Made by a program: the position numbers and the translations under genes | Shown here: piece after piece, positions 1-64,000 of the stretch | Position numbering within the stretch: the first letter of the stretch is position 1 | Layout of the letters: every line of letters starts with the position of its first letter | Assembly (NCBI GenBank): GCA_021776735.1 | Contig: JAJFFH010000024.1 | Coordinates: 87,744-151,743, forward strand | From: Planctomycetota bacterium | GTDB taxonomy: Bacteria > Planctomycetota > PLA2 | Direction: 5' to 3' | DNA: 64,000 nt | Notes under the pieces: model-generated | Seen by the model: the letters and a program-made list of their open reading frames with translations, nothing else | Told to the model about the DNA's origin: nothing | Database searches by the model: none

Positions 1-1
1 T

Positions 2-157
2 CCGGGAGAACGCGGCGCGGGTTGGATCGGCACGCTGAACGCGGGTCTGACCTACGCCATCGACGAGGACACACAGATCGACCTGGGCACGTTCGTCGGC
101 CTCAGCCGCGAAGCGGACGACCTTGTCGTCTTTCTTGGAATAACGCGTCGGTTTTGA
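2..157 (+). CDS. 3-prime end of a gene truncated by the window edge; the C-terminal peptide ...GLSREADDLVVFLGITRRF ends in Phe like outer-membrane beta-barrel proteins
   Basis: Open frame running from the window start to TGA at 155-157. A terminal aromatic residue is typical of OMP C-termini. Only a fragment is visible. Confidence 0.3.
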   Translation, partial: PGERGAGWIGTLNAGLTYAIDEDTQIDLGTFVGLSREADDLVVFLGITRRF

Positions 158-387
158 ATTCGGAACTCGCCGACAGCCCGCATTATTCATGGCCACGTGG
201 AGTATCGGCCCGATGCAGACGCGCAGAAACAATCCTTAGACGGCACCGGCGCCGCTCACGCATTCCGGTCGTTTGTTCTGGGCGAGGACAGATCGGCGAG
301 GTCAAGGAACGACGACGAAGGCGGCTCGGAGGAGCCGTCTAGGAGGAGAGACGCAGAGATCGGCGATATGGACCGGCCAGAACCCGC

Positions 388-900
388 GTGGTCGTGAATA
401 ATGCGGGCTGTCGGGATACTCAAAGCATGGTTTCTCGTGATGCCGATGCGGCGGTCGTGCGAATTCCGCCGCCGCTGGTCTACCTTGCAGCGCTCGGCCT
501 CGCCCTGGTGCTTCATGTCTTCCTGCCGTTCCGGCTCGCGCTCCCCGTGCCGGTGCGCATCGGGGGCGCGGGTTTGATCGGTGGCTTTGGCGTCGCATTG
601 GTGCTCGTTGCCGTTGGCGCGTTTCGCCGCACCGGACAGAGCCCGAAGCCGTGGAAGACAACGCCGGAGTTCATCGCCACCGGGATGTATCGCGTCTCGC
701 GAAACCCGATGTATGTCGGCATGGGGCTGGTCCTCATAGCCCTCGGCATCGGTCTGGCGAACGGCTGGATTCCTGTTTTGGTGCCCGCCGTGCTTGTGGT
801 CGTTCACCAAACCGCAATCCGTCCCGAAGAAGCCTACCTGGAAAAAAAGTTCGGCGACTCCTACCGCACATACAAACACCAAGTGCGCCGCTGGCTCTAG
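388..900 (+). CDS. isoprenylcysteine carboxyl methyltransferase (ICMT)/phospholipid methyltransferase-family membrane protein
   Basis: Multi-TM hydrophobic protein with the ICMT-family signature ...YRVSRNPMYVG... near the C-terminus. An alternative start lies at ATG 427. Confidence 0.65.
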   Translation: MVVNNAGCRDTQSMVSRDADAAVVRIPPPLVYLAALGLALVLHVFLPFRLALPVPVRIGGAGLIGGFGVALVLVAVGAFRRTGQSPKPWKTTPEFIATGMYRVSRNPMYVGMGLVLIALGIGLANGWIPVLVPAVLVVVHQTAIRPEEAYLEKKFGDSYRTYKHQVRRWL

Positions 901-920
901 ACATCGCCGTCCGTTTGCTG
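901..920 (+). repeat. copy of the dispersed motif (ACATCGCCGTCCGTTTGCTG; reverse complement of the core ACGGACGGCGAT at 903-914)
   Basis: Exact 12-mer plus the shared GCAAAC flank. Begins 1 nt after the ICMT stop, in the convergent intergenic region before the trkH end. Confidence 0.8.
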
Positions 921-1095
921 TTGGCTCTTTTCCTTCTCCGGGCCCCTCTGTGATTGTCTTCCTGACACGGATCACGTCGCGGTCATGCGCGGGACACGCG
1001 CGCGTGGCATCAGCAAGCGCTACGTCTACATGGGCGTCGGTCGGGAACGTTTACGATTCGGCGAGGTCGGGATCGGGGTCCGCTTCGCGGACGGG

Positions 1096-2568
1096 CTAGT
1101 CGCGCCAGGAGATCGTGCGTACGACCTCGGGGTGGAGGAGCACGAGCACGGTCATGACTTCCAGGCGGCCGATCCACATGTTCAAGAAGAACAGGAGTTT
1201 GCTGGCGGTGTGGAGATCGCCGAAGGATTCCATCGGGCCGAGTGCGCCGAAGCCGGGGCCGATGTTGCCCAGGGTTGCGATCGAGCCCGAGAAGCCGACG
1301 GCCATGTCGCCCTCGATAACGCTGACGGCGACCGCGACGATCGCGAAGATGACGAGGTAGGCGACGAAGAAACTCACGATCTGTCGAATCGTGTCGTTTT
1401 GGAGTGGACGACCGCCGACGCGTACGACCTTGAAGGCGCGGGGGTGGACCGAGCGCAGCACTTCGCGGGAGAGGAACTTCGCCATCACGATGTGGCGGAT
1501 GATTTTGGGGCCGCCGCCGGCCGATCCGGCGCAGCCTCCGGCGAACATCAGCGCAGCGAGGATCGCGAGCGCGGACGCGGACCAGAAATTGAAGTCCTCG
1601 CTGGCGTAGCCGGTCGTCGTGACGATGCTGAGCGATTGGAACAGGCCGTGGCGCACGGACGCCTCGAAACCGTGGCCGGGGCTTCCGGCGATCACCACCG
1701 CGAGGCACAGGCCCGCGAAGATCGTGACCGCCGCATAGACGCGGAACTCCGTGTCGCGCCGAAGCGCACGCGGGCGCTTGAGGGCGCGGTATTGCAGGGT
1801 GAAGCTCGCGCCGGCAATGAACATGAACACGATCACGATCCACTGCGACGCGGCCGAATAGCCGTCGAGGGAGCGGCCGTGCGGACTGAACCCACCGGCG
1901 GCCAGCGTCGTGAACGCGTGGCAGACCGCATCGAACACGGACATGCCCCCCACCGTTGAAAGCAGCAGCGCCTGCACGGCGGTCAGCGCGATGTAGAGGC
2001 GCCAGAGCGCGGCCGCCGTCTGGCGGATGCGCGGGGTCAGCGACTCCTCCTCCGGGCCGGGCGCCTCGGAGAAAAACATCTGCCGGCCGGCGACGGCGAG
2101 CGCGGGCAAGACGGCGACGAACAAGACGATGATGCCCATGCCGCCGAGCCACTGCGTCATGGCGCGCCAAAACAGGAGGCCGTGGCTGAGCACGCTCTGT
2201 CGGTCGGCGCCGTTGAAGTGTTCCGAGGAAAAGATCGTCGAGCCCGTCGTCGTGAAACCCGACATGGTCTCGAACAGCGCGTCGATCCACGAGAATCCCT
2301 GCTGCATGTATGGCACCGCGCCAAACGTGCTTACGAGCAGCCACGACGCGGCGACGACCGCCATCGCTTCGACGCGCGCCAGCGTCGGGGCGCGACCGCT
2401 CCGCGCAAGCGCACGACCGAGGACGTAGGCGGCGACGGCGGTGATCGCGAATCCGGCGGCGCCGTCCGGCCGGCCGTAGTACAGATCGACCGCGGCCGGA
2501 ACGAGTAGGAGCACCGCAAACGGGCGCAGGATCTGCCCGAGCACGCGAAGAACGCGAGCGCACCTCAC
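1096..2568 (-). CDS. trkH: TrkH/KtrB-family potassium uptake membrane protein
   Basis: 490 aa polytopic protein with repeated GFTTTG / TTTGYASEDF selectivity-filter-like motifs and SEHFNGADRQS. 4-bp overlap with the upstream trkA. Confidence 0.9.
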   Translation of the reverse strand: MRCARVLRVLGQILRPFAVLLLVPAAVDLYYGRPDGAAGFAITAVAAYVLGRALARSGRAPTLARVEAMAVVAASWLLVSTFGAVPYMQQGFSWIDALFETMSGFTTTGSTIFSSEHFNGADRQSVLSHGLLFWRAMTQWLGGMGIIVLFVAVLPALAVAGRQMFFSEAPGPEEESLTPRIRQTAAALWRLYIALTAVQALLLSTVGGMSVFDAVCHAFTTLAAGGFSPHGRSLDGYSAASQWIVIVFMFIAGASFTLQYRALKRPRALRRDTEFRVYAAVTIFAGLCLAVVIAGSPGHGFEASVRHGLFQSLSIVTTTGYASEDFNFWSASALAILAALMFAGGCAGSAGGGPKIIRHIVMAKFLSREVLRSVHPRAFKVVRVGGRPLQNDTIRQIVSFFVAYLVIFAIVAVAVSVIEGDMAVGFSGSIATLGNIGPGFGALGPMESFGDLHTASKLLFFLNMWIGRLEVMTVLVLLHPEVVRTISWRD

Positions 2569-3929
2569 GGCACCGGCTCGAACAGGGCCGCGCGCACCTC
2601 ATCAACGCGCTCGGCCCTGCAGATCACGAGACACCGGTCGCCCGGCCCGACCAGCGTCGCGCCGCCGGGCACCAGGGCATCGTCCTTGCGCACGAGCGCC
2701 GCAATGATGGAGTCCGGCGGCAAGACGACCTCCTTGAGTGCCGTGGGCGTGAACGTCTCGGGCACGGTCAGCTCCAGGACCTCGCCCTGGCCCTCGCCCA
2801 GCGTCGCCAACAAATCGACTTCGGCATGCTGGATGGAGTGCAGCACGGCTTCGGTTGCGGCACCACGGGCGGACAGCGGCACATCGATCCCGACGCGCTC
2901 GAAAACACGGCGGTTTTGCGAACTCGAAACGCGCGTCACGACCTTCGGGATGCCAAGCTGCCGGCCCAGTAACGAGGCGAGCAGGTTTTTTTCGTCGCTG
3001 TCGGTCACCGCGACCAGTGCGCGCGCGTGGCGTACGCGTTCGGTCTCGAGCAGGTCGAGGTCGCAGCCGTCGCCGTGCAGAACCAGGGTCCGCGAAAGTG
3101 CGTGCGCGACATGCGCGCAGCGGTCGGCATCGTGTTCGATCAACTTGATCCGCACGCGCGGATTGCGCTCCATGGACCGTGCCAGGCGCAGCCCGACGGT
3201 GCCGCCGCCGACGATGACGACCTCGCCGCCCTTGTCGCCACCAAGGTGGCGCGCCGCCCACGCCGCGAGCTGCTGCATCGCATCGGCCCGCCCCATGAAC
3301 AGCACGCGGTCACCCGTGGTCAGAATGCTCTGCCCGCGGGGTACGAACCACTCGTCGCCGCGCGTCACGCCGACAATCAACACGCCCGGAGGAAGCACGC
3401 GCAGATCCGCAAGGGGCCGATCCACCAGGGGCAGCTCGCCGGTAAGCCGGTACTCGAGCAGGCCGATCCGACCGCCCGCGAACGAACCCACGTCGGTCGC
3501 GCCGGGCACGGCGAGCACCTTTTCGATCTTGTCCGCGAGCATGCGCGCAGGCCAGATGAGCCGGTCGATCCCGAGCTGCGGCGCGCCGCTGACCACGCCG
3601 CCGTCCCCCGCGGCAAACGTGCGGACGTACTCCTCCTTGCCCACAAAGCAGATCGTCTTGGGCGAGCCCAGACGCCGCGCCGTGAGGCAACTGAGGATGT
3701 TCATCTCGTCCGAACGCGAGCAGGCAATCAGATAGTCAGCCTTCCCCGCACCGGCACGCTCGAGCACGTCGGCGTCGTTGCCGGCGCCCTCGAGCAGCTC
3801 CACGTCGAGTTTCTCAAGCTCGCCCCGCCCGTCCTCGCCGTCGTGCACGACCGACACGTCATGGTTGACGCTCAACTCGGCCGCGAACTGCCGGGCGACG
3901 TTCCCGTTGGACACGAGCACTATGCGCAT
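2565..3929 (-). CDS. trkA: TrkA potassium transporter peripheral NAD-binding subunit (two RCK_N/RCK_C modules)
   Basis: 454 aa with two Rossmann GxGxxG segments (VLVSNGNVARQ..., VVIVGGGTVGLRLA). Operonic with trkH. Confidence 0.9.
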   Translation of the reverse strand: MRIVLVSNGNVARQFAAELSVNHDVSVVHDGEDGRGELEKLDVELLEGAGNDADVLERAGAGKADYLIACSRSDEMNILSCLTARRLGSPKTICFVGKEEYVRTFAAGDGGVVSGAPQLGIDRLIWPARMLADKIEKVLAVPGATDVGSFAGGRIGLLEYRLTGELPLVDRPLADLRVLPPGVLIVGVTRGDEWFVPRGQSILTTGDRVLFMGRADAMQQLAAWAARHLGGDKGGEVVIVGGGTVGLRLARSMERNPRVRIKLIEHDADRCAHVAHALSRTLVLHGDGCDLDLLETERVRHARALVAVTDSDEKNLLASLLGRQLGIPKVVTRVSSSQNRRVFERVGIDVPLSARGAATEAVLHSIQHAEVDLLATLGEGQGEVLELTVPETFTPTALKEVVLPPDSIIAALVRKDDALVPGGATLVGPGDRCLVICRAERVDEVRAALFEPVP

Positions 3930-4092
3930 CGGGGCGGATGCTATCAGCTACGAAATCTGCCCGGCGGATTTCGATAGGGGCCGGGGTTCGGCTTCGCCGC
4001 CCGAACGGCCATGAGCATGAAGAGGAACATGAACAGGAACTCCCCTGCGGGAAATGATCCTGAGTTCGTCTTTGGGGGGGCGGGGGCGTGGG

Positions 4093-4112
4093 ACATCGCC
4101 GTCCGTTTGCTG
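4093..4112 (+). repeat. copy of the dispersed motif (ACATCGCCGTCCGTTTGCTG; core at 4095-4106)
   Basis: Exact 12-mer with the GCAAAC flank, in the intergenic region upstream of the trkA start, beside a G7 tract. Confidence 0.8.
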
Positions 4113-4141
4113 TGGTCCTCGTCCGCCGGGTAAGCGCGCGG

Positions 4142-5242
4142 TTATCTCAGCTTGTCGGCGGCGGCGCTTGCTTGTTCGCGCCAGTACGGGTCCGGGACGT
4201 TTTTGACGGCCTCTCTTGCTTGGGCGTAGGCGGCCTTGGCTGCGTCTTGGTCGCCGCAGGAGAGGTGGGCGTGGCCAAGGATCAGATAGACCTCGGCCTT
4301 GAGTTGGGGCTGTTGGAAACCGCAGCGGCGGAGCACCTTCAGCGCCTGCGCGCGCACGTCCGTGGCCGGCGCGTTCGTTCTCGCCTTCTCGGCGAGGAAC
4401 CCGCGCATCTCCACGCACGCCATGCGCAAGGCCGTCCGCTCGACGACCAGCAATTCGTCCGGTCCCAGGTCCGACCGTCCGCCGGTGAGGCGGCCGGACA
4501 TGTCGTCGCGAAACGTGGCGTAGTCATAGAGTCCCGCGGCGGCCAAGAACGCCTCGGAGCCGACGACGTAGGTCTCGTACTGCAGGAGGAGTGATCCCTT
4601 TTCCTTCCTGATCGCGTGGTGGATGGCGACAAGCGAGGTCATCATCCGGTCCTGAAGTTTGCCCGGACCCGTGGCCAGGATCACGCGGGCCAGTTCCAAG
4701 TGAACCCGGGCGCGTTGGCGGGATCCCGGATACGCCTTGAGAAACGCGCGTAACTGCTTCTCGGCGTCCGGCGCCTTTCGACGCGCGGCCACGACCGCCC
4801 GCCACGCGACCGCGCACTCCTTGATCCACGCGTTGGCGCCGTCCTTGGCGTACCGATCGAGCACCACCGCCGCTTTCTTGAGGTTGCGTCCGTGCCGCGC
4901 GTCGCGGCGCGCGGCAAGAAGATCTTTTTGCTCGGGCCCCTCGCGGACCAGTTCATCGATCCGGCGAAACGGAATGCGGAACGTCTTGCCGTTCTTGTCG
5001 CGCACAGTGGCGACGCCGTCGCTCTCGGACACGACTTCCTTGAGGCGGTCCACCTTCCAGTTGCCAAAGCGGTCCAGCCACGTCACACTCCGAAACGCCG
5101 GCGGCCCTGCGCCCCCCTTCTCACCACCGCCCGCTTCATCACCATGGACAAGACCGCCGGGCAACGCCGCCAGCCCCAACAGGACCGGCAGCAAAAACAG
5201 GAGCGAGACGCGCACGCCCACTACTATAGTCGCGGATGGCAC
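4142..5242 (-). CDS. hypothetical secreted/periplasmic protein with N-terminal signal/TM segment
   Basis: 366 aa ORF. Hydrophobic N-terminus [16 protein letters not shown] and a helical, TPR-like C-terminal half. No recognisable catalytic motif. Confidence 0.55.
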
Positions 5243-5571
5243 TTGAGACGTTTTCCAATCCCCGTCCGGAACGCGACTACGACATCGTGATCGAGTCCCC
5301 GGAGTTCACGTCGGTCTGCCCCAAGACCGGGCTGCCGGATTTCGGGACGATCACGATCCGCTATGTGCCCGACCAGCTCTGCATCGAACTGAAGTCGCTG
5401 AAGTACTACCTCCTCGACTACCGCAACAAGGGCATCTTCTACGAGGCGGTCGTGAACACGATCCTGGACGACCTCGTTGCGGCGTGCGCTCCGCGGCGCA
5501 TGGAGGTCACCGGCGCATTCACTGCCCGCGGCGGTATCACGACGAATGTTGTGGCCCGCCACCCGGCGTAG
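5236..5571 (+). CDS. queF: NADPH-dependent 7-cyano-7-deazaguanine (preQ0) reductase QueF, unimodular type
   Basis: 111 aa with the catalytic Cys context [12 protein letters not shown] and the QueF motif ELKSLKYYL. Confidence 0.9.
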
Positions 5572-6427
5572 CCGGCATGGCCGGGCTGACCGGACCCGCG
5601 TAGGTGTTGAGAAACAGCGCGCCTTCCGCGCGTTCGCGCAAGAGCACGGCCAGCGTCTTCGCGGTGTAGGTCGGCTCGACAAGAAGCCCCGCCGCGCGCG
5701 CGGCTTCCATGGCGGCGTCCACCGCGGGCGTGGTCTCGCCGTACGCGCCTTCGCCCTTCACGACGCGCAGCCGGACGGTCTTGCGCGGCCGGGGCAAGTC
5801 GGGATTGCAGCGCCGCGCCAGACGCGCCGCCCGCCGCGCGCGCCCCTTCAAGCCCGGCGGCGACGGCGCCACGCGCACGGCCACGATCTCGGTCGTCACG
5901 CCGCGCAACATGAAGCCCGCCAGGAGCCCGCTCACGGTCGTTCCGCTACCGAGCGGCACATAGATGCGCTCCGGGACGGGATCGATCTCGAACGCGGCCT
6001 CGACATAGCCGAATGCGCCGCGCGCGGACGCCCCACCGGGCGGGATGATGCGCGTCCCGGGCCTCCAAAGCATCGCCGTCCGTAGCAGGGCGCTCAAAAT
6101 TCCGCCGACCTCCACGATGCGCGCGGCGACTTTGGGAAGCGCGCGGTACGCACCCGTCGGTTGCCCCCGGCTGATGAGGATCACGTCGCAGGGTGCCGGC
6201 GCGTGCACGGCGGTGGCGTAGGCGTGGTGGGCGGAGAGAGTGCTATAGGTCAAGAAGCGTACGGACGGCGATGCCATCAGGAACTGGAGGGCACGCGGCT
6301 TGTTGCCGGCGTAGTTCGGGCAGCAGCGATCCTCGCGCTTGACAAGGAAATCGAGGCCGGCGACCGTCACGGGCTCGACGGGGGTCGGCCGGACGCCGAG
6401 GTCGAGCCGAGCCGCGTTCAGGCGCAT
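5537..6427 (-). CDS. PLP-dependent enzyme of the ACC deaminase / D-cysteine desulfhydrase family
   Basis: Carved from the C-terminal 296 aa of the 930-aa shadow ORF: ...[18 protein letters not shown]... and the Gly-rich PLP loop [17 protein letters not shown]. Start ATG at 6427 (alternative 6442). Converges on and overlaps the queF 3-prime end. Confidence 0.7.
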
Positions 6428-6506
6428 CCCGTTCTGGCGCATTCGGGGGAGGATACACCCGGGTACACTGCCCGCCGTGCGTGTCACGATCGACGATCCG
6501 CCGACG

Positions 6507-6809
6507 ATGAACATCCTCGGCCTTTTTCTGGCCTCCTCCCTGCGCCGCAACCTGATCGAGCGCGGGCGTTCCTGCACGCTGACTGGCGTGCTCGCGATCG
6601 ACGCCGACGGCATGCACGCCGCGGTCCGGTTTGAAAAGGACGGCGTAACCGTGACGCGCCAGGAAGCCGAGCCGCGTACGCGCATCGCCGGGCCGCTGTC
6701 GCTGCTGGTCGGCGCCCTTGTGCGGCCCCGGCTCGGGACGCTGTTGCGCATCAAGGTGCGCGGCAGCCGATTGTTTGCTCTTCGCGCGCTCAGGTTCTTT
6801 GGCGCATGA
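6507..6809 (+). CDS. SCP2 sterol-carrier-like domain protein
   Basis: About 100 aa, MNILGLFLASSLRRNL...GVLAIDADGMHAAVRFEKDG...LRIKVRGSRLFALRALRFFGA. ATGA overlap with the downstream FAD oxidase. Confidence 0.6.
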   Translation: MNILGLFLASSLRRNLIERGRSCTLTGVLAIDADGMHAAVRFEKDGVTVTRQEAEPRTRIAGPLSLLVGALVRPRLGTLLRIKVRGSRLFALRALRFFGA

Positions 6810-8191
6810 GGGCTGCGCTGGTCGATATCTTCGGCACCGAATCGGTGTCGGACGACGGCGCCGATTACGCGGGCGACTGGACCGAGAACGCACCGGCCAT
6901 GCCCGCGTTCGTCGTGCGCGTATCGCGCGAGGAGCAAATCCCGCAACTGCTCGCGCTGGCCAACGAGCGCCGCATCCCGATCACGCCCCGCGTCGCGGGC
7001 ACCAACAGCGGCGGCCTGGCGATTCCATCGGAGGGTGGCATCGTGCTCGAACTGGGCGCGCTTGACTCGGTCGCGATCGACCCCGTGCACATGATCGCGT
7101 GGATCGGGCCCGGCGTGACCTGGGAGCGGCTCAAGGCAGAAACCGCTGCGCATGGTCTCCGGCTGGGGTATCCCCTTGCACCGCCGGACACGTCGGTCCT
7201 TGCGTGCGCGCTGATGGACGGGCTCAGCACGATGTCGCTCTCGCACGGCTCGCTCGGCGACTGGGTGCTCGGCGTCGAGGCGTACCTTGCGGACGGCACG
7301 AAGGTCAAGACCGGGAGCGCGGCCGCGAGTGGCCTGCCGTGGCCCTTGAGCCGAGGTCCCCTGCCGGACCTGACCGGACTGTTCGTCAACTGGCTCGGCA
7401 CGACCGGCATCACCACGCGGCTGGCGCTCACGCTCTGGCCGCTGCGTTCGCACCGGCGGCGCGACATGATTCCGTGCGTCCGCAACGAGGATGCGTTCGA
7501 ACTCATGCGAACGGGCGCACGCACGGGCCTGTTCGACGACATCGCCGGCATCGGCTGGCCGGGTGCGAAGTGGGCCCTCGGTCTCGACGAACTTGGACCG
7601 CGCGACCCCGCGGAACCATCGCAATACGTCATCGCCGACTATGGCGCGGACACCGAGGCGGAGATCGAACTCAAACACAAGCGCCTGGTCGAGCTGGCGC
7701 CGGTCGCACCGGTCCCGGTCGCCGACCTCGTGGCGCTCGCGCCGGAACTCGAGCCGTTCTCGGACCTGCCCACGCGCCTCGATTTCCTCCTGGACCACGA
7801 AGGCGGCGGCCTGACGTGGGTCGGCACCTACGGACCCCTGGACAAGCTCGAAGAGGGCGCGGCGCTGGGCGAGGCGATTCTCGCGGAGGCGGGCTTCCCC
7901 CCGCTGACTGTGACTCGGCCGATGAAGGGCGGCCACTACGCCGTCCTGCGCATGATCGAGCGGTTCGACCGCCGCAGCGAGGAAGAGACGGCCCGGGTGC
8001 GAAAGGTCAATATCAAGGTCGGGCGTGCACTGATGGAACTCGGATACGTCCCCTACAAGTGCCCGGCGGTGCTGTACGACGAGCTCTTCGCGCGCCTCGA
8101 CCCGGGCTTTTTGAAGCTCCTCAACACCGTGAAGCGCGCGGTCGATCCCAACAACATTTTGAGTCCCGCCCGCTGGCGCTTCGACCGGTAG
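6806..8191 (+). CDS. FAD-linked oxidase (PCMH-type FAD-binding domain; GlcD/alkyl-DHAP-synthase-like)
   Basis: 461 aa with the FAD-binding segment ITPRVAGTNSGGLAIPSEGGIVLEL. Confidence 0.8.
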   Translation: MRAALVDIFGTESVSDDGADYAGDWTENAPAMPAFVVRVSREEQIPQLLALANERRIPITPRVAGTNSGGLAIPSEGGIVLELGALDSVAIDPVHMIAWIGPGVTWERLKAETAAHGLRLGYPLAPPDTSVLACALMDGLSTMSLSHGSLGDWVLGVEAYLADGTKVKTGSAAASGLPWPLSRGPLPDLTGLFVNWLGTTGITTRLALTLWPLRSHRRRDMIPCVRNEDAFELMRTGARTGLFDDIAGIGWPGAKWALGLDELGPRDPAEPSQYVIADYGADTEAEIELKHKRLVELAPVAPVPVADLVALAPELEPFSDLPTRLDFLLDHEGGGLTWVGTYGPLDKLEEGAALGEAILAEAGFPPLTVTRPMKGGHYAVLRMIERFDRRSEEETARVRKVNIKVGRALMELGYVPYKCPAVLYDELFARLDPGFLKLLNTVKRAVDPNNILSPARWRFDR

Positions 8192-8270
8192 AATCGGGAC
8201 AGACCAGGCTGAGCTGGGCGTCGCGGCTCCGGCGTCCAAGAACCCGACAAACCAAGAAGAGGAGACCGAC

Positions 8271-9077
8271 ATGAGCGACAGTGCCCAATCTGACCATGGC
8301 AGATTCGTCTGGGACGACCTGATGACCACCGACCGCGACGCCGCGGCCGCGTTTTACAGCGAGCTGCTGGGCTGGAACATCAAGGCCATGCCCGTTGAGG
8401 GCATGGGCGAGTACCACATGATCCACCGACCGGTCGCGGACGGAGACGACGAGGGCCTCGGCGGCATCGTGCAGCTCGAGAAGGAACACGGGCTGCCGTC
8501 ACACTGGATCAGCTACGTCGCCGTGGACGATGTCGATGCGACGTGCGAGCGCGCGGCGGCAGCGGGCGGCAAGACCTGCGTGCCCCCCACCGATCTCCCC
8601 AACATCGGGCGCTTCGCCGTGATCGAGGACGGAGGCGGCGCGTACATCTCGCCGTTCAAGACCGCGCACGGATACCTCCCGGAAGCCGATGGTCCGCCGC
8701 CGGACAGTTCGGTTTGCTGGCACGAGCTGATGACCAACGACGTCGCCAAGGCCAGGACGTTTTACTCCGAGGTCTTCGGCTGGAAGCCGACCGACATCGA
8801 CATGGGCCCCGCGGGCACATACACGATTCTCAAGCGCGGCGACAAGGACGCGGGCGGAATCATGCAGATGCCGGAAGCTGCTGCCGGCACACCGCCGCAC
8901 TGGCTCGCCTACATCGCGGTCCCGAACGTCGATGAGGCCACGGCCAAGAGCACGGCGCTGGGCGGCAAGACCTTCTGCCCGCCGACCGACATCCCGAACA
9001 TCGGCCGCTTCTCGGTCAACGCCGACCCGACGGGCGCAGTGTTCGCCTTCTTCAAGGGCGCTTCGACGAAGTGCTAG
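8271..9077 (+). CDS. VOC (glyoxalase/bleomycin-resistance/dioxygenase) family protein, two tandem domains
   Basis: 268 aa internal duplication (FYSELLGWNIK... / FYSEVFGWKPT...; ...HW[IL][SA]Y[VI]AV[DP][DN]VD... twice). Confidence 0.8.
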   Translation: MSDSAQSDHGRFVWDDLMTTDRDAAAAFYSELLGWNIKAMPVEGMGEYHMIHRPVADGDDEGLGGIVQLEKEHGLPSHWISYVAVDDVDATCERAAAAGGKTCVPPTDLPNIGRFAVIEDGGGAYISPFKTAHGYLPEADGPPPDSSVCWHELMTNDVAKARTFYSEVFGWKPTDIDMGPAGTYTILKRGDKDAGGIMQMPEAAAGTPPHWLAYIAVPNVDEATAKSTALGGKTFCPPTDIPNIGRFSVNADPTGAVFAFFKGASTKC

Positions 9078-9615
9078 GACCAGCCCCAACCCAAGCGGGC
9101 GCTCCGTCGTCGCCAAGCCGGCGCGCCACGTCGAACACGTCGAGGTAACCCTTGAGGTGCAAGCCGTGGCGCGCCAATTGAATCAACGGCACGACGAGCG
9201 TGAACCACCAACGCCGGCGCACGTACGCCCCGAACGGATCGACGTGTGCCTGCACCCGGTCGTCATCCCACCCCGCAAAGTGCTTGAGATGCAGCGACGG
9301 TCCGAACGTCCGCTCGCTCGCCTCCCACCGACCGTTTTTCTCGCTAAGCCGGAAAGGCTTGCCGCGCCGAAGCGCGTCCGCGCGAAGGCGGGACGGCGAT
9401 GTTTGCAGGGCAGCGCGCAGCGCCTCGACGTCCGTGCAGCGAAAGTGGAGCTTGCCGGGCTCTGAACCGTCCTCGCGCGCGACAAAACGCCAGAGATCGC
9501 CCATCTTGTACCGGCAATTGAGCACCGTCTGGCGCATCTCGGGCGTCGCGCCCAAAAACCACGCGTCGTCGTAGCCGGGCCGGGCAAGATCGGAGAGGTT
9601 GTGAATAAGTCCCAT
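9052..9615 (-). CDS. hypothetical protein
   Basis: 187 aa ORF with reasonable composition and no motif I recognise. Overlaps the VOC gene 3-prime end by 26 bp (convergent). Confidence 0.4.
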   Translation of the reverse strand: MGLIHNLSDLARPGYDDAWFLGATPEMRQTVLNCRYKMGDLWRFVAREDGSEPGKLHFRCTDVEALRAALQTSPSRLRADALRRGKPFRLSEKNGRWEASERTFGPSLHLKHFAGWDDDRVQAHVDPFGAYVRRRWWFTLVVPLIQLARHGLHLKGYLDVFDVARRLGDDGAPAWVGAGPSTSSKRP

Positions 9616-9857
9616 CGTAAGGCCCGAGGGCGAGCGAGGACACGCTAGGTACGGAACGCCGACGAGTCGTATCTGGACGATACGCCGAGGACGGCGCGAC
9701 GCAGCCCGATTCTGAAAGAATCGGGGCGGGCGCCGAAGGCGACCGACATAGCGCAGCCGCAGCCGGCCGAAGCCAGAGGGGGTTTATTCACAGCCTCGGC
9801 GGGCCGCACGCAGGCAGTATGCCCGAAACCCGGGCGCAGGCGACGGGTTCAAAGCAC

Positions 9858-10571
9858 ATGAAGGCTGCTGCGGCATTGCCCATGATCCTGTCCGCGGCCG
9901 CCCTCGGCGGCGTGTTGGTGCTGTTTGCCGCGGGTCCCGAGGCAGCCCCTCCGCGCCGCGAAGCCGAGCCCGCAACGCCGATCGGTGTGGCCTCCATTAC
10001 GTCCCGCATCGACGAACTCGAAAGGGAGATCGACGAACTCGAGCGAGAGGTCGCGCGCCTGCGCAAAGCCGCCGTGGTAACAGTGCCGGCGGCGCAGCCG
10101 GAAAGAACGCCGCTTGAGGAGGCGCGCGCCACGCCGGAACCGACGGCGGACGATAACGCCCGCGACACGAAGCCGAAGCCTAAAAAGGACGCCGGCGCGG
10201 ACCGCCGCAAGCGCCGCGAGGAGGCTCTGGAGCGTCGCCGCACCGAGCAGCTGCAGCGTCTCGTCGATGACGACAAGATCACGTCGATGACGGACGATCA
10301 GCGCCGCAAGCTCGACAAGACCCTGGAGGGCGCGCGCGAGAAGTTCGCGGAGGCATTCGGCGTGCTGCGCGTGGATCCGAAGATCAAGGAAATGTCGCGC
10401 GAAGAGCGCCGCGAGGCGATGCAGGCCGAGATGAAGCGCGTGCGCGAAGAGGTGGTGCTCGAGATGGAGGCCTACCTGCCCGCGGAGGACGCCAAGATCA
10501 TTGCGGAAACGATGCTGCGCCGCGGCAACAATCGCCGCGGCCGCGGAAACCGCCGCCGCCGAAACGACTAG
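9858..10571 (+). CDS. secreted/membrane-anchored coiled-coil protein with Arg-rich tail
   Basis: Start at MKAAAALPMILSAAALGGVLVLFAAG (signal/TM). Long charged coiled-coil (ELEREIDELEREVARLRKA...), ends RRGNNRRGRGNRRRRND. Confidence 0.55.
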   Translation: MKAAAALPMILSAAALGGVLVLFAAGPEAAPPRREAEPATPIGVASITSRIDELEREIDELEREVARLRKAAVVTVPAAQPERTPLEEARATPEPTADDNARDTKPKPKKDAGADRRKRREEALERRRTEQLQRLVDDDKITSMTDDQRRKLDKTLEGAREKFAEAFGVLRVDPKIKEMSREERREAMQAEMKRVREEVVLEMEAYLPAEDAKIIAETMLRRGNNRRGRGNRRRRND

Positions 10572-10682
10572 GGAAATCTGCACGGAACGGGGATCCCCTG
10601 GCCAACTTGTAGCGATACGACCGGGCACATTTCCCGAGCATGAGCCGGAGCGCGCTGAAGGACCGACAGCGCGTCGTCGCGA

Positions 10683-11813
10683 TCAGATCGCGGTCCGTTC
10701 CACACGCACGCCGCACTCGGCGAGGCGCGTCAGGTACGACTCTCCGAAACCGCAGCGTTCGGGCGGGTGCGCGCCCGGCGGCAGCTCTCTTTGCGCCAGC
10801 ATGCGCGCGACCACCGTGGTCGGGTAGCCGGTGGTCTGTTCCATGGCCGTGAACCCGGTCTCTTCGTCGAAGTGCTGGAGCATCTGAAACCGTACACCCT
10901 TGCCGGCGGCGTCGGTGACTTCGACCTGCAGTAGCGCCAGGTCGCGAACGTTCGGCACGACGAGCCGCGGCGCGACGATCGCGTGAAACGCATCGCGCGG
11001 CACGAGGTCGGCGGAGCCGAACCAGATCGGCGCCTGGTCGAGCAGTCCGAGATCGATCATCGCGCGCACGCGGTCGAAGTGGCCGCGGTAACGGATCGTC
11101 TTGTAGTCGTAGGTTTGAAGACGCCCGCGAAACGTCCGCGGTGCCGTGCTCGTGCCGCCCGAGGTCAAGAACGCCTCCAGCTCGCCGAGTTCGGGCGGGC
11201 CGTCGAACGGCTCGCACTCGGTGAACGCCTCGCGGGCCTCGAGTTCGCCGTCGCGGATCATTTCCGCGTCTCCGGTGTACTCGTTGGTCAGTCCTTCGAT
11301 CGAAAACAGCAGCGCGTAGCCGAGCGGTCCGGTCTTGTCGATCGGCAGGCCGCCGCAGCGAATCCGCACATCACGCGCGCCCGAAACCTGATCGACCCCG
11401 ATGCTCGCGAGGATGTTTCCGAGCCCGGGCGCGAGACCGCAATCCGGCACGATCGCAACCCCGGCCTCTTTCGCCGCGCCATCCAGCGCCAGCTCCTCCT
11501 CGACCACCGCGGTATTGCCGCCGAGATCGCAAAACGACGCCTGCGCCTCCACCGCCGCCCGCGCCAGCGCGGCGTTGAACCGGTACGGCACCGCACTGAC
11601 CACGACATCGCTTCCCCGCATCAGCGCCACAGGATCGTCCTCCACCGAAGCATGGACAGCACGACACGTCGCACCAAGACCGGCCAATCGCTCAACACCG
11701 GCCCGCAGCCGGGCGTCGTCCGCATCCACGAGGGAAACGTCCCCGCCATGGCGTGCGAGATCGTAAGCAATCGCAAGCCCTTGCCGCCCGGCCCCCAGCA
11801 CGATGTACCGCAT
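10683..11813 (-). CDS. saccharopine dehydrogenase-family NAD(P)-binding protein (LYS1/LYS9-like)
   Basis: N-terminal Rossmann MRYIVLGAGRQGLAIAYDL and saccharopine-DH-like core. The upstream in-frame ATG at 11855 would read through the dispersed motif (MRQRTDGD...). Confidence 0.8.
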   Translation of the reverse strand: MRYIVLGAGRQGLAIAYDLARHGGDVSLVDADDARLRAGVERLAGLGATCRAVHASVEDDPVALMRGSDVVVSAVPYRFNAALARAAVEAQASFCDLGGNTAVVEEELALDGAAKEAGVAIVPDCGLAPGLGNILASIGVDQVSGARDVRIRCGGLPIDKTGPLGYALLFSIEGLTNEYTGDAEMIRDGELEAREAFTECEPFDGPPELGELEAFLTSGGTSTAPRTFRGRLQTYDYKTIRYRGHFDRVRAMIDLGLLDQAPIWFGSADLVPRDAFHAIVAPRLVVPNVRDLALLQVEVTDAAGKGVRFQMLQHFDEETGFTAMEQTTGYPTTVVARMLAQRELPPGAHPPERCGFGESYLTRLAECGVRVERTAI

Positions 11814-11830
11814 GCGAGAGAGGTTACGAA

Positions 11831-11850
11831 AATCGCCGTCCGTACGCTGC
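11831..11850 (+). repeat. copy of the dispersed motif (AATCGCCGTCCGTACGCTGC; core at 11832-11843; GCGTAC-flank subfamily)
   Basis: Exact 12-mer in the divergent region between the saccharopine DH start and the Sel1 gene start (11883). Confidence 0.8.
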
Positions 11851-11882
11851 CTCATCCCCGGAACCGATGAACAAGACTAGCC

Positions 11883-12737
11883 ATGAAACACCTGACACTT
11901 CTCGCCGTTCTCGGCTGCCTCGCGACCGCACGTGCCGACGACAAGGAAGAGCCTCCCAAGAAACGGCCCCCCGAGAAACTAGCCGACAAGACCGGGATCG
12001 AAACGATCCAGATCGCGCCCGGGATCACGTTCACGATCGACTGGAGCAAGCCGGACAACGTCAACGTCCTCGGCGGGCTCTACGCGAAGCAGGACAACTA
12101 CAAAAAGGCGATCGAACTGTTCTTGAAAGCCGGGCGTGCGGGTTGTGCCGACGCGTGGGCGAACCTCGGCGACTGTTGCGAGCGGGGCAACGGGATGAAG
12201 CAGGACGACAAGAAAGCGCTCGCGCTGTACCGCAAGGCGGCGGACGCGGGCAGCGCGTTCGGCATGCACAAGACGGGCACGATCCACTACCAGGGGCGCG
12301 GCGTGCCCCGGGACTACAAGAAATCGCTGGAGTGGTTTCGCAAGGCGGCGAACAAGAAATACGCGCGCGCGATGTTGCAGATCGGCTTCATGTACAAGGC
12401 CGGCCACGGCGTCGACAAGGACCTGAAGCAGGCCGACGCGTGGTACCGCAAGGCGGCCGGGCACGGCAACCGCGACGCGATGTACAACCTGGGCAACGCC
12501 GCCCACCGCAACAAGGACAAGGCCGCCGCGGTGCAGTGGTGGGACAAGGCCGCCCAGGAAGGCCACCCCGAAGCCGCGTTCAACCTCGGCGTATGGCACT
12601 ACCAGGGCAAACTGAGCAAGGATGGCAAGCCGAACCAGAAAAAAGCGATCGAGTACTGGAAGATCGCCGCCCAAAACGGCCACGAGAAAGCACAGTCGGT
12701 CCTGAAGGATTCAGGCATCCCCTGGAAAAAAAAGTAG
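11883..12737 (+). CDS. Sel1-repeat (TPR-like, HcpA-like) secreted protein
   Basis: Signal peptide MKHLTLLAVLGCLATARA. Multiple ~36-aa Sel1 repeats (...A..WYRKAA..G...A...LG..Y..G.GV..D). Confidence 0.85.
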   Translation: MKHLTLLAVLGCLATARADDKEEPPKKRPPEKLADKTGIETIQIAPGITFTIDWSKPDNVNVLGGLYAKQDNYKKAIELFLKAGRAGCADAWANLGDCCERGNGMKQDDKKALALYRKAADAGSAFGMHKTGTIHYQGRGVPRDYKKSLEWFRKAANKKYARAMLQIGFMYKAGHGVDKDLKQADAWYRKAAGHGNRDAMYNLGNAAHRNKDKAAAVQWWDKAAQEGHPEAAFNLGVWHYQGKLSKDGKPNQKKAIEYWKIAAQNGHEKAQSVLKDSGIPWKKK

Positions 12738-12760
12738 ACCGCCGTCCGAATCCCGAAGGG

Positions 12761-12780
12761 AGCAAACGGACGGCGATGTT
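12761..12780 (+). repeat. copy of the dispersed motif (AGCAAACGGACGGCGATGTT; core at 12766-12777)
   Basis: Exact 12-mer with the GCAAAC flank, between the convergent 3-prime ends of the Sel1 gene and the 12802..13635 gene. Flanked by short complementary runs (CCCGAA ... TTCGGG). Confidence 0.8.
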
Positions 12781-12801
12781 TTCGGGGCGGTTTGTGCTGG
12801 G

Positions 12802-13635
12802 TTAGTCGAGCTTGGCTTGGGCGACGACGACCAGCGTGCGGGCGCCTTCTTTTTTCAGACGCCAAGCTATTTTGCCGCCGTTCGGGAGGGTCATCGTGCG
12901 GCGGAACCTTCGGGTTTGCATTTTCGGGATCTGGATCTTCGTGTTCGGGAGGTGGCCGTTCACGACCTCGATCGGGTATTGCGCGCCCTCGTGCCGCCCT
13001 TGAAGCTCCAGCGTGATGAAGCGGCGGTCGCTCGACACGATCGGACGACAGCGCACGACGCCGTGCTCGCGGTATGTCTTGATGACCGGGTCCGTGATCG
13101 TCTTGTTCTCGTGCACCTCGACATCGAACTCGGCGAGAAACGCCACGCCGACGTCGATGGTCCCTCGCGCCGGGAGGCCGTCGGGCGCGGTGATCTGGTG
13201 GCGAAACAGGCGTTCGTCCGCGCGCTCCCAGACGGCGAACTCGGCGGCAGTCTCAGGTAGCTTGCTCGCCCGCTTGTGCGGCACCGAGTAGACCGACAGG
13301 GTGACCGTGATCGACGCGTCGCTGTGCCGCATGGCCGCAAACATGCGATCGATGCGGTCAGCCTCGGCCCCTTTCGCCTTGGCGCGGCGCTCCACGAGTT
13401 CGACCAACCACGCACCGGGATCGTGCGCCCTGCGGGTCATCTCGCGCAACACGCGCCGCCCATACGCGTCGCCGTGCCGCGACACGATGGCGAGCCCGCG
13501 GCCTCGCGCCGCCTTGCGGGGAGAAAGCAGCAGCGCCACGACTTCCTCGGGTTGGGGAACGGACGGAGACTCTTCCGCCCGAACGGAAAGCAAAGGGCAC
13601 AACGAAAGGAGACAAGAAAGCGTGACGCCGCGCAT
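12802..13635 (-). CDS. hypothetical secreted protein
   Basis: Start at MRGVTLSCLLSLCPLLSVRA (signal peptide). 277 aa, no recognised domain. Confidence 0.5.
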   Translation of the reverse strand: MRGVTLSCLLSLCPLLSVRAEESPSVPQPEEVVALLLSPRKAARGRGLAIVSRHGDAYGRRVLREMTRRAHDPGAWLVELVERRAKAKGAEADRIDRMFAAMRHSDASITVTLSVYSVPHKRASKLPETAAEFAVWERADERLFRHQITAPDGLPARGTIDVGVAFLAEFDVEVHENKTITDPVIKTYREHGVVRCRPIVSSDRRFITLELQGRHEGAQYPIEVVNGHLPNTKIQIPKMQTRRFRRTMTLPNGGKIAWRLKKEGARTLVVVAQAKLD

Positions 13636-13760
13636 GCGTGCACGATGCGTGCGGCGTGTCACGCCGCGCTCATCGTCGTGTCAAAAACGACGGTTGGGTT
13701 TGGAACAACTACGAAAACCTGCAAACGAGGCGCTCGCGCGTCGGGGCTACGTCGATACAA

Positions 13761-13780
13761 AGCATCGCCGTCCGTACGCT
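13761..13780 (+). repeat. copy of the dispersed motif (AGCATCGCCGTCCGTACGCT; core at 13764-13775)
   Basis: Exact 12-mer, GCGTAC-flank subfamily. About 130 bp upstream of the 12802..13635 gene start. Flanked by AAAGC ... GCTTT. Confidence 0.8.
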
Positions 13781-14005
13781 TTCGGAGCGAGGTTCGTCCC
13801 CTCCCAAAGAAACGGCCGGGGAGCGGCGCCGCGTCCAGCTGCAAGCACGCAGGCGCGGTTCGGACGAGCCCAGGACCGTTCGCACCGGGTAGCTCGTCCC
13901 CCGCCAACAAAAGTCTGCCATGCGGGTTTTTGGATGGAGGAAACCGCGGCACCCCTACCGCGTCATCGGTTTCTTGGGGCCGCCGCGGTCCTCCGTAGTT
14001 GTTGA

Positions 14006-15493
14006 TCAGCGGGTGGTGCGCTTCACTGTGGGGACGCGCAGGGCGTTGGTCAGGGTTTGGCCGCCGCGGCGCCAGCGGATCGACAGGGAGCCCTTGGCTC
14101 CGGCGAGGGCGGCGCGGAGTTCTTCCAGGTTGGCGATGTTGCCGTCGCCGCCCCAAAAGATCAGGTCGCCGCGGCGCAGGCCTGCGCGGTGCGCCGCGCT
14201 GCTCTTGCGCACCTGTTGGACGAGCACGCCGGTCGTGTCCGCATCGAGCCCAAAGAAGGTACGGAACTGGTCGCTCAGATCGACGCAGGTCAGGCCGAAG
14301 TTCGATTCGTTCACCAGCTCGCGGCGCGCTTCGGTGAGGTCGCCCAAGGTGACTTCGACATCGCGGGTGTCGTCGCCGCGACGCACACGCAGGGTCAGCT
14401 TGTCGCCGGGTGCGCGCATCGCGAGGGCCCGCGACAACATCGCGCTGCTCTGACACCGCACGCCGTTGGCGGACAAGACCTTCTGGCCCTTTTGCAGGCC
14501 CGCGGTCTGCGCCGGTGACTTGTCCAGTACCGCGGTGATCTCGACGCCCTTCTCCCCCACCGTCTCGCCCAGCACGACACCCAGATAACTGTGGCGCACG
14601 CGGCCGTGCTCTTTCAGATCGGCGACGACCCGCGCAATGACCGGTCCGGGGACATAGGCGTTACGGGCGTGCGGCGAGGCCCTGCCGCGACGTCCGACGA
14701 CGCGCCCGGTTGCGGCGTTCAGGTATTGGGTGTTGGCGACGGCCACCAGGGTGTGCCGCTGGCTCGTGACTCCGAGGTTGAGATCGGTCTGCGTGTTCGC
14801 TCCGGCGTGACACTGCCCGCACGACATCGCCGATGCGACCTTGAGGCCGCCACCGATACCGAGCAGCTTGCCGCCCGCGCCGATGAGCGCACCGCCGAGC
14901 TGCCCTTCGCCGCCGTACAACCAGCCGAGAACCGGGTCTGCACCTTGCACGAGCGCCAACCCGAGTGAACCGCGCGCGTGCACCGCCAGCGTACCGGTCG
15001 CAAGATCGTTCCAGTCCCGCGCGGGCTCTAGTCCCGTCAGCTTCGCAGCGGTGTCTTTGGGCAACGCAAAAACAGCCACGCCCAACTCGGCGTCGCCGCC
15101 CACGCGCTCCGCGCCCATCTCGCTGCCGTCGGGCAGGATCACCTGCAGTTTCTTCGCGCTGGCGGCCACGGCGTGGGGCACGACGACGACCGGCGGGTTC
15201 CCCACAAGCACCCCCGTACCCGCCACGCGCTTGCTCCGTCGCGTGAGTTGACTTCCGCGGACGACGAATTCGTACACCCCCGCCCTGTTCTTGGTGGCGC
15301 GATGGCCCGGCCACGTCACGAGCCCGGTGTGCGGATCCCTGGTCGCGGCAACGTGCACTTCGACGGTCGCGGCGCGAGCCTGCACGGCCAGCTTGCGGGT
15401 TTCGTTTTGCAGACGCTGCAGCAGCGAGTCCTCGCCGACGGTCAGCGCCGTCACGCCCAGCAGCGCGCAGGTGATCAGTAGTTTTTGTTTCAT
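14006..15493 (-). CDS. HtrA/DegP-like periplasmic protein: S1C trypsin-fold domain plus two PDZ domains; catalytic serine apparently absent
   Basis: Signal peptide MKQKLLITCALLGVTALTVG. His (VVPHAV) and Asp (DAELGVAVFAL) regions present. The position of the GNSGG serine motif reads GEGQLGGALIGAGGKLLGI. Two PDZ-like segments (YLGVVLGE...GLQKGQKVLSANG; FGLTCVDLS...GLRRGDLIF). Confidence 0.7.
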   Translation of the reverse strand: MKQKLLITCALLGVTALTVGEDSLLQRLQNETRKLAVQARAATVEVHVAATRDPHTGLVTWPGHRATKNRAGVYEFVVRGSQLTRRSKRVAGTGVLVGNPPVVVVPHAVAASAKKLQVILPDGSEMGAERVGGDAELGVAVFALPKDTAAKLTGLEPARDWNDLATGTLAVHARGSLGLALVQGADPVLGWLYGGEGQLGGALIGAGGKLLGIGGGLKVASAMSCGQCHAGANTQTDLNLGVTSQRHTLVAVANTQYLNAATGRVVGRRGRASPHARNAYVPGPVIARVVADLKEHGRVRHSYLGVVLGETVGEKGVEITAVLDKSPAQTAGLQKGQKVLSANGVRCQSSAMLSRALAMRAPGDKLTLRVRRGDDTRDVEVTLGDLTEARRELVNESNFGLTCVDLSDQFRTFFGLDADTTGVLVQQVRKSSAAHRAGLRRGDLIFWGGDGNIANLEELRAALAGAKGSLSIRWRRGGQTLTNALRVPTVKRTTR

Positions 15494-15541
15494 CTCTTGC
15501 TCCTTCTCTCGGTCCTGAATGGCTCTCGGTCCCGATGGTTC

Positions 15542-15959
15542 TCAGCGGAGGCGGCGGTTGACGACAAAGCGCACCGCCGGCTGGGTCGGTTGGTCCATCT
15601 TCATGACCCGCGGCGGCCGCGCGGACGGGGCGCCTGCTTTTTCGCCTGAAATGGGTGCACGGTCGGTGGGCGAACGCGCGAGCAACGTGGACAGGACGCC
15701 CGCCACGAACACGGCGGCGTAGCGCATGATGCGCCGCCACGGCCGGTCGTGAAACTTGGCCAGGATGCGCCGCGGCTGATCCTCGGTCGGCGGCGCAACG
15801 GCGTAGGGCCTGAAGAGCAGCGCTCGCACGCGGGCGACCTCGGCGAACACCTGCGGGTGCTCAGCGATCGCCTGTTCCGCCGCGCGCGCCTCGTCGGCCT
15901 CGAGCAACTCGTCGAGGTAGTCAGCCATGAGGGTCTTGAGTTCGTCGCCGTGCTTCATG
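15542..15959 (-). CDS. anti-sigma factor (zinc-finger/RseA-like N-terminal domain, one TM segment)
   Basis: 139 aa directly downstream of the ECF sigma gene (start 2 nt after its stop). N-terminus MKHGDELKTLMADYLDELLEADEARAAEQAIAEHP and a central TM MRYAAVFVAGVLSTLLA. Confidence 0.65.
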
Positions 15960-15960
15960 G

Positions 15961-16512
15961 TTACTGCTCGCTCTCGATCACGGGCCTCAGCCGGTGCGCG
16001 AGAATCTCGCGCGCGTGCCGAAACCGCTGTTTCGCCGTGCGTTCCGAGACATCGAGCGCCTCGGCCACCTTGGCGTAGGTCAGTTCGTGGTGTGCGCGCA
16101 ACAAAAACGTCGCGCGCAAGTCCGGCGGCAGCCGCTCCACCTCGGCGCGCACGCGCGTGTCGAGGTCGCGGGCCGCCACCGCGTCGACTGCATCGCCGTC
16201 CGTCAGCTCCCCGTCGAGGCGTTCGACAGGACGACGCCGGCGCAACCGATCCCGAAACAGATTCGTCGCCACGCGAAAAAGCCACGCTCCCAGGGTTCCG
16301 TTGTGAACGTGGAGCCGGTGTTGGTGACGCAGAAAACGTACGAAGGTCTCTTGGCAAAGTTCGTCCGCTGCCCACGGATCGCCGGTCAGGCGGGCCAGGT
16401 AGCCGTGGATTTTTCGTCCATACTCCTGGTAGATCGCTTCGAATCCGTCCGCCATGCACCCCGTAAGACGCGGGGGACGCGTGATTCGGGAAGGGAATCC
16501 CGGCGGATTCAT
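15961..16512 (-). CDS. RNA polymerase ECF-type sigma factor (sigma-70 family, regions 2 and 4)
   Basis: FEAIYQEYGRKIHGYLARLTGD...DELCQETFVRFLRHQ (region 2) and LTYAKVAEALDVSERTAKQRFRHAREIL (region 4 HTH). The start at 16512 gives an ATGA overlap with the upstream gene; alternative start MADGF at 16455. Confidence 0.85.
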   Translation of the reverse strand: MNPPGFPSRITRPPRLTGCMADGFEAIYQEYGRKIHGYLARLTGDPWAADELCQETFVRFLRHQHRLHVHNGTLGAWLFRVATNLFRDRLRRRRPVERLDGELTDGDAVDAVAARDLDTRVRAEVERLPPDLRATFLLRAHHELTYAKVAEALDVSERTAKQRFRHAREILAHRLRPVIESEQ

Positions 16513-17069
16513 GTGAGCAGAAACAAGACGAGGGCGGTCCCGATCGGGATGCTCAGGTTGTCCGCTTTCGCCCCGCTCAGCGCCTCAAGGCCCGCCGCAG
16601 CCGCACCGCCCGCCACGGCGACGGGCCACGGGAAGAAAAAGAGCGCCCCCCCGGTGGCCGCCACGAAGCAGGCGAGGGTGCCTGCGACCGAGACCTTTCC
16701 GCGGCGCGGCGACCGGACGGAGCCGCCGACGATCGCAGCGGACGGGTCGCCCAGGGCCAAGGCGAGAATACCGCCGCACGCCGGCGCTGCGGGAAACAGG
16801 GCGACCGCGGCGGCGCACCCGGCAAAGTACAGGGTCGAACTGTTCCACCCGTGCATGTCCTTTTTGTCGAGGATGGCGCGAAACCACTTGCCGAACCAGG
16901 CCTGGACTTCGGGCGACCGGGCGCGGAGGAGGTCCAAGGCGCCCCAGGCGACGACAATGCCCGCCAGAATGCCCGCGGCGACGGGCCGGGAGAGCGGTAC
17001 GAGGCGGTAGACCAGGACGATCACGACGCCGGTCGCGTGGAAGAGCTTGCGGGAGTAGTGGACGGCCAT
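16509..17069 (-). CDS. polytopic membrane protein, CTP-dependent transferase/dolichol-kinase-like family
   Basis: 186 aa, about 5 TM segments, N-terminus MAVHYSRKLFHATGVVIVLVY typical of the phosphatidate cytidylyltransferase/dolichol kinase superfamily. The assignment is tentative. Confidence 0.45.
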   Translation of the reverse strand: MAVHYSRKLFHATGVVIVLVYRLVPLSRPVAAGILAGIVVAWGALDLLRARSPEVQAWFGKWFRAILDKKDMHGWNSSTLYFAGCAAAVALFPAAPACGGILALALGDPSAAIVGGSVRSPRRGKVSVAGTLACFVAATGGALFFFPWPVAVAGGAAAAGLEALSGAKADNLSIPIGTALVLFLLT

Positions 17070-17271
17070 ACGGGCGGTTTCGTGGCACGCTGTGGTGCGT
17101 TGGGTACAGATCCATACACGAGCGGCGAGGCGAGGGCGGTCGCAAACCCATGCGGCGGCGGTATTTACAGATTTTTTGCGGAATTTGCGGCGTAGGACCG
17201 GTGTTTGCTACGTCTATACATATGTGTGGGGCCCGGACGGGTCGAGCCGACAAAAGCAAAGAAGAAGTCCG

Positions 17272-17640
17272 ATGCCGAACCAGACGAAGAACCCCCAAAA
17301 CCGTACCCGGAACGGAAAGACGACACGCGAATCGTCCGAACAGGGCGAACTGCGTGTCCTGCGCCGTGGCACCACCGCGGTCCGCCAAGCGACCCTTCGA
17401 AAGGCCGAACCCCGGATGCACCCCATCACGTTTTGCGTGAGCTGCCAAGAGGCGATTCCCGCCAAGGCCATCACGTGCTTTCGCTGTAACGCGAAGCAGC
17501 CTCACGGCGAAGACGCCGTCCAGGTCGTCTTCTGCGACAAGTGCGAGAAGGACTATCCGGCCCGCGCGCTGTCGTGCCACCACTGCGGCCACCTGAACGC
17601 ACGCCACCCGTTGGTCCGCGGCGGCAGCATTGCCAGCTAG
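17272..17640 (+). CDS. double zinc-ribbon domain protein
   Basis: 122 aa with CxxC...CxxC...CxxC...CxxC spacing (FCVSCQE...CFRCNAKQ...FCDKCEKD...CHHCGHLN). Confidence 0.55.
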   Translation: MPNQTKNPQNRTRNGKTTRESSEQGELRVLRRGTTAVRQATLRKAEPRMHPITFCVSCQEAIPAKAITCFRCNAKQPHGEDAVQVVFCDKCEKDYPARALSCHHCGHLNARHPLVRGGSIAS

Positions 17641-17725
17641 CGGTCGCGGCCTCCGGGAACGTTCGCGCGTGTTCGGCATCGCGCGTGCCCGTGCTTCGGC
17701 GCGTCGAACCCCTTCTGAGGCAGTC

Positions 17726-17744
17726 GACGGACGGCGATGTTTGC
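17726..17744 (+). repeat. copy of the dispersed motif (GACGGACGGCGATGTTTGC; core at 17727-17738)
   Basis: Exact 12-mer at the left edge of a 760-bp ORF-free region. Confidence 0.8.
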
Positions 17745-18403
17745 TCGCTTCGGGGGGGATCCCCACATTTGAGCTGCGGGATTTCGCGCCTGCGCGAGGC
17801 CGAGTCCCGACCCCCGCGTCCACGGCTTCAACAAGCCCGGAAAAATAAGTTGTACCCGCCGGCGAGTGCCGCCCCGCCAGCGGATACAGGAGGTAAGGAG
17901 GGTCGAGGGTGTTTCGCTGCCCACCCGGCGTTGCGCCGCGTAGGCATGGGAACGTTATCCCTGGTTTCGCGAGGCGCAAACCAATGGGACCAAAAAGGAC
18001 GAATTGGGACCAAAGGACCGGAGTCGGCGTTAGTCTCGGCCTTAGGGCGGCTCCGTCAGCTCTGCGACAGCCGCTTTTGCGTTCGGAATAGATTACGCCC
18101 GCGGCTCGCTGGCCGATTCTCTGTCGCACCCTCGCGTTAGGCTTTCGTTAGCCTCGAAGATCGAGGCTGATCGCCGTTCCCGTGTTCACCACACGCGGTT
18201 CGAATGCTCAGGGTTCGATCGGCGGGGGCAGAGGCACCCACGCACGACCCATGCGGCGACCGCGGCGCTGGCGCATCCGAGGTGCGCGAGCGCGCACCGC
18301 CCTACCGGTGCAGGCCGGTGCGAGCACGCGGGAGCGAACCACCCCGGTAATGGCAACTGGACCGCCCTGATCGCGGTCGCGCCCACTTCCTACAGCTGCC
18401 AGA

Positions 18404-19153
18404 CTACCGGCCGCGATCTCCACGGGTGCGGTTGCCGCGGAACATGTTCCGTCGGCTCAGGGACTCATCCACGATTGTCTTGGCGTCTGCCGCGGCGACG
18501 AAGCCTTCCAGGTCCTTTTGGGCTTCGGCCTTCAGGCTGTCGAACTCGGTCTGGAACAGGGTCCGCATTTCTTCGCGAGGCATGCTGCGCAAGTCGTTGT
18601 TCTCGCGGATTCTGGTCCAGATCTGGGGAATGCGGCCGCGGGCGCCCAAGAGCGACTTCGCGACCCGGATCTTCTTCTTGGCGCTGAGGGACGCGATCTT
18701 GTTGTCTGCGCTCAGCTTGTCGATGTCCTCGACCACGCGATTGATGCGGTCCTCTTCACGATTGAGTTCGTTGGCCTCCGCGACCTTCTTGCGGAAGGTC
18801 TCCATCGCGGGATCGGCGGCGACCGTGACTTCCGTGCCCTCCGCAGTGGCGTCGGCAGTTTCGGTCCCGCCGCCTTCGACGGCTGTCGGTGCGTCCGACC
18901 CGTCGCCGGAGAACGGGACCATTCCGCCGCCCTCGGCGACGGCGCCCTGTCGGAGCGATGCGAGTTCGGCTTCCATACGACGCTTCCACTGCTCGTTCAT
19001 GCTGCTGTCGTCGTACGCCGGATCGGCGCCGCGTTCGGCCTGGGTCCGGCGGTTGTCCACCTTCGCCTCAAGGTCCGCCTGACCCATCCAGAGATAGGCG
19101 ACGAGCGCGAGGGCGATGACGTTGCTGATGACGAGAATGGGCACAGCCTTCAT
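18404..19153 (-). CDS. membrane-anchored hypothetical protein (single N-terminal TM, acidic/coiled-coil body)
   Basis: 249 aa, MKAVPILVISNVIALALVAYLWMG then a charged helical sequence. Confidence 0.5.
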   Translation of the reverse strand: MKAVPILVISNVIALALVAYLWMGQADLEAKVDNRRTQAERGADPAYDDSSMNEQWKRRMEAELASLRQGAVAEGGGMVPFSGDGSDAPTAVEGGGTETADATAEGTEVTVAADPAMETFRKKVAEANELNREEDRINRVVEDIDKLSADNKIASLSAKKKIRVAKSLLGARGRIPQIWTRIRENNDLRSMPREEMRTLFQTEFDSLKAEAQKDLEGFVAAADAKTIVDESLSRRNMFRGNRTRGDRGR

Positions 19154-19233
19154 GGCACGAACTCCTGCGGAGGGACCGGATCCGCTCTTGTATTAACCTA
19201 CAGGTCCCTCCTGAAGTTCCGCTGAACCCCAAA

Positions 19234-20865
19234 ATGACGTATCTGCTCCTCGTCTGCCTCGCCGCTCCCAACTTCGTAAATGTGGCCGAATCCGCCGGTC
19301 TGACCGGTTTTTCCAGCGGTAGGGCCGTGTTTGTGGACCTGAACGCCGACGGCCGCCTCGACGTGGTCCTCGACCGGCAGCACTTCTTTCGCCAAGCCGA
19401 AAACGGCCGATTCGAGAAGCTGCCCCCCCTCCCCGCCCCCTCCCCCCCCGGCCTCCTCCTGTTCGCCGACTTCGACAATGACGGCGACCTCGACTGCTTC
19501 GCGGGGTACTTCACCGAGCCCGAGAATCCGAAGCGCAAGAACAACGACGGCCGGAACACGCTGTATCGCAACACCGGCGACGGCTGGGTGGCGGTGCCGC
19601 TCAAGATGCCGCGCACGTCGGTCCACGCCGCGTGCGCGTTCGACTATGACCGCGACGGCAACCTCGACCTGTTCGTGGCGTCCGGCTACGTCGTCTACGG
19701 GCGCGGGCTGGAGGCGCATCCCGACCGGCTCTACCGCGGCGATGGCAAGGGCGGCTTTGTCGATATGACCCAGCGCGTCGGACTGCTGACCGCGACTGCG
19801 CCCGGGAAAATGGCCTCCAGCAAACCGACGTACGGCGCTGCGCACGGCGATTTCGATGGCGACGGCTGGCAGGATCTCTGGGTGTGCACCTACGGACGAC
19901 AGTGGAACCATCTCTGGCGGTACGACCCCAAGCGCGCGGCATTTGCGAACGTCGGGAAAGATAGCGGGTTTCGCGGCGATGCCGTCACGCACGGCCGATA
20001 CCCGGCGTGGCTCAAGAAGTTCTGGAAGAAAAAGTACGGCAGCGAGCGGCAGGACGAGCAACCGTTTCGGGCCAACGGGAACACGTTCGACTGCGCGATC
20101 GCCGACTACGACAACGACGGCGACATGGACTGCATCCTTGCCGAGATCACGCATTTGTGGGCCGGGGACTCGAGCGACCGGACCTCGCTGCTCGTAAATC
20201 AGGGCGGGAAGTTCCAGCGGCGCGCGGACGCGTTTTCACGCCGGCACGTCATCGAACGGTGGAACCAGGGCGACATCCACGCCGGCTGGATCGACTTCGA
20301 CAACGACGGACTGCTCGATGCGCTCATCGCCAGCAGCGACTACCCCGACCGCCAGGAGCTCCGGTTGTTCCGCCAGCGGCCGGACCACACCTTCGAGGCG
20401 CCGCGGACGTTCTCGTGGGAGGGCGCGGGCCAGATCAGCGTCGGCGACTATGACAACGACGGCGACCAGGACATTCTCTGCGGGCGCAGCCTGAACCGCC
20501 TGCCAAAGGACCGGCGCAAAGAACTCGGAAAATCGTGCGCGCTGTTTCGCAACGAGGTCGGCAACAAGAACCACTGGCTCCAGGTGGTTTGCACCGGAAA
20601 GAGCGGGAAAGGCGGAAAGGGCGCAAATCGCGACGGCATCGGCTGCCGCATCCGAGTGACGACCGCGGACGGAGTCACCCAGACCCGTGAGATTCGCGGC
20701 GGCCTCGGTCATGCCGGGCACAACGGCCCGTACGTCGCCCATTTCGGGCTGGGAGCGCACAAGACGGCGGCGCGCGTCGAAGTCGTCTGGCCGGACGCAG
20801 CCGGCAGCCGCCGGGTACTCAAGGACCAATCCGCGAACCGCCGCCTGCAGATCGAACAGCGATAG
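19234..20865 (+). CDS. FG-GAP/VCBS-repeat protein with C-terminal ASPIC/UnbV domain (CRTAC1-like)
   Basis: Repeated Ca-binding-like FDNDGDLD / DYDRDGNLD / DFDGDGWQD / DYDNDGDMD / DFDNDGLLD / DYDNDGDQD motifs. C-terminal ...GIGCRIRV...GGLGHAGHNGPYVAHFGLG is typical of the UnbV/ASPIC domain. Confidence 0.85.
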   Translation: MTYLLLVCLAAPNFVNVAESAGLTGFSSGRAVFVDLNADGRLDVVLDRQHFFRQAENGRFEKLPPLPAPSPPGLLLFADFDNDGDLDCFAGYFTEPENPKRKNNDGRNTLYRNTGDGWVAVPLKMPRTSVHAACAFDYDRDGNLDLFVASGYVVYGRGLEAHPDRLYRGDGKGGFVDMTQRVGLLTATAPGKMASSKPTYGAAHGDFDGDGWQDLWVCTYGRQWNHLWRYDPKRAAFANVGKDSGFRGDAVTHGRYPAWLKKFWKKKYGSERQDEQPFRANGNTFDCAIADYDNDGDMDCILAEITHLWAGDSSDRTSLLVNQGGKFQRRADAFSRRHVIERWNQGDIHAGWIDFDNDGLLDALIASSDYPDRQELRLFRQRPDHTFEAPRTFSWEGAGQISVGDYDNDGDQDILCGRSLNRLPKDRRKELGKSCALFRNEVGNKNHWLQVVCTGKSGKGGKGANRDGIGCRIRVTTADGVTQTREIRGGLGHAGHNGPYVAHFGLGAHKTAARVEVVWPDAAGSRRVLKDQSANRRLQIEQR

Positions 20866-20928
20866 CGCCCGCGGGACCGAATCGGTAGACTCCCGCCTTC
20901 GGCACGGACACCTAAGCGGAGGATTCCG

Positions 20929-22446
20929 ATGGAGCAAGGTCGCGAACGCTGGGCCAGCCGGCCCGCGTTCATCATGGCAGCGGTCGGCAGCGCGATCGGT
21001 CTGGGCAACGTCTGGCGTTTCCCGGGCGTGGCGTTCGCCAACGGCGGCGGGGCATTCTTCGTCCCCTACTTCATCGCCCTGCTGACGGCCGGCATTCCGC
21101 TGATGATCGTGGAGTACGGCCTCGGCACCCGCTACCAGGGGTCGGCGGCGAAGTCTTACCGAAAGCTTGGTGCGAAGTACGAGTGGATCGGCTGGTGGGC
21201 GGTGCTCATCGGCCTCATGATCTCGTTTTACTACTGCGTAATCCTGGCGTGGTCGTGGGAGTACTGCTGGGAGTGCGCCAAGGGCATCTTCAGCGGCGAA
21301 TTGCCGTGGGACAAGGGCAAGGCGGGCGACTACTTCGACAAAGAGATTGTCCAGAACACCGGCGCAGACAACCTAGGCAGCTTTAACATCGCGGCCGCAC
21401 TCGGCCTCGCGGCCACGTGGATCGTGGTCTATCTGTCCATCGCCAAGGGTGTCCTGCGCGTGGGCAAGGTCGTCATGATCACGGTGCCGCTGCCGCTGAT
21501 TATCCTGGTTCTGCTCGCCGTACGCGGCCTGTCGCTTCCAGGTGCGATGGACGGACTCGCCTACTACCTGGCACCCGACTGGGCCAAGCTGGCGGAGTTC
21601 GACACATGGGTCGCAGCCTACGGCCAGGTGTTTTTCTCCCTATCGGTCGGCTGGGGCATCCTGATCGCATACGCGTCCTACATGCCCAAAGACTCCGACG
21701 TGGTGAACAACGCCTATCTCACGTCGTTCGCCAACTGCGGCTTTTCGTTTCTCGCCGGCTTCGCCGTGTTCAGCACCCTGGGCTACCTCGGTTTTGCGCT
21801 GAATCAGCCCATCGCGGATCTCAAGACGACCAGTTTCGGACTGGCGTTCACGAGCTACCCCACGGCGGTCGAAAACTTCCCGGGCACCGGTAGTTTCCAG
21901 GCGTTACTCGGTCTGCTATTTTTCCTGATGCTCCTGACCCTGGGCGTCGATTCGGCGTTTTCGATCGTCGAAGCGATGGCCACGGCGATGTACGACAAAT
22001 TCCGGATGAACCGCCAGCGGCTGACGCAGATGCTCTGCGGCGGTGGCTTCCTGATGGGGCTCATCTACTGCTTCGGAACCGGGTTGTCTTGGCTTGACAT
22101 CACGGACAAATACCTGACCGACTATGGGTTAACCATGGTCGCCCTGACCCAGTGCCTCCTCGTGGGCTGGGTGATTTCGAAGTCCCGCTTCAAGGAGTTG
22201 CAGGACGAGATCAACAAACGCTCCGAGTTCCGCGTCGGCGCGTTCTGGAAATGGTCGCTCAAGGCGATCACACCGCTCGTGCTGATCGTCACCCTCTGGC
22301 TCGCTTCGAAGAAACTCATCGCCGAGGGCTACGGGGGCTATCCCACGGACAAGCTGATCATCTTCGGGGTCGCGCCCGCCGCAATCGTCTTGGTGCTGTC
22401 GTTTGTCTTGATGAACATGAAGGGAGCCGGCGATGATGAAGACTAG
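20929..22446 (+). CDS. neurotransmitter:sodium symporter (NSS/SNF, SLC6-like) family transporter
   Basis: N-terminal signature RERWASRPAFIMAAVGSAIGLGNVWRFPGVAFANGGGAFFVPYFIALLTAGIPLMIVEYGLG and about 11-12 TM segments. Confidence 0.9.
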   Translation: MEQGRERWASRPAFIMAAVGSAIGLGNVWRFPGVAFANGGGAFFVPYFIALLTAGIPLMIVEYGLGTRYQGSAAKSYRKLGAKYEWIGWWAVLIGLMISFYYCVILAWSWEYCWECAKGIFSGELPWDKGKAGDYFDKEIVQNTGADNLGSFNIAAALGLAATWIVVYLSIAKGVLRVGKVVMITVPLPLIILVLLAVRGLSLPGAMDGLAYYLAPDWAKLAEFDTWVAAYGQVFFSLSVGWGILIAYASYMPKDSDVVNNAYLTSFANCGFSFLAGFAVFSTLGYLGFALNQPIADLKTTSFGLAFTSYPTAVENFPGTGSFQALLGLLFFLMLLTLGVDSAFSIVEAMATAMYDKFRMNRQRLTQMLCGGGFLMGLIYCFGTGLSWLDITDKYLTDYGLTMVALTQCLLVGWVISKSRFKELQDEINKRSEFRVGAFWKWSLKAITPLVLIVTLWLASKKLIAEGYGGYPTDKLIIFGVAPAAIVLVLSFVLMNMKGAGDDED

Positions 22447-22894
22447 AATCGTGTTGCTCGCTCTTCTGGCCGCGGCGCCCCTGTGGGCGGAAGAAAAGAA
22501 AGACGCGCTGGCGATCGTCGGCGACCTCAAGGCGGTCATTGAGGCAGACAAGCCGTGGAAGGAGCGCTGGACGGCCTACCGCAACGCCAAGGACGCCGTG
22601 GACGCAGCCGAAGTCGAGTTCCTTAGGAAACTCTCTGCCGACCAAAAAAAGACACTGAAGAATCAGCTTGAGCAGATCAAGAAAGACCGCGGGCCGGAGC
22701 ACGGTGACTACGGTTCCCCGGCGGGCAAAGCGTACGAGGCAATTCGCAAGGACGTCGCGGACTCAATCCGTCGCGATGCGCTTCCCCCCAGCGGCTGGAT
22801 CATGGCACTGGTCGGCATCGTCTTGCTCTGGGGTGGGTTCGCATTCTGTGTGGGCCGCGCGGTGCGGACGGGCAAGGATGCCGCAAAGGGCTGA
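22433..22894 (+). CDS. small secreted/membrane protein translationally coupled to the NSS transporter
   Basis: 153 aa with signal peptide MMKTRIVLLALLAAAPLWA and a C-terminal TM. Start overlaps the transporter 3-prime end by 14 bp. Small accessory subunits are known next to some bacterial NSS genes. Confidence 0.5.
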   Translation: MMKTRIVLLALLAAAPLWAEEKKDALAIVGDLKAVIEADKPWKERWTAYRNAKDAVDAAEVEFLRKLSADQKKTLKNQLEQIKKDRGPEHGDYGSPAGKAYEAIRKDVADSIRRDALPPSGWIMALVGIVLLWGGFAFCVGRAVRTGKDAAKG

Positions 22895-23000
22895 CGTCCA
22901 CTTTCCGGGACAATCCGGGGCGCCACACAGCCTTGCGGGGTCGCTATGATGGCCCCGCTCGACAAGCGCGCGTGGCACGGGGTTTGACCATGCCCGGGCG

Positions 23001-24086
23001 ATGACGAGTTCTGTCGCCGTGCCGCCCCCCGCCGATACCGCCCAGCCGGACTGCGAGTTCCGGCGCCTTGACCCCACGGATCCGGCGTGGCAGGCCTTGC
23101 TCACAACCCACCCCCTCGCGGAGTCGGTGCGGCCGATGTGGGAAGAGGTCGCCGGGTGGGAAGCGATTCGGATCGGGAAGTTCACGGACGGCGATGTCCA
23201 GGCCGGAATCCAGTTCCACACCCGCGGCCTCCCCGGCCTGCCGTGGCGCCTCGCACGCATCACACAACTCCTGCCCACACCGATCGCGGACCGATCGCAG
23301 GCCTGCACGGCAGCGCTCCTGGCCGAAGCCGAACGCGTTGCGTGGGAACGCCGGGTCGTGGAAATCGAGTTCCGGGCGCACATCCCGGTGCCCGACATGA
23401 TCGACGCCCACGGGTTCCACTCGGGCATCGGCAAAGGGCTCGACCAGGCCGGTTACACGCAGGTTCCGGAGTTCAACGGCACCTACTTCGTCGATATTGA
23501 CCGCAGCGACGAGGAGCTCCTCCTCTCGTTCAAGAAAACCACGCGCAGCGAGGTCCGCCGCCCGAAGAAGAAGGGTTGCCGAATCGAAAGGGGCGACGAA
23601 TCCCTGCTTGAAACCCTGTTCGACGGGTACGCCGCTATGGGCGCGCGCAAGGGTCTCGGCGAAACAACGTTGCCGCGCCCGTTCGTGGTGGATCACATGA
23701 AACCGCTGGTACAGGCGGGCCATGTGCACCTGTACTACGCTGCGTACGGCGACGACATCAGCGACATCGCCCTGATCGATGCCCTCGGCACACCGATCAA
23801 CATGCAGTCGGTACGCCTGACCGCCAGCCTGTCGAACAAGTACCCGTCAGCCGCGCGCCGCCTCCACTACGTCATCATGACGATGCTCCGCGACGAGGGC
23901 AAAAAGCTGTACGACCTCGGCGGCAGCCCGGCGCCGGTCCCGATCCCCGGCCATCCGAACTACGGCGTCTGGCAGCACAAGTACCACTACAAGGGCACCT
24001 ACGTCCCGTACATCCCCCGCTTTCGCAAGGCACGAAGCCGCTTCGGTGCCAACCTCGCCCGAACCGTCCGCTTCGTCCGCGACTGA
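23001..24086 (+). CDS. FemAB-family (GNAT-fold aminoacyl-transferase-like) protein, copy 1
   Basis: 361 aa with the FemAB-like C-terminal half (...LHYVIMTMLRDEGKKLYDLGG...). Proteins of this kind are described next to exosortase/PEP-CTERM polysaccharide loci. Contains an in-frame copy of the dispersed 12-mer (FTDGDVQ). Confidence 0.65.
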   Translation: MTSSVAVPPPADTAQPDCEFRRLDPTDPAWQALLTTHPLAESVRPMWEEVAGWEAIRIGKFTDGDVQAGIQFHTRGLPGLPWRLARITQLLPTPIADRSQACTAALLAEAERVAWERRVVEIEFRAHIPVPDMIDAHGFHSGIGKGLDQAGYTQVPEFNGTYFVDIDRSDEELLLSFKKTTRSEVRRPKKKGCRIERGDESLLETLFDGYAAMGARKGLGETTLPRPFVVDHMKPLVQAGHVHLYYAAYGDDISDIALIDALGTPINMQSVRLTASLSNKYPSAARRLHYVIMTMLRDEGKKLYDLGGSPAPVPIPGHPNYGVWQHKYHYKGTYVPYIPRFRKARSRFGANLARTVRFVRD

Positions 24087-24140
24087 CGAGCCCGTCCGAC
24101 CGACAGCCCGAGGCTCATCGCGCAGGAATCCCGAGAAAGC

Positions 24141-24381
24141 CCACGGACGGCGATGTGTGCCCGAACCGCACATCCGCGCGGCAGGATTGCCTGGCACCAA
24201 TCAGGCTCGCAGTGCGGCAGGATTACATGGCACCGTCCCGGCTGACAGTGCAGCACGATTACGTGGCACCAATCAAGGCCGGGTGGTCGGCGTGCGTAAC
24301 CGATTGTCGCTAAACGGCTTGCGACGAATTCGCGCCGCTGCGGGCGGCGTCCCCGGGACATCGCCGTCCGTTTGCTTGCTG
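24141..24381 (+). repeat. composite intergenic repeat element A: inverted copies of the dispersed motif (24143-24154 and 24360-24371) flanking three 36-bp direct repeats (24178-24285) that each contain TGGCACC
   Basis: Repeat units GCGGCAGGATTGCCTGGCACCAATCAGGCTCGCAGT / GCGGCAGGATTACATGGCACCGTCCCGGCTGACAGT / GCAGCACGATTACGTGGCACCAATCAAGGCCGGGTG. TGGCAC at 24192, 24228 and 24264, exactly 36 bp apart. Confidence 0.75.
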
Positions 24382-24445
24382 CAGGATCCGCCGAGCCAAT
24401 GCCGCGGGCTAAGGCGTGCGCGGTGCTAGAACCGATGGAAGATTC

Positions 24446-26404
24446 GTGTGCGGCATAGCGGGATGGTTCCAACAAGACGGTGCGCCCGTCGACCCCTCGG
24501 TGCTGCGGGCGATGGGCGATGTCATCGAGCATCGCGGCCCCGATGAGGAGGGTTTTTTTCTCAGTCGATCGGAGCCGCCGCCGGAGTGGCCGGCCGGGGT
24601 GCCGCTACGCTGCGCTGGACCAGGCGTGGGCGAAGTGGGCTTTGCCCATCGCCGGCTGTCCATCATCGACCTCAAAACCGGGCAACAGCCGCTCTGCAAC
24701 GAGGACGGCACGGTCTGGATCGCCTTCAACGGCGAGGTCTACAACTTTGCCGGACTCAAGACCGAGTTGGAGGCCAAGGGCCACCGCTTCCGCACGAACT
24801 CCGACACCGAAACCATCGTCCACGGGTGGGAAGAGTGGGGTGAGGGCGTCGCCGAACGGCTCCGCGGCATGTTCGCGCTGGCGGTCTGGGATGCGAAGAA
24901 GCGTTCGCTCTACCTGGCTCGCGATCGCCTCGGGAAAAAGCCGCTGTACTACCTGCACGACGGCAAGCGCTTCCTGTTCGGCTCCGAAATCAAGTCGATC
25001 CTCGAGGTGCCCGGCGTGTCGCGCGACATCGATCCCATCGCGCTGTCGGACTACCTGTCCTTGCTCTACGTCCCGGCGCCGCGCTCGATCTTTCGCGCGG
25101 TCTCAAAGCTCCCGGCCGGCCATCACGCGATCGTGACGCCGGACCGGATGACGGTGAAGCCCTATTGGGACCTGTCGTTCGAGCCCGTGGACGAGGCGCC
25201 GCAGAGCGAACAAGAGGGGCGGCTGCTGGAGATCCTCGGCGACGCGACGGACATGCGCATGATGTCCGAGGTTCCGCTGGGCGCGTTCTTGTCCGGCGGC
25301 GTCGATTCCTCCGGCATCGTCGCGCTCATGGCCGGCCTGTCCGACCAGCCGGTGAAGACCGCGTCCATCTCGTTTAGCGAGAAGGCCTACGACGAGTCGC
25401 CGCACGCCCAAAGAGTCGCGGAGTTGTTCGGCACCGAGCACCACGTCATGCGGGTGACGCCGGACGCGGTCTCTGTCGTCGAGAAGCTGGCCTGGCACTA
25501 CGACGAGCCATTCGCGGACTCGTCCGCGGTCCCGACGTACTACGTCTCGAAGATCGCCCGCGAAAAGGTCACTGTCGCCCTTTCCGGCGACGGCGGCGAC
25601 GAGAATTTCGCTGGCTATCGCCGCTACGCGATCGACGCGCTCGAGCACCGCATCCGCGGCATGATGCCGCGCGGCCTCCTCGCGCTGGCGGGCCGGCTGT
25701 ACCCGAAGGCGGACTGGCTACCGCAGCCGCTACGCGCCAAGACCGTGCTCTCGAACGCCGCGCGCGACCCCGCGGCAGCGTATTGCCACACGATGTCGTT
25801 CCTGCACGAGGCCGACAAGCGTCGCCTGCTCGCCCCGGGCATGCTCGCCGCCCTCGACGGACACGAAACAGTGGAACTCTTTCGCCGCCACTACGACGCC
25901 GCGCGCGCGAACGACCATCTCTCGCGCCTGCAGTACCTGGACATCAAGACCTACCTCTGCGACGACATCCTGGTCAAGGTGGACCGGGCAAGCATGGCGA
26001 ACAGCCTGGAAGTACGCTGCCCGATTCTCGACCACGTCTTCATGGAGTACGCCGCGACGATCCCCAAGGACCGCAAGCTCAAGGGCAAGGACGGCAAGCA
26101 CATCCTCAAGAAGGCGTTCGGCCGGTTGCTTCCGGAAGACATCCTCTACCGCAAGAAGATGGGCTTCCGCGTCCCGATCAAGGAGTGGCTGCGAACCGAC
26201 CTCAAGGACTTCGCCCACGACCTGATCGTGAACGGCGCGGGCACCCAGACCTACCTCCAGGCCAACGAGGTCAGCCGCCTGTGGAACCAGCACCAGGGCG
26301 GCATGCGCGACCGCGCCACGGAGCTCTGGACACTCCTGATGTTCAACCTGTGGCACAAGACCTTCGTAGAACGCGGCTCCCCGATCGCCACGACCTCGGC
26401 CTGA
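24446..26404 (+). CDS. asnB: asparagine synthase (glutamine-hydrolysing)-family amidotransferase
   Basis: Start GTG 24446 gives M-CGIAG (Cys2 nucleophile). N-terminal Ntn glutaminase domain and C-terminal PP-loop SGGVDSS. The ORF tool's upstream start at 24416 is also GTG. Confidence 0.9.
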   Translation: MCGIAGWFQQDGAPVDPSVLRAMGDVIEHRGPDEEGFFLSRSEPPPEWPAGVPLRCAGPGVGEVGFAHRRLSIIDLKTGQQPLCNEDGTVWIAFNGEVYNFAGLKTELEAKGHRFRTNSDTETIVHGWEEWGEGVAERLRGMFALAVWDAKKRSLYLARDRLGKKPLYYLHDGKRFLFGSEIKSILEVPGVSRDIDPIALSDYLSLLYVPAPRSIFRAVSKLPAGHHAIVTPDRMTVKPYWDLSFEPVDEAPQSEQEGRLLEILGDATDMRMMSEVPLGAFLSGGVDSSGIVALMAGLSDQPVKTASISFSEKAYDESPHAQRVAELFGTEHHVMRVTPDAVSVVEKLAWHYDEPFADSSAVPTYYVSKIAREKVTVALSGDGGDENFAGYRRYAIDALEHRIRGMMPRGLLALAGRLYPKADWLPQPLRAKTVLSNAARDPAAAYCHTMSFLHEADKRRLLAPGMLAALDGHETVELFRRHYDAARANDHLSRLQYLDIKTYLCDDILVKVDRASMANSLEVRCPILDHVFMEYAATIPKDRKLKGKDGKHILKKAFGRLLPEDILYRKKMGFRVPIKEWLRTDLKDFAHDLIVNGAGTQTYLQANEVSRLWNQHQGGMRDRATELWTLLMFNLWHKTFVERGSPIATTSA

Positions 26405-26435
26405 TTCGAGCCGGAATCCACTCCGGGGCGGAAGC

Positions 26436-26650
26436 AGACGGACGGCGATGCCTCCGGCTCCGGGGTCAGTCGAACGCGTCCGTCGGCGTCGAGGCCGCCG
26501 AGTACGGGTGCCAGGTAATCCTGCTGCCATCACCGGCCGGCAACAGCAGGATCCCCTGGCACCGTACCGGCAGCACGGCAGCAGGATCCCCTGGCACCGT
26601 ACCTCTGGCACCGTACCTCGTGGCACCGTACCTCGCCGTCCGTACGCTCC
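26436..26650 (+). repeat. composite intergenic repeat element B: inverted copies of the dispersed motif (26438-26449 and variant 26633-26644) flanking an imperfect inverted repeat (26506-26528 / 26546-26568) and a 15-bp x3 tandem array of TGGCACCGTACCTC(G)
   Basis: GGGTGCCAGGTAATCCTGCTGCC ... CAGCAGGATCCCCTGGCACCGTACC. TGGCAC at 26557, 26592, 26606 and 26621. The unit GCAGCAGGATNNCCTGGCACC is shared with element A. Confidence 0.75.
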
Positions 26651-26780
26651 GGTTCTCGAGCGCCCGCCGCGGGCCGAAGGCCCGTCGGTGCGCCTGCCAA
26701 AAAAAGGCGAGCAGCGGCTTTTTGGCCCGGAGTTCGCGCTACCCCACGCAACAGGCCGATTCTGTTCATAGAATCCGACA

Positions 26781-27887
26781 TTGCGGACACCTACGTTGCT
26801 GACCCCCACCATTTCCACGATTTCGAGTAGCTCGACCGTGACAATCGCGACCCCCTCCCTCGTGCGTGCGTTCCGAACATCGGACGCTCCCGCATGGGAC
26901 GAGTATGTGACGCGACATCCGCGGGCCACGTTTTTTCACCAGACCGGCTGGAAGCGCGTGCTCGAGCGGGCGTTCCCGCACGCTGCGTACTACCTCGTGG
27001 CCGAGCGCGCCGGCGCGATCTGCGGGGTGCTGCCGATGTTCTTGTGCCGCGGACTTCGAGGCCGGCTCGGCCTCTACTCGCTGCCGCACACTGTCTTCGG
27101 CGGTCCGCTCGGCGACGACCGCGCCGTGGAGGAATCGCTGCTTGCCGCCGCCCACAACCTGGGCTCCTCGCTCGGCGCACGCGTCCTGGAACTGCGCAAC
27201 CGCTACGAGAACCTGCTCGACCTGCCCGTCCACGAGGGCAACGTCACCTTCGAAAAGGAGCTGCCGGCCACGGTGGACGAGGTCAGGGGCACGTTCCCCA
27301 AGAACGCACGCGCGGCGATCAATCAGGCAGTGAAACGCAACGGGCTCTCCGCCGCGTTCACGCAGGAGCTCGACGTCTTCTACGAAATCCTGGGACAGAC
27401 TTACCACCGGCTCGGATCGCCCCTCTTTCCGCGCGAGTTCTTCGCCGCGATGCGCGACGAGTTCCCGGACGACGCGTTGATCCACGTCGTTCGCCAAGGC
27501 GACACGCCCGTCGCCGCCGCGCTCTGCCTGTGCTGGCGCGGCATCATCAGTCCGGTGTACAGCGGCCAGGCGCCCGGCGCACAACGGCTCAATGCCGACA
27601 ACTTCAAGTACTTCGACATCATGCGCGAGGCCGTCGCCCGCGGCATGACGCACTTCGACCTCGGCAAGACCCGCACGTCCAACACCGGCGGGATGAGGTT
27701 CAAGAAGCACCAGGGCTTTGTCCCGACGGCCCTGCCGTACCAGACCGTCGAGCTCGTGCCCGGCGCGGGCGACGACGGCTCCGATCCGACCAGCGGCTTC
27801 TTCATGAAAGCGCGGCGCATCTGGAGTCGCATGCCGGCCGGCGTGGCCGGTGTTCTCGGTCGGCGTCTGATCCGCTTTTTTCCGTAG
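26781..27887 (+). CDS. FemAB-family protein, copy 2
   Basis: 368 aa, paralogous in architecture to 23001..24086 (HQTGWKRVLERAF..., ...YFDIMREAVARGMTHFDLGKT...). Confidence 0.65.
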   Translation: MRTPTLLTPTISTISSSSTVTIATPSLVRAFRTSDAPAWDEYVTRHPRATFFHQTGWKRVLERAFPHAAYYLVAERAGAICGVLPMFLCRGLRGRLGLYSLPHTVFGGPLGDDRAVEESLLAAAHNLGSSLGARVLELRNRYENLLDLPVHEGNVTFEKELPATVDEVRGTFPKNARAAINQAVKRNGLSAAFTQELDVFYEILGQTYHRLGSPLFPREFFAAMRDEFPDDALIHVVRQGDTPVAAALCLCWRGIISPVYSGQAPGAQRLNADNFKYFDIMREAVARGMTHFDLGKTRTSNTGGMRFKKHQGFVPTALPYQTVELVPGAGDDGSDPTSGFFMKARRIWSRMPAGVAGVLGRRLIRFFP

Positions 27888-27896
27888 TCCCGTCCC

Positions 27897-29120
27897 ATGC
27901 GCGTCCTGACCTTTACCACCCTCTACCCGAACGGCGCCATGCCGAACCACGGCATGTTCGTGCGCAAGCGTATGGAAGCCGTCGCGCGGCGCCCGGGCGT
28001 CGAGGTGGTGGTCGTGGCGCCGGTGCCGTCCGCACCGAGGCTGCCGGGCTGGTCACGCGCCAAAGTGTTTTCCAGCGTGCCCAAGGCCGAAGAGATCGGC
28101 GGACTCTCCGTGCACCACCCGCGCTTCTTGTCGCTCCCCGGCGAGTGGGCCCGTCTCAAGCCGCGCTGGATCGCCCGTGGCGCCTGGGCATGCGTCCAGG
28201 CCTTGCATCGCGCGCAGCCGTTTGACATCGTCGATGCGCACTTTGCCCGCCCCGACGGCGCGGCCGCGGCGGAAATCGCGCGCCGCATCGGCCTGCCGCT
28301 CGTGCTGAGCGTGCGAGGTTCCGACATCCACCGCGACCTCGAACGCCCGCGCACAAGGCCGCTCGTCCTCGCGACGCTCCGCGCGGCGGCGTCCGTCATC
28401 TCGGTGGCGCAACCGCTGACCGACAAGATGATCGCCGCCGGGATCGCCGCGGACAAGATCGCCACGATCCCGAACGGCATCGATCTCGCCCGCTGGTCGC
28501 ACGTGGACCGCGACGCGGCGCGCGCCGAGCACGGAGTTGCGGACCAGCGCCGCATCGTCCTGAGCGTCGCCGCGATGAAGCCCGTGAAGGGCCACGACAC
28601 GTTGATCGAAGCCTTCGCGACGTTGGGTACGGACGGCGATATCTCCGACACGGAGCTGTGGCTCGCGGGCGCCGGTCCGTTGCACGACGAACTCCGGCGC
28701 CGCGTGGCGCAACTCGGCCTCACAAAACGCGTGCGTTTTCTGGGTGCCGTGCCGCACGACAAGCTGCCCTCGCTGTATGCCGCCGCGGACATCTTCGCGC
28801 TGCCGAGCCGCAACGAGGGCTGCCCGAACGTCGTGCTGGAGGCGCTTGCCTCCGGCTGTCCGGTCGCCGCAACGGCGGTCGGACACGTACCGCACATGGT
28901 GCGCAACCGCGAGAACGGCCTCGTTGTTCCCGCGGACGATCCCCGCGCCTTCGCTCTTGCGTTGCGCGCACTTCTGAAAACATCGCCGTCACGGACTGTA
29001 GTCCGAGCCACCGTGGCCGACTGCACCTGGGACGACGTCGCCGCACGGGTAGCCGGCGTCTTCCAAGGCGCCCTGGACCTGAAACCGAACACGGAAACGA
29101 GCATCTCCCAATGCGGGTAA
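27897..29120 (+). CDS. glycosyltransferase, GT4 (group 1) family
   Basis: 407 aa. C-terminal GT-B segment ...FLGAVPHDKLPSLYAAADIFALPSRNEGCPNVVLEALASGCPVAATAVG... Contains an in-frame copy of the 12-mer (GTDGDIS). Confidence 0.8.
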   Translation: MRVLTFTTLYPNGAMPNHGMFVRKRMEAVARRPGVEVVVVAPVPSAPRLPGWSRAKVFSSVPKAEEIGGLSVHHPRFLSLPGEWARLKPRWIARGAWACVQALHRAQPFDIVDAHFARPDGAAAAEIARRIGLPLVLSVRGSDIHRDLERPRTRPLVLATLRAAASVISVAQPLTDKMIAAGIAADKIATIPNGIDLARWSHVDRDAARAEHGVADQRRIVLSVAAMKPVKGHDTLIEAFATLGTDGDISDTELWLAGAGPLHDELRRRVAQLGLTKRVRFLGAVPHDKLPSLYAAADIFALPSRNEGCPNVVLEALASGCPVAATAVGHVPHMVRNRENGLVVPADDPRAFALALRALLKTSPSRTVVRATVADCTWDDVAARVAGVFQGALDLKPNTETSISQCG

Positions 29121-30421
29121 TCGCCATCCTCATCTGCTACGGCGTCGGAACGCTGCTGAGTCTGCGCTCCGTCACGTATGCCGCGTGCCTCTTTATCTGG
29201 AGCGAGATCTTTCGGCCGATCGATTTCGCCTGGCGCGTCTTCGAATTCCCGGCCGCGCACCTCGTGGCGGCGACGCTGCTGCTCTCGCTCTTCATGGCGA
29301 AGTGGCAGAGGCGCTGGAATCCGGTCGCCACGCTCGTTCTGGCCATGATCGGCTGGATCTACGTGTGCGCGTTCTTCGCCGTCCACCGCGTGGTGGCCAT
29401 GGATCACGCGCTGTTCGCGACGAAGTACCTGATCCCGCTCGTCATCATCTCGATCTCGCTGACGACGCGATGGTCGCAGAAGATGTTTCTGTACACCCTG
29501 GCAGCCTCCGTCGGCCTCTGGGCCGCCCAGGCCGGTCTGCACCTGGCCAGCAAGGGCCCCGGCGACGAGGTGTTCATTCGCGGCGGCCAGATGTCGGACC
29601 GCAACGACTTCATGGCGGGCGTGCTCGCCTGCCTGCCCATGCTCGTCTACATCGCCCGCAGCTACGACTGGCGATACAAGAAACTCATGCGCGCCGCGGC
29701 GTGGGCGATGATCGCCATGAGTCTCGTCGCGATGGTCCGCTCCAATTCGCGCGGCGCGATTCTCGGCGCCGGACTGCTGTTCGCGTTCTTCCTGCTCGCG
29801 ACCGGGCGCATCGGCAAGCGGCTCGTCCTTGGCGGCGCGGTCGTGGTCGTCGCGCTCATGTTCATGCCGGACTCCGTGGTCGAGCGCATGAGCACGATCG
29901 AGATGAGCACCGATGTGCAAACCGAGAGTTCCGCGTCCAACCGCCTCGCCCTGGCAAAGATCGGCATCGAGATGACGCTCGACTATCCGATTACCGGCGT
30001 CGGCCCGAAGAACTTCACCTACCTCGTGACGAGCTACGGCTTCGACACGCGGCACGATCCGCACACGATCTGGCTCAAGGCGTCCGCCGAGTACGGCTTC
30101 CCGATGCTGATGCTGTTCTTGCTGACCATCTGGCTGATTCTCAGCCGCCTCGCCCGCGAACGAAAGTTCGCCGCGGAACGGGGCGATCGCGACACGGAAC
30201 GGCTGGCGATCACGCTCTCCTGCTCGATCGTGGGCTTCCTGGGTGCGGCAACATTCCTGAGCCAGTTCCTGAGCGAGTATTTCTGGGCCATCTGCTGCCT
30301 CACCGGAGCGTTCATCGGACGCGAGGAATACCGTCGCCGCAACCCCGACGCGGCAACCCGGGAAATCGAAGAAGTGCTCGACGACCAACCCGCACCCGGC
30401 CAGACCGTCGGGGCGCAGTAG
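29111..30421 (+). CDS. O-antigen ligase / Wzy-like polysaccharide polymerase family membrane protein
   Basis: About 10-12 TM segments and a large periplasmic loop (...VRSNSRGAILGAGLL...). 10-bp overlap with the upstream glycosyltransferase stop. Confidence 0.7.
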   Translation: MRVIAILICYGVGTLLSLRSVTYAACLFIWSEIFRPIDFAWRVFEFPAAHLVAATLLLSLFMAKWQRRWNPVATLVLAMIGWIYVCAFFAVHRVVAMDHALFATKYLIPLVIISISLTTRWSQKMFLYTLAASVGLWAAQAGLHLASKGPGDEVFIRGGQMSDRNDFMAGVLACLPMLVYIARSYDWRYKKLMRAAAWAMIAMSLVAMVRSNSRGAILGAGLLFAFFLLATGRIGKRLVLGGAVVVVALMFMPDSVVERMSTIEMSTDVQTESSASNRLALAKIGIEMTLDYPITGVGPKNFTYLVTSYGFDTRHDPHTIWLKASAEYGFPMLMLFLLTIWLILSRLARERKFAAERGDRDTERLAITLSCSIVGFLGAATFLSQFLSEYFWAICCLTGAFIGREEYRRRNPDAATREIEEVLDDQPAPGQTVGAQ

Positions 30422-30477
30422 ACAAGCAGGCAGCAGGCTCTCGCACCGGCGCGCATGGCGCGCTCGGCATCGACACG

Positions 30478-30506
30478 AAAAAAAGGGCGGCCCATGCGGG
30501 CCGCCC
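30478..30506 (-). terminator. rho-independent terminator for the minus-strand large lipoprotein gene (possibly bidirectional)
   Basis: AAAAAAA GGGCGGCCC ATGC GGGCCGCCC. On the minus strand this reads as a perfect 9-bp GC stem followed by a T7 run, 35 bp downstream of the 30540 stop. Confidence 0.7.
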
Positions 30507-30539
30507 CTCTCAATTCTCATGGGTCCTGTGGGCCGAAGC

Positions 30540-33500
30540 CTACGGGACGCTGACTGTCGCGACGTTGCTCACGTCGCTCATCTGCTTCTCGGTGAGCGCA
30601 ACCAGCGCGACATAGATCGTGCCGGAGGCCGAAACCTCAAACTCGATCGTCTTGCTGGCACCCGCCGCCACCGGGAAAATTCCGGCGGAGTTGGAAGCCC
30701 AAGCCTGGCGAACACCACTGCCGCTGTCATAGGTCGGCGCGATGGGCTCGGTGGACCAGACCAACAGCACGCGCTCGGCATTCGCCGGAGCGGTGAAGCT
30801 CGCCCGCACCTTGCCGCCCGCGACCGAAGCGGACAGGTTCGTGACCTTGCCCGGACGGGCATGGTTGTTCACGCCTTCCTGGATGTGCCACCAGTAGGCG
30901 CGGGTCTCGTAGGAACCGTTCCAGGCCCCGGAGCCCCAGTTGTTGCCGTACGGCGCCTTGCCGTCGCCGACGCCGCCGTCGATGAAGTCGTCGACGAGCG
31001 TTCGGTGGCCTTCCTGGCCGGTGATCTGATACCAGTAGACCTCGGGGTCGATCATGCTCAGGCCCGAACCACTCGACTTGTTGTTGACCTCGTCGTGTCC
31101 GACGTAGTAGCCGAAGCGGCCGCTGTTGAGCTGCCAATCCATGATGCCCCAGAGGAACTGGAACGCCCGCGCTTCATGCTCGGGATGATGGTTGCGCATC
31201 TCGTTGTAGGCCCCGGAGAACGTGCGGGCCATAAAGCCCATCTGGAACGACGCTTCGCCGTTCTTGCGGAAGTTGCCGTAGCGGGGGAAGTAGGTGAACG
31301 TGCGAATCCACTCGAGCCGGTTCTTGATCGCACTCAGAAGCGAGGCATCGCCGGTTACGCGGAACGCTGCCAACGACTGCGCCAGCATGTGCGCCTCGCC
31401 GCGTGTTTCCCAGTTCCACTCGAAGAGACCGTCATCGTCATCCTGGTCCTTGGTGGTGCGCAGGAGCGACCGCTTGCGGAACTCGCCCATCCACTCGTAC
31501 CAGTCCCGAATCCACGGGTTGGCCGACTGGAAGTAGAAGTCCTCCATGTGGTAGAGCCAGCCGTGCTCGTTGTCCCGCGGCTTCCACTCGGTTGTGGAAG
31601 TGCCGGACAGGTACGGCGCGGCCAAGTACGGACGACCGTGGCCGTCGAACGCGCGCCAGCTCTTGCCGCCGTACGGGTTCATGGTCGGGGTGATGGTCGC
31701 GAAGTCAGCCTCGTGCGTGTAGCCGGGGATCCACATGGGGCGTACGTAGATGTCGCCGTAGACCCAGGCCTCGGTCTCGTAGTAGTCCTGGACGCGCCCG
31801 CTGGCGAAGAAGTGTCCGCCACCACGCGGCCAGTCGCCGACCTGGTTGGACTTCTTGCGCTTGGAATCGCCGCCGTAGTTGACCCAACCGAGACGGTACC
31901 GGGCGTGACCCGGATCGCGGTGCTTTTCCTCGAACTGCGGCACCTTGTTGTCGGCGCCGGAGACGAACGACGTGGACATCGAGCCGCCGAGCCCGGGCAC
32001 GGCGCCCGAGTTGGCGTAGTCCGCCGCCGGGATCACCGTGACGGGGTGCCACGTGAAGTTGGCAGCGAGCGCCTCGATCTCGTTGTTCGAGGTGTTGGCG
32101 CCGTGGAAGTAGAGCAGAGTCTCCTTGACGGAGCACTGCATCTCCTCGAGCCAGTACAGGCCCGTGCCGTTGTGGTCGCCGTTGAGGAACATCGAGCTCC
32201 ACTTGGGCCAGAGACGGACGGCGATGTTCTTGTCGCTCTCGATCTCGACCGCGTTCGGCCAGCGCAGCGCCATGTGACGAATCATCACGGCGACGCCCTT
32301 GCTGGAGTCCGAAACGTCGGCCCAACCGAACGACTCGGTGCCGGCCGTGTGCGACCCGCTCTCGAGCGTGCTGTTGTTGCCCGAGTCGCGTACGACCGAG
32401 CTGTGGTCGGTGTTTTGGAAGACGTGACGCCCCGAGCCGAGCGCGCCCTGCCAAACGACGCCGGCCTTGGGGCTCATGCGCACGGTGGCCGAGCCCAGGC
32501 TCGGCTTGAGGTTCAGCGAAACGTCGTCGAAGTACAGCGGCGAGGAGAACTTGACGTTCTTCGCGCCGTTCTGGAGCTGATAGTCGACCTTCACGAACGC
32601 CTTGCCGGCGTACGCGAACAACCGCACGGCGAAGCCGTGGCGATGGTCGGTTGTGCTGTGGTACGAGCCGAGGCTCTCGATGCGGATCACGGCCCGCAGC
32701 GGTCCCGCCTCCTCGACCTTGACGGTGAGGTTGGTGCGGTCGCGACTGCCCTGGACGTCGCCGTCCAGGCGACCGGTGAAGACGGCGCCCTCGCTGGCCC
32801 CGGACTCGATGATCCGCTCGGAGGCGGCGTACGAGCCGTTGCCGTCGGCATCGACGTCAACCGTGTCGAAGATGTTGAAGCCGCTCTTCTTGACGGTGAA
32901 GCGCACCTTGCCCGTGTCGACCGTGACCAGATCGCTGGTCTCGGTGACGTTCAGGGCCATGCTCGGCGCGGGGTTCGCGCCGCCATCCGACTTGAAGAAG
33001 AACGTCGCGTCCCCATCGGCGGGAACTGTGGCCGTGAAGTGTGCGGCAACAAAGCGCAGGCTGTTGTCGCGCGCCCACCAGCGGCTGAGAATCTTGAACT
33101 GCGCGGCGACGGAATTGCCGTCCGCGTCGGTGATGCGGAACTTGTCGATCGACTGGTACTGACCGAAATCCATCGGGATCACCGCGATGACGGGGTGCGC
33201 CGTCGCGCCGTAGCCGGCGGCGTCCTTGACCGTCAGGCGGATGCCGTCACCCTGCGGCGCCTCGTCGTCGGAAGCGACGATGGAGACGCGCACGGGATCG
33301 GCGCCGGTCAACGTGACCTGCGCGACCGCAAGGCCGTCGATGGAGTTGGCGTCCTGAACGGCACTGAACGTGACCGTCTGGATCTGGTCCCAGTTGTCGC
33401 GCGTAAACGTCAGGCTCGCGGGACCGCTGTAGACCAGCGACCCGTCGTTCTCGACGATCTCGATTGCGATGGTAACCGTCTCGGCCGGGAGCGCCGAAAG

Positions 33501-33788
33501 GCGTACCGGCAGCGATGCTTCCGCGCCCTCGGGCACGACAAGCGTCCCGGCCTCGAGCACAACCGTCAGGTCGTTGCTCGGATCGGGCTCAGGTTGCGGA
33601 TCAGGTTCGGGCTCCGGATCGGGCTCCGGCACGCCCGGATCGGGATCCGGGTTGGTCTCGCCCTCATCGGGCGTCGAAACCGCCTCTCCATCATCCTTGA
33701 GCAACTCGCCCAAGGGTGTGCAGGCGGGCAAAAGCAGAAACGCGGCGGCCAACAGTAGCCCTCGCGCTCCGCGAAACAGGTGCGACAT
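30540..33788 (-). CDS. large secreted lipoprotein (about 1080 aa) of unknown function, probably polysaccharide-active
   Basis: Lipobox signal MSHLFRGARGLLLAAAFLLLPAC, acidic PEPEPDP linker, then a long Trp/Tyr-rich body (WVYGDIYVRPMWIPGY..., DFYFQSANPWIRDWYEWMGEF...) resembling carbohydrate-active enzymes. The 1079-aa plus-strand ORF over the same DNA is an Arg/Gly/Val-rich shadow. Confidence 0.65.
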   Translation of the reverse strand: MSHLFRGARGLLLAAAFLLLPACTPLGELLKDDGEAVSTPDEGETNPDPDPGVPEPDPEPEPDPQPEPDPSNDLTVVLEAGTLVVPEGAEASLPVRLSALPAETVTIAIEIVENDGSLVYSGPASLTFTRDNWDQIQTVTFSAVQDANSIDGLAVAQVTLTGADPVRVSIVASDDEAPQGDGIRLTVKDAAGYGATAHPVIAVIPMDFGQYQSIDKFRITDADGNSVAAQFKILSRWWARDNSLRFVAAHFTATVPADGDATFFFKSDGGANPAPSMALNVTETSDLVTVDTGKVRFTVKKSGFNIFDTVDVDADGNGSYAASERIIESGASEGAVFTGRLDGDVQGSRDRTNLTVKVEEAGPLRAVIRIESLGSYHSTTDHRHGFAVRLFAYAGKAFVKVDYQLQNGAKNVKFSSPLYFDDVSLNLKPSLGSATVRMSPKAGVVWQGALGSGRHVFQNTDHSSVVRDSGNNSTLESGSHTAGTESFGWADVSDSSKGVAVMIRHMALRWPNAVEIESDKNIAVRLWPKWSSMFLNGDHNGTGLYWLEEMQCSVKETLLYFHGANTSNNEIEALAANFTWHPVTVIPAADYANSGAVPGLGGSMSTSFVSGADNKVPQFEEKHRDPGHARYRLGWVNYGGDSKRKKSNQVGDWPRGGGHFFASGRVQDYYETEAWVYGDIYVRPMWIPGYTHEADFATITPTMNPYGGKSWRAFDGHGRPYLAAPYLSGTSTTEWKPRDNEHGWLYHMEDFYFQSANPWIRDWYEWMGEFRKRSLLRTTKDQDDDDGLFEWNWETRGEAHMLAQSLAAFRVTGDASLLSAIKNRLEWIRTFTYFPRYGNFRKNGEASFQMGFMARTFSGAYNEMRNHHPEHEARAFQFLWGIMDWQLNSGRFGYYVGHDEVNNKSSGSGLSMIDPEVYWYQITGQEGHRTLVDDFIDGGVGDGKAPYGNNWGSGAWNGSYETRAYWWHIQEGVNNHARPGKVTNLSASVAGGKVRASFTAPANAERVLLVWSTEPIAPTYDSGSGVRQAWASNSAGIFPVAAGASKTIEFEVSASGTIYVALVALTEKQMSDVSNVATVSVP

Positions 33789-34359
33789 TTTCTCCTTTGC
33801 CTCCCCCCGCGAACAGGCAGCGGCCGTGCGCACCATCGAAGCCGATGGCCAAGCCGTTCCCTCGCGCGGGATTCCTCACAAGCTCTTCGGTAACTGGCTG
33901 CCCGCTGCCGGTCTTTCCGGCAGGGAGGGCCCTATAGCTTTGCGCCACCCGGTTTCCCGGGCTTTGCCCTTATCGGAGCCGATGGGAGGAGCCTCTTTTG
34001 CCGCTGGGCCCGGATGATCCGAAACCCGCCGACTTGTCGGCTACCACCGCGCTGGGAGAGGGGCCTGGGGGCCCCGCCAGCTCATCAGCTTCCACCGGGA
34101 ACCTATCTCCCGATGCCGCACAGTCAAATCCGCTCCTATTTCGGGGAAAAAACTGACCGAAAGCAATCTCCGAAAGGCTCAATCCCGACTGGTCGCGTGT
34201 CGATCACTAGAAAGGGGACAACGGCTGGCCAAGCCGGATGTCCCGTTGTGTGCACACGAATCGAAAAACCTGATGAACAGCGACTTTTCGCCGGGATTCC
34301 GCCACTGATATCCGCCACATGGCTGATTCTGTCTGAATAGTCTGCCACGAGCCTCCCCC

Positions 34360-35634
34360 ATGTCTACCGGCAAAATCGGGCTAATTAGTTATTGGGCCCC
34401 GCCCCAAGGAGCGATCGCCGCCCACCGAATTGTACGCCTCAGCCGCTGTCTGCAGGCCGCTGGCCACGAGGTCCACTGGATCACGCTGGACGCCGCTCGA
34501 CTCGACAAGACGGATCCCGCGCTCGCCAAGATGGTGCCGGCGGGCATTGTTCGACACGGCATCTCGGGCTCTGACATCGTCGCCCGGGGCGCGGCCCAGG
34601 GATTTTGGCAAAAAGTCGGGGTCACGGCGATCGAGTGGGTGCGCCGGCACACCGTGATCCGAGACGGTCACCTGGCGTGGGCGCTGCGGCTCCGAAGACG
34701 GCTTCCGGAAATCGTCCGCAAGGCAGGACTCGACGTCGTAATGGCGTCGTGCGGCCCCCACAGCTCACTCCTGGCCCTGCCGCGGCTGCGCGCGCGAGCG
34801 CCGAGCGTCCGGATTTTTGCCGACTATCGCGATCTATTGAACGGCAACGCCTGGAACGACTCCGATGACGAGGGCCGGCGGGCGAAGCTGCTGGCCCACG
34901 AGAGGGAGGCTCTTGCCGCGGTCGATGGCCTGTTCGTCAACACCGAGCACGCCCGCGATCGGTTTCTCAAGGTCGTCCGTCCTCGGGATGGATTCCCGGT
35001 CGAGGTCATGCGCAACGCTGCCGACTACGAGTTAGCCGACGAGATTCTTGCCGACATCGCCGTCCCGGACCTCGGTGACGGCATCCACGTCGGGTACTTC
35101 GGAACCGTCTTCCCGCGGCGACGCCTGGCCCCCGTTATCGAAAGTATCGCGCGCCTGCCGGCCGACGTCCGCGGTCGATTCCGGTTTCACCTGTACTCGA
35201 GCGTCGAATCGATCGCGCTGGCGGAAGAAGACTGCCACGCCGCCGGAATCGAACCGGACTCGCTGCTCGTGCGCCACGGCTTCGTGGAGTACGGCCAGGC
35301 ACTGGCTGCCATGCGGGCAATGGACGCTCTGGTCCTGGTCAACGGCCCGACGCTGGACGACCGCATCTTCGTACCGGGAAAGCTGTTTGACTACCTGATG
35401 GCGCGCCGCCCCATCCTGTTTGTCGGAGAGCCGGGGGATGCATCCCGTATCGTGGGTGACTGCTGCGGTTCGCAGTGGTGCCTGCGCCACACCGACCCGG
35501 ACGGCATCGACGCGGCCCTGAACCGACTCGCGCAACAGCGGCTCCCGGACGAAGCGCCCCACGACAGCTACGCTCCCAACGCGGCGTTTGCACCGCTGCT
35601 CGAAAAGATGAAACAAACCCAGACGGCATCATGA
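34360..35634 (+). CDS. glycosyltransferase, GT4-like (N-terminal subfamily-4 domain)
   Basis: 424 aa, MSTGKIGLISYWAPPQGAIAAHRIVRLSRCLQAAGHEVHWIT... and a C-terminal GT-B Rossmann half. Confidence 0.7.
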   Translation: MSTGKIGLISYWAPPQGAIAAHRIVRLSRCLQAAGHEVHWITLDAARLDKTDPALAKMVPAGIVRHGISGSDIVARGAAQGFWQKVGVTAIEWVRRHTVIRDGHLAWALRLRRRLPEIVRKAGLDVVMASCGPHSSLLALPRLRARAPSVRIFADYRDLLNGNAWNDSDDEGRRAKLLAHEREALAAVDGLFVNTEHARDRFLKVVRPRDGFPVEVMRNAADYELADEILADIAVPDLGDGIHVGYFGTVFPRRRLAPVIESIARLPADVRGRFRFHLYSSVESIALAEEDCHAAGIEPDSLLVRHGFVEYGQALAAMRAMDALVLVNGPTLDDRIFVPGKLFDYLMARRPILFVGEPGDASRIVGDCCGSQWCLRHTDPDGIDAALNRLAQQRLPDEAPHDSYAPNAAFAPLLEKMKQTQTAS

Positions 35635-36680
35635 AAGACTCCGTACGGCGCTTCGGGAGCGAAGCTCTCTATCGAACGGGGCTGCTGCACGTCGCCTCAT
35701 GGATTCGCCGACGGCGGCGCCGCCACGGGTTGGTGCTGACGTTTCATTGCGTGAGTACGCCGGGCAAGCCGTACTTCCGGCGCGGTATGGACGTGTCGTC
35801 CGACCATTTCCGGCAGATTCTGGAGATGCTCCTCCGCGCCTTTCGAGTCGTGCCTCTCGACGAGCTGCCCCAAGCCCTCATGAATCCGGAGCGCAAGCCC
35901 ATCGTCGCCATCACGTTCGATGACGGCTATCGCAGCGTGCACGACAACGCGTTCCCGATCATGAAGGAACTCGGCGTGCCGGCAACGGTCTTTTTGCCCA
36001 CCGACTTCATTGGCACGGGTCGCCTCCTGTGGTGGGACGAGGTCTACCACCTCGCGACGAGTGCGCCGGACACAGTGCTGGCGTTGGCTGGCGCCGACAA
36101 TCCGGATCACGCGGTCGATATGATGAAGTACCTCGATCCCGGCGCGCGCTGCAAGCTGCTCGCGCGCATGCGCGGTGTCGCGGGCGACGTCGCAGCCCCC
36201 CGGCGGCTGATGCTCGACTGGGACGAGATCCGCGCGATGCACGCGGCAGGCCTCCGCTTCGGCGGCCATACGGTCTCGCATTCCTACCTCGACGTGCTCG
36301 GGCCGGATGCGCTGCGTGCCGAACTGCGAGGTTGCCGCGCGGTGATCGAACGCGAGATCGGCGACGCCCCCACGGCGTTCGCATACCCCGACGGCCGTTT
36401 CAGCAAACCCGTGCTCGCCGCCACGCGTGCGGCCGGCTACTCGGTGGCGGGAACCACGATCGCGGCGCCATGCTGGGCGGGCGCAAACCCGCTGCTGCTC
36501 GGCCGCATCGACGGCAGCCTCCCGTTCACGGCAGGCTCCGACCACGTCCGTTGGCCGGTCCTGTGGTCTGAACTGCTCGGAATCTGGGACACGCTGCTCG
36601 TCCGCCGGCAACGAAACCCCGAACGTTTCAGCCGACAACGGCCCAGGACCAAGGTGCCGGTCGGAGCCGACCAGACGTAA
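35631..36680 (+). CDS. polysaccharide deacetylase (NodB-homology domain)
   Basis: KPIVAITFDDGYRSVHDNAFPIMKELGVPATVFL..., ...FGGHTVSHSYL... ATGA overlap with the upstream glycosyltransferase. Confidence 0.85.
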   Translation: MKDSVRRFGSEALYRTGLLHVASWIRRRRRRHGLVLTFHCVSTPGKPYFRRGMDVSSDHFRQILEMLLRAFRVVPLDELPQALMNPERKPIVAITFDDGYRSVHDNAFPIMKELGVPATVFLPTDFIGTGRLLWWDEVYHLATSAPDTVLALAGADNPDHAVDMMKYLDPGARCKLLARMRGVAGDVAAPRRLMLDWDEIRAMHAAGLRFGGHTVSHSYLDVLGPDALRAELRGCRAVIEREIGDAPTAFAYPDGRFSKPVLAATRAAGYSVAGTTIAAPCWAGANPLLLGRIDGSLPFTAGSDHVRWPVLWSELLGIWDTLLVRRQRNPERFSRQRPRTKVPVGADQT

Positions 36681-36693
36681 GCGGACGAACGCC

Positions 36694-37836
36694 CTAGCAC
36701 CGCGCCTGATCCAGCAAAAACGTCCGCCAGCGGTCGATCATCGTCTGGTGATCGAAGCGATCGACCGCACGATCGCGGTGCGTCGCGCCGATTCGGGTTC
36801 GCAGGTCCACATCGACGAGCAGTGTCCTGAGGGACGCCGCGTAGAGGGTCTCGCCCGCAATCGGCACCACGAAGCGCCGCGCCTCGTCGCAGACCATGTC
36901 CTTGACGTCCCCGACGTCGGTGCTCACGACCGACTTGCCTGCGGCCATCGCCTCGGCAACGGAGAGTGGCATCTGCTCGGTGTGGCTGGACAGGCAAAAC
37001 ACGTCGAACGCGCGGTAGTAGGGCGCGGTGTCCCGCACGAGGTCGGTGAAATGGACGCGGTCGCGGAGTTGAAAGTGATCCAGACCGTTTTGCAGATCGG
37101 TCCACGCCTGGTCGTGGCCGGCGCTCTGGTCTTTCGGGGTTCCGCCGACGTACACGAGATGCGCCTGCGGAAACTCCTCGGCGATGGCCGCGAATCCGCG
37201 CAGCAGGAGCGCGGGGTTTTTTTCAGCGCGCAGGTGCGCGACGGTGCCCACGATCAGATGGTCGTCGTTGAGCCCGAGCCGCGCGCGGACATCGGATGCC
37301 GGGCCGGGCGTGAAGCGGTCGGTGTCGATGCCGTTGGGCATGTAGAGCGTCCGCTCGCGCCTTATGCCCCAGGATTCGAGCGCAAGCCGCTCCAGAACAC
37401 GCGACACCACCAGGACCGCGCTCGCCCGGCGATACACGCGCCGCCGAAAAAACAGTCGACGCGCGAGCTGTCCCGTGGCCTCGTCCTCGGCCATGCCGTC
37501 CATGACCTGGCACCAGGGCCGGACCCGGCGCAGCACGCAGCCAATCATCGGAATCAGGGAGGCCCAGTTGTAGCCGAGCACGACATCGCCCTTGAGCGCG
37601 CGCAACTGGCCTCCCAGGCCCCAAGCCTGGCGCAGACCCGGGTCGCGCGGCAGCGTCACGAACTCGATGTCCACACCGGGATCGACCTTGTCCTTGCAGC
37701 GCTCGTCCTTGCCCATGTGAACGATCGTGTGCCGGAACTCGTCCTTGAGCCCGTTCATCACGACCGCGGTGCGCACCTGGGCGCCGCCCGGACCGAACGA
37801 ATCGAAGACATGGACGATGTGCGGTTTTTGGGCCAT
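36694..37836 (-). CDS. glycosyltransferase, GT4 (group 1) family
   Basis: 380 aa, MAQKPHIVHVFDSFGPGGAQ... and ...VYVGGTPKDQ...FDVFCLSSHTEQMPLSVAEAMAAGKSVVSTDVGD... Confidence 0.8.
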   Translation of the reverse strand: MAQKPHIVHVFDSFGPGGAQVRTAVVMNGLKDEFRHTIVHMGKDERCKDKVDPGVDIEFVTLPRDPGLRQAWGLGGQLRALKGDVVLGYNWASLIPMIGCVLRRVRPWCQVMDGMAEDEATGQLARRLFFRRRVYRRASAVLVVSRVLERLALESWGIRRERTLYMPNGIDTDRFTPGPASDVRARLGLNDDHLIVGTVAHLRAEKNPALLLRGFAAIAEEFPQAHLVYVGGTPKDQSAGHDQAWTDLQNGLDHFQLRDRVHFTDLVRDTAPYYRAFDVFCLSSHTEQMPLSVAEAMAAGKSVVSTDVGDVKDMVCDEARRFVVPIAGETLYAASLRTLLVDVDLRTRIGATHRDRAVDRFDHQTMIDRWRTFLLDQARC

Positions 37837-37937
37837 GGAAGTTCAAGGCGAGCAGGAGGCCAAGCGGAAGGTCGAGAGTCTAGCTTTTGCCGGCTTGGCG
37901 GCATAGTGCTTGCGGGAAGCTTCGCGTTGGCCGCATC

Positions 37938-38921
37938 ATGTCCATCGAAATCGACACGTCGTACTCGTCTTCATCCTCCTCGGGCTCCTCGCCGTCTGGG
38001 TCCTCCGGCTCCTCCGGCTCCTCCGGATCCCCCGGTCCGGGCGCGTCGATGCCCGGTGCACCGCCGATCCCGGCACATGCACTCACGATCGACGTCGAGG
38101 ACTGGTATCACGTCGAAAACCTGACCCCGGTCTGCCCGCCCGACCGCTGGGACAGCTACGAGGCCCGCCTGCCGGCCAACCTCGACCGCATGCTGGATCT
38201 TTTCGACGAAGCGGGCGTCAAGACGACGTGCTTCGTGCTGGGCCGCGCCGCGGAGCGCCACCCGGAAATCGTCGGCAAAATCGTCGCCCGCGGCCACGAA
38301 CTCGCATGCCACGGCTGGTCGCACGAGCTGATCTACCGCCAGACACCCGCGGAGTTCCGCGAGGAGACGATCCGCGCCAAGAAATTCCTCGAGGACCTCG
38401 CAGGCATCGCCGTCCTTGGCTACCGCGCATCGACCTTCTCCATCGTCGAGAAGACCCTGTGGGCGCTCGACATCCTGGCTGAGGCGGGGTTTGAATACGA
38501 CTCGTCAATCGCTCCGTTGCACCACGATCGGTATGGCATCCCGGACTCGCCGAAGCAGCCTCATCGAAGGGAGCTGACGGACGGCGATATCTTGGAGTTT
38601 CCGGTCTGCACGATGCATGGATTGCGCCGCACCTTCCCGCTCGGCGGTGGGTTTTTCCGGTTGTTCCCGGTGTCGTGGGCGCGCAAGAGCATCGAAGAGC
38701 ACGCCGCGCGCGGACAGAGCGCGATGGTGTATCTGCACCCGTGGGAGATCGATCCCGGCCAGCCGCGCGTAGACGGCCTCAAGTGGAGCCACCGCTTTCG
38801 GCATTACGCGCGGCTCGGCGCCACGATGGGCAAGCTCCGGCGCCTTCTGAAGGGCCACCGCTGGGACACGATGGCCTCGATTCTGGGGCTCGCGGGAGAC
38901 GCCGCCGAGGGCAACGCCTAA
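37938..38921 (+). CDS. polysaccharide deacetylase family protein of the subfamily described at exosortase (PEP-CTERM) loci
   Basis: LTIDVEDWYHVENL..., CHGWSHELIYRQT..., LGYRASTF..., YLHPWEIDP. Ser/Gly-rich N-terminus encoded by GGCTCCTCC repeats. Contains an in-frame copy of the 12-mer (LTDGDIL). Start uncertain (37938 or 38047). Confidence 0.8.
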   Translation: MSIEIDTSYSSSSSSGSSPSGSSGSSGSSGSPGPGASMPGAPPIPAHALTIDVEDWYHVENLTPVCPPDRWDSYEARLPANLDRMLDLFDEAGVKTTCFVLGRAAERHPEIVGKIVARGHELACHGWSHELIYRQTPAEFREETIRAKKFLEDLAGIAVLGYRASTFSIVEKTLWALDILAEAGFEYDSSIAPLHHDRYGIPDSPKQPHRRELTDGDILEFPVCTMHGLRRTFPLGGGFFRLFPVSWARKSIEEHAARGQSAMVYLHPWEIDPGQPRVDGLKWSHRFRHYARLGATMGKLRRLLKGHRWDTMASILGLAGDAAEGNA

Positions 38922-38956
38922 AAAGACCGCCCAAAGAGAGCCGATAGAACAGTCAG

Positions 38957-40054
38957 ATGAAGATCATAAACGTCGTCGGCGCGCGTCCCAACTTCATGAA
39001 GATGGCGCCGCTCGTGCACGAACTGAACCGGCGCGGCATCGAACAGATGCTGGTGCACACCGGCCAGCACTATGACGACAACATGTCGAAGGTCTTTTTC
39101 GACGACCTGCGCATGCCCGCGCCCGACGTCTACCTGGGCATCGGTTCCGGCTCGCACTCCGAACAGACCGCCAAGGTCATGGTCGAATTCGAAAAGGTGT
39201 GTTTGGAACACAAGCCGGACCTTGTGGTCGTGGTCGGAGATGTCAACTCGACGCTCGCGTGCAGCATCGTGGCCGCCAAGCTCTGGATCGCGGTCGCCCA
39301 CGTGGAGGCTGGTCTACGCAGCTTCGACATGAAGATGCCAGAAGAGGTCAACCGGATCGTGACCGACCGGCTGACCGACCTGTTGCTGACTCCGTCGCCC
39401 GACGGGGACGAAAACCTCCGTAAGGAGGGCGTCGCCGAGGAGCGAATTCACCGGGTCGGCAACATCATGATCGACTCGCTGTTCGCGAACGTCGAGCGCG
39501 CGAAGGACTCGAAGATCCTCGACGAACTCGGCCTTGCCCCCAAGGGCTACGGCGTGCTGACGCTGCACCGCCCGAGCAACGTCGATGATCCGGAGATACT
39601 CCTCAAGCTCATGACGGTCCTGCACGAGATCTCCGAGCGCCTGCCGCTGGTTTTTTCCTGCCATCCGCGTACGGCGCAGCGGCTTGAAGATCTCGAGGCA
39701 TACGCGCGCCTCAAGGACCGCGGCGATCTCCGCATCCTGCCGCCGAAGGGCTACCTCGACTTCATGCGCCTCGTGTCGCAGAGCCGTCTTGTGCTCACGG
39801 ACTCCGGCGGCCTGCAGGAGGAGACCACGGCCCTGCGCATCCCGTGCGTGACGATCCGCGAAAACACGGAAAGGCCGATCACGATCACGGAAGGCTCCAA
39901 CACGCTGGCCGGCACCAACCCGGACAAGATCCGCGCCGCCGCGTACGCCGCCTTGGACGGCGACCAAAAGGACACGAGCGTCCCCGACCTGTGGGACGGC
40001 AAGACCGCCCACCGCATCGTGAACGTATTCGAATCCTGGTGGGCCGCGCGCTAG
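38957..40054 (+). CDS. wecB: UDP-N-acetylglucosamine 2-epimerase (non-hydrolysing)
   Basis: MKIINVVGARPNFMKMAPLVHEL...HTGQHYDDNMS...GDVNSTLACSIVAAKL...LTDSGGLQEET... Confidence 0.9.
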   Translation: MKIINVVGARPNFMKMAPLVHELNRRGIEQMLVHTGQHYDDNMSKVFFDDLRMPAPDVYLGIGSGSHSEQTAKVMVEFEKVCLEHKPDLVVVVGDVNSTLACSIVAAKLWIAVAHVEAGLRSFDMKMPEEVNRIVTDRLTDLLLTPSPDGDENLRKEGVAEERIHRVGNIMIDSLFANVERAKDSKILDELGLAPKGYGVLTLHRPSNVDDPEILLKLMTVLHEISERLPLVFSCHPRTAQRLEDLEAYARLKDRGDLRILPPKGYLDFMRLVSQSRLVLTDSGGLQEETTALRIPCVTIRENTERPITITEGSNTLAGTNPDKIRAAAYAALDGDQKDTSVPDLWDGKTAHRIVNVFESWWAAR

Positions 40055-41748
40055 CGCGGGCGCGCGGGCAACTCGGTCGGTCGCCAGTAGGCCGCGCCCT
40101 TGACCCAGGCCAGGTTCAGCGCGAAGAAAGACCGCCCTGGACCAAGATCGACCACGAGAATCCTCGCGGCGCGCTTCCGAGAGAACGTCTTGTGCCGCGC
40201 CGCAAGGAGTCTTCTTGAAACCGGAGACGCGTCGGCCGCACAGACAACAATCCGGATCTTCGACCGATCCCGGATCAGGTCCAATACGGTCGCGCCCCAC
40301 GAACGAAGTTCGCCCACCCTCGCCCGTTCGGGCGGTTCGAAGTGGCCGCGCATTTCCACGGGCGCGGCCGTTTGGAGCAGGCCATGCAGATGTTTGGCCC
40401 ATCCCCGCCCGGTCCAACCGCCCCGGTCCACGTCCATGCGCGGCGAAGGATCGACCAGAAACAGGATCGGGTCTTCCGACGGCGTCAGAAAGTCGGCGAA
40501 GAGATCCTCTGCCGCGGGCCCGCTGAGATCGTCCGGGAGCATGGGTGGCGTGCCGAGCTGTGCGAGATGGACCGCCAGTCGCCCTCCCGGCGGCCTCTTG
40601 CCCACACCATCCAGAATCAGGAGCGCCTTTTGGGGGTCGGCCTTCAGGCCCCCGCGCCGGACAAACGCCCGGAACTTCTCCCACCGCACGTAGCGGATCG
40701 ACCATTCGAGCCCGCTTGCACTCCGGCGACGCAGCGCGCGCTCCACATCATAGCGCCCGAGATAGGCGATCGCTGCCACACCCAAGAGGTAGCCGATCCG
40801 CCCGTAGCGGTAAAAAACCCACGGCGGCGCGTCCACCCAACGGGCCAACGTGTCGTTCGGGAACACGAAGCCGTACGCCTCCCAGTGGGACAGATAGCGG
40901 TTCAGCAGAGCCAGGAGCGGCCCCATCCGCGCCAGTGGAAAGCCGATATCGCGATCGCCCTTCCGGCCGAGCGCCAGGTATTTGGCCAGCCCCTCGCCGA
41001 CCAGCCGCGAGTCGGTGAACCGCTCGTTGAGATAGAACGTGACCGCGTGCGCGAGCTCGTGTTTCAGGGTGCGGCGTCGGTAGCGCGGCGGAGACTTGGT
41101 GCGAACGACAATGAACCGGTCGTCCAGAAAGTAGGTGCCAGCGGCACGCGCGTTCTTGAACCCGCGAAAGACCTCTGCGCCCATTCGGGGGGTTGCGAGC
41201 ACGTCGATTCGATGCGGGAGGCGGCCGCGCGCTACAGAGAGCCAAAGATCGACGAGACGTTCCCCCTCGGTGCGATCGTACTCGTGATAGCGCCCGTCGA
41301 GCGTCCAGAAGCGTAGGTGATTACCACCGCTGACCTGTTTGGGAAGCGTGTACAGGTAGAGCCGGGACACGCTGGCCTTCCACGGCCAGCGCTCATCGAA
41401 CCGATCCGCAGCCACGAAGTGCTCCGACAGCGCGTTTAGCTCTTCGGGACCCTTGGCACCCCACACGTACGGGTTGAGGTTTAGGCGACGCACGAACGGA
41501 GTCGGGCCGTCCAGCGGGGGAAGCTCGGGACGGCGATGCTTTTGAACATCGGTGCCGGGCGCGGTATCGAGGTCGGGTGCGGGGTCGGGGTCGCGACTGG
41601 GATCCTTGGGCCTGTCCTGCTCCGCCGGGTACGCCACGATTTCGCCCTGCCCGCGTGATCCGGACCCGTTGATGTCGCGCGTGAGCAGCCAGATCAGACC
41701 GATCGCCACCAAGATGACCGCAACGAGAATGAACCGGTCGGCCCTCAT
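40051..41748 (-). CDS. membrane-anchored protein with HExxH zinc-metallopeptidase-like motif
   Basis: N-terminal TM MRADRFILVAVILVAIGLIWLL, Pro/Asp-rich linker, then ...TLKHELAHAVTFYLNERF... No further family assignment from the sequence. Confidence 0.5.
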   Translation of the reverse strand: MRADRFILVAVILVAIGLIWLLTRDINGSGSRGQGEIVAYPAEQDRPKDPSRDPDPAPDLDTAPGTDVQKHRRPELPPLDGPTPFVRRLNLNPYVWGAKGPEELNALSEHFVAADRFDERWPWKASVSRLYLYTLPKQVSGGNHLRFWTLDGRYHEYDRTEGERLVDLWLSVARGRLPHRIDVLATPRMGAEVFRGFKNARAAGTYFLDDRFIVVRTKSPPRYRRRTLKHELAHAVTFYLNERFTDSRLVGEGLAKYLALGRKGDRDIGFPLARMGPLLALLNRYLSHWEAYGFVFPNDTLARWVDAPPWVFYRYGRIGYLLGVAAIAYLGRYDVERALRRRSASGLEWSIRYVRWEKFRAFVRRGGLKADPQKALLILDGVGKRPPGGRLAVHLAQLGTPPMLPDDLSGPAAEDLFADFLTPSEDPILFLVDPSPRMDVDRGGWTGRGWAKHLHGLLQTAAPVEMRGHFEPPERARVGELRSWGATVLDLIRDRSKIRIVVCAADASPVSRRLLAARHKTFSRKRAARILVVDLGPGRSFFALNLAWVKGAAYWRPTELPARPR

Positions 41749-41768
41749 TGGCCGATGATGTTTCCTAT

Positions 41769-42614
41769 ATGAGAGTCTTGGTCACCGGTGCCCGCGGAAT
41801 GCTTGGGCGTGCTGTCGTCGCGGCGGCTCCGGCGGGTGCGATCGTCGTCGGCGTGGACCGGGACGAGGCGGAGCTGTCCAACGCCGCCGCCGTGGCCGAG
41901 CTGTTCGCGCGTGAGGGCTCCGTAGGCGCCGTTATTCACTGTGCCGGTTATACCGCCGTCGATGCGGCCGAGTCCGACGAAGCCGGTGCGTGGCGCGACA
42001 ACGTCGATGCGATGCGCGAGGTCGCGGCGGCCTGCGCGCGGACCAATGCCGCGTTCTTGGGAGTGAGCACGGACTACGTTTTCGACGGACTCGCGGACCG
42101 ACCGTATCGCGAGAACGACACCAAGAGTCCGGCGTCGGTGTACGGCCGCAGCAAGCTCGCCGGCGAACGCGCCGCCCGCACCGTGCATCCGAAGGGCACG
42201 CGCATCGTGCGCACGGCGTGGCTGTACGGCCCGCACGGCGGCCACTTCCCCCAAACGATTCTCAGACTCGCCAGGGAGCGGACGGAGCTCAAGGTCGTGG
42301 CCGACCAGCGCGGCTCGCCGACCTCGACCCTCGAGCTGGCCCCGGTGCTCTGGGAACTGCTCGACGCCCCTCCGGACGTGTACCACGCCGCCGGCGACGG
42401 CGACGCGACCTGGTTCGATGTCGCGCAGGCGACGCTCGAACTTGCGGGCGTCGCCGACGTGGGAGTCATGAGGTGCACGACGGCGGAGTTTCCCCGTCCT
42501 GCCCCCCGGCCCCCCTATGCTGTACTCGACTGCGCCAAGCTCGAGGCGACGATCGGAAGTCGGCTGCGTCCCTGGCGCGTGGCCCTCGCTGACTATCTTG
42601 AGAACCATGAGTGA
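41769..42614 (+). CDS. rfbD: dTDP-4-dehydrorhamnose reductase
   Basis: MRVLVTGARGMLGRAV...TDYVFDG...YGRSKLAGE (SDR, RmlD-like). The tool's upstream start is at 41748. Confidence 0.85.
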   Translation: MRVLVTGARGMLGRAVVAAAPAGAIVVGVDRDEAELSNAAAVAELFAREGSVGAVIHCAGYTAVDAAESDEAGAWRDNVDAMREVAAACARTNAAFLGVSTDYVFDGLADRPYRENDTKSPASVYGRSKLAGERAARTVHPKGTRIVRTAWLYGPHGGHFPQTILRLARERTELKVVADQRGSPTSTLELAPVLWELLDAPPDVYHAAGDGDATWFDVAQATLELAGVADVGVMRCTTAEFPRPAPRPPYAVLDCAKLEATIGSRLRPWRVALADYLENHE

Positions 42615-43650
42615 ATTCGACACCCTCCTCGTCACCGGCGGCGCCGGCTTTATCGGCTCGAACTTCGTGCATGTCGTCGCCGAACGGACACCCGCCCGCC
42701 GCGTCGTGGTCCTCGACAAGCTGACCTACGCGGGCAACGCGGAAAACCTCGCCGGGCTCGATGTCGAACTCGTGCGCGGCGACATCGCGGATCCGGAAGA
42801 CGTCGGGCGGGCCTTTCAGGCGACAGGTACAGGGGGGGGCGGGGGCGCCGAAAACATCGCCGTCATTCACTTCGCGGCGGAGACTCATGTCGATCGCTCC
42901 ATCGAGTCCGCCCTGCCGTTTTTGCACACCAACGTGGTCGGCACCCAGGTGCTGCTGGACGCCGCGCGCGAACGCGGCGTGCGCCGCTTCGTGCATATCT
43001 CGACGGACGAGGTGTACGGCCCGATTCCGGACGGCGTCTTTACGCCGGAGGACGACCTGCTCAATCCGACCAATCCGTACTCGGCGAGCAAGGCGGCGAG
43101 CGAACACCTGGTGCACGCCGCCACAATCACCCACGGCATCGACGCCGTGATCACGCGCTGCTCGAACAACTACGGGCCGTATCAGTTCCCGGAGAAGCTG
43201 ATCCCGCTGATGATCGCCAACGCGAGCGAAGACAAGCCGCTGCCGGTGTACGGCGACGGCCTGTGCGAACGCGACTGGACCCACGTGCGCGACCACTGCG
43301 ACGCCGTCCTCGCCGTCCTGGAGCGCGGGCGCGCCGGGGCGACCTACAACATCCCCGGCAACACCCACAAGACCAACCTGGAGGTGCTGCACTTCCTGCT
43401 CGACGTGCTCGGCAAGCCGCGCTCGCTGATTCACCACGTTAAGGACCGGCCGGGCCACGACCGCCGGTACGCTCCGGACGGCGCGCGCATCCAAAGCGAA
43501 CTCGGCTGGACCCCTTCGCGGACGTTTGACGACGCGATGGAAGAAACCGTCCGCTGGTATCAGGACAACACCGACTGGCTCGAACGCGTCCGCAGCGGGG
43601 AATACCGCAATTACTACGAGCGCCACTACGGCGAGAGGCTGAAGACGTGA
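42607..43650 (+). CDS. rfbB: dTDP-glucose 4,6-dehydratase
   Basis: [15 protein letters not shown]...[11 protein letters not shown]...[11 protein letters not shown]... Start overlaps the rfbD stop (ATGAGTGA). Contains a Gly5 insertion encoded by a G8 tract at 42832-42839. Confidence 0.9.
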
Positions 43651-44534
43651 GCGCGGCGCGACGCGGCATCATCCTGGCTGGGGGCTCCGGCACACGGCTG
43701 CACCCGATCACCAAGGCGACGAGCAAGCAGCTCCTGCCGGTGTACGACAAGCCGATGGTGTACTACCCGCTGTCCACGTTGATGCTCGCCGGGATTCGCG
43801 AGATCCTCGTAATCACCACCCCGCGCGACAGCGAGGCGTTTCAAACGCTGCTCGGCGACGGCGCGGAATGGGGCCTTGAGCTGCGCTACGCGACGCAGCC
43901 CAACCCCGGCGGACTCGCGCAGGCGTTCTTGATCGACGAGACGTTCGTCGAGGGTCGTTCGAGCGCGCTGGTCCTCGGCGACAACATCTTCTTCGGACAC
44001 GGGCTGGCGAAACGACTCCAAGCCGCCAATGCGCACGACGGCGGTGCGACGGTGTTCGGCTACTACGTCAAGGATCCGCAGCGGTACGGCGTCGTCGAAC
44101 TGGACCGCGACGGCAACGCGCTCTCGATCGAAGAGAAACCCGAAAGCCCGAAGTCGCACTACGCCGTCACAGGCCTCTACTTCTACGACGACACGGTGCT
44201 CGACATCGCCCGCAACCTGAAGCCGAGCGCGCGCGGTGAACTCGAAATCACCGACGTCAACGCGCGTTACCTCGAACGCGGCGCACTGCGCGTCGAAACG
44301 CTGGGCCGCGGCATGGCATGGCTCGACACCGGCACCGTCGATTCGCTGCTGCAGGCGACGAACTTCATCGAGACCATCGAAAGCCGGCAGGGACTAAAAA
44401 TCGCCTGCCCGGAAGAGATCGCGTGGCGGATGAACTACATCGACGATCGCGGACTGGAAACGCTCGCCGACAAACTCAAGAAGACGGTGTACGGCGAGTA
44501 CCTGAGAGAAATCCTCAGGGACGGACGGCGATGA
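43647..44534 (+). CDS. rfbA: glucose-1-phosphate thymidylyltransferase
   Basis: [50 protein letters not shown]... GTG start overlapping the rfbB stop. The last codons (...RDGRR*) lie inside a copy of the 12-mer. Confidence 0.9.
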
Positions 44535-45067
44535 ACGTCGAGAAGACTTCGCTCGCCGGCGTGCTCTTGATCGAGCCCAGGGTTTTCGGCGACCATCGCG
44601 GTTTTTTTTCAGAGACATGGCACGCGGAGCGGTACGCGGAACACGGCGTGCCGACGCGGTTCGCGCAAGACTGCGCGTCGCTCAGCAAGAAGGGCACGCT
44701 GCGCGGCATTCATCTGCAACGCCCGAGTCCGCAGGGAAAACTCGTCTGGGTGTCGCGCGGCGAGGTCTGGGACGTCGCCGTGGATCTTCGGTCCGGCTCC
44801 CCCACGTTCGGCCAGTGGACGGCCCACACGCTGAGCGCAACGAACCACCGCCAACTCTGGATCCCGGAGGGCTGCGGCCACGGCTTCGTCGTCACCAGCG
44901 AGGAAGCGCTGTTCACCTACAAGTGCACGGCCAAGTACGCCCCGGAGTGCGAGCGGGCGATCCGCTGGAACGACCCGGGACTCAATATCTCCTGGCCGAT
45001 CGACGACCCGATCCTGAGCGACCGGGACGCCACCGCGCCATCTTTGGAAGAGTTCCAGGCGGAGTAG
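44531..45067 (+). CDS. rfbC: dTDP-4-dehydrorhamnose 3,5-epimerase
   Basis: ...[11 protein letters not shown]...RGIHLQ...[20 protein letters not shown]...TFGQW... (cupin, RmlC). Its ATG (44531-44533) is the GATG end of the 12-mer and overlaps the rfbA TGA. Confidence 0.9.
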
Positions 45068-45079
45068 ATCCGCGCCCAG

Positions 45080-45102
45080 GACATCGCCGTCCGTTTGCTG
45101 CC
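45080..45102 (+). repeat. copy of the dispersed motif (GACATCGCCGTCCGTTTGCTGCC; core at 45083-45094)
   Basis: Exact 12-mer with the GCAAAC flank, 13 bp after the rfbC stop. Confidence 0.8.
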
Positions 45103-45236
45103 GTCCGAATCGCGCACGATCCGGGGCAAAACTCGCTGTTTTTGGGGAAAACCCAATGGCGAGGCCATAATCGGCGGCGTCGCCTGCGTATCCGTGGGTA
45201 ACCGATTGAAAATACCCGTTCCAACGGAGAAAACGA

Positions 45237-45943
45237 TGATGCGAGCGAAGAAGACGATAGTTGTTGCGGCCGTGCTCATGGCGCTGCCCGTTCTCGCCGA
45301 GCTCGGCGCGGACTGGACCAAGCAACGCGAGGAGTCGGCCGCCGTGATGAAGCAGGCGCGCGGGCTGCTTGCCGAGGCGCCGAAGAAGGAAAAGAAACTC
45401 GACAAGAAGACGCGCAAGTACCTGTCGTCGACGCGCAAGGGTTTTCAGAAGTCGACCGGCTTTGCCAGGGCGCTCGTGCCGTCGCTGCTCGCGAGCGGCG
45501 AGGCTCTGACGGTTGCCGCGGCGGACGAGAGCAAGGCCGACGCGAAGTCGCCGATCGCTGCGCATCTGCGAGACATGGCCGCCACCTACGAGGCGCTGGC
45601 CGCCACCTTGAAGAAGGGTTCGAAGATTCGCGCGGGCGACGCCGCGACAGCTCAGAAGTCGCTCGCGAAGGCCGAGAAGAACTGGAAGAAGGTCGCGAAG
45701 AAGCTGGCCAAGATCGGCCAGGTTCGGGCCGACTGCCAGGCCGCGGTCAACCAGGACAAGGCGCTCAGCTCGATGTGCCCGATCACAAAGGCGATCGACG
45801 GCGCGATGCGTTCGCTCGATCAGGGCTACGAGGTTCTGGCGGCTTCGGGCAAGCGCGACGACATGATCGCCGCCGCCAAGACGCACCACTCCGCGCTCAA
45901 GACGAGCATGCAGTTGCCCGATCCGAACGCGGCCCCGTCGTGA
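45237..45943 (+). CDS. hypothetical secreted Lys/Ala-rich protein
   Basis: Signal peptide MMRAKKTIVVAAVLMALPVLA. GGAG 8 nt upstream of ATG. Helical body, no known domain. Confidence 0.55.
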
Positions 45944-46008
45944 AGCCTGACCGGCGGATGAGGCTAAGCCCTCACCACTCGGACCGGTTCGGTCCGAAAA
46001 ACGACTCC

Positions 46009-46040
46009 AAAGCCCCGGCAAACGTCCGGGGCTTTTTTTT
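46009..46040 (+). terminator. rho-independent (A-tract/T-tract, potentially bidirectional) terminator
   Basis: AAAGCCCCGG CAAACGT CCGGGGC TTTTTTTT, between the convergent 45237..45943 gene and the DegT gene ending at 46127. Confidence 0.75.
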
Positions 46041-46126
46041 GCGCGCACACCAAGCGAAGCACCGTCCGCTGGCATCCGTAGGTGTTCGACGGCCCACCGC
46101 GTACGCAGGCAACGGGCCGCAGAACC

Positions 46127-47287
46127 CTAAACAGGGACGTCCAGATCCAGCTTCAGCACCTCGTCCGCAATGAAGTCGAGCTGCTTGATCGAGACGTCCT
46201 GGTGGATCGGCAGCTCCAGCACATGGCGGCGGAGCCAGTCGGTCTCGGGGAACCGGCCCTCCGGGATCTCCTTGACGCCGTAGTTCCAAAACGGTGTGGC
46301 CATGACGCCGCGCCTCTGCAGAACCTCGACGGCCCGGTCCTTGTCGGGCACGCAGACGGTGTAAAACAGCGGGCACATGCCCTCTTCGAGCCCGCGCGGC
46401 AAGAGCAGCGCCTTGCCATTGAAGCGGTCTTCCAGGTACGCCCAGTTGCGCCGCCGCGCCGCAACGATCGCGTCGTAGTCGAACTTCCACAGGAGGTTGC
46501 GGCAGTAGTCGGCCATGCCGAGGTTGACGTTGTCGACGTTAAACCCCATGTCGCCGACCGGCACACGTTTCACCCGCACCGCCGACATCATGCGCCCGGC
46601 CATCTTCTTGGCGCCAAAGAGCGCGCCCCCGACGAGGTCGGAGCGTCCGCGCAGCCACTCGAGGTGCAGCTCGGCGATGCGCCCGCCGATCATCGCCCGC
46701 CCGGGCCCCGGTGTGTCGAGCTCGTCCAACTCGGGAAACACGTTCCGGTTTTGGACCAGCAACGCACCGTTGGGCAGCGGCAGGGTCTTGTAGAGACAAA
46801 AGATCGAATAGTCGCCCATCGACCCGAGCCGGCGCCCGTCGGGGGTCTTCGACAGAAGCGACAGCGCGCAGTCCTCGACCAGCACAACGCCGTACTTCTC
46901 GCAAAGCGCCAGAATCTCGTCCATGGGCTGCGCCCACCCGATGTACTGGATCAGGATGAGCGCCTTCGCGCCCTTGCGCATGAGATCCTCGAGCTCCTCG
47001 AGGTCAGGCTCGAGACGCTTGTTGATCGAGAAAAACTCGACGTGCGCGCCGACGGCCTGCACCGGCAGCACCTCGTTGGTGCTGTGGTACGACGGCATCA
47101 GGACGGTGTCGCCGGCCCCGATCCCCATCGCCTTCATGAGGTGCCAAAAACCGTTGCGCGCGACGTGAAAGCCCGTCGCGTGTTCCGCGCCAAGCGGATA
47201 GGGCAGCGGCGTACCGTTGCGATGCGCACGCTTCAGGAGGAGTTGGGGGCTAAGGCCCTGCCAGGCCGATACGTACATCAAAGACAC
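46127..47287 (-). CDS. DegT/DnrJ/EryC1/StrS-family PLP-dependent sugar aminotransferase
   Basis: 386 aa with fold-type-I AAT-like architecture (...GDTVLMPSYHSTNEVLPV..., ...GVVLVEDCALS..., ...GSMGDYSIFCLYKTLPLPNGALLV...). Confidence 0.75.
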   Translation of the reverse strand: MSLMYVSAWQGLSPQLLLKRAHRNGTPLPYPLGAEHATGFHVARNGFWHLMKAMGIGAGDTVLMPSYHSTNEVLPVQAVGAHVEFFSINKRLEPDLEELEDLMRKGAKALILIQYIGWAQPMDEILALCEKYGVVLVEDCALSLLSKTPDGRRLGSMGDYSIFCLYKTLPLPNGALLVQNRNVFPELDELDTPGPGRAMIGGRIAELHLEWLRGRSDLVGGALFGAKKMAGRMMSAVRVKRVPVGDMGFNVDNVNLGMADYCRNLLWKFDYDAIVAARRRNWAYLEDRFNGKALLLPRGLEEGMCPLFYTVCVPDKDRAVEVLQRRGVMATPFWNYGVKEIPEGRFPETDWLRRHVLELPIHQDVSIKQLDFIADEVLKLDLDVPV

Positions 47288-47390
47288 CTCACGCGTTCAC
47301 GGAATCAGACACTCCGCGCCAGCACCGGTCGATTTGCAAGAACCGGACCAATTCGCAAGAACCGAACCAAGCTGCCCGCGGCCCCAGAAC

Positions 47391-48542
47391 ATGCGCTTTC
47401 CGCAAGTCGTCCCCGAATACCCGGTGTGGACCCCGTCCCGCGCAGCCGCCCATCCGCAATGGCGTGGACTGGCTGAGCGAACGGAAGCGGACGGACGGCG
47501 ATGTTCCTTTGCGCGCACGGGGATCTTTCTCGGTTTGAAGGCGCTCGGACTCCAGTCCGGCGACGAAGTCCTTTTGCCCGCGTGGCACTGCGCCGCACTG
47601 GTCGTCCCGGTCGCCAAGGCCGGTTTCACCCCGATTTTCTACGATCTGGACGAAAACGGCCGCCTCGACCCGGCCCGCCTGGAGGCTGCCTGGACCTCCA
47701 AGACCCGCGCGGTCCTCGCGGTTCATCTCTTTGGGTTCGCCGAGGACCTCGCGCCGGTCCGGGCGCTGTGCGACGCACGCAACGGCTTCCTGGTCGAGGA
47801 CGCCACGCAGGCGTACTACCTGGCCCAGGACCCGGTCGGCGATCTCGTTTTGGTCAGTCCGTACAAATTTCTCCCCGCCGCCGAGGGCGGCGAATACTGG
47901 CTCAAGGACGGCTTCGGGCCGGCCCCCGCCCCCCCCGAAACCACTCTCACTGGCACCCTCAAGGCGTTCCTCAAGGACGCCTACCACATTGGCGAGGCAT
48001 CGTTCGCCGCGCGCCGTGGAGGGCTGTGGCAGTGGCTTTTCGGCGCCGTGATCCGGCTGCGCTACCTCGGCCGGCCCTCGCCGTTTCAGGTACACAGCAA
48101 GGCCCCTGCGAATGCGGTCCCGCCCACCGCGGATGACCTACCCACGGCGGACGACCTGATGGAAAAGTGGCACGTGGCGCCGCGTGCGCCCGCGAAGTGG
48201 TCGGCACGGCTGGTCCGACGTGCGCCGCCGGGTGCGGGTGCCGAGGAGCGTCGGGCGAACTACGCGTGGTTTGCGGAGCGGCTGGAGGGCGTATCGGCGC
48301 TGCCTGACGACGTGGTGCCGTACATGCTGCCGCTGTTTCGCGACGAGCCTGGACCGGTGCTCGCCCGCCTGCGGCGCGCGTCGATCCAGTTTCAGCGCTA
48401 CGGCCTGCCGCCTTGGCCGGAAATGGACTTCGCGGCCTTCCCGAATGCCGCCCGGCTGGCCCACACCGGGTTCCAGATTCCGATCCACCAGAACGTGGAC
48501 GCTGCGGCCCGGGAGCGGATTCTGGGCGCTCTGAACGGCTGA
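47391..48542 (+). CDS. DegT/DnrJ/EryC1/StrS-family PLP-dependent aminotransferase (second, divergent copy)
   Basis: ...GDEVLLPAWHCAALVVPV..., ...GFLVEDATQAY... Start uncertain: 47391 gives 383 aa, and the N-terminal codons contain a copy of the 12-mer (ADGRRC). Confidence 0.65.
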   Translation: MRFPQVVPEYPVWTPSRAAAHPQWRGLAERTEADGRRCSFARTGIFLGLKALGLQSGDEVLLPAWHCAALVVPVAKAGFTPIFYDLDENGRLDPARLEAAWTSKTRAVLAVHLFGFAEDLAPVRALCDARNGFLVEDATQAYYLAQDPVGDLVLVSPYKFLPAAEGGEYWLKDGFGPAPAPPETTLTGTLKAFLKDAYHIGEASFAARRGGLWQWLFGAVIRLRYLGRPSPFQVHSKAPANAVPPTADDLPTADDLMEKWHVAPRAPAKWSARLVRRAPPGAGAEERRANYAWFAERLEGVSALPDDVVPYMLPLFRDEPGPVLARLRRASIQFQRYGLPPWPEMDFAAFPNAARLAHTGFQIPIHQNVDAAARERILGALNG

Positions 48543-48555
48543 TAGCCAGCGGACT

Positions 48556-49284
48556 TTGCCCGCTTTTTGGCACAAATTGGCGCAAAACTGCCCAAAACGG
48601 TGGTTCTGGCCGATTTCATCAAAAGTCATGCTGGGGACCACCTCTTCCCCCGATTCCTGCGCAGTGGACTCGCTCGCCCACGGCGTCGGCGGCATCCTGG
48701 CCGACCTCCGCACGAACGTGAGCGCGTGCCGGCTGTGCCCGCGCATGGCGCCCTTCAAGAAGGTGGCGCCGGATGATTCGCAAACACTGTCCACGGGCTA
48801 CATGCTTGTGGCGAACGCCCCCGACAAGCGCGGCCGTCTCTTTCACGGCCCGGCCGGACAGGCCCTGCGGGCAGCGTTGCGGGCCGTGGAAGACCCGCGC
48901 TACCGTGAACTCGAAGATCTGTTCTTCATGACCGCGGCGGCGCGCTGCTCTCCACGCCAAAAAAACGACAAGCGCAAGCTGCGCCCGCCGACAGTGGCGG
49001 AGTGCCGCAACTGCCGTCCGTACCTGCACCTCGAAATGCGCGCGCTGCACCCGCGACTCATCCTCGCGGTCGGCGCGCAAGCGGCCGGCGCAACCCTCGA
49101 CGAACCGGTCCGCGTGGAAGAAGTCCACGGCCAACGCCACCGCATCCGCGAAGGCCAGGTGCTCACGCTCCTAAGCCCGGCCCCGAGCAACCGAGCCTCA
49201 ATGAAGCGCCTGGGCATCACCCCCGAGACCTACAGCCGCTGGCTGACCGGCCTGTTCGGCACCCTCATCGACGAGTTGAGGTAA
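48556..49284 (+). CDS. uracil-DNA glycosylase, family 4 (Fe-S type)
   Basis: ...CRLCPRM..., GYMLVANAPDKRG...GRLFHGPAGQALR..., ...CRNCRPYL... Start may be the downstream ATG near 48630. Confidence 0.7.
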   Translation: MPAFWHKLAQNCPKRWFWPISSKVMLGTTSSPDSCAVDSLAHGVGGILADLRTNVSACRLCPRMAPFKKVAPDDSQTLSTGYMLVANAPDKRGRLFHGPAGQALRAALRAVEDPRYRELEDLFFMTAAARCSPRQKNDKRKLRPPTVAECRNCRPYLHLEMRALHPRLILAVGAQAAGATLDEPVRVEEVHGQRHRIREGQVLTLLSPAPSNRASMKRLGITPETYSRWLTGLFGTLIDELR

Positions 49285-49424
49285 ACGCGGGTTCGGGAGA
49301 ACCTCCCGACGGGGCCAGGTCAGGGACAGGTCACCGGCTCCATGCGGTGTGTCCCAAATGGGTCCGCGGTTTGCTCCGCTTGTTTGACGGGAACCGGCTA
49401 CGATAGCGCCCATAGGGGCGCAAC

Positions 49425-50225
49425 ATGCGTGCTGTGGTTATCGTTGTGAGTCTGATCGCCGTGATAGCGCGAGCGGGCGCTCCAGGAACACCGGCGAACA
49501 AGCCCCATGGTGACCCCAAGGCGAACGCCGTACGTGCCTGCATCTGCTCGGAGGAGAACTTCCAGGACTGCTTCCCGGGAATCATGGACTTCGCCATCTC
49601 GTGGTGGAAGTTCAAGGGGGATCTCCGAATCACAAGCGAGGCCGAAATGAAGGCGTACTACGAGAACACGAAGTTCTTCTGCAAAAAAGACGCCTGCGAC
49701 GCAACAGCTGATGATCCGGGATGGATGTGTCCTGGCGATACATCGATCGTCAACGCTGGCAACCCGAGCATCCAGGACAACATCTGGTTCAAGAAGCTCG
49801 TTGTTTTTGAGGAGATCTGGCACGCTGCATTCCAGCCGACGGGGGTGGCGTGGGATCTGATCTTCACGCTTATCGACAACGACCAACCCAGTATCGACGT
49901 TCGGGGCGCAATGAAAGATGCGGCGACTTCCTATCGAGATGTCGAAGCCAAATCGTGGATGGTTTTTTGGATCGACGACGACTGGGATCTTGGTGGCGGA
50001 ACGACAGCTGAAGAAAAGCTCAAGAAGGAAGCGATGAAGGAGTTGGCAGCCACGCTCCAGAAGTCGTTGAGCGACTTGGAGAAAGCCCTCGCGAGGCTCG
50101 AAGAACTCAAGAAGAGTGGCGCGGCGAACGACGTGGATCGGACGAACCGGTGGATCAACCGATGGACCGCCTGCCTGCGCAAGGGGAAGAAACGCCTGGA
50201 ACGGCTCAAAGAGCTACTGGGCTAG
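49425..50225 (+). CDS. hypothetical secreted Cys-rich protein with C-terminal coiled coil, in a lower-GC tract
   Basis: Signal MRAVVIVVSLIAVIARAGA. Cys-rich N-domain (CICSEENFQDCF...FFCKKDACDATADDPGWMCPGD), Trp-rich middle, KKEAMKELAATLQKSLSDLEKALARLEELKK. GC visibly lower (about mid-50s%) than the flanks. Confidence 0.5.
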   Translation: MRAVVIVVSLIAVIARAGAPGTPANKPHGDPKANAVRACICSEENFQDCFPGIMDFAISWWKFKGDLRITSEAEMKAYYENTKFFCKKDACDATADDPGWMCPGDTSIVNAGNPSIQDNIWFKKLVVFEEIWHAAFQPTGVAWDLIFTLIDNDQPSIDVRGAMKDAATSYRDVEAKSWMVFWIDDDWDLGGGTTAEEKLKKEAMKELAATLQKSLSDLEKALARLEELKKSGAANDVDRTNRWINRWTACLRKGKKRLERLKELLG

Positions 50226-50245
50226 GACTAAACGAGGACATCAAA

Positions 50246-51508
50246 ATGCGAATCAGACTCATTCTCGTGTTGATATCGGCTGTAGTGCTCCCGGCATGCC
50301 AGCGCGCCGGAAGTGACGCCCCTCGCTTGATCGCCCGCTCGCAAGTCGTGCTCCTGAGCCCGCCCACTGAATTCATCACGGGCTCGCTGGACGGTTGGCT
50401 GTTCTCGGCACAGGGGGGGGCCACAACGATTGAGTTTTCGTATACGCCCGGAGGTCAGGAAGATACCGATCTCGTCGTCCCGGGCGTGACGCTCCTGCTC
50501 GCACAGTCCGACAGTCACGATGGCGTGCGGTATCTCTTGGTTGGTACGCTTGACGCGGCTGAACGGTACTCACTCCATCGCTACCACGACACGTCGGGCG
50601 ACGGGGCGCCCGACGCGGGCACGCAGTCCCTTCTGTTCACTTCGGTCGAGCCGATGTACGTGACCTATCTCTCGCGCACCGCCGCCGGTACGACGTATCT
50701 CCTTGACAAGCGCTGTCAAGACATACTGGTCGCGACGGACAGCGACGGCGACGCCTGGCCGGACCAGATCGCGGCGGCGCCGTTCGCCCGATCCGCGGAC
50801 CACGAAACGCTCCTCGATGCCGGATTCATCCGGATGCTGTCGAACGGCAACCTGCTGGCCATGATCAACGCGCGAATGGAGCGCTTTCATTCGCCCCACG
50901 ACATCTTCAGGGACACGGACGGCGACCTGGTGGCGGATGTCCATGTCGTCGGTCCCGAGGGGGACAAGCCGATTTACTTCTCCGCCTTTTTGTCGGTCGG
51001 ACAGGACGAACTCACCGTCGCCGCCCAGGTGGGCAACGTCGTCGAGGTCTGGGAACTCGACTCGTCCGGCGCGACGAACGTTCTGCTTGGTTCCGCCACG
51101 GTGGCTTCGAACGGACGTGCCACTATCTCACTCACGCGGACACTCGCCGCGGGCGACGAGATCGGCATCAAGTACGCATCGTCAACCGAGATCGCGATCA
51201 CGAACACCGTGATCGCGAAGATCCCTCAAGTGCTGGACGTCGAGCCGAAGACGGCCCTGACCAATCAGAATTCCACGATAGTGCTCACGGGCCAGGACTT
51301 TACAACGACGATGACCGTCACGTTGCGGGAAATGGACGGCACGACCCACACCCTCACGGTTCAGTACATCGACACAACGACGGTCAACGTCACCGTCCCC
51401 AGCCTCACCACCGAGGGATCGGTAGCAATCTACGCCCACGAACCCGGTCAAGATCTGGAAGAATTCGGAGTCCGCGGACGAACGATCCAAGTCTGCAACC
51501 CGCAGTAA
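50246..51508 (+). CDS. lipoprotein with C-terminal Ig-like (IPT/TIG-like) beta domain
   Basis: MRIRLILVLISAVVLPAC lipobox. Thr/Val-rich beta-strand C-terminus (...TIVLTGQDFTTTMTVTL...). Confidence 0.5.
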   Translation: MRIRLILVLISAVVLPACQRAGSDAPRLIARSQVVLLSPPTEFITGSLDGWLFSAQGGATTIEFSYTPGGQEDTDLVVPGVTLLLAQSDSHDGVRYLLVGTLDAAERYSLHRYHDTSGDGAPDAGTQSLLFTSVEPMYVTYLSRTAAGTTYLLDKRCQDILVATDSDGDAWPDQIAAAPFARSADHETLLDAGFIRMLSNGNLLAMINARMERFHSPHDIFRDTDGDLVADVHVVGPEGDKPIYFSAFLSVGQDELTVAAQVGNVVEVWELDSSGATNVLLGSATVASNGRATISLTRTLAAGDEIGIKYASSTEIAITNTVIAKIPQVLDVEPKTALTNQNSTIVLTGQDFTTTMTVTLREMDGTTHTLTVQYIDTTTVNVTVPSLTTEGSVAIYAHEPGQDLEEFGVRGRTIQVCNPQ

Positions 51509-51613
51509 CCGTCATTCATCCTCATACCTCATAGACTCATGCCGGGCCTGCCAGCGGCGAAGCCGCTCCCAGGCCGGACTACCGAAAATCGCGCAGCGCG
51601 ATTTTCGTAGCCG

Positions 51614-52726
51614 CTAATCCTGCCAATCCACAACGAAGACATTGGTCTCGTTCGGCTTGTCGTTGAACCGGTTCGAGCAAAACACGAGGCGTTTGCCGTC
51701 GCTCGTGAACATCGGGAAGCCGTCGAAGTCGTCCGAGCGACGCGCACCCTCTCGGCGCCGGGAAAAATGCGTCACCTGCTCGAGTTTCCTGGTCGTGATA
51801 TCGACAAGAAACAGGTCGAAGTTGCCGCCGCGCGGGGCGTGGTGGTTCGTGGCGAAGATGATGCGCTTGCCATCCGGGTGCCAAAACGGCGCGAAGTTCG
51901 CGGCGCCGTTGTCCGTGATCTGCTGCTTGTTCGAACCGTCGGCGTCCGCGATCCAGATCTCGAGCTTGCTCGGGCGCACAAGACCCATCTTCAAGAGCGG
52001 GTGGTAGTCCTTGCTCACCCCCTCCTTGCCCGGCGCCCGCCAGACGATCTTCTTGCCGTCCCATGAGAAAAACGCGCCGCCGTCGTAGCCGGGCCGGTTC
52101 GTGAGCCGCTTGACGTCGGTCCCGTCGAGCTTCATCGAGTAGAGCTCGATGTCGCCGTCGCGCGTGGACGTAAACACGATCCGATCCCCCTTGGGCGAAA
52201 TCGTCGCCTCGGCGTCGTAGCCCTCGCGCTTCGTGAGGTTGACGGGATCCGAACCGTCCGCGTTCGCGATCCAGATGTCGTAGTTCTTGAAAAGCGCCCA
52301 GACGTAGCCGCGGGAATGGTCGGGGGGCTTAGGAGGCTTGTCCCCGCCGGCGTGGGTCGAGGCGTAGAGGATTTTCTTGTCGCCGGGGAGGTAGTACGCG
52401 CACGTCGTGCGCCCCTTCCCGGTCGATACGAGCCGGACGCGGGACCCATCCGGTCGCATCGTGAAGATCTGGTCCGCGGTGTACGGCGGCCGCGTCGACT
52501 GAAAGATCAGCGACTTTTCGTCGAACGACCAGTACGCCTCCGCGTTTTCGCCCCCGAACGTGAGCTGTTTCAGCGTCTTGAAGTGGGTTTCGCACTTAAA
52601 CGGCTCGTGCGCGACCGCAGGCGAAGCGGCGGCCGCAGGCTGTTTCTTCTGAGTACCCGCGTCGTCGCAGGAAACGAGGCCCGAGAGCAGGATCGTGGCG
52701 GCAAGAAAGAGACGCATGGGCGACAT
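51614..52726 (-). CDS. TolB-like / PD40 WD40-like beta-propeller lipoprotein
   Basis: Lipobox MSPMRLFLAATILLSGLVSC, then repeated ...DG..IVF.S.RDG..ELY...DG... PD40 units. Confidence 0.75.
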   Translation of the reverse strand: MSPMRLFLAATILLSGLVSCDDAGTQKKQPAAAASPAVAHEPFKCETHFKTLKQLTFGGENAEAYWSFDEKSLIFQSTRPPYTADQIFTMRPDGSRVRLVSTGKGRTTCAYYLPGDKKILYASTHAGGDKPPKPPDHSRGYVWALFKNYDIWIANADGSDPVNLTKREGYDAEATISPKGDRIVFTSTRDGDIELYSMKLDGTDVKRLTNRPGYDGGAFFSWDGKKIVWRAPGKEGVSKDYHPLLKMGLVRPSKLEIWIADADGSNKQQITDNGAANFAPFWHPDGKRIIFATNHHAPRGGNFDLFLVDITTRKLEQVTHFSRRREGARRSDDFDGFPMFTSDGKRLVFCSNRFNDKPNETNVFVVDWQD

Positions 52727-52855
52727 GGTAGAGCCAGACCGGCCCGCCCCCAAGACCAGCGCAGGGCATCTTGCGGACAGCAAACGGGCCTGCCCGCGCC
52801 GAAGCGCCAAGTGAAGGCGGGACGGCGATGCCTTCGGTGGTCGGGGGCGGGCTCG

Positions 52856-53335
52856 TCAGACGAGCTGCTTGGTCAGGATTGTGACCGTCCGGCCCTTGCA
52901 CGGGCCGCCGCGAATCTCCCGCGTCTCCGAAGTGGCCAAGTTCATTTTCTCGTAGAACGGGATCGCGCTCGGCGCCACGACGCCCAACAACAACGCGGCA
53001 AAGCCATGCTTCGCGACGAGTCTTTCCGCATGACGAAACAGTCGTGCCCCAACGCCCTGCCGTTGCGCCTCCGTGGCCACGTACAGCTTCGTGATCTCGT
53101 TCTGGCTGACGCTGATCATCCCGACGATGGCCTCGTCCCGCACGGCAACAAGGACAAACTCGTCCTCGATGAGTCGTTCGATGCTCTGTTCGGTGCCGCG
53201 CAGTCCGATCAGCTCTTCGATCAGAGCGGGCGAAAAGCCATCGGTGAATTCATGCTCGCAGTAGCACGAAGTCACGATCTCGCTGATCCGCGCAGCGTCA
53301 GCGGCGGTCGCTTCACGAATCACGGTTTTGTCCAC
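52856..53335 (-). CDS. GNAT-family N-acetyltransferase
   Basis: ...VGMISV...LYVATEAQRQGVGARLFRHAERLVAKHGF... (acetyl-CoA-binding Q/RxxGxG/A). Confidence 0.8.
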   Translation of the reverse strand: MDKTVIREATAADAARISEIVTSCYCEHEFTDGFSPALIEELIGLRGTEQSIERLIEDEFVLVAVRDEAIVGMISVSQNEITKLYVATEAQRQGVGARLFRHAERLVAKHGFAALLLGVVAPSAIPFYEKMNLATSETREIRGGPCKGRTVTILTKQLV

Positions 53336-53861
53336 AGCCCGGCCTCACCCGAAAGATCGCGCCCTTGCCCTTCACCGCGAAGGACTCCTCGACGGCGAGC
53401 TTGCCGTCGGACGCGAACGAGTACGGAAAAATGACGATCACCGAATAGCTGTCGCGATGGTCCAACGCCACGGCGATGGCGTCTTGCTTTTTCCTCTTGC
53501 CCGGCGGAATGGTCCTGATGTCGTACACGAGAGCCGTGGCCCGGTGCTCGCCGCGCCCGGCGCCGGCACGAAAGCCATCGTTCAGCAGCTTCATGACTTC
53601 CACGGATGCCGGTCGCTCCTCGCCCGTCCATGCGGCCGCCTGAGCGATCGTTCCGTCCATCGACATCGTCCCCCCATACGGAAAGAACTCGCGGTGTTTC
53701 CCAAGCATTTCGTTGGCGAACGGAAGAACCGCATTCATCAACTTCTCGCAGTCCGCCGCCGCCGCACCGCCCCCGCCCGCACCCGACCCGCGGTCCTCAC
53801 CACATCCAGTGAATGCCGCAAGAACCGCGATGAGCGAGCATCGAGCTACGAACATGACCAA
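53313..53861 (-). CDS. hypothetical lipoprotein
   Basis: MVMFVARCSLIAVLAAFTGCGE lipobox. 182 aa, no known domain. Confidence 0.5.
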   Translation of the reverse strand: MVMFVARCSLIAVLAAFTGCGEDRGSGAGGGGAAAADCEKLMNAVLPFANEMLGKHREFFPYGGTMSMDGTIAQAAAWTGEERPASVEVMKLLNDGFRAGAGRGEHRATALVYDIRTIPPGKRKKQDAIAVALDHRDSYSVIVIFPYSFASDGKLAVEESFAVKGKGAIFRVRPGCGQNRDS

Positions 53862-54052
53862 CGAAGTACCGCTTCCGTACTCAAAACGCGAGCGACAAGC
53901 CTAGATTCTCGCGCCGTGGGTGCGCACGCCGGCAAGCCGCGAAGCGATCAGCCTCTCGCCCGCTCGGGGCGCAACCGGCGGGCCCGCCAGCGGACGCACC
54001 AAACAGGTCGTCCGCCCCCATTAACAAGAATCGCCGCAGGCGATTTTTGCAG

Positions 54053-54077
54053 GGACATCGCCGTCCGTACGCTCTCT
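54053..54077 (+). repeat. copy of the dispersed motif (GGGACATCGCCGTCCGTACGCTCTC; core at 54057-54068)
   Basis: Exact 12-mer, GCGTAC-flank subfamily, between the lipoprotein gene start and the TPR gene end. Confidence 0.8.
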
Positions 54078-54083
54078 CCGTCC

Positions 54084-57000
54084 TCACTCCGTCGGGCGCG
54101 GGAAATCAGGGCGGACGTAGAGCGGGGGCGGAGCGTGCGGGTCGTCGGCGGGCGGCGCCAGGCCTCCGCGGCGGGCCTGCAGGCCCGGGTAGTTCGCATC
54201 GACCGATTCGATTTCGATCAGGCAGCTTCTTGCGCGCGTGCGATCGCCGTTGTCCAAGTACGACTCGGCCAGGAGCATGCGCGCGGCGCGACCCACTTCG
54301 GTGTCGGCGCCCGCGGTTTCGCGCACGGCTTCGAGCATCTGCGCGGCGGCGTCGTAGCTGTGCGCGGCGTGAAGTGCGACGCCGACGAGATAGCGCGGAC
54401 CGACCTGGTCCGGAGCCGCGGCGAGGGCTGCCTGCGCGCACTCCACCGCTTCGGTCGTGCGACCGAGGCGCACGAAGCGGCCGACGGCAGCGGCAGCGGC
54501 GGTGAATTCCGTGGCGGACTTGTCGGCGTCTTCCTTGGCCTTTTCGAACTCGCGCTTGCGGTGCCGTGCCCGCAGGAACTCATAGTAGCGCCGTTCGAGG
54601 ACATCGTGTTTGCTCGCCTCGTCGAAATCGTCGAAGGCCTGATCGTCGTGGCGCAACGCCGCATGCGAGTCGCCGCGCCCGAGCAGCAGCGGAACCTTGA
54701 GTGCCGCCGGCGGGCTCGCGTCGAGGCCCTTCGTGAACGCGGCGGCGGCGTGATCGTGGTCTTTTTGGAACTCGGCGTACGTCGTGCCAACCGCCAGCCA
54801 CAAGAGAGCGGGGTGCTGGGATCGCGGCGCCGCTTCCTCCATGGCCGCGATGGCCGCTCCGGCTCGATTGCGGTCGACTTCTACCGCGGCGCGAAAGTGG
54901 CGCACCGTGTCGTCGGCCTCGTCGCCCGCGAGATGAGCCTGCGCCAGCGCAAAGTGCGTGTCCGGCGCGAACGCGTCCAGGTCGAGCGCCTTGCGCAGCA
55001 CCTCGACGCAGTCGCGCCGCGCGCCCGGCCGCAGCCGGCGGGCCGAGATCGCGTGCTCGGTCGCCGCGGAGGCGTTGCGCATGTCAAGACAGACTCTTGC
55101 GAGGAAGAGCCGTACGTCGGGATCGTCCGCACGGACCACGAGCCCCTCGGCCGCCTTCGCCACGTTTTCGCGGCTCGTGATGTCGTCGTCGTACAGGCGA
55201 GTCAGCGACTTGAGCGCGTCGCCGGTTCGTTCCATCCGGTCGAACGCGCTCGCGAGCGCGAAGTCGGCGTCCGGACGCGCCTGCCCCGAATCGATGATCG
55301 CCTCGAGCGCCTGCGCGGCGCGCGCGCGGGACTTGGGATCCGATGCGACAAGATCGGACAGGGTCTGCACGGCTTCGTCGGTGCGACCGAGTTGCAAGAG
55401 CATCTTGGAGCGCAAGACAAGCAGTTCGGAACGCTTGTCGTCACCGATGACCGCGATGGACCGTTCCGCACCGTCGCTCACCTGGTCGGGTAGCTGCTCC
55501 AAGATTCGGCCGGCGGTCTCCAGGTCGTTTTTTGAGAGCGCCGAACGGGCGACATCCTCGAGATCGGTGGCGACCGTGGCGCGGTCGGCATCGCCGCACA
55601 CAAACCGCTTGAAATGGGCGTCGGCAGCCTCCGGAACGCGGTCCAATTCGACCAGTGCAAGCGCACGACCGCGGTGCGCCGCCTCAAGATCGGACGCCTC
55701 GCGGCAAACGGTCTCAAGACGCTGCAGGCGTTCACCGGCGTCGCACGGCCGAGCGCCAAGCTCCTTGACGGCCTGGCGGTATTGCTTCTTGAAAATGTGA
55801 ATGTCGGCGCGACCGAGGGTTGCGGCCCCTATAGCCCCCGCGCCCCCCTTCACCCCCTCGGCGGCTTCCGCCAACTCGCCCAACAACTCGAACGCCTCGT
55901 CGAGTTCCGCGGCCTTGGCCGGGATCGCGCGCAGGTCGCGTACGGCGTCGTCGGCCCGGTCCGCGGACCGCAGCAGCTTCGCCCGCACGAGACGCGCGAA
56001 CGCAAGCCGCGGCGAGCCCTTTAGGAGAGCGTCCGCCAGCGGGAGCAGAGTGCGCGCCTCGTCACCGGCGGAACGGCGCGCCTCGATCAGCTCGATGGCG
56101 ACCTCGCCCTTGCCCTGGCCCACGAGAACGTCCGCCAAGACACGGCCCGCGTGGGCGTGCCGGCCCGCCTCGCGCGCCAGCACCTGGACGTTTTCCTCGA
56201 CACTTGAGAAGAGACGTCGGGCGCGGTTTTGGTCGCCGAGCGCGAGGGCGCAACGAAACGCCACGGTCTGAAACGCGCGATCGTCGCGCAGACGGCGGCC
56301 CTGCAGCAGGTTGTCCACGGCCTTGCCCGTGGCTTCGTCAAGCGGCAGCCGGGACAAGAGATCCGCGGCTTGTGCTTTCTGACCGTCGCCCAGCAGGGCT
56401 TCGGCTCCCTTGAGCGCGGTCTCTGGCGAGACCGCCGCGCCGCCGAGACGCCCGCCCAACTCGGCCAACAAGGTCGAGTCCGAACGGGCGGCATGGAGCA
56501 GCCACTCCGCATGGTCGGCCACCGCGTCGCCCTCTTCGGCGAGATCGGCGGCACGCCGGAGCACCACGGCGGGCGCGGACCCGGCCTCTGCCCATTGGCG
56601 CGCCAAGTCGAGATGGCCGGGCTCCTGCAAGAGGGCCGCGGCTTCGTCCGGTGCGTCCTGGCCCAGGTGCCACTGGCCTACGGCCAGACGCAAGTCGTCG
56701 CGGTCCGGCGCCGCCTTGAGCAGCTTCGGCCCCCCGCGCCCCCATGCATCTGCCCGCTTGTCCGGCGCGATCGCCAACGCCGCGTCGGTCGCTTGCTTGA
56801 CACGCGCACCGTCGGCGCGCAACGCCGCTCCGACCACAGCAGCAAAGACCTCGGCGGACCCGTCCCAGGAACCCACGCGACCGACAAAGAGATCCGCGAT
56901 CGGCGCCGCGACTTCCGGACTCTCCGTCACCAGACCCTCGAGAATGCGGCACGCGTTCGGCGCCTTGCCACCATGGAGCAGCCCGAGCGCGCGGATGACC

Positions 57001-57827
57001 TTGCCCGGCGGACCATCGGCGTTGGCGCGCTTGGCGATGGCGATGAGTTCTGCGGGCTCGGTGTCGCCGGCGGCCTGGAGCAGGTGTTCAAGTGACGCGT
57101 TCTTGAGAGCGATCTCGACGCGGTCGGCGGCCGACACGTTGTCGAGCGTCCAGGTCCAGACCTCGTCCGGGTTTTCCTCGAACGCCTTGCCGGCAAACGC
57201 GAGGAAACGTTCCTTGTCGCCGGACCGCTGGGCGAGTTGCGCCAGGATGTAGCTGACGGGGCCGTCCTGATAGCCCGCGTCATAGAGCGACTCGACGAGG
57301 CGCGAGGCGAGCGTGGTCCCGGCCTGATTGCCCAGGAGGCGGTCAGCCAGTTTCATGCGGTCGGTCTTGAGCGCGCCGAGCGTGGCCAGCAGGAAGATGC
57401 CGGTCGCGCCGGCGGCGTCCTTGCGGTCCAGGAGTTCTTTCCCACGCCGCGAGGCATCCACACCGTTGGCCTCGTGCAGCGCCGTGGCGTGACGCAGGGC
57501 CAGGACCGTGTCACCCTTCGCCAGCGCCAGCTCCCAGAGCACGTCGCGGACGGCGTGGTCGAGCTTGTTCTTGCGCAAGTGCGTCTCGGCGTGTTTCATC
57601 GCGGCCGAAAGCCGAGCCTCCGCCTTGACGGCGATGCCCCGGAGTTGCTCCGCCGCCGGCTTCCCACCGCCCTCCGCCAGCAGAAGCTCGAACGCGACTT
57701 CCTGGAGCGCGGCCCCCTTGGTGCCGCCCTTGAGCGCCTTGTCGAACGTCTTGCGGGCGGGCTTGAGGCGGTTCTTGGCGATGTAGCCGCGGATGTCGGC
57801 CACGATCTGCGTAAGACTCTTAGCCAT
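54084..57827 (-). CDS. very large (1247 aa) tetratricopeptide-repeat protein
   Basis: Ala/Leu/Arg/Asp-rich helical repeats throughout (AxxAxxxLG pattern). No enzymatic motif seen. Confidence 0.65.
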   Translation of the reverse strand: MAKSLTQIVADIRGYIAKNRLKPARKTFDKALKGGTKGAALQEVAFELLLAEGGGKPAAEQLRGIAVKAEARLSAAMKHAETHLRKNKLDHAVRDVLWELALAKGDTVLALRHATALHEANGVDASRRGKELLDRKDAAGATGIFLLATLGALKTDRMKLADRLLGNQAGTTLASRLVESLYDAGYQDGPVSYILAQLAQRSGDKERFLAFAGKAFEENPDEVWTWTLDNVSAADRVEIALKNASLEHLLQAAGDTEPAELIAIAKRANADGPPGKVIRALGLLHGGKAPNACRILEGLVTESPEVAAPIADLFVGRVGSWDGSAEVFAAVVGAALRADGARVKQATDAALAIAPDKRADAWGRGGPKLLKAAPDRDDLRLAVGQWHLGQDAPDEAAALLQEPGHLDLARQWAEAGSAPAVVLRRAADLAEEGDAVADHAEWLLHAARSDSTLLAELGGRLGGAAVSPETALKGAEALLGDGQKAQAADLLSRLPLDEATGKAVDNLLQGRRLRDDRAFQTVAFRCALALGDQNRARRLFSSVEENVQVLAREAGRHAHAGRVLADVLVGQGKGEVAIELIEARRSAGDEARTLLPLADALLKGSPRLAFARLVRAKLLRSADRADDAVRDLRAIPAKAAELDEAFELLGELAEAAEGVKGGAGAIGAATLGRADIHIFKKQYRQAVKELGARPCDAGERLQRLETVCREASDLEAAHRGRALALVELDRVPEAADAHFKRFVCGDADRATVATDLEDVARSALSKNDLETAGRILEQLPDQVSDGAERSIAVIGDDKRSELLVLRSKMLLQLGRTDEAVQTLSDLVASDPKSRARAAQALEAIIDSGQARPDADFALASAFDRMERTGDALKSLTRLYDDDITSRENVAKAAEGLVVRADDPDVRLFLARVCLDMRNASAATEHAISARRLRPGARRDCVEVLRKALDLDAFAPDTHFALAQAHLAGDEADDTVRHFRAAVEVDRNRAGAAIAAMEEAAPRSQHPALLWLAVGTTYAEFQKDHDHAAAAFTKGLDASPPAALKVPLLLGRGDSHAALRHDDQAFDDFDEASKHDVLERRYYEFLRARHRKREFEKAKEDADKSATEFTAAAAAVGRFVRLGRTTEAVECAQAALAAAPDQVGPRYLVGVALHAAHSYDAAAQMLEAVRETAGADTEVGRAARMLLAESYLDNGDRTRARSCLIEIESVDANYPGLQARRGGLAPPADDPHAPPPLYVRPDFPRPTE

Positions 57828-59010
57828 CGTCGGTGTCCCCCGCCGCCAACACGACGTTTGCGACCGTGACGGCGAGCGCCGCGGCGTCCGGCGGCGGAGC
57901 CCCCGTCCGGCGGGCGCGCAAGTCCTCGAGTGCGGCGGCGGCGGCGGCGTGCCACGGATCTTCGTCCAAAGTCTGGTTCAGCAGATCGACCGCGTCCTCG
58001 GACCGGCCGACCGCGTAGGCCGCGCAGGCGCGCGCATACGCCAACTCCGCGCGCAGCACGGGGTTTGACGGGTCGGGCGCGTCCTTGAGCAGGCTCTCGG
58101 CCGCCGCCGGATCGCCCTCCTTGAGCTTGAGCGCAGCCAGCGTGATCCTCGCCGGGGTGTAGCCGGGATTCTCGGCGAGAACCTTGTCCAGTACCTCGGT
58201 CGATCGGTCGGCGAGCCCGGCCTTGACGTACGCCGTCGCCAGATCCCCGGCCACGGCCTCGTCGGGTCCACGTTTTAGGGCACGCTCCAGCAAGCGCACG
58301 GACGCGCCCGGGCGCCCGTCGCGCAGGGCGGCCCGTGCCGCCAGCCGGGCATCCCGCCGCGCCCGGACCTGCTCGCTGACACCGGAGGCCTCGACGGCCC
58401 GCGCAAGCTGCTCGAAACCGGCCGCAGCCTGCTGCTGGTCGCCCGCAAGCGCCGCGATGGCGGTCTTCACGTCGCCAAGGATCGAGGCCACGTTGCCCAG
58501 CGCCGCCACGACCTTCTCCTGCTCAGGCACGAGCCCCTTGACGGCCCCCTCGGTCCCGCGAGACGCGTTGACCAGGGCATTCAGGAGGTTCGCAGTCTTG
58601 TTGGTCGAGGCCCCGACCGTTTGGCTCACATGGTTGCGCATCTGCCGGCTGCCTTGCCGCTGAGAGGCCAGGGCATAGGCCATCTCGCCCAGCGCGCACC
58701 GCTTTTCGACGGCGTCGTACAGCATGCACTTGGCCTTGAGGCAGCGGGCGGGGACCAGATCGCCCTCTCTTTTTTGCTCGAAGGGCAGGAACGGGCAGAC
58801 ATCGCCGACCGAATCCTTGATCTTCGGCTGCGAAAAATCGGCGGCCTTGCCCCCGCAGCCCGCCACGGCGCACTTCTCCCCCGCCGCGAACCAGGACTGG
58901 CTCAGATACGGAGCTGAGCACTTCCTACAGCGCGCGATTTGGGGATTCTTGTCGTCCAGGACGATCGGACGACCGCTGTATGTGCAGATTTCGCCGGTGA
59001 ATATGACCAA
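57820..59010 (-). CDS. zinc-ribbon N-terminal domain plus TPR C-terminal domain protein
   Basis: CxxC pairs near the N-terminus (CRKCSAPY...CAVAGCGG...CPFLPF...CLKAKC). TPR-like C-terminal half. 8-bp overlap with the TPR gene. Confidence 0.55.
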   Translation of the reverse strand: MVIFTGEICTYSGRPIVLDDKNPQIARCRKCSAPYLSQSWFAAGEKCAVAGCGGKAADFSQPKIKDSVGDVCPFLPFEQKREGDLVPARCLKAKCMLYDAVEKRCALGEMAYALASQRQGSRQMRNHVSQTVGASTNKTANLLNALVNASRGTEGAVKGLVPEQEKVVAALGNVASILGDVKTAIAALAGDQQQAAAGFEQLARAVEASGVSEQVRARRDARLAARAALRDGRPGASVRLLERALKRGPDEAVAGDLATAYVKAGLADRSTEVLDKVLAENPGYTPARITLAALKLKEGDPAAAESLLKDAPDPSNPVLRAELAYARACAAYAVGRSEDAVDLLNQTLDEDPWHAAAAAALEDLRARRTGAPPPDAAALAVTVANVVLAAGDTDDG

Positions 59011-59138
59011 CCCGAGCCTCCTTGACGGGCCTCCTTGCGGGCCTCCTTGAGGGGGGTCACTTTACTCGATTCTCCCGGTTGACGAATAGCGTCATTGGGG
59101 AGAACCCCGTGGCTACCTATAATCTGGCGCAGGCCGGT

Positions 59139-60413
59139 ATGTCGTCTCAGTACGTCCTTGTTGTGTCCTCGGGCAAGCTGCGGCGGGAAGTTGCCGTCGG
59201 AGAAGAGCCGCTCGTCGCGGGGCGCGGCCCCACGTCGAATCTGCGGCTGCCCGACGACTACTGCTCCCGCGAGCACGCCCGGTTCGTGAGCCGGGGGAGC
59301 GATCTGTACGTCGAGGATGTCGGCGCCAGGAACGGCGTGTTCGTGAACGACGAGCGGGTACTCCTCGACAAAAAGCTGACGGACGGCGATGAAGTCCGCC
59401 TTGGACGGACCCAGATCATTGTCCGCCGCGCGGCCGCGCCCCCGCCCCCCGACCCGACTACCGAGGGCGATCTGTCCGACACCGCGACCAAGGATCTCGG
59501 GCCGGAGGGCATTCAGTTCGTCGATCCGGCCGTGGAACTCGGGTTTACCCTGACGCGCCTCGTCGCGGTCTCGGGCATGGGCCTCCTGTTCGAGGCCAAG
59601 GACGTCAAATCCGGGCACAAGGTCGCGTTCAAGATCCTGCGGCCCGACCGCGCGACCGAAGCCAACGTGGCCCGCGCCGTCGAAGAGGCCAAGTCGCTGT
59701 CGAGCATCCACCACGAAAACATCGTGCGGATCCTTTCGACGGGGCGCATGCGCAACGGCGAGTCGTTCCTCGTCATGAAGTACGTCGATGGTCCGACCGC
59801 GACGCAACTCGGCAAGGCCGGCCGCCTCTGGATTCCGGAGGCGCTCAAGATCGCTTCGGACACCTGTTCTGCGCTCCACGCGGTGCACACGCGCGGCATG
59901 GTCCACCGCGACGTCAAGCCGAGCAACGTCATGATCGAGGAAGCGACGCTGCGGATCGTCCTGATCGACTTCTCGCTCGCACTGACGGAAGCCGGCGGCC
60001 TCGCCAGCGCGCCTGCCGGGACGATCATTTTTTGTGCGCCCGAGCAGGTGCAGCCACGCGCCGGAGACGACGCGATGCAGCCGGTGGTCGATGTCTACGG
60101 ACTCGGCGGTACGCTGTACTTCATGCTGACCGGCTCGCACCCGTTCCGCGGCCAGAGCACGATGGAAATCCAGGAAAAGAAACTCAGCGCGCCGCTGCCC
60201 ACGGTCAAGACCCGGCTGAAAGGGCGAGCGATCCCCGAGCTCGACGGGATCATCCACCACTGCATGCAGCCGGATCCCGCGAACCGTCCGCCGAGCATGA
60301 TGGATGTGAAAAAGGCCATCGACCGCGCCCGCCGGCGCTACCCCGCACCGAAGTTCACCGACGCGAACAAGTCGGCCACGCCGTCTCCCGTGCGGGGCAG
60401 GGCGAAGCGTTGA
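59139..60413 (+). CDS. FHA-domain-containing Ser/Thr protein kinase
   Basis: FHA (YVLVVSSGKLRREVAVGEEPLVAGRGPTSNLRL...SREHARFVS...NGVFVNDERV) then Hanks kinase (VAFKIL, HRDVKPSNVM, IDFSLA, APE). The tool's start at 59022 is also possible. Confidence 0.8.
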   Translation: MSSQYVLVVSSGKLRREVAVGEEPLVAGRGPTSNLRLPDDYCSREHARFVSRGSDLYVEDVGARNGVFVNDERVLLDKKLTDGDEVRLGRTQIIVRRAAAPPPPDPTTEGDLSDTATKDLGPEGIQFVDPAVELGFTLTRLVAVSGMGLLFEAKDVKSGHKVAFKILRPDRATEANVARAVEEAKSLSSIHHENIVRILSTGRMRNGESFLVMKYVDGPTATQLGKAGRLWIPEALKIASDTCSALHAVHTRGMVHRDVKPSNVMIEEATLRIVLIDFSLALTEAGGLASAPAGTIIFCAPEQVQPRAGDDAMQPVVDVYGLGGTLYFMLTGSHPFRGQSTMEIQEKKLSAPLPTVKTRLKGRAIPELDGIIHHCMQPDPANRPPSMMDVKKAIDRARRRYPAPKFTDANKSATPSPVRGRAKR

Positions 60414-61606
60414 GCGATCCCGGCCTGTTGCCGCTCCACGGGCTCGGCGGAGCGCCCCGGATCGCAATCCCCAAGACCGGCGAGCTACCGCTCGGTCGCG
60501 AACCGGGCGGGAGCGGAGTCAAGATCGCCGATCGGCGGTGCTCACGCCGCCACGCCGCGGTTTTTCGGCGCGGCAACGACTGGCTCGTCAAGGATCTCGG
60601 ATCAAAAAACGGCACCTGGGTCAACGGCCAGCGCGTGACCGAAGCAGCGCTGCAACGTGGGGACAATCTTAGAATCGGCCACGCCGAGTTCGCGTTCTCG
60701 TCGGAGGACGAGGCGTTTCGCTGCGCGTCGTGCCTCGAAACGCTGATGATGGCGCCGGCCGACATGCCGTTTTGTACGGAGTGCCGCCGGACGTTCCCGC
60801 TCCTCGGCCAGACCCTCGGCCAGCGACGCCTCGTGCGCGGCCTCGGGACCGGTTCGTTCGGTTCGGTCTATGTCGGCCACCATCGCGGCACGCCGTACGT
60901 CGCGGTCAAGGTGCTGCACGTTGAGTTCACCGAGACCCCCGACGTCGTGATGAAGTTCCTCAAGGAGGCGTACGCCACCTCGGGCCTCGAGCACGAAAAC
61001 ATCGTGCGGTTTGGCGACTCCGGCCACGAGTCGGGCCACTGGTACATCCTGCTCGAGTACTTCCCGTCGCAAAGCCTGAAGGAAGTCCTCGAAGAACGGC
61101 GTTTCCTGCCCGTCGACGAGGTCGCCGCGATCGCGCGCCAGGTGCTGGGCGCGCTTGAGTACGCGCACGGCCAGCGCCTCCTGCACCGCGACATCAAGCC
61201 GGGCAACATCCTCATTGACGAGAACGCCCGCGTGAAGGTCGTGGACTTCGGGCTCGCCAAACGCCTGGTCGACTCGGCCTTCACGTCGCACACCACCACG
61301 GGCATGCCCGGCACGCCCCTCTTCATGGCGCCGGAACTGCTGAACGGCGGCAAGGCGACGTTTGCGGCGGACATCTACTCCTCGGCCGCCACGCTTTTCA
61401 GGATGCTGACCGGCCGGCACCCCATCGAAGCCCGCAAGCTCAACGAGTGGCTCCAGGCCATCCAAACCCAGGTTCCGCCGACCGCCCAGTCGCTGCGTCC
61501 GGAGATCCCGGACAAGGTCAGCGCCGCCCTGGACCGTGCCCTGGACAAGAACCCGGCCAAGCGCCCGGCCACGATCACCGAATTCCGCCGCGACCTGGGC
61601 ATGTAG
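60410..61606 (+). CDS. FHA-domain plus zinc-ribbon plus Ser/Thr protein kinase
   Basis: FHA (...CSRRHAAVFRRGNDWLVKDLGSKNGTWVNGQRV...), CxxC...CxxC, kinase (GTGSFGSVY..VAVKVL, HRDIKPGNIL, VDFGLAK, APE). Start tentative (TTG 60410 overlapping the upstream stop). Confidence 0.75.
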   Translation: MSDPGLLPLHGLGGAPRIAIPKTGELPLGREPGGSGVKIADRRCSRRHAAVFRRGNDWLVKDLGSKNGTWVNGQRVTEAALQRGDNLRIGHAEFAFSSEDEAFRCASCLETLMMAPADMPFCTECRRTFPLLGQTLGQRRLVRGLGTGSFGSVYVGHHRGTPYVAVKVLHVEFTETPDVVMKFLKEAYATSGLEHENIVRFGDSGHESGHWYILLEYFPSQSLKEVLEERRFLPVDEVAAIARQVLGALEYAHGQRLLHRDIKPGNILIDENARVKVVDFGLAKRLVDSAFTSHTTTGMPGTPLFMAPELLNGGKATFAADIYSSAATLFRMLTGRHPIEARKLNEWLQAIQTQVPPTAQSLRPEIPDKVSAALDRALDKNPAKRPATITEFRRDLGM

Positions 61607-61808
61607 CCCCGCAATTCCAACGACCGCGGACCTGTGGATCGTCGCAACTCGATGTGATCAAGCAGCTTACATCAGGCACGCACCGTCACGGCTTCGTCAC
61701 CAATTGCTGCTCGGCGCTGTATTCTCATCCTTTTGATCCCGGCTCGGTATGGCTGTCAGGCGCACGTGCGATCAACGGCGCGGCTCCAAACCGCCCGTGG
61801 CCCTCGGG

Positions 61809-62219
61809 CTATACGAAGGTCGCGGCGTAGAGCCAGACGCCGGTTGCGACCGTGGCGCAGAACAGGGCGATCAGGATTCGGCCGCGGCGGCGGTGCGCGT
61901 CGCGCTCGTCGAAAACCCGCTTGCCGCGGGCGATCTGGTAGGTCCAGAGCAGCGTGGCCGGGATCGCGAAGGTGAGGTGAATCGCGAGGGCCAGCGCGTC
62001 CAGGGGCGGCGGCGTGGCCTCCAAACGGACCTGAATCTCGAAGGCGACAACGGCAAACAGGAAGACGACGTAGCACGCCGTCATGACCCGCGCGTGCCTC
62101 TTGACCTGACCGCGTCGCACCAGCCGCACGGCCCATAGGAGCACGGGCAGCATCACGACCAAGACGACCAGGAACAGATCCACGAAGAACCCGGCCTCGG
62201 TACCGAAAAAGCCGCTCAC
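61809..62219 (-). CDS. DUF420-like small integral membrane protein
   Basis: 136 aa, 4 TM. 4-bp overlap with the thiI start. Confidence 0.55.
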   Translation of the reverse strand: MSGFFGTEAGFFVDLFLVVLVVMLPVLLWAVRLVRRGQVKRHARVMTACYVVFLFAVVAFEIQVRLEATPPPLDALALAIHLTFAIPATLLWTYQIARGKRVFDERDAHRRRGRILIALFCATVATGVWLYAATFV

Positions 62220-63373
62220 AGGATCAAGTCCTCGCTTGTGGCGGCCGCGACAGCCTCTTCGACCAACGCCGCGACGTCGAGATCGGCCTCAGCGACATCG
62301 CCGTCCGTACGCGTTGTCTTGGTGGCAGGCCGATTCGGCACAAAGAGCTGACAGCAGTCCTGATCGGGCCGAATCGAGATGTCGAAGGTCCCGATTCGTC
62401 GGGCTACGTCGATGATTTCCCGCTTGTCGGTGCCGATCAGGGGCCGGAGGACCGGAATCTGGGCGACCGCATCGACCGTGGAGAGGTTTTCGAGGGTCTG
62501 GGAGGCCACCTGGCCGAGGCTTTCGCCGGTCACGAGGGCGCCGCAGCGCCGGCCGCGGGCGATCCGCTCGGCGATTCTGAGCATGAAGCGCCGGTACAGG
62601 ACGACGCGAAGGGCTTCCGGGCAGTGGAGCCGGATTTCTCGCTGGATCGGAGCGAGCGGAACCATGTGGAGGCGGGTCCGGTACTGCCAGCGGGTCAGCG
62701 TCTCGGCCAGATCGCGGGCTTTTTCCTGCGTCGTGCGGTCCACGAGCGGGAAGCTGTGGAAGTGGACCAGATCGACGTGGCAGCCCCGGTTGATCATGCG
62801 CCACGCGGCCACGGGCGAGTCGATCCCGCCACTCATGAGCGCCGCGACGCGCCCCCCGGTCCCGACCGGCAGACCGCCGGGACCCTCGACCCTGTCCAGC
62901 CCCACGAGCACCTCGTCCTTGAGTACGGAGACGTGATAGTCGTACGCGGCGCCCTTGAGTTGCACGCCACGACCGGTCTCCCGCACCACGACGGCACCGA
63001 TATCACGGTCCGCCTCCATCGACAGCAACGGAAACGTTTTGTCGACCCGCCGCGTGGAGATGCGAAACGTGCCCGGCGGCCGGGCGGCCAAATCCGCCGA
63101 GATAGACCGCCCCACGGCCTCCATATCGCGCGGCAGCCGCTCGAGCCGCAGCACGTACGAAACCCCGCATACCTGCGCCAGCCGGCGCTGGATCACGGCC
63201 GGGTCGACGTCCGCCTCGATCGTGACGAGCACGCGGCTCATGTACGACCGGGTCTCACACGGCCCGATTTCGGCCAGCGCCCGCCGTGCATTGTTCCGCA
63301 GCGCCCGCTCAAAGCGGCTCCGGTTGCCCCCTTTGAGCGCCAGCTCGTGAAAATGAAGCCCGAATGTCGCCAC
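62216..63373 (-). CDS. thiI: tRNA 4-thiouridine(8) synthase ThiI (THUMP + PP-loop ATPase, no rhodanese domain)
   Basis: ...HFHELALKGGNRSRFE..., PP-loop LMSGGIDSPVAAW. C-terminal region contains an in-frame copy of the 12-mer (KTTRTDGDVAE). Confidence 0.85.
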   Translation of the reverse strand: MATFGLHFHELALKGGNRSRFERALRNNARRALAEIGPCETRSYMSRVLVTIEADVDPAVIQRRLAQVCGVSYVLRLERLPRDMEAVGRSISADLAARPPGTFRISTRRVDKTFPLLSMEADRDIGAVVVRETGRGVQLKGAAYDYHVSVLKDEVLVGLDRVEGPGGLPVGTGGRVAALMSGGIDSPVAAWRMINRGCHVDLVHFHSFPLVDRTTQEKARDLAETLTRWQYRTRLHMVPLAPIQREIRLHCPEALRVVLYRRFMLRIAERIARGRRCGALVTGESLGQVASQTLENLSTVDAVAQIPVLRPLIGTDKREIIDVARRIGTFDISIRPDQDCCQLFVPNRPATKTTRTDGDVAEADLDVAALVEEAVAAATSEDLIL

Positions 63374-63454
63374 GAACCGCCCATGGGAACGACGAAAGGC
63401 CCCGCGCGCAAGGATTCGAAGGCTATTCGAGGGAGACTTCCAAAAACGTCAGGA

Positions 63455-63481
63455 ACGGACGGCGATGTTTCCGATCTGGCC
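63455..63481 (+). repeat. copy of the dispersed motif (ACGGACGGCGATGTTTCC...; core at 63455-63466)
   Basis: Exact 12-mer in the divergent region between the thiI start and the 63520 gene, followed by duplicated GTTGACCCC. Confidence 0.8.
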
Positions 63482-63519
63482 GGTTGACCCCCCGTTCCCG
63501 CCCCCCTATCGTTGACCCC

Positions 63520-63999
63520 ATGCAGCAGGATGCAGCCCTCGTAATCCTGAAGACCTTCGTGATCGCGGTCTTCGCGACGTTTTTGGCGCTGAACTTCTTG
63601 TCCCGGGAACAGGCATCGGAAAAGCTCGACAAGTTCCGGGACAAGGTGGACGGCCTTTCGACCACGGTCGCCGAGAGCAACCGGCGAGTGGACAAGGCCA
63701 TCGAGGAGTCCCAAGCCGCGAAGGCCGCCACCGACCGCACCTACGAACGCCTCAACGCGCTGCTCGACGTCATCGAGCGCGGCGGGGTCGTGGCGCGCGG
63801 CCCACATGAGAATCAGCCGAAAACCGACCAGCCGAAGACGCCGGTCGAAGAGAAAACCGGCACGCCGACGATCATTGCAGGCAAGAAGGTCTACCCGCGC
63901 AACAAGGGTTGGACCGTGGTGTGCGACAAGAACGCGAACGACGATCCGAAACGGGCGATTCCCGAGGACAAGGTCGATTGGGACGCGAGCATGCCGATC
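63520..63999 (+). CDS. 5-prime part of a gene for a membrane-anchored protein (runs off the window end)
   Basis: ATG 63520, N-terminal TM ALVILKTFVIAVFATFLALNFL then a charged sequence. No stop before the window end. Confidence 0.45.
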   Translation, partial: MQQDAALVILKTFVIAVFATFLALNFLSREQASEKLDKFRDKVDGLSTTVAESNRRVDKAIEESQAAKAATDRTYERLNALLDVIERGGVVARGPHENQPKTDQPKTPVEEKTGTPTIIAGKKVYPRNKGWTVVCDKNANDDPKRAIPEDKVDWDASMPI

Positions 64000-64000
64000 C

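Follow-up and report, generated by a model that had tools for sequence, protein, structure and literature searches.

A sharply defined 12-nt word repeated through 64 kb of an uncultured planctomycete genome: a candidate self-DNA tag

The window, by which we mean the whole 64-kb stretch of DNA analysed here, belongs to an uncultured Planctomycetota MAG with 66% GC and carries, among other genes, trkA, rmlA, rmlC, thiI and an FHA-Ser/Thr kinase gene. Genes and spacers alike contain the 12-nt word ACGGACGGCGAT, which occurs in 23 exact copies, 13 on the plus strand and 10 on the minus strand (Table 1). Dinucleotide-preserving shuffles gave a mean of 0.05 copies and a maximum of 2, which corresponds to an over-representation of about 400-fold; the density is one copy per 2.8 kb. 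A preliminary description had claimed at least 21 exact copies where chance would give far below one, and the shuffles bear this out. Its nine minus-strand positions were correct, two plus-strand positions are amended here (28624 to 28629 and 32254 to 32214), and the copies at 6261(+) and 16192(-) had been overlooked. The near-copies that it reported exist at slightly different coordinates, with one mismatch at 26632(-) and 50915(+) and two at 41526(+) and 52818(+). Because one-mismatch copies number just four in the window, ACGGACGGCGAT is an unusually sharp word. There is no second dominant word in the window, and ACGGACGGCGAT was absent from the 4.5 kb examined beyond it. The evidence base is 64 kb of the window species and 33 kb of one sister species.

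Table 1. Copies of the word, near-copies and associated features (window coordinates).
Position	Strand	Feature	Context
903..914	-	exact, non-coding	convergent intergenic; 2 nt past stop of PEMT gene 457-900(+); full 19-mer AGCAAACGGACGGCGATGT
4095..4106	-	exact, non-coding	intergenic; 35 nt past stop of 4142-5242(-), upstream of trkA 2565-3929(-); full 19-mer
6072..6083	-	exact, coding	PLP-dependent enzyme gene 5537-6442(-); sense; R-T-A-M
6261..6272	+	exact, coding	same gene; antisense; S-P-S-V
9389..9400	+	sister word CGGGACGGCGAT	
11832..11843	-	exact, non-coding	divergent intergenic; 18 nt upstream of saccharopine dehydrogenase ATG (11813)
12738..12749	-	degenerate inverted partner of 12766	TCGGACGGCGGT, 2 mismatches
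12766..12777	+	exact, non-coding	between convergent genes; 28 nt past stop 12737
13764..13775	-	exact, non-coding	intergenic, tandem minus-strand genes; 230 nt past stop 14006
16192..16203	-	exact, coding	ECF sigma-factor gene 15961-16455(-); sense; T-D-G-D; L077 ortholog GTGGACGGCGAT (V-D-G-D)
17727..17738	+	exact, non-coding	indel junction; L077 has an extra glycosyltransferase gene there
23184..23195	+	exact, coding	FemAB-like gene 23001-24086(+); sense; T-D-G-D frame
24143..24154	+	exact, non-coding	intergenic; 56 nt past stop 24086
24360..24371	-	exact, non-coding	intergenic; antisense to both flanking genes; full 19-mer
26438..26449	+	exact, non-coding	intergenic; 33 nt past asparagine synthase stop 26404
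26632..26643	-	one mismatch, ACGGACGGCGAG	intergenic; AGCGT flank
28629..28640	+	exact, coding	glycosyltransferase gene 27897-29120(+); T-D-G-D; in 5-residue insertion missing from L078 and L079 orthologs
32214..32225	+	exact, coding	gene 30540-33752(-); antisense; I-A-V-R
35056..35067	-	sister word CGGGACGGCGAT	
38577..38588	+	exact, coding	polysaccharide deacetylase/DUF3473 gene; T-D-G-D; L079 ortholog has E-G-G-A-S in that loop
41526..41537	+	sister word CGGGACGGCGAT	2 mismatches to ACGGACGGCGAT
44521..44532	+	exact, coding	rmlA 3' end (D-G-R-R-stop); ATG at 44531, after the copy, is the rmlC start codon
45083..45094	-	exact, non-coding	intergenic; 15 nt past rmlC stop; antisense to both neighbours; full 19-mer
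47491..47502	+	exact, non-coding	spacer of divergent DegT-type genes; at 5' end of 47391/47535-48542(+) or just before it, start codon uncertain
50915..50926	+	one mismatch, ACGGACGGCGAC	coding; sole T-D-G-D peptide without the exact word
52818..52829	+	sister word CGGGACGGCGAT	intergenic; 2 mismatches to ACGGACGGCGAT
54057..54068	-	exact, non-coding	15 nt past stop of TPR gene 54084-57827(-); 12 nt before terminator-like hairpin 54029-54045
59379..59390	+	exact, coding	FHA domain (LTDGDEVRLG), FHA-Ser/Thr kinase gene 59022-60413(+); orthologs: L234 CGGGACGGCGAT (R-D-G-D), outgroup L236 TCGGACGGGGAC
62297..62308	-	exact, coding	near C-terminus of thiI 62216-63373(-); T-D-G-D; L234 ortholog CATGACGGCGAT (H-D-G-D)
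63455..63466	+	exact, non-coding	divergent spacer, thiI / ABC-transporter operon; 17 nt upstream of the -35 hexamer below; exact orthologous copy at L234 9703(-)
63484..63512		predicted conserved sigma-70-like promoter	TTGACC 63484-63489, N17, TATCGT 63507-63512

The repeated unit is bounded and linear, about 19–21 nt long, and has the form AGC-(AA/GT/TG)-ACGGACGGCGAT-GT. Its core is invariant and its flanks, AGC upstream and GT with a pyrimidine tail downstream, hold less information; the 5' side is purine-rich and the 3' side pyrimidine-rich. Three 5' sub-families can be distinguished, AGCAA (five copies, P = 5e-5), AGCGT (four) and AGCTG (three), and identical 19–21-mers recur within them. 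Since the information in the flanks is lost beyond about -9 and +5, the copies are not parts of one longer repeat, an objection that the preliminary description had raised against itself.

Copies occur both between and inside genes, as had been proposed, with 13 in non-coding and 10 in coding DNA. Non-coding DNA makes up only about 11% of the window, and the density of copies there is about 10 times the coding density, most of them lying shortly past stop codons. Five of the seven tandem-intergenic copies fall within the first 20% of the spacer after the stop codon (P = 0.005), one of them antisense. The strand ratio of 13:10 under a monotonic GC skew indicates no strand polarity, and a Chi-like site was rejected. 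Among informative copies, sense outnumbers antisense by 13:4 (P = 0.049). The antisense intergenic copies 903, 24360 and 45083 are complete 19-mers; the word need not follow the direction of transcription. The ATG that ends the word seldom opens a long ORF, and copies stand at anything from 18 to more than 300 nt from gene starts; a gene-start signal was rejected.

The copies share no structure in their surroundings (folding z-scores near 0), form no copy-specific stem (P = 0.42) and have no match in Rfam, and a structured RNA was rejected. Canonical terminators do occur in the window; their predicted stems contain none of the 23 copies. The only hairpin is formed by copy 12766 with its inverted partner, with a 9-bp stem (CGGACGGCG), an 18-nt loop and a T-rich tail.

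The force behind ACGGACGGCGAT acts at the nucleotide level and has altered proteins. Six of the ten coding copies share one reading frame, T-D-G-D, and the exact word encodes six of the seven T-D-G-D peptides in the window, against about 0.3 such peptides expected by a rough estimate from typical amino-acid frequencies. Every D-G-D tripeptide with the rare GAT codon at its end belongs to a motif copy (6/6), as does none of the other D-G-D tripeptides (0/13). Shuffling of synonymous codons with the proteins kept left 0.47 coding copies on average and at most 4, compared with the 10 observed. Comparison with orthologs showed copies made by substitution at tolerant sites, V-D-G-D becoming T-D-G-D and E-G-G-A-S becoming T-D-G-D. 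The native D-G-D motif of the FHA domain also hosts a copy.

The word family extends to a sister species. The 9-mer core GACGGCGAT occurs there at 17–20 times expectation (9 against 0.43 expected in L077, 13 against 0.78 in L234), on contigs assembled independently from two other metagenomes, and L078, L079 and L236 hold one to three occurrences each. In the window species the 5' extension of the core is fixed; in the sister species it varies, and CGGGACGGCGAT, present in four copies in the window, is among the commoner forms there. The search for conservation in related genomes that the preliminary description had suggested found the core enriched in a sister species, whereas the word family is missing from relatives with about 67% protein identity. 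Four of 13 alignable word sites are shared between window and sister species and nine are not, where a neutral 9-mer would be expected to leave about 0.1 at this divergence. A shared core with a species-specific extension mirrors the dialects of Neisseria DUS. Two PilT-type T2SSE ATPase genes adjoin the syntenic region in relatives.

Among the mechanisms considered, a self-DNA tag of the DUS type fits these data best, and we put it forward tentatively. ACGGACGGCGAT would be a genome-wide tag, made and kept exact by a directional, sequence-specific process on DNA, most likely that behind DUS of Neisseriaceae and USS of Pasteurellaceae. A surface DNA receptor would favour fragments bearing the word, and homologous recombination of the preferentially imported conspecific DNA would spread new copies through the population by molecular drive. 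Copies would therefore gather wherever sequence is tolerant, namely directly behind stop codons, in protein loops that vary and at codons able to spell the word. On this model, which goes further than the observations, the directional process would be biased DNA uptake, the organism would possess a receptor and be open to transformation, and the whole genome would carry the word at the density of the 64 kb. Known uptake sequences are mostly intergenic or in permissive regions, show frame and orientation bias and form dialects (PMC2397512; PMC2346458; bioRxiv 2025.10.24.684340; PMC3630211). Inside genes they also lean to the sense strand (PMC2346458), and intrinsic terminators house about half of them (bioRxiv 2025.10.24.684340). 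The preliminary description had already named this explanation; the nucleotide-level force, the permissive and intergenic enrichment, the lack of strand polarity and the dialect-like core speak for it, and the lack of the terminator residence typical of DUS and USS (0/23 here) speaks against it. The narrow clade of the word family, where DUS and USS are family-wide, and the 13:4 sense lean were also counted against it. The window contains no competence, pilin or DNA-receptor gene. To our knowledge, natural transformation is not known in Planctomycetota, and self-DNA tags, by which a few bacteria tell their own DNA, are unknown in this phylum. Literature searches brought up neither this word nor any uptake-type sequence beyond the Neisseriaceae and Pasteurellaceae, which agrees with the earlier suggestion that such a signal would be new.

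The main rival, likewise among the earlier proposals and in our view rather unlikely, is that an abundant, clade-specific protein binds ACGGACGGCGAT sequence-specifically and with high affinity. It might organise the nucleoid, insulate gene boundaries or act as a roadblock just past genes. Ordinary selection would then keep the copies, and the difference between species would reflect co-evolution of protein and site. Such a protein would suit the lack of an orientation requirement, the gathering of copies at gene ends, the position of conserved copy 63455, which covers about -53 to -64 relative to a promoter that is conserved too, and the four sites kept between species; similar conservation has served as an argument that HIP1 of cyanobacteria is under selection and has a structural role (PMC5861425). 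A core with a variable extension would also suit a changing recognition surface. However, binding sites are normally degenerate, whereas here 23 copies are exact and four are one base off, and DNA-binding proteins of bacteria do not usually recognise an asymmetric site of about 19 nt. The amino acid changes caused by the 10 genic copies would be costly for a boundary or regulatory site, the turnover between sister species is high (9/13 sites unshared), and no candidate protein was found.

It is improbable that the copies are footprints of short templated insertion or gene conversion, in which a nuclease, a recombinase or a reverse-transcriptase-linked element would write a sequence of about 20 nt into the genome. 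The identical 19–21-mers within sub-families and the very few decayed copies could be explained in this way, as could the insertion holding copy 28629, the indel junction at 17727 and the location of 23184, 24143 and 24360 in a window-specific segment. Several copies, however, arose by substitution in pre-existing codons with no change of length, the copies lack target-site duplications, terminal repeats and a conserved body, and the four sites shared with the sister species are comparatively old. No transposase-like or reverse-transcriptase-like gene was found in the window, and we know of no inserting element this short. The end of a small mobile element, another of the earlier proposals, is rejected because the copies have no conserved body, because their ends show neither an inverted nor a direct structure and because several were made by in-codon substitution.

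An action in RNA, where an RNA-binding protein, small RNA or ribonuclease would recognise a linear site in UTRs or coding sequence, is very improbable. The sense lean points in this direction, as do several copies, 54057 among them, that follow a stop codon and precede a terminator, and the presence of ACGGA and a terminal AUG in the word, but the same sense bias is found in known uptake sequences. Neither the complete antisense 19-mers nor the species-conserved copy upstream of its adjacent promoter is expected of an RNA site, and the folding, Rfam and gene-start results given above also argue against it. An origin of the word as an assembly artefact, or in base composition, codon usage or peptide repetition, as might be suspected from a GC-rich word in a GC-rich genome and from six copies encoding one tetrapeptide, is effectively refuted by both kinds of shuffle, the restriction of the GAT codon to motif copies, the thirteen non-coding copies and the recurrence of the core in independently assembled contigs.

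Turning to known systems, we compared ACGGACGGCGAT with DUS (ATGCCGTCTGAA, Neisseriaceae) as described in PMC2397512, PMC2346458, bioRxiv 2025.10.24.684340 and PMC3630211. Both are non-palindromic words of 10–12 nt, hundreds-fold over-represented on both strands without polarity and spaced on a kilobase scale. Both lie mostly in intergenic or permissive sequence, have coding copies limited in frame and orientation, combine a conserved core with lineage-specific dialect positions and occasionally form inverted pairs that give hairpins after genes. The sequences are unrelated, and DUS belongs to Betaproteobacteria rather than Planctomycetota, occurs at a higher density (about one per 1.1–1.5 kb) and is found in a much broader clade. 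About half of DUS lie in terminators, compared with one of 23 copies of ACGGACGGCGAT in a hairpin and none in a predicted terminator stem. DUS comes with a ComP-type receptor, competence genes and uptake bias, counterparts of which are hypothetical for ACGGACGGCGAT. USS of Pasteurellaceae (9-mer core AAGTGCGGT) also has a short invariant core with lower-information flanks, genic copies in tolerated frames that produce over-represented peptides, and one sub-clade with a different version of the word. Unlike ACGGACGGCGAT, USS resides in terminators, has AT-rich flanks and is mostly coding; about two thirds of USS in the H. influenzae genome are reportedly in coding DNA.

HIP1 (GCGATCGC, cyanobacteria) is likewise a hyper-abundant short word in genes and spacers, at 15–300 times expectation, with sites conserved between species, which argues for maintenance rather than chance, and with no RNA, peptide or regulatory role found (PMC5861425). 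HIP1 is, however, a phylum-wide 8-bp palindrome linked to orphan methyltransferases, whereas ACGGACGGCGAT is asymmetric and 12–19 nt long, occurs in a narrow clade only and is strongly enriched between genes. The hexamer GGCGAT is common to ACGGACGGCGAT and the extended form of HIP1. REP/REPIN sequences (RAYT transposases) and MITEs are also species-specific, highly repeated, mostly intergenic and often located after genes. REPs, being imperfect palindromes, fold into hairpins and keep strictly outside genes, and MITEs carry inverted repeats at their ends, target duplications and a body of more than 50 bp; ACGGACGGCGAT has no shared hairpin and no conserved body, and 10 of its 23 copies are genic. 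Chi and KOPS/AIMS resemble ACGGACGGCGAT as over-represented words that act on DNA, in genes and spacers at kilobase spacing, but they are 5–8-mers, few-fold over-represented and strongly skewed to the leading strand, whereas ACGGACGGCGAT is at least 12 nt long, about 400-fold over-represented and carried by both strands.

The window contains 23 exact copies of the 12-mer ACGGACGGCGAT, 13 on the plus strand and 10 on the minus strand, versus a mean of 0.05 and a maximum of 2 in dinucleotide-preserving shuffles. The preliminary description had placed the word far above chance, and this count bears it out, although two of its 21 listed copies were misplaced (28624 should read 28629, and 32254 should read 32214) and two others, 6261(+) and 16192(-), were overlooked. 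Copies with one mismatch number only four, so the word is unusually sharp, and it is the only strongly over-represented word of 10-12 nt in the window. Its frequency in the window, and that of its 9-mer core in the contigs of a sister species, lie within the range of one copy per 1-3 kb that is typical of DUS and USS, the uptake sequences of Neisseriaceae and Pasteurellaceae, respectively. The copies are spaced somewhat more evenly than expected at random (CV 0.74, P=0.09; largest gap, P=0.06), a difference that falls short of significance and is suggestive only. No copy was found in the 4.5 kb read beyond the window.

Alignment of the 23 copies in register showed AGC at -5 to -3 in 16-19 copies, G at +1 in 20 and T at +2 in 16, followed by a pyrimidine-rich tail. 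The two bases joining AGC to the word are also non-random, as indicated by their counts (AA in 5 of 15, P=5e-5; GT in four; TG in three). Five copies in the window share the exact 19-mer AGCAAACGGACGGCGATGT, and the repeat unit spans about 19-21 nt. Information in the flanks is at background beyond about -9 and +5, which is inconsistent with all copies lying inside one longer repeated element. The suggestion that the word is the end of a small mobile element has to be abandoned as well. A MITE or similar non-autonomous element was rejected because there is no conserved body, terminal repeat or target duplication, and several copies arose by substitution.

Genes were mapped with a self-trained codon model, cross-checked by Pfam and public gene calls. 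The word had been described as lying both between genes and inside coding sequence, and this is the case: 10 copies are coding and 13 lie in the non-coding DNA, which makes up about 11% of the window, so that the density of the word is about ten-fold higher in non-coding DNA. Among the copies in spacers between tandem genes, 5 of 7 lie no further than 20% of the spacer length past the upstream stop (P=0.005), and one of these five, 45083, is antisense to both flanking genes. Divergent spacers also carry copies. A signal for gene start, ribosome binding, a leader peptide or a promoter, hinted at by the sequence ...GATG, was rejected. The ATG of the word rarely begins a long ORF (rmlC is one exception), the peptides downstream of the ATG are unrelated, the distance from copy to gene start varies from 18 to >300 nt, and many copies are located in genes, after stop codons or in antisense orientation. 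The check on orientation bias that had been proposed revealed no replication-strand polarity in the window (13:10, P=0.68). The cumulative GC skew falls monotonically across the window, and a polar sequence of the Chi or KOPS type, for which a strong skew to one replication strand was expected, is therefore excluded.

The 23 copies were folded with 35-nt flanks, and no common structure was found (z-scores -1.7 to +1.7). Flanks such as GGAC/GTCC, GGAA/TTCC and AAAGC/GCTTT hinted at a hairpin with the word in its loop, but this failed a permutation test, in which own flanks paired over 3.77 bp and swapped flanks over 3.68 bp (P=0.42). The apparent pairing reflects flanks that are rich in purines on the 5' side and in pyrimidines on the 3' side. 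Only copy 12766 pairs with a degenerate inverted copy, forming a hairpin with an 18-nt loop. REP/REPIN-RAYT elements were rejected on the absence of a hairpin and on the location of 10 of 23 copies in genes. A search of the window against Rfam 15 gave no match of the word to any covariance model, and an intrinsic-terminator scan of the window placed none of the 23 copies inside a predicted stem, although canonical terminators are present. The word was therefore rejected as a structured RNA or terminator. One of these terminators has a strong 16-bp stem and lies 3' of a gene, in a block of 88 nt with 93% identity to the sister-species contig L077, the surrounding genes being 75-84% identical; beside this block the window lacks a glycosyltransferase gene that is present in L077. 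In one stretch where coding potential is weak, two degenerate, convergent copies stand 23 nt apart and may be the remains of an inverted pair.

Eight of the coding copies are sense and two are antisense. Six of the 10, all sense, are read in the frame ACG-GAC-GGC-GAT, which encodes T-D-G-D, in genes for an ECF sigma factor, a FemAB-like protein, a glycosyltransferase, a polysaccharide deacetylase, an FHA domain and ThiI. Shuffling of synonymous codons with the proteins kept (2000 trials) gave a mean of 0.47 and a maximum of 4 copies, compared with the 10 observed. The window contains seven T-D-G-D peptides; six are spelled by the exact word and the seventh by the one-mismatch copy 50915. Among D-G-D tripeptides, all six with the rare GAT codon at the end belong to motif copies, as against 0 of 13 for the others, and the sole I-A-V-R peptide in the window is spelled by the reverse complement of the word. 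The force acts at the nucleotide level. It has also altered proteins, because seven T-D-G-D peptides exceed the roughly 0.3 predicted by about twenty-fold, a rough estimate from typical amino-acid frequencies. Ortholog alignments showed that a variable loop of the deacetylase changed from E-G-G-A-S to T-D-G-D, that the sigma factor changed from V-D-G-D to T-D-G-D, and that a glycosyltransferase copy lies inside a 5-residue loop insertion. In the FHA domain a native L-x-D-G-D motif has been recruited for the word. The window has two tandem, overlapping FHA-Ser/Thr kinase genes, a pair kept in the sister species and in the outgroup, and only the first has the word in its D-G-D motif.

The closest named homologs of the window's proteins, with 60-67% identity, belong to uncultured Planctomycetota MAGs. 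Logan contigs of SRR15505515 match the window at 100% with identical proteins, which the database also places on an NCBI contig of 163.8 kb. A sister species, found in the JGI metagenomes 3300022719 and 3300023283, is represented by three contigs, with an asparagine synthase 84% identical (L077) and a ThiI 74% identical (L234 and L235, themselves 99.8% identical); they are collinear with the window at a nucleotide identity of 75-84%. The 9-mer core GACGGCGAT occurs 9 times in L077 and 13 times in L234, against shuffle expectations of 0.43 and 0.78, and 22 times against about 1.2 over 33 kb of the sister species. In more distant relatives of about 67% identity it occurs twice (L078) and once (L079), each against a shuffle expectation of about 0.7, and three times in L236, for which about 0.7 is expected by analogy only. 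L234 has GGACGGCGAT 7 times, where 0.17 are expected, and L078, L079 and L236 lack it. The comparison with related genomes suggested at the outset found the core enriched in the sister species and the 12-mer rare in relatives (L077, L078 and L079). From that rarity the 12-mer had been taken as unique to the lineage, a view overturned by the counts of the shorter core. The 5' extension is mixed in the sister species (ATGAC five times, GGGAC four times, CGGAC three times), where the flanks are low in information, while the window species has nearly invariant A-C-G at -3 to -1 (23-28 of 31 core copies) and retains four copies of the sister form CGGGACGGCGAT. Across the two species sampled, the core is conserved and the dialects are lineage-specific. 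Both shuffles and the core counts in the sister species exclude composition, codon usage, a repeated peptide and an assembly artefact. In this Planctomycetota clade the word is real, far from random, shaped at the nucleotide level and divided into species dialects.

Core sites could be aligned in 13 cases, of which 4 are common to both species, 1 belongs to the window alone and 8 belong to the sister species alone. Sharing of 4 sites compares with about 10% for a neutral 9-mer at such divergence, in a small sample with high turnover, so core sites may persist above the neutral expectation, yet they turn over. The outgroup spells D-G-D at the FHA site with ordinary codons (GAC-GGG-GAC), which indicates that the word is a derived trait of a small clade. 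The alignment at copy 63455 starts exactly at the word and runs on into a predicted sigma-70-like promoter with a 17-nt spacer, conserved with the sister species; this copy thus lies upstream of the promoter and outside the adjacent mRNA. The first ATG of the ABC-transporter substrate-binding gene is 7 nt past the end of the -10 hexamer, and its mRNA may lack a leader or have only a very short one.

In a genome collection scanned with AGCNNACGGACGGCGATG, the matches listed (at least 75) were single chance matches in unrelated taxa, and viral contigs scanned with a 14-mer gave single chance matches alone. The 19-mer found 33 metagenome loci, 28 of one unrelated sequence and 5 singletons, so that collection has no motif-rich contig with AGCAAACGGACGGCGATGT. 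The 28 loci (L080-L110) carry the 19-mer once in a highly conserved sequence of low GC (38-57%) that recurs in one JGI metagenome series and has a tRNA gene close by in both loci checked with Rfam; this is a coincidental match to an abundant conserved element unrelated to the window organism. Literature searches for the word returned irrelevant matches (primers, shRNAs). A Pfam search of the 64-kb window found no ComP-type minor pilin, PilQ, ComEA, ComEC or DprA. In L234 and L236, the ABC-transporter operon that starts at the right end of the window is followed by two adjacent genes for PilT-type T2SSE ATPases (350-362 residues) and by a gene with a TIG domain, and the source genome is probably arranged likewise just past the DNA that was read.

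The window contains a large exopolysaccharide cluster. It includes genes for an asparagine synthase-type amidotransferase, a FemAB-like acyltransferase, several GT4 glycosyltransferases, two polysaccharide deacetylases (one with DUF3473), a UDP-GlcNAc 2-epimerase, rmlD, rmlB (position inferred), rmlA, rmlC and two DegT aminotransferases, a set that we take to resemble exosortase/PEP-CTERM-associated loci. Gene order in the cluster differs among the window, L077, L078 and L079. The sole Rfam match in the window, a c-di-GMP-I riboswitch unrelated to the word, is directly upstream of a gene for a 1070-residue PcRGLX-like protein. This arrangement suggests that c-di-GMP controls a large secreted or polysaccharide-active protein in the exopolysaccharide locus.

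Coordinates of word copies and other features, in the window unless a contig is named
Feature	Position (strand)	Remark
Word copy	16192	Core shared with sister species; T-D-G-D in window, V-D-G-D in sister
Word copy	59379	Core shared with sister species; T-D-G-D in window, R-D-G-D in sister
Word copy	62297	Core shared with sister species; T-D-G-D in window, H-D-G-D in sister
Word copy	63455	Intergenic; exact 12-mer in window and sister species
Copies in divergent spacers	11832, 47491, 63455	
Degenerate inverted partner of 12766	12738	
rmlC, begun by ATG of word	44531	
Sister form CGGGACGGCGAT	9389(+), 35056(-), 41526(+), 52818(+)	
Convergent degenerate pair	9389-9435	CGGGACGGCGAT at 9389(+), ACGGACGTCGAG at 9424(-)
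Stretch of weak coding potential	9078-9818	Contains the 9389/9424 pair
G-rich tract GGGGGCGGGGGCG	4076-4086, 42835-42845	9-10 nt from copy 4095 and from core-like variant 42856 (AATGACGGCGAT)
C-rich tracts	19431, 47923, 59439	Appear from context to encode proline runs
Terminator with 16-bp stem	17851-17888(-)	3' of gene 18404-19153(-); block matches L077 4931-5017
Canonical terminators	46009-46035(+), 54029-54045(-)	
Glycosyltransferase gene lacking in window	L077 3814-4890	
Exopolysaccharide cluster	~23000-48600	
PcRGLX-like protein gene	30540-33752(-)	
c-di-GMP-I riboswitch	33886-33978(-)	RF01051, 61.5 bits
FHA-Ser/Thr kinase genes	59022-61606(+)	
Predicted -35 hexamer	63484-63489	TTGACC
Predicted -10 hexamer	63507-63512	TATCGT
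First ATG, substrate-binding gene	63520	
T2SSE and TIG genes	L234 979-3112; L236 581-2693	

The exact asymmetric word, the changes in proteins and the species-specific form point to a directional, sequence-specific process acting on DNA. Such a process would create and keep the exact asymmetric word wherever the sequence is tolerant, would be indifferent to orientation and strong enough to alter proteins, and its recognition specificity would differ between the sister species. To our knowledge, the molecular drive behind DNA uptake sequences is the sole understood process with all these properties. By analogy, we tentatively read the word as a DUS-like tag of self-DNA. We advance with more reserve the wider proposal that a Planctomycetota clade might use sequence-specific DNA uptake or self-DNA recognition, with the tag GACGGCGAT(G) in species dialects that reach about 19 nt in the window species. 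If true, this would be the first uptake-sequence system beyond two proteobacterial families and the first genomic evidence of self-preferring natural transformation in the PVC superphylum.

The main rival, which we consider somewhat less likely, is that the word is the site of an abundant clade-specific DNA-binding protein and is kept by selection. A site of this kind would suit the positions at gene ends and upstream of a promoter, as well as the retained orthologous sites, but it fits poorly with the scarcity of degenerate copies, with an asymmetric site of 19 nt and with ten copies that alter proteins from within genes. Even with a binding protein, the force would have rewritten proteins, as seen at the orthologous V/R/H/T-D-G-D sites, and we know of few non-coding signals that reach so far into protein sequence. 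It is improbable that the word is written by a templated insertion or conversion process, which would account for identical 19-mers and for copies sited at indel junctions but is contradicted by the substitution-born copies. A role at the RNA level is very improbable, given that some antisense copies are complete, one copy lies upstream of a promoter and no common structure was found. The sense bias of the word (13:4, P=0.049) has a counterpart in true uptake sequences.

Hyper-abundant short genomic words are rare, and DUS and USS are the two understood cases, both central to limiting bacterial genetic exchange to its own kind. An independent third system in a distant, high-GC and mostly uncultured phylum would make self-tagging of DNA a recurrent solution. 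If the word is an uptake tag, this recurrence would counter the view of such tags as a proteobacterial oddity and would indicate natural transformation in Planctomycetota. The system would also be young, so that its origin and its lengthening from a 9-mer core to about 19 nt could be traced in sister species. The word can in addition serve directly as a species-level marker to bin and track the lineage in metagenomes.

DUS and USS are mostly intergenic, in permissive regions (PMC2397512), and inside genes they are biased in frame and orientation (PMC2346458; bioRxiv 2025.10.24.684340). Dialects built on a conserved core are reported for them (PMC3630211). Like them, the word occurs in both orientations without replication-strand polarity and is enriched in intergenic and fast-evolving sites, its coding copies lying in variable loops. 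These copies are biased in frame and orientation and shaped at the nucleotide level, and a shared core is joined to a lineage-specific 5' extension, as seen in two species only. Intrinsic terminators contain about half of all DUS and USS (bioRxiv 2025.10.24.684340), as well as the majority of their inverted pairs, whereas predicted terminator stems contain 0 of the 23 copies of the word. The word also differs from DUS and USS in the narrowness of its clade. The uptake-sequence reading offered in the preliminary description therefore fits most of the traits tested, with the exception of residence in terminators. The rival reading of a binding site kept by selection is comparable in spirit with what has been put forward for HIP1, the cyanobacterial iterated palindrome (PMC5861425). 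HIP1 is a palindrome at a methyltransferase site, whereas ACGGACGGCGAT is not self-complementary. HIP1 sites are conserved at orthologous positions between species; for the word, 4/13 of alignable sites are common to both species vs ~0.1 under neutrality, in a small sample with high turnover. The word thus joins the small class formed by DUS, USS and HIP1, with an unrelated sequence, in a new phylum and with a different anatomy.

What the first reader, a model, noticed from the sequence alone, without database searches (positions are those of the whole stretch)
901..62316. The dispersed motif comes in two extended subfamilies with different 5-prime flanks
Written in the direct orientation, intergenic copies extend to either (C)AGCAAACGGACGGCGATGTCC (901, 4093, 12761, 24356, 45080; 20-22 nt shared) or (G)AGCGTACGGACGGCGATG (11831, 13761, 26631, 54053, 62293). 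Coding copies usually keep only the 12-nt core. Two flank families with one shared core are what is seen for uptake sequences with dialects, or for the two ends of a small transposable element (left end versus right end).
Basis: seen in the sequence. Interest (0 to 1): 0.55.

Follow-up and report, generated by a model that had tools for sequence, protein, structure and literature searches.

The report
Spelling variants of a dispersed DNA word
The two "subfamilies" are only the two commonest spellings at two loosely constrained bases beside one very abundant 13-base DNA word in an uncultured planctomycete; the word is not the two ends of a mobile element, and its distribution resembles the DNA uptake sequences known only from two proteobacterial families.

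Summary
All ten listed copies exist with the flanks described. They are not two discrete families. Among 28 exact GGACGGCGAT copies, the two bases between a conserved AGC and ACGG take 10 different dinucleotides. GT (6) and AA (5) are enriched but make up only 39%. Seven of 15-16 intergenic copies are neither type.

The transposon-ends reading fails. AA and GT copies show no fixed spacing or orientation. A gene bracketed by one such pair is an ordinary host gene. Coding copies arose by point substitution without indels.

The element is one asymmetric, unstructured word of about 24 nt, aGGnAGCnnACGGACGGCGATGTyy.
- The 13-mer occurs 20 times exactly, against about 0.02-0.4 expected.
- Both strands carry it.
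- It is 8-fold denser in intergenic DNA but still about 20-fold over-represented in genes.
- In genes it imposes a T-D-G-D peptide and the rare GAT codon.

A sister lineage carries a looser version that prefers CGGGACGGCGA. Four other related lineages lack it.

The closest analogue is a DUS/USS-type uptake sequence with lineage dialects. Function is untested, and inverted terminator pairs are rare here.

The parts
901..922 (-). AA-type copy, CAGCAAACGGACGGCGATGTCT. Intergenic, 2 nt after the stop of the PEMT-like gene (379-900 +).
4093..4114 (-). AA-type copy, CAGCAAACGGACGGCGATGTCC. Intergenic, about 37-45 nt after the upstream gene's stop and about 165 nt before trkA. Followed by CCCCCGCCCCCCC.
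6071..6083 (-). Core copy (flank CTGCT), sense inside the PALP-enzyme gene 5537-6442.
6256..6273 (+). GT-type copy AAGCGTACGGACGGCGATG, antisense inside the same PALP gene.
9389..9435 (+). CGGG-variant copy (AAGGCGGGACGGCGATG, 9389-9401 +) with a degenerate inverted partner ACGGACGTCGAGG (9423-9435 -). Coding status is uncertain because ORF 9052-9615(-) is called as a gene in the Logan assembly.
11831..11848 (-). GT-type copy CAGCGTACGGACGGCGATT (1 core mismatch), about 20 nt upstream of the probable ATG of saccharopine dehydrogenase.
12738..12782 (+). AA-type copy (12761-12782 +) paired with the inverted partial copy ACCGCCGTCC (12738-12747). They form a 9-bp stem flanked by A8 and U4 between convergent genes. 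This is the only clear terminator-like hairpin built from the word.
13763..13780 (-). GT-type copy AAGCGTACGGACGGCGATGCTTT, intergenic, about 100 nt upstream of gene 12802-13662(-).
16191..16203 (-). TG-type copy (GAG CTG ACG GAC GGC GAT), sense in a CDS.
17727..17739 (+). Copy with flank CAGTCG, in the 1.3-kb gene-poor stretch 17070-18403.
23184..23196 (+). Copy (AAGTTC flank), sense in the FemAB-like gene, frame T-D-G-D.
24143..24155 (+). CC-type copy (AAAGCCC), intergenic, 57 nt after the stop of the FemAB-like gene.
24356..24377 (-). AA-type copy AAGCAAACGGACGGCGATGTCC, intergenic, 45 nt upstream of asnB and antisense to it.
26438..26450 (+). AG-type copy (GAAGCAG), intergenic, 34 nt after the asnB stop.
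26631..26648 (-). GT-type copy GAGCGTACGGACGGCGAGG (1 core mismatch), intergenic.
28629..28641 (+). GT-type coding copy (GGT ACG GAC GGC GAT A) in a glycosyltransferase gene, frame T-D-G-D.
32214..32226 (+). Copy antisense in the 1098-aa gene, frame I-A-V.
35055..35067 (-). CGGG-variant copy, antisense in a glycosyltransferase gene.
38405..38417 (-). 1-mismatch copy (AAGGACGGCGATG), antisense in the polysaccharide deacetylase gene.
38577..38589 (+). TG-type copy (GAG CTG ACG GAC GGC GAT A), sense in the same gene.
41526..41538 (+). CGGG-variant copy (GAAGCTCGGGACGGCGATGCTTTT), antisense in gene 40051-41748.
44521..44533 (+). Copy at the end of rmlA. Its ATG (44531) is the rmlC start codon and overlaps the rmlA stop (ATGA).
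45080..45101 (-). AA-type copy CAGCAAACGGACGGCGATGTCC, intergenic, 15 nt after the rmlC stop and antisense to it.
47491..47503 (+). GG-type copy (GAAGCGG), between divergent DegT-family genes.
52818..52830 (+). CGGG-variant copy (AAGGCGGGACGGCGATGCCTT), intergenic, 26 nt after a stop and antisense to that gene.
54053..54073 (-). GT-type copy GAGCGTACGGACGGCGATGTCC, 16 nt after the stop of the 1247-aa TPR gene. Followed by the small hairpin AATCGCC-TGC-GGCGATT.
59379..59391 (+). TG-type copy in the FHA domain of a Ser/Thr kinase (AAG CTG ACG GAC GGC GAT). The motif-free relative uses TCG GAC GGG GAC for the same residues.
62293..62313 (-). GT-type copy ACGCGTACGGACGGCGATGTCG inside the thiI coding sequence (T-R-T-D-G-D). 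Positionally conserved in the sister lineage as CATGACGGCGATG and absent in more distant orthologues.
63455..63467 (+). GA-type copy upstream of the opp-like operon. Positionally conserved in L078/L081.

Best explanation
There is one dispersed element, not two. It is an asymmetric double-stranded-DNA word of about 24 nt, aGGnAGC-NN-ACGGACGGCGATG-Tyy, with an invariant 10-13-nt core. AA and GT are the two most frequent spellings at its least constrained positions (NN).

Shown:
- The word is lineage-specific and has no preferred orientation.
- It is not palindromic and is not associated with secondary structure.
- It arises in place by point substitution in both intergenic and coding DNA.
- In coding DNA it overrides codon preference and even amino-acid sequence.

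Inferred: it is read as duplex DNA by a sequence-specific protein of this lineage, and it is kept abundant by a genome-wide bias rather than by transposition. The mechanism I think most likely is the one known for DUS/USS uptake sequences. A competence-pilus DNA receptor would preferentially import DNA that carries the word. Recombination would then spread new copies wherever they are tolerated: intergenic spacers, variable protein segments and compatible reading frames. The receptor's preference would drift between lineages, giving ACGG here and CGGG in the sister lineage.
For: Abundance: the 13-mer occurs 20 times exactly, against 0.37 (shuffles) or 0.015 (Markov) expected.

Strands and spacing: 16 copies on + and 12 on -, while cumulative GC skew is monotonic across the window. 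Spacing is more even than random (CV 0.65 versus 0.97, P = 0.009).

Distribution: 1.9 copies per kb in intergenic DNA versus 0.23 per kb in coding DNA (p = 1.6e-7). The coding copies are still about 20-fold above expectation.

Frame restriction: sense copies read T-D-G-D and antisense copies read I-A-V.

Codon choice: 6 of 19 DGD tripeptides use GAC GGC GAT (2.1 expected), and all 6 follow ACG.

Effect on proteins: the thiI C-terminus reads TDGD or HDGD only in lineages that carry the motif. Others read PDEGAD, PAELEE or PSQAEA at that site. In the kinase FHA domain the motif lineages use GGC GAT where the motif-free relative uses GGG GAC.

No structure: only 2 of 28 copies have an inverted partner. 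Mean folding z-score of intergenic copies is +0.4.

Logo: information extends from -11 to +13, with a minimum at -4/-3.

Lineage range and dialect: the word is present in the window and in L078/L081, and absent from L079/L080, L116, L117 and L118. Three of four copies in the syntenic block have positional counterparts in L078; the fourth has turned over.

Published DUES show the same properties in coding DNA and the same tendency to sit in permissive regions (10.1101/2025.10.24.684340; PMC3630211).
Against: - No functional evidence for uptake exists. I found no report of natural transformation or uptake sequences in Planctomycetota.
- The competence genes of this genome could not be inspected.
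- Inverted pairs and terminator hairpins hold about half of known DUES but are rare here (1-2 of 28).
- The intergenic excess (8-fold) is stronger than my recollection of DUS/USS genomes. That would also fit a selected protein-binding site.
- The sample is one 64-kb window plus about 32 kb of a sister lineage. Genome-wide statistics are unknown.
- Coding versus intergenic calls rest on my own gene map (codon statistics, Pfam, and partial external gene calls). They are uncertain for 9389, 11831 and 47491.
Confidence: 0.4

Rival explanations
1. The word is the binding site of an abundant chromosomal protein, such as a nucleoid-associated, architectural or global regulatory factor. Each copy is selected individually, mainly in intergenic DNA. 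AA and GT are tolerated spacer variants.
For: Intergenic enrichment is 8-fold, and 14 of 41 intergenic regions carry a copy. The copy upstream of the opp-like operon is conserved in position, about 16 nt upstream of a conserved TTGACC-N17-TATCGT promoter-like element. Seven of 15 intergenic copies lie within 60 nt after a stop codon, against 23% expected (p = 0.04). The 24-nt extended consensus suits a multi-contact protein site.
Against: Thirteen exact copies sit inside genes, about 20-fold over expectation. They impose a peptide and a rare codon, which is unusual for regulatory sites. There is no fixed position relative to starts, stops or promoter-like hexamers. The implied number of sites, more than a thousand per genome if the density holds, exceeds typical regulons.
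Confidence: 0.3
2. AA-type and GT-type copies are the left and right ends of a small transposable element or MITE. More generally, the word spreads by transposition.
For: Some copies lie in convergent pairs: 24143+/24359- (216 nt), 26438+/26631- (193 nt) and 12766+/13763- (997 nt). AA copies share up to 22 nt.
Against: AA-to-GT distances range from 935 to 8974 nt with mixed orientations. The two roughly 200-nt pairs are CC/AA and AG/GT, not AA/GT. Their interiors share only a local 35-nt tandem repeat. The gene enclosed by 12766/13763 is a host gene with a syntenic homologue in the motif-free L116. Coding copies differ from motif-free orthologues by substitutions only. No similarity extends beyond about 24 nt.
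Confidence: 0.02
3. The word is an RNA-level or hairpin element: an intrinsic terminator arm, a REP/BIME-like palindromic unit, or a structured leader.
For: 12738/12768 form a 9-bp stem flanked by A8 and U4 between convergent genes. 9389/9423 form a degenerate inverted pair. The 3' flank is T-rich. There is a modest excess just after stop codons.
Against: Twenty-six of 28 copies have no inverted partner. Folding z-scores are not negative. Orientation relative to transcription is mixed (8 sense and 5 antisense in CDS; 5-6 sense and 4 antisense in tandem spacers). Nearly half the copies are inside genes. The clearest canonical terminators in the window (46009-46035, 17888-17851) do not contain the word. 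There is no Rfam match.
Confidence: 0.05
4. The word is a polar chromosome-processing signal, such as a Chi-like recombination hotspot or a KOPS-like translocase guide.
For: Such signals are short non-palindromic words that are abundant in both coding and non-coding DNA.
Against: Such signals are strongly skewed to one strand within a replichore. Here the count is 16+/12- while cumulative GC skew falls monotonically across the window. Thirteen to 24 nt is also longer than known examples (my knowledge).
Confidence: 0.04

Closest known systems
DNA uptake sequences (DUS of Neisseriaceae, USS of Pasteurellaceae; collectively DUES)
   Same: - A short invariant core with a weaker extended consensus.
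- About one copy per 2-3 kb, on both strands.
- Present in genes and spacers, with an excess in spacers.
- Restricted reading frames, and placement in variable protein segments.
- Created by point mutation rather than insertion.
- Variants that differ near the 5' end between related lineages ('dialects').
- Occasional inverted pairs that make terminators.
Sources: PMC3630211 and 10.1101/2025.10.24.684340.
   Different: - Different phylum (Planctomycetota), with no known competence there.
- Inverted pairs and terminator location are rare here, whereas about half of DUES sit in predicted terminators.
- Stronger intergenic bias.
- Longer core (13 nt).
- Receptor and uptake preference are untested.
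- The AA/GT variation lies within one genome at low-information positions, so it is not a dialect in the published sense.
REP/BIME and REPIN elements (RAYT-associated palindromic repeats)
   Same: Lineage-specific short repeats of about 20-35 nt that are very common in intergenic spacers, sometimes in inverted pairs.
   Different: REPs are imperfect palindromes and essentially extragenic (my knowledge). This word is asymmetric, unstructured, and nearly half of its copies are inside genes.
MITEs / ends of small transposable elements
   Same: Dispersed copies, some in inverted orientation within a few hundred bases.
   Different: There is no conserved interior, no fixed length and no left/right pairing. 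Copies arise by substitution in orthologous sequence.
HIP1 (GCGATCGC) of cyanobacteria
   Same: A hyper-abundant short word found in coding and non-coding DNA of one lineage, with unknown or debated function (my knowledge).
   Different: HIP1 is an 8-bp palindrome and far denser. This word is a 13-nt non-palindrome.

Membership tests
DUS/USS-type uptake sequence | Short conserved core present at roughly one copy per 1-3 kb, far above chance | tested here: met
   Twenty exact 13-mers and 28 exact 10-mers in 64 kb, against 0.015-0.75 expected. This covers the window only; the whole genome could not be reached.
DUS/USS-type uptake sequence | No strand polarity; both orientations about equally frequent | tested here: met
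   16+/12- with monotonic GC skew.
DUS/USS-type uptake sequence | Copies inside genes use a restricted set of reading frames and sit in variable protein segments, shaping the peptide | tested here: met
   Frames T-D-G-D and I-A-V. Codon test. thiI and kinase alignments.
DUS/USS-type uptake sequence | A large fraction of copies (about half) lie in terminators, often as inverted pairs | tested here: not met
   Only 12738/12768 and the degenerate 9389/9423 have partners. The terminator scan does not coincide with copies. There is a modest excess within 60 nt after stop codons.
DUS/USS-type uptake sequence | Lineage-specific dialects that track phylogeny | tested here: inconclusive
   In the window, AC precedes GGACGGCGA in 25 of 34 copies. 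In L078, CG precedes it in 5 of 10. Four other relatives lack the word. Samples are small and there is no phylogeny.
DUS/USS-type uptake sequence | Competence machinery and a cognate DNA receptor (ComP / predicted ComN), with preferential uptake of DNA bearing the word | not testable with these tools
   The source genome beyond the window was not retrievable. No culture is available.
MITE / transposon ends | Two terminal repeats in inverted orientation at a fixed distance around a conserved interior | tested here: not met
MITE / transposon ends | Copies are insertions relative to empty orthologous sites | tested here: not met
   The thiI and kinase copies align without indels to orthologues that lack the motif.
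REP/BIME | Imperfect palindrome able to form a hairpin | tested here: not met
REP/BIME | Confined to extragenic space | tested here: not met
   Thirteen of 28 exact copies are inside CDS.
Chi/KOPS-type polar words | Strong strand skew along a replichore | tested here: not met

The most novel reading that the evidence does not exclude
An uncultured Planctomycetota lineage carries a true DNA uptake sequence, ACGGACGGCGATG with an AGC-NN 5' extension, and its sister lineage carries the dialect CGGGACGGCGATG. This would be the first uptake-sequence system outside Proteobacteria. It would imply sequence-selective natural transformation in planctomycetes.
Probability: 0.25. Interest if true: 0.8.

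Novelty: new variant of a known kind. Interest (0 to 1): 0.45.

Why it matters
The subfamily question itself is minor. The two flank types are spelling variants and carry no evidence of a mobile element.

The word they belong to matters more. Sequence-specific 'self' words that reshape codons and peptides across a genome are documented only for the uptake sequences of Neisseriaceae and Pasteurellaceae. A word with the same behaviour in coding DNA, in Planctomycetota, gives a concrete and testable handle on one of two things. Either it marks sequence-selective DNA uptake, or it marks a very abundant unknown DNA-binding protein, in a phylum where neither is known.

It also offers a natural comparison set: two lineages with different preferred spellings, and several syntenic relatives without the word.

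Tried and rejected

2. A metagenome scan with the AA-type 19-mer found 33 contigs. Nearly all carry one unrelated, highly conserved low-GC element that happens to contain the 19-mer. None is multi-copy.

3. A viral-contig scan gave single hits only.

4. The source NCBI contig (163,781 bp) could not be fetched. Only Logan contigs that duplicate the window, plus 4.5 kb beyond it, were available. That extra stretch has no exact copy.

5. Flank-to-flank complementarity (AAGC...GCTT, AAGGC...GCCTT) looked suggestive in 3-4 copies. It is not general, and neither the folding z-scores nor the mutual-information scan of flank positions supports it.

6. The motif ATG as a general start codon holds only for rmlC (44531).

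7. A fixed relation to promoter-like hexamers was not found.

8. A literature search for the word and for planctomycete uptake sequences found nothing relevant.


Full report
**Source and setting**

The window has 66% G+C. Its proteins match only uncultured Planctomycetota MAGs. The nearest thiI relatives are 74% identical and the next group about 67%. The exact proteins are recorded on an NCBI contig of 163,781 bp and on Logan contigs of run SRR15505515. The NCBI record could not be retrieved.

I built a gene map from codon statistics. I corrected it with Pfam hits and with external gene calls for parts of the window. On this map 88% of the window is coding.

**The observation**

ACGGACGGCGATG occurs 20 times exactly and 25 times with up to one mismatch. 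Shuffles give 0.37 and a third-order Markov model gives 0.015.

- 11831 and 26631 each carry a core mismatch.
- 62293 reads ACGCGT and lies inside thiI.
- 11831 lies in the leader or first codons of a saccharopine dehydrogenase gene.
- Two further GT copies were missed: 6261+ and 28629+, both coding.

Seven intergenic copies belong to neither type: CG, CC, AG, GG and GA, plus two copies of AAGGCGGGACGGCGATG.

**Is there a two-family structure?**

I built a position matrix from the 28 exact GGACGGCGAT copies. Information runs from -11 to +13, giving aGGnAGC-NN-ACGGACGGCGATG-Tyy. The NN positions are the least constrained inside the element.

Ten different dinucleotides occur at NN: GT 6, AA 5, GG 4, TG 3 and six others. 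AA and GT exceed their background before AC (4.8% and 5.6%), and the two positions are not independent (mutual information p about 0.001-0.004; top-two share p = 0.015). The two types together make up only 39% of copies.

NN shows no significant coupling to the 3' flank. The strongest couplings among flank positions are within the AGC block and between that block and the AC/CG alternative at -2/-1. The TG type is simply the codon CTG before an in-frame T-D-G-D.

I conclude that AA and GT are two modes on a continuum, not two families.

**Transposon ends?**

- Distances from each AA copy to the nearest GT copy are 935, 997, 2167, 2272, 5359 and 8974 nt, in mixed relative orientations.
- The two roughly 200-nt convergent pairs (24143+/24359-, 26438+/26631-) are CC/AA and AG/GT. 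Their interiors share only a local 35-36-nt tandem repeat.
- The gene enclosed by 12766+/13763- is homologous to the syntenic gene of a relative without the motif.
- In thiI and in an FHA-domain kinase, the copies align base-for-base with orthologues that lack the word. They differ only by substitutions.

This reading is rejected.

**Anatomy and distribution**

- Copies are on both strands (16+/12-) although cumulative GC skew is monotonic.
- Spacing is more even than random (CV 0.65 versus 0.97, P = 0.009).
- Fifteen of 28 copies are intergenic. Density is 1.9 per kb there and 0.23 per kb in genes (p = 1.6e-7). The 13 coding copies are still about 20-fold above expectation.
- Fourteen of 41 intergenic regions hold a copy.
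- Seven of 15 intergenic copies lie within 60 nt after a stop codon, against 23% expected (p = 0.04).
- Orientation relative to transcription is mixed.

The word is not a hairpin element. Only 12768 and 9391 have an inverted partner. The 12738/12768 pair forms a 9-bp stem flanked by A8 and U4 between convergent genes. Folding z-scores of 80-nt contexts average +0.4 for intergenic copies. Canonical terminators in the window do not use the word. There is no Rfam match to it. It has no fixed relation to promoter-like hexamers.

**DNA-level pressure in genes**

Sense copies are read T-D-G-D and antisense copies I-A-V. Of 19 D-G-D tripeptides, 6 use GAC GGC GAT (2.1 expected; GAT makes up only 23% of Asp codons), and all six follow ACG.

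In the kinase FHA domain the D-G-D residues are conserved. The two lineages that carry the word write GGC GAT, and the relative without it writes GGG GAC. In thiI the peptide TDGD or HDGD exists only in the lineages with the word. Others have PDEGAD, PAELEE or PSQAEA at the same site. So the word is imposed on the DNA and the protein follows.

**Phylogenetic range**

The sister lineage is represented by JGI contigs L078 and L081 (74% thiI identity). It has about ten looser copies in 21 kb, with the same AAGC 5' flank and GYTTT 3' flank. It prefers CG rather than AC before GGACGGCGA: 5 of 10 against 2 of 10. In the window the figure is 25 of 34 for AC.

Three of the four window copies in the syntenic 54-64 kb block have positional counterparts there: the copy upstream of the opp-like operon, the copy at the thiI 3' end, and the copy in the kinase FHA domain. 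The fourth, after the TPR gene, does not.

Four other related lineages (L079/L080, L116, L117, L118) lack the word. Seventy-five unrelated genomes that happened to contain one match never had a second copy within 8 kb. The 4.5 kb beyond the window's end contains only two one-mismatch coding copies.

**Interpretation**

The element is a lineage-specific duplex-DNA word. It is kept abundant by a genome-wide bias and not by transposition or RNA structure.

The only documented class with this combination of properties is the DUS/USS uptake sequences of Neisseriaceae and Pasteurellaceae (PMC3630211; 10.1101/2025.10.24.684340). The shared properties are a short asymmetric core, an extended weak consensus, both strands, presence in genes and spacers, frame restriction, placement in variable protein segments, origin by point mutation, and variants between lineages.

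The differences are the rarity of inverted terminator pairs, a stronger intergenic bias, and a phylum with no reported competence. Uptake could not be tested, and the genome's competence genes were out of reach. A selected binding site for an abundant chromosomal protein remains a serious rival.

My confidence that the AA/GT types are spelling variants of one word is about 0.85. My confidence in the uptake-type mechanism is about 0.3-0.4.

**Verdict**

The transposon reading is rejected. The uptake-sequence analogy is reasonable for the word, but not for the AA/GT split. The dialect-like difference lies between lineages, at -2/-1. I found no description of this word in the literature searched.

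Noticed in passing
window 33886-33978 (-): A c-di-GMP-I riboswitch (Rfam RF01051, 61.5 bits, E 1.3e-9) lies just upstream of the 1098-aa PcRGLX-like protein gene (30540-33836 -), inside a polysaccharide-biosynthesis region.
   Followed up: no
window 24178-24285 and 26544-26630: Tandem 35-36-nt repeats (GCAGCAGGATnnCCTGGCACCGTnCC, 3 copies each) occupy two successive intergenic regions of the exopolysaccharide locus. Each array is bracketed by a convergent pair of motif copies. They may be regulator binding sites; TGGCAC resembles a sigma-54 -24 box.
   Followed up: partly
window 63478-63522; L078 9619-9700: A promoter-like TTGACC-N17-TATCGT lies about 7 nt before the ATG at 63520 and is conserved in the sister lineage. 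This suggests a leaderless mRNA for the opp-like operon. The motif copy lies about 16 nt upstream of the -35 element.
   Followed up: partly
window 4075-4086(-), 42834-42845(-), 47923-47934(+), 59439-59450(+), 63487-63506(+): C-rich tracts (CCCCCGCCCCCC) give 10 matches with up to 1 mismatch, against 1.7 expected. Several lie 10-60 nt 3' of a motif copy (4094, 42855, 59379, 63455). One of them encodes poly-Gly in rmlB.
   Followed up: partly
window 17070-18403: A 1.3-kb stretch has no convincing gene. It contains a motif copy (17727+) and a strong terminator-like hairpin (17888-17851, -; 16 bp followed by a T run). Rfam finds nothing there even at E <= 1.
   Followed up: partly
L117 (GCA_021776785.1, JAJFFF010000044.1): A related planctomycete without this word has its own over-represented palindromic word, GGGACCAGGTCCC / AAACCCGGGACC (5-8 copies in 21 kb). 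It looks REP-like.
   Followed up: no
L082-L114, L119-L150 (JGI metagenome and IMG/VR contigs): The 19-mer AGCAAACGGACGGCGATGT is also embedded in an unrelated, highly conserved element of about 100 nt. That element sits near the ends of low-GC (38-56% GC) metagenome contigs, some of which also appear in the viral collection (e.g. L087 = L119). It is single-copy per contig.
   Followed up: partly
window 44531-44534: rmlA and rmlC overlap by ATGA. The ATG of the motif copy is the rmlC start codon (the Pfam domain starts at residue 5).
   Followed up: yes
L078 18960-19030: The sister lineage has a short tandem repeat (GCCCGCGAGCCGTACCGTCC, about 3 copies) directly after the TPR gene. The window has a motif copy and a small hairpin at the equivalent place.
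   Followed up: no

Follow-up and report, generated by a model that had tools for sequence, protein, structure and literature searches.

A recurrent 12-nucleotide word in a Planctomycetota genome, its filtering by coding constraints and its likeness to DNA uptake sequences

The locus and its recurrent word

The window analysed here, a 64-kb stretch of a Planctomycetota genome, encodes among others a PLP-dependent enzyme, an ECF sigma factor, a GT4 glycosyltransferase, a polysaccharide deacetylase, an FHA-kinase and ThiI. The 12-mer ACGGACGGCGAT (reverse complement ATCGCCGTCCGT) occurs in it as 23 exact copies, against 0.05 expected from dinucleotide-preserving shuffles (about 400 times chance). 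None of 100 shuffles contained more than two copies, and only four one-mismatch variants are present in the window. The exact copies and one of these variants are listed in table 1; all host genes of the in-gene copies have Pfam support.

Table 1. Copies of the 12-mer in the window and one variant encoding TDGD.
Location	Position	Strand	Context
intergenic	903..914	-	3 nt past stop of PEMT-like gene 457-900(+); convergent gene pair
intergenic	4095..4106	-	36 nt downstream of gene 4142-5242(-), upstream of trkA-like 2565-3929(-); strand as both
in-gene	6072..6083	-	PLP-dependent enzyme 5537-6442(-); sense, R-T-A-M frame
in-gene	6261..6272	+	PLP enzyme 5537-6442(-), within PALP domain; antisense S-P-S-V
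leader, saccharopine dehydrogenase gene	11832..11843	-	probably 18 nt upstream of ATG 11813
intergenic	12766..12777	+	convergent genes; 29 nt past stop at 12737
intergenic	13764..13775	-	between 12802-13662(-) and 14006-15493(-); strand as both genes
in-gene	16192..16203	-	ECF sigma factor 15961-16455(-); sense E-L-TDGD-A-V, residues 85-88
gene-poor stretch 17641-18403	17727..17738	+	no supported coding frame there
in-gene	23184..23195	+	FemAB-like gene 23019-24086(+); sense K-F-TDGD-V-Q
intergenic	24143..24154	+	57 nt past FemAB-like stop; strand as flanking genes
intergenic	24360..24371	-	upstream of asparagine synthase 24416-26404(+); strand opposite to flanking genes
intergenic	26438..26449	+	34 nt past asparagine synthase stop; strand as genes
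in-gene	28629..28640	+	GT4 glycosyltransferase 27897-29120(+); sense L-G-TDGD-I-S, residues 245-248
in-gene	32214..32225	+	large PcRGLX-like protein 30540-33713(-); antisense I-A-V-R
in-gene	38577..38588	+	XrtA-system polysaccharide deacetylase 38049-38921(+); sense E-L-TDGD-I-L, residues 177-180
rfbA 3' end	44521..44532	+	last four rfbA codons, D-G-R-R; sense
intergenic	45083..45094	-	16 nt past rfbC stop, opposite strand; partial direct copy CGGACGGC precedes
in-gene	47491..47502	+	DegT-like gene 47391-48542(+), N-terminal part; sense D-G-R-R-C, residues 34-38
one-mismatch variant ACGGACGGCGAC	50915..50926	+	gene 50348-51508(+); encodes window's seventh TDGD
intergenic	54057..54068	-	16 nt past stop of 1247-aa TPR protein gene; strand as genes
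in-gene	59379..59390	+	FHA-kinase 59079-60413(+); sense K-L-TDGD-E-V, residues 101-104
in-gene	62297..62308	-	ThiI 62216-63373(-); sense T-R-TDGD-V-A, residues 356-359
intergenic	63455..63466	+	divergent pair: ThiI / ABC-transporter binding-protein gene starting at 63520

The density is about one copy per 2.8 kb (approx. 0.36 per kb), and the spacing along the window is compatible with random scatter (KS P = 0.70). Twelve copies lie on the plus strand and 11 on the minus strand; GC skew is uniformly negative throughout, such that this split falls in a single skew regime, and the word has no strand polarity in the window. Intergenic DNA, 10.5 per cent of the window, holds 12 of the 23 copies (P = 8e-7), a per-base density nine times that of genes. 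The other 11 are in coding sequences, where about 0.03 would be expected.

Conservation extends into the flanks: among the 23 copies, 16-19 have AGC at positions -5 to -3, 20 have G at +12 and 16 have T at +13. The 5' side is purine-rich and the 3' side pyrimidine-rich, and the extended consensus in unconstrained DNA is rrAGCrwACGGACGGCGATGTyy. The full DNA word is asymmetric and about 20 bp long, with the 12-mer as its invariant core.

At the rfbA/rfbC junction, the 44521 copy and the next two bases supply both the rfbC ATG (44531-44533) and the rfbA TGA (44532-44534), confirming the original prediction for this site. The copy at 12766..12777 pairs with CCGCCGTCCG (12739-12748), part of the word in inverted orientation, to form a hairpin. 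A terminator-like hairpin (54045-54029) comes after the copy at 54057..54068; terminator-like sites in the window do not coincide with copies of the word. If the saccharopine dehydrogenase starts instead at ATG 11855, its leader copy becomes codons 5-8 and reads TDGD.

Reading frame and codon usage

The original prediction listed nine in-gene copies. Seven have the coordinates, peptides and frames that it gave (6072, RTAM; 23184, 38577, 59379 and 62297, TDGD; 44521, DGRR-stop; 47491, DGRRC), while the GT4 copy begins at 28629 rather than 28624 and that of the large protein at 32214 rather than 32254. Two more had been missed, at 16192 (sense, TDGD) and at 6261 in the PLP enzyme; the latter is antisense, like the large-protein copy, which had been taken as the sole one of that orientation. 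The corrected tally is 11 in-gene copies, nine sense and two antisense, with six in the TDGD frame.

The TDGD reading of the word is ACG-GAC-GGC-GAT: the second Asp is indeed encoded by GAT, as predicted, but the first by GAC. Nor is GAT a rare codon, as had been supposed; it is a minor one, with 258 GAT against 894 GAC in the window genes (22%; 16-43% across host genes).

Two codon-aware nulls were used. An independent-codon model, based on codon usage alone, predicts a proportion of 0.589 (59%) for the TDGD frame, 0.291 for the antisense IAVR frame and 0.664 (66%) for all sense frames. The same skew is seen in near-words of the window's own genes (two to four mismatches), of which 0.39-0.50 are in the TDGD frame and 0.55-0.61 are sense. 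The TDGD-frame bias (6/11) is significant against a naive null of 1/6 (P = 0.005) but not against these two nulls (P = 0.73 and 0.22); likewise, the sense bias (9/11) gives P = 0.033 against 0.5 but P = 0.07-0.23 against the codon-aware nulls. The original observation is confirmed in part. The TDGD frame prevails because it is the one best tolerated by the codon usage of the genome, and both excesses are by-products of codon usage, not signs of mRNA function. This agrees with the frame-constrained fixation proposed initially.

Host proteins

In the window proteome (18,854 residues), TDGD occurs seven times, against 0.34 expected, a 20-fold excess. Six of the seven have the exact spelling of the word, for which the prior probability is about 5 per cent; the seventh differs from it by a single base. 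In addition, all six DGD peptides ending in GAT are copies of the word. These data support the original view that the recurring unit is the DNA word and not the TDGD peptide. The peptide itself fits a beta turn.

TDGD was found in none of 80 ThiI orthologues, which align without a gap at the site, in none of 29 homologues of the polysaccharide deacetylase, where the copy lies at the turn of a beta hairpin, and in neither of two homologues of the FemAB-like protein, which have EAGE or EGDR there without an indel. The GT4 copy lies in a variable loop, gapped in alignments to solved GT4 structures; that of the ECF sigma factor is in the linker from region 2 (8-75) to region 4 (102-150), and that of the DegT-like protein is immediately ahead of the segment alignable to a paralogue.

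In the FHA-kinase, the 59379 copy lies on the conserved xDGD motif of the FHA domain, which counts in part against the original view. The orthologues have ADGD, SDGD and, in one case, even TDGD, in other codons; their DNA at this site (GCGGACGGCGAC, TCGGACGGCGAC and ACGGACGGGGAC) is one or two point changes from the word. Only these changes were needed there, which shows an origin by substitution. Copies of the word arise by point substitution, not insertion. Of the two modes envisaged initially for unrelated proteins, substitution by TDGD is borne out, whereas insertion is needed in no case. Within genes, the word survives only where the protein permits: in the frame with ordinary codons, in variable turns and linkers, on pre-existing xDGD motifs and in the first or last few codons.

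Lineage distribution

In 80 loci from other genomes, and in relatives sharing 66-70% protein identity, no copy of ACGGACGGCGAT was found. L202, a relative at 79% identity, has the exact word once, at its orthologous rfbA/rfbC junction; the core GACGGCGAT occurs there eight times within 11.5 kb, the background being 0.04 per kb. On these sequence comparisons, the word is specific to this Planctomycetota lineage. A further 5 kb of the host genome beyond the window contains no copy; extrapolation from the 64 kb plus 5 kb suggests that the word may be spread chromosome-wide on both strands.

Alternative explanations

It is improbable that the word acts in RNA, as a site for an RNA-binding protein or small RNA under selection for sense orientation. 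Besides the nine sense copies in genes, five of the seven copies flanked by co-oriented genes run in the direction of transcription, and seven intergenic copies are no more than 60 nt downstream of a stop codon. Overall, 14 of the 18 copies with a clear local transcription direction are sense; this excess is weak and only marginal when compared with a mixed null of about 0.58, and 23 copies are too few to settle it. Against the mRNA-level role suggested originally, codon-aware nulls alone give 56-66% sense in genes, antisense copies exist both in genes (6261, 32214) and between them (24360, 45083), and positions in the transcript are inconsistent, some copies being in a leader, others deep in coding sequence or at a 3' end. 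The flanks show neither structure nor covariation (no better folding of matched than of mismatched flanks, P = 0.67, 0.95, 0.46), Rfam gave no match, and invariance at 12 bases is more than an RNA site would require. Even less credible is a functional TDGD protein motif, shared by chance and identical in DNA through codon bias; the conserved xDGD of the FHA-kinase, with its one TDGD orthologue, and the deacetylase hairpin fit it, Asp-Gly being a common turn, but the peptide is absent from the ThiI, deacetylase and FemAB homologues, a single spelling dominates, 12 copies are intergenic and five in-gene copies are antisense or read in a different frame. The protein-motif explanation is refuted in general and holds only for the FHA site, as pre-adaptation. 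An origin of the copies as remnants of small mobile repeats of REP or MITE type would account for the high copy number and intergenic enrichment; it is very improbable, being contradicted by the indel-free alignments, by conservation limited to about 20 bp with no terminal repeats or palindrome, and by FHA sites of relatives that differ from the word by point changes.

A chromosome-wide DNA-binding protein other than an uptake receptor, or a sequence-specific repair bias, is a possible though rather unlikely source of the word. Candidates include a nucleoid or segregation factor, a recombination hotspot and a mark of self DNA against a nuclease. The features of the word (asymmetry, a length of about 20 bp, an invariant core, dispersal on both strands and restriction to a single lineage) fit such a source as well as they fit uptake. 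Chi and KOPS/FtsK-orienting sequences are likewise short exact words, overrepresented genome-wide and read as DNA, but they are of 5-8 nt and strongly co-oriented with replication, whereas ACGGACGGCGAT has 12 nt and is unpolarized under uniform GC skew. Nucleoid and segregation sites (parS, SlmA and Noc binding sites, matS) number tens of copies, against about one word per 3 kb here. A regulon operator is unlikely because 11 copies are deep in genes and most intergenic copies (seven of 12) lie at 3' ends. The cyanobacterial HIP1 (GCGATCGC) is also a lineage-specific word, roughly one per kb and present in genes, but it is an 8-nt palindrome, whereas the present word is asymmetric and of 12 nt or longer.

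Likeness to DNA uptake sequences

The Neisseriaceae DUS is a 12-mer (AT-DUS, ATGCCGTCTGAA) bound by the minor pilin ComP, with a density of roughly one per kb; the Pasteurellaceae USS has a 9-mer core, AAGTGCGGT, with extended flanks. About half of DUS and USS are in terminators, often as inverted pairs. Like ACGGACGGCGAT, the DUS combines an exact 12-nt core and weaker flanks with extreme overrepresentation, equal strand use and intergenic enrichment, and has lineage-specific variants, L202 here showing only a 9-10-nt core apart from the junction copy. The USS shares the asymmetric core with a flanking consensus, many in-gene copies with strong reading-frame bias, and enrichment of the encoded peptides in the proteome. 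In-gene DUS are limited to frames with compatible codons and to residues of low conservation (PMC2817400), and most in-gene USS of A. pleuropneumoniae are in coding orientation (PMC2817400), as found here.

There are also differences. The present host belongs to another phylum than that of the DUS (Planctomycetota, with 66% GC), the density is lower (approx. 0.36 per kb), and absence from relatives at 66-70% protein identity makes the word far narrower than the family-wide DUS. Copies are not arranged as inverted pairs in terminators, in contrast to DUS and USS; the only inverted pair is partial (12739-12777). The flanks are purine/pyrimidine-rich instead of AT tracts, and peptide enrichment is 20-fold, measured in 18,854 residues, against about twofold for USS. 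GCCGTC, contained in both ATCGCCGTCCGT and the DUS, is probably a coincidence. No competence genes that could serve this putative uptake word are encoded within the 64-kb window.

On balance, we favour, with some reserve, the view that this lineage-specific word, about 20 bp long, accumulates by a DUS/USS-like drive at the DNA level and is filtered by coding constraints. The force accumulating exact copies would act on the DNA sequence and would most likely be of the uptake-sequence kind: a competence machinery may prefer word-bearing DNA, and we propose that recombination would then keep re-importing word-bearing alleles. The filtering of frames by codon usage is a behaviour already known for bacterial DNA uptake sequences; in USS and DUS, reading frames track codon preference and poorly conserved residues (PMC2817400; bioRxiv 10.1101/2025.10.24.684340).

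Abundance and context of the word

The 12-mer ACGGACGGCGAT (hereafter the word) has 23 exact copies in the 64-kb window, 12 on the plus and 11 on the minus strand, versus 0.05 expected from dinucleotide-preserving shuffles. This is a 400-fold overrepresentation in the window, and only four sites differ from the word by one mismatch. Alignment of the 23 copies shows an invariant core within a weaker surrounding consensus (A at -5 in 17/23, G at -4 in 19/23, C at -3 in 16/23, G at +12 in 20/23 and T at +13 in 16/23), with a purine-rich 5' and a pyrimidine-rich 3' flank. The 12 intergenic copies give the consensus rrAGCrwACGGACGGCGATGTyy. The window has 28 occurrences of a shorter core, GGACGGCGAT. 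Conservation is weaker in the first two bases of the word than in its 3' part, GGACGGCGATG (25 copies).

The copies are concentrated between genes: intergenic DNA makes up 10.5 per cent of the window and holds 12 of the 23 (1.79 per kb versus 0.19 per kb in genes, P = 8e-7). Their spacing fits random scatter across the 64 kb (KS P = 0.70), and the adjoining 5 kb beyond the window contain no copy. The positions of individual copies, variants and neighbouring features are compiled in the table.

Coordinates of word copies, variants and neighbouring features (window positions, except the last row)
Feature	Position (strand)	Observation
Copy in PLP enzyme	6072
Second copy in PLP enzyme, within its PALP domain	6261	antisense; absent from the original prediction
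Copy in ECF sigma factor	16192	sense, TDGD frame; absent from the original prediction
Copy in GT4	28629
Copy in large PcRGLX-like protein	32214
Copy in rfbA		sense, D-G-R-R; last four codons
Copy in DegT-2 (gene 47391–48542, +)	47491	sense, D-G-R-R; residues 34–38
Intergenic copy	11832	probably within a 5' leader
Intergenic copy with partial inverted copy	12739–12777	CCGCCGTCCG lies 17 nt upstream of exact copy 12766; hairpin of -28.6 kcal/mol between convergent genes; only arrangement in the window like a DUS inverted-pair terminator
Copy with partial direct self-repeat	45083 (45060–45094, -)	preceded by CGGACGGC, agcaaA, CGGACGGC
One-mismatch variant (...GAC) in TIG-domain protein gene	50915–50926 (+)	sole non-word TDGD of the window; a proto-copy, or else a copy that has decayed
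Two-mismatch variant CGGGACGGCGATG, four copies	9389, 35056, 41526, 52818	purine-rich 5' and pyrimidine-rich 3' flanks, as for the word
Region without supported gene, about 0.8 kb	17641–18403	one word copy (17727)
Strongest terminator-like hairpin of the window	17888–17851 (-)	16 pairs, then a T-run; within 17641–18403
c-di-GMP-I riboswitch RF01051	33886–33978 (-)	sole match of the Rfam scan, 61.5 bits, E = 1.3e-9; unrelated to the word
Large PcRGLX-like protein gene	30540–33713/33836 (-)	directly downstream of the riboswitch; XrtA/PEP-CTERM-type exopolysaccharide locus
Two tandem FHA-domain Ser/Thr kinase genes	59079–61606	adjoin ThiI, a DUF420 gene and two TPR protein genes
rfbA-stop/rfbC-start in the closest relative (L202; JGI 3300023283, Ga0255745_1002652)	7066–7077	same 12-mer and flanks, GGGACGGACGGCGATGAACGTCGAG; the more distant locus L330 differs at the junction

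Copies within genes

Gene calls came from a codon model that had been trained on the window itself, and were checked against Pfam and against independent calls on Logan contigs from the same organism (SRR15505515). Eleven copies lie in genes: six read T-D-G-D, two D-G-R-R and one R-T-A-M in the sense direction, and two antisense copies give I-A-V-R and S-P-S-V. Intergenic DNA accounts for the remaining 12. The DegT-2 copy counts as in-gene if the gene starts at 47391, a start backed by the Pfam offset and by collinear alignment with a neighbouring 383-aa paralogue.

The original prediction had listed nine in-gene copies, eight of them sense, an observation that is partly confirmed, with corrections. 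Seven of its coordinates hold and two do not: it had placed the GT4 copy at 28624 and that of the large protein at 32254. With the two added copies, one of which is a second antisense copy where a single one had been reported, the sense tally becomes 9 of 11. The word does, as proposed, carry both the rfbA stop and the rfbC start, the ATG at 44531–44533 being the rfbC start and overlapping the rfbA TGA. The idea that the ATG in the word generally starts translation was considered and rejected: it holds for rfbC only, and no other copy gives a start codon.

The proteins of the window, 18,854 residues in all, contain the tetrapeptide TDGD (Thr-Asp-Gly-Asp) seven times versus 0.34 expected from amino-acid composition, a 20-fold excess, and its permuted control peptides occur 0–1 times each in the window proteome. 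The exact word spells six of the seven, and the seventh, at 50915, differs by GAC for GAT alone. From the codon usage of the window, the prior for this spelling is about 5 per cent (0.46 x 0.78 x 0.62 x 0.22). Six of the 19 DGD tripeptides end in GAT, and these six coincide with the word copies. GAT, which had been called a rare Asp codon, is a minor one (22% of Asp codons) but not rare.

TDGD is present in 0/80 ThiI orthologues from other genomes, which typically have ADVE or SQAE at the site and show no alignment gap there; in 0/29 deacetylase homologues, in which only the Gly is nearly invariant; and in 0/2 detectable homologues of the FemAB-like protein, which have EAGE and EGDR. Only at the xDGD site of the FHA-kinase do orthologues without the word keep the peptide in the same place. 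There, three syntenic orthologues read L-A-DGD-E-V, L-S-DGD-E-V and L-T-DGD-E-V, spelt GCGGACGGCGAC, TCGGACGGCGAC and ACGGACGGGGAC, respectively. Since they share xDGD, a conserved domain motif sat one or two point changes from the word, and in this genome one change toward the word was synonymous and introduced the minor GAT codon. The xDGD turn has become a word copy in the first of the two tandem FHA kinases only, the second being without DGD, DGE or EGD. The FHA-kinase/ThiI block is syntenic across Planctomycetota MAGs (loci L002–L004 and L330).

In the deacetylase, residues 177–180 are predicted to form a turn between strands 172–176 and 179–183 (AlphaFold model, pLDDT 93.7). The corresponding site of the closest relative, L202, is GTC CGG GAC GGC GAG (V-R-D-G-E); if this state resembles the ancestral one, the word here would have needed the non-synonymous changes R-to-T and E-to-D. 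In GT4 the word falls in a loop which, when aligned to solved structures, is variable and contains gaps; in the ECF sigma factor it falls in the linker between regions 2 and 4. In rfbA it encodes the last four residues; alignments to solved RmlA structures stop at residue 290–293 of 295, which puts these residues at the limit of the conserved part or past it.

It is thus strongly confirmed that the DNA word, not the peptide, recurs, as originally predicted: the orthologue and spelling evidence supports pressure on the DNA sequence. Unrelated proteins had been thought to take up TDGD by insertion or substitution. Substitution at tolerant or pre-adapted sites is what we observe; insertion is not, with no indels in ThiI, FHA-kinase or FemAB.

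Reading frame and orientation

The frame distribution was compared with two codon-aware nulls. Codons drawn independently from the window's own usage, over six frames, give shares of 0.589 for TDGD, 0.291 for antisense I-A-V-R, 0.068 for R-T-A and about 0.02 or less for each of the other three, with 0.664 sense overall. Near-words with 2, 3 and 4 mismatches, counted in window genes, are in the TDGD frame in proportions of 0.50, 0.43 and 0.39, and sense in 0.61, 0.56 and 0.55. Against these nulls, 6/11 copies in the TDGD frame have P = 0.73 and 0.22 (versus 0.005 with a naive 1/6 null), and 9/11 sense copies P = 0.23 and 0.07 (versus 0.033 with a null of 0.5). Sense and frame bias are explained by codon usage and protein tolerance, in agreement with the frame-constrained fixation suggested originally. 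The D-G-R-R frame is disfavoured, using the less common GGA and CGA, and both its copies are at gene termini, where constraint is weak. Five of seven copies between same-strand genes are on the transcribed strand and two are not; with the in-gene copies this makes 14/18 sense, a marginal excess that 23 copies are too few to settle.

Uptake sequences have a strong reading-frame bias correlated with codon preference, are located at poorly conserved residues with enrichment of the encoded peptides and, in one species, are mostly in coding orientation when in genes (Findlay and Redfield 2009, PMC2817400; Helsem et al. 2025). The frame and sense bias is by itself ordinary, the expected footprint of a DNA-level word filtered by codons and proteins, and an already known property of uptake-sequence-like words.

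Occurrence in relatives

Among 185,579 species representatives, Planctomycetota MAGs match best; they are syntenic for ThiI and FHA-kinase, with ThiI identity of 60–63%. The word is present in 0/80 fetched loci of species representatives. Relatives at 66–70% protein identity have neither word nor core in the 11–24 kb examined for each, and a de novo k-mer search of relatives L002–L004 and L326–L330 found no convincing word of their own. The closest relative found (L202/L203; JGI 3300023283 and 3300023218) is syntenic, with 79% deacetylase identity, and the sole exact word copy of L202 is at the orthologous rfbA/rfbC junction. The core GACGGCGAT occurs eight times in 11.5 kb of L202 (about 0.7 per kb), with similar pyrimidine-rich 3' flanks, against a background of 0.04 per kb in 339 kb of other GC-rich loci. 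Common descent accounts for part of this enrichment, since some of the core copies occupy the I-A-V sites of the deacetylase and rfbB, where the coding position is orthologous.

A metagenome scan with AGCNNACGGACGGCGATGT gave at least 120 single chance matches, with no multi-copy contig among the matches listed, and a scan of a viral collection with ACGGACGGCGATGT gave single chance matches only. In the literature search, the word turned up in human USP11 papers only, and no paper linking DNA uptake sequences with Planctomycetes was found. Its absence from more distant relatives and the single full copy in L202 make the word appear young and specific to one genus-level lineage.

Possible identities of the word

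Polar chromosome motifs such as Chi and KOPS have a strand bias co-oriented with replication, but the word is split 12:11 although GC skew keeps one sign throughout this single 64-kb window, which argues against a motif of that type. An operator or promoter would fit poorly with 11 copies deep in genes and with 7/12 intergenic copies within 60 nt after a stop codon. A mobile repeat of the REP/MITE type would have been inserted as a palindromic or hairpin block; the host proteins are without indels and the copies show neither palindrome nor hairpin covariation, both of which argue against it. A structured or cis-acting RNA element, the mRNA-level role offered originally on account of the sense orientation, is not supported either: some copies are antisense, folding is no better for matched than for mismatched flanks, no Rfam family overlaps any copy, copies do not coincide with terminator-like sites, and the sense bias is covered by the codon-aware nulls. 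A stem of the purine-rich 5' and pyrimidine-rich 3' flanks was likewise rejected from the flank comparison and the lack of covariation. Terminator-like sites in the window overlap no copy, with neighbours only at 54045 and 13737.

The uptake sequences of Neisseriaceae (DUS) and Pasteurellaceae (USS) are closer. Like them, the word is short, exact and overrepresented by orders of magnitude, is equal in both orientations without replication polarity (in one 64-kb window), and within genes is found in codon-compatible frames at poorly conserved residues. Unlike DUS, it is not located at terminators as inverted pairs, the one partial pair being that at 12739–12777. DUS and USS are shared, with dialects, among related species; here L202/L203 has the core GACGGCGAT with one full word, possibly a dialect based on GACGGCGATG, and relatives at 66–70% identity have neither. 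Pfam detects no competence genes in the 64-kb window. The data would agree as well with a repair bias, or with a site for a dedicated DNA-binding protein that has some other role across the chromosome.

The mechanism with the best support is a DNA drive of the uptake-sequence type combined with a coding filter. Copies come about by base substitution where the protein tolerates it or was pre-adapted, and not through insertion; the drive, by analogy with known uptake sequences, would build them up, and coding constraints act on those inside genes. Filtering by coding constraints is evident; the nature of the drive we infer. We tentatively propose that this uncultured Planctomycetota lineage uses the word as a genuine signal for DNA uptake or self-recognition, a reading to which we give rather less than an even chance.

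To our knowledge, no system of the DUS/USS type is known outside Proteobacteria, and this one, if true, would be the first. The main interest is the word itself, an unreported, 400-fold overrepresented 12-mer that is a candidate signal for DNA uptake or self-recognition in Planctomycetota. Should its role be in uptake, the shorter core of L202 would show uptake specificity being born or extended, sequence-specific transformation would extend beyond Neisseriaceae and Pasteurellaceae, and the 20-fold tetrapeptide excess with the R-to-T and E-to-D changes would represent a young case of words invading proteomes.
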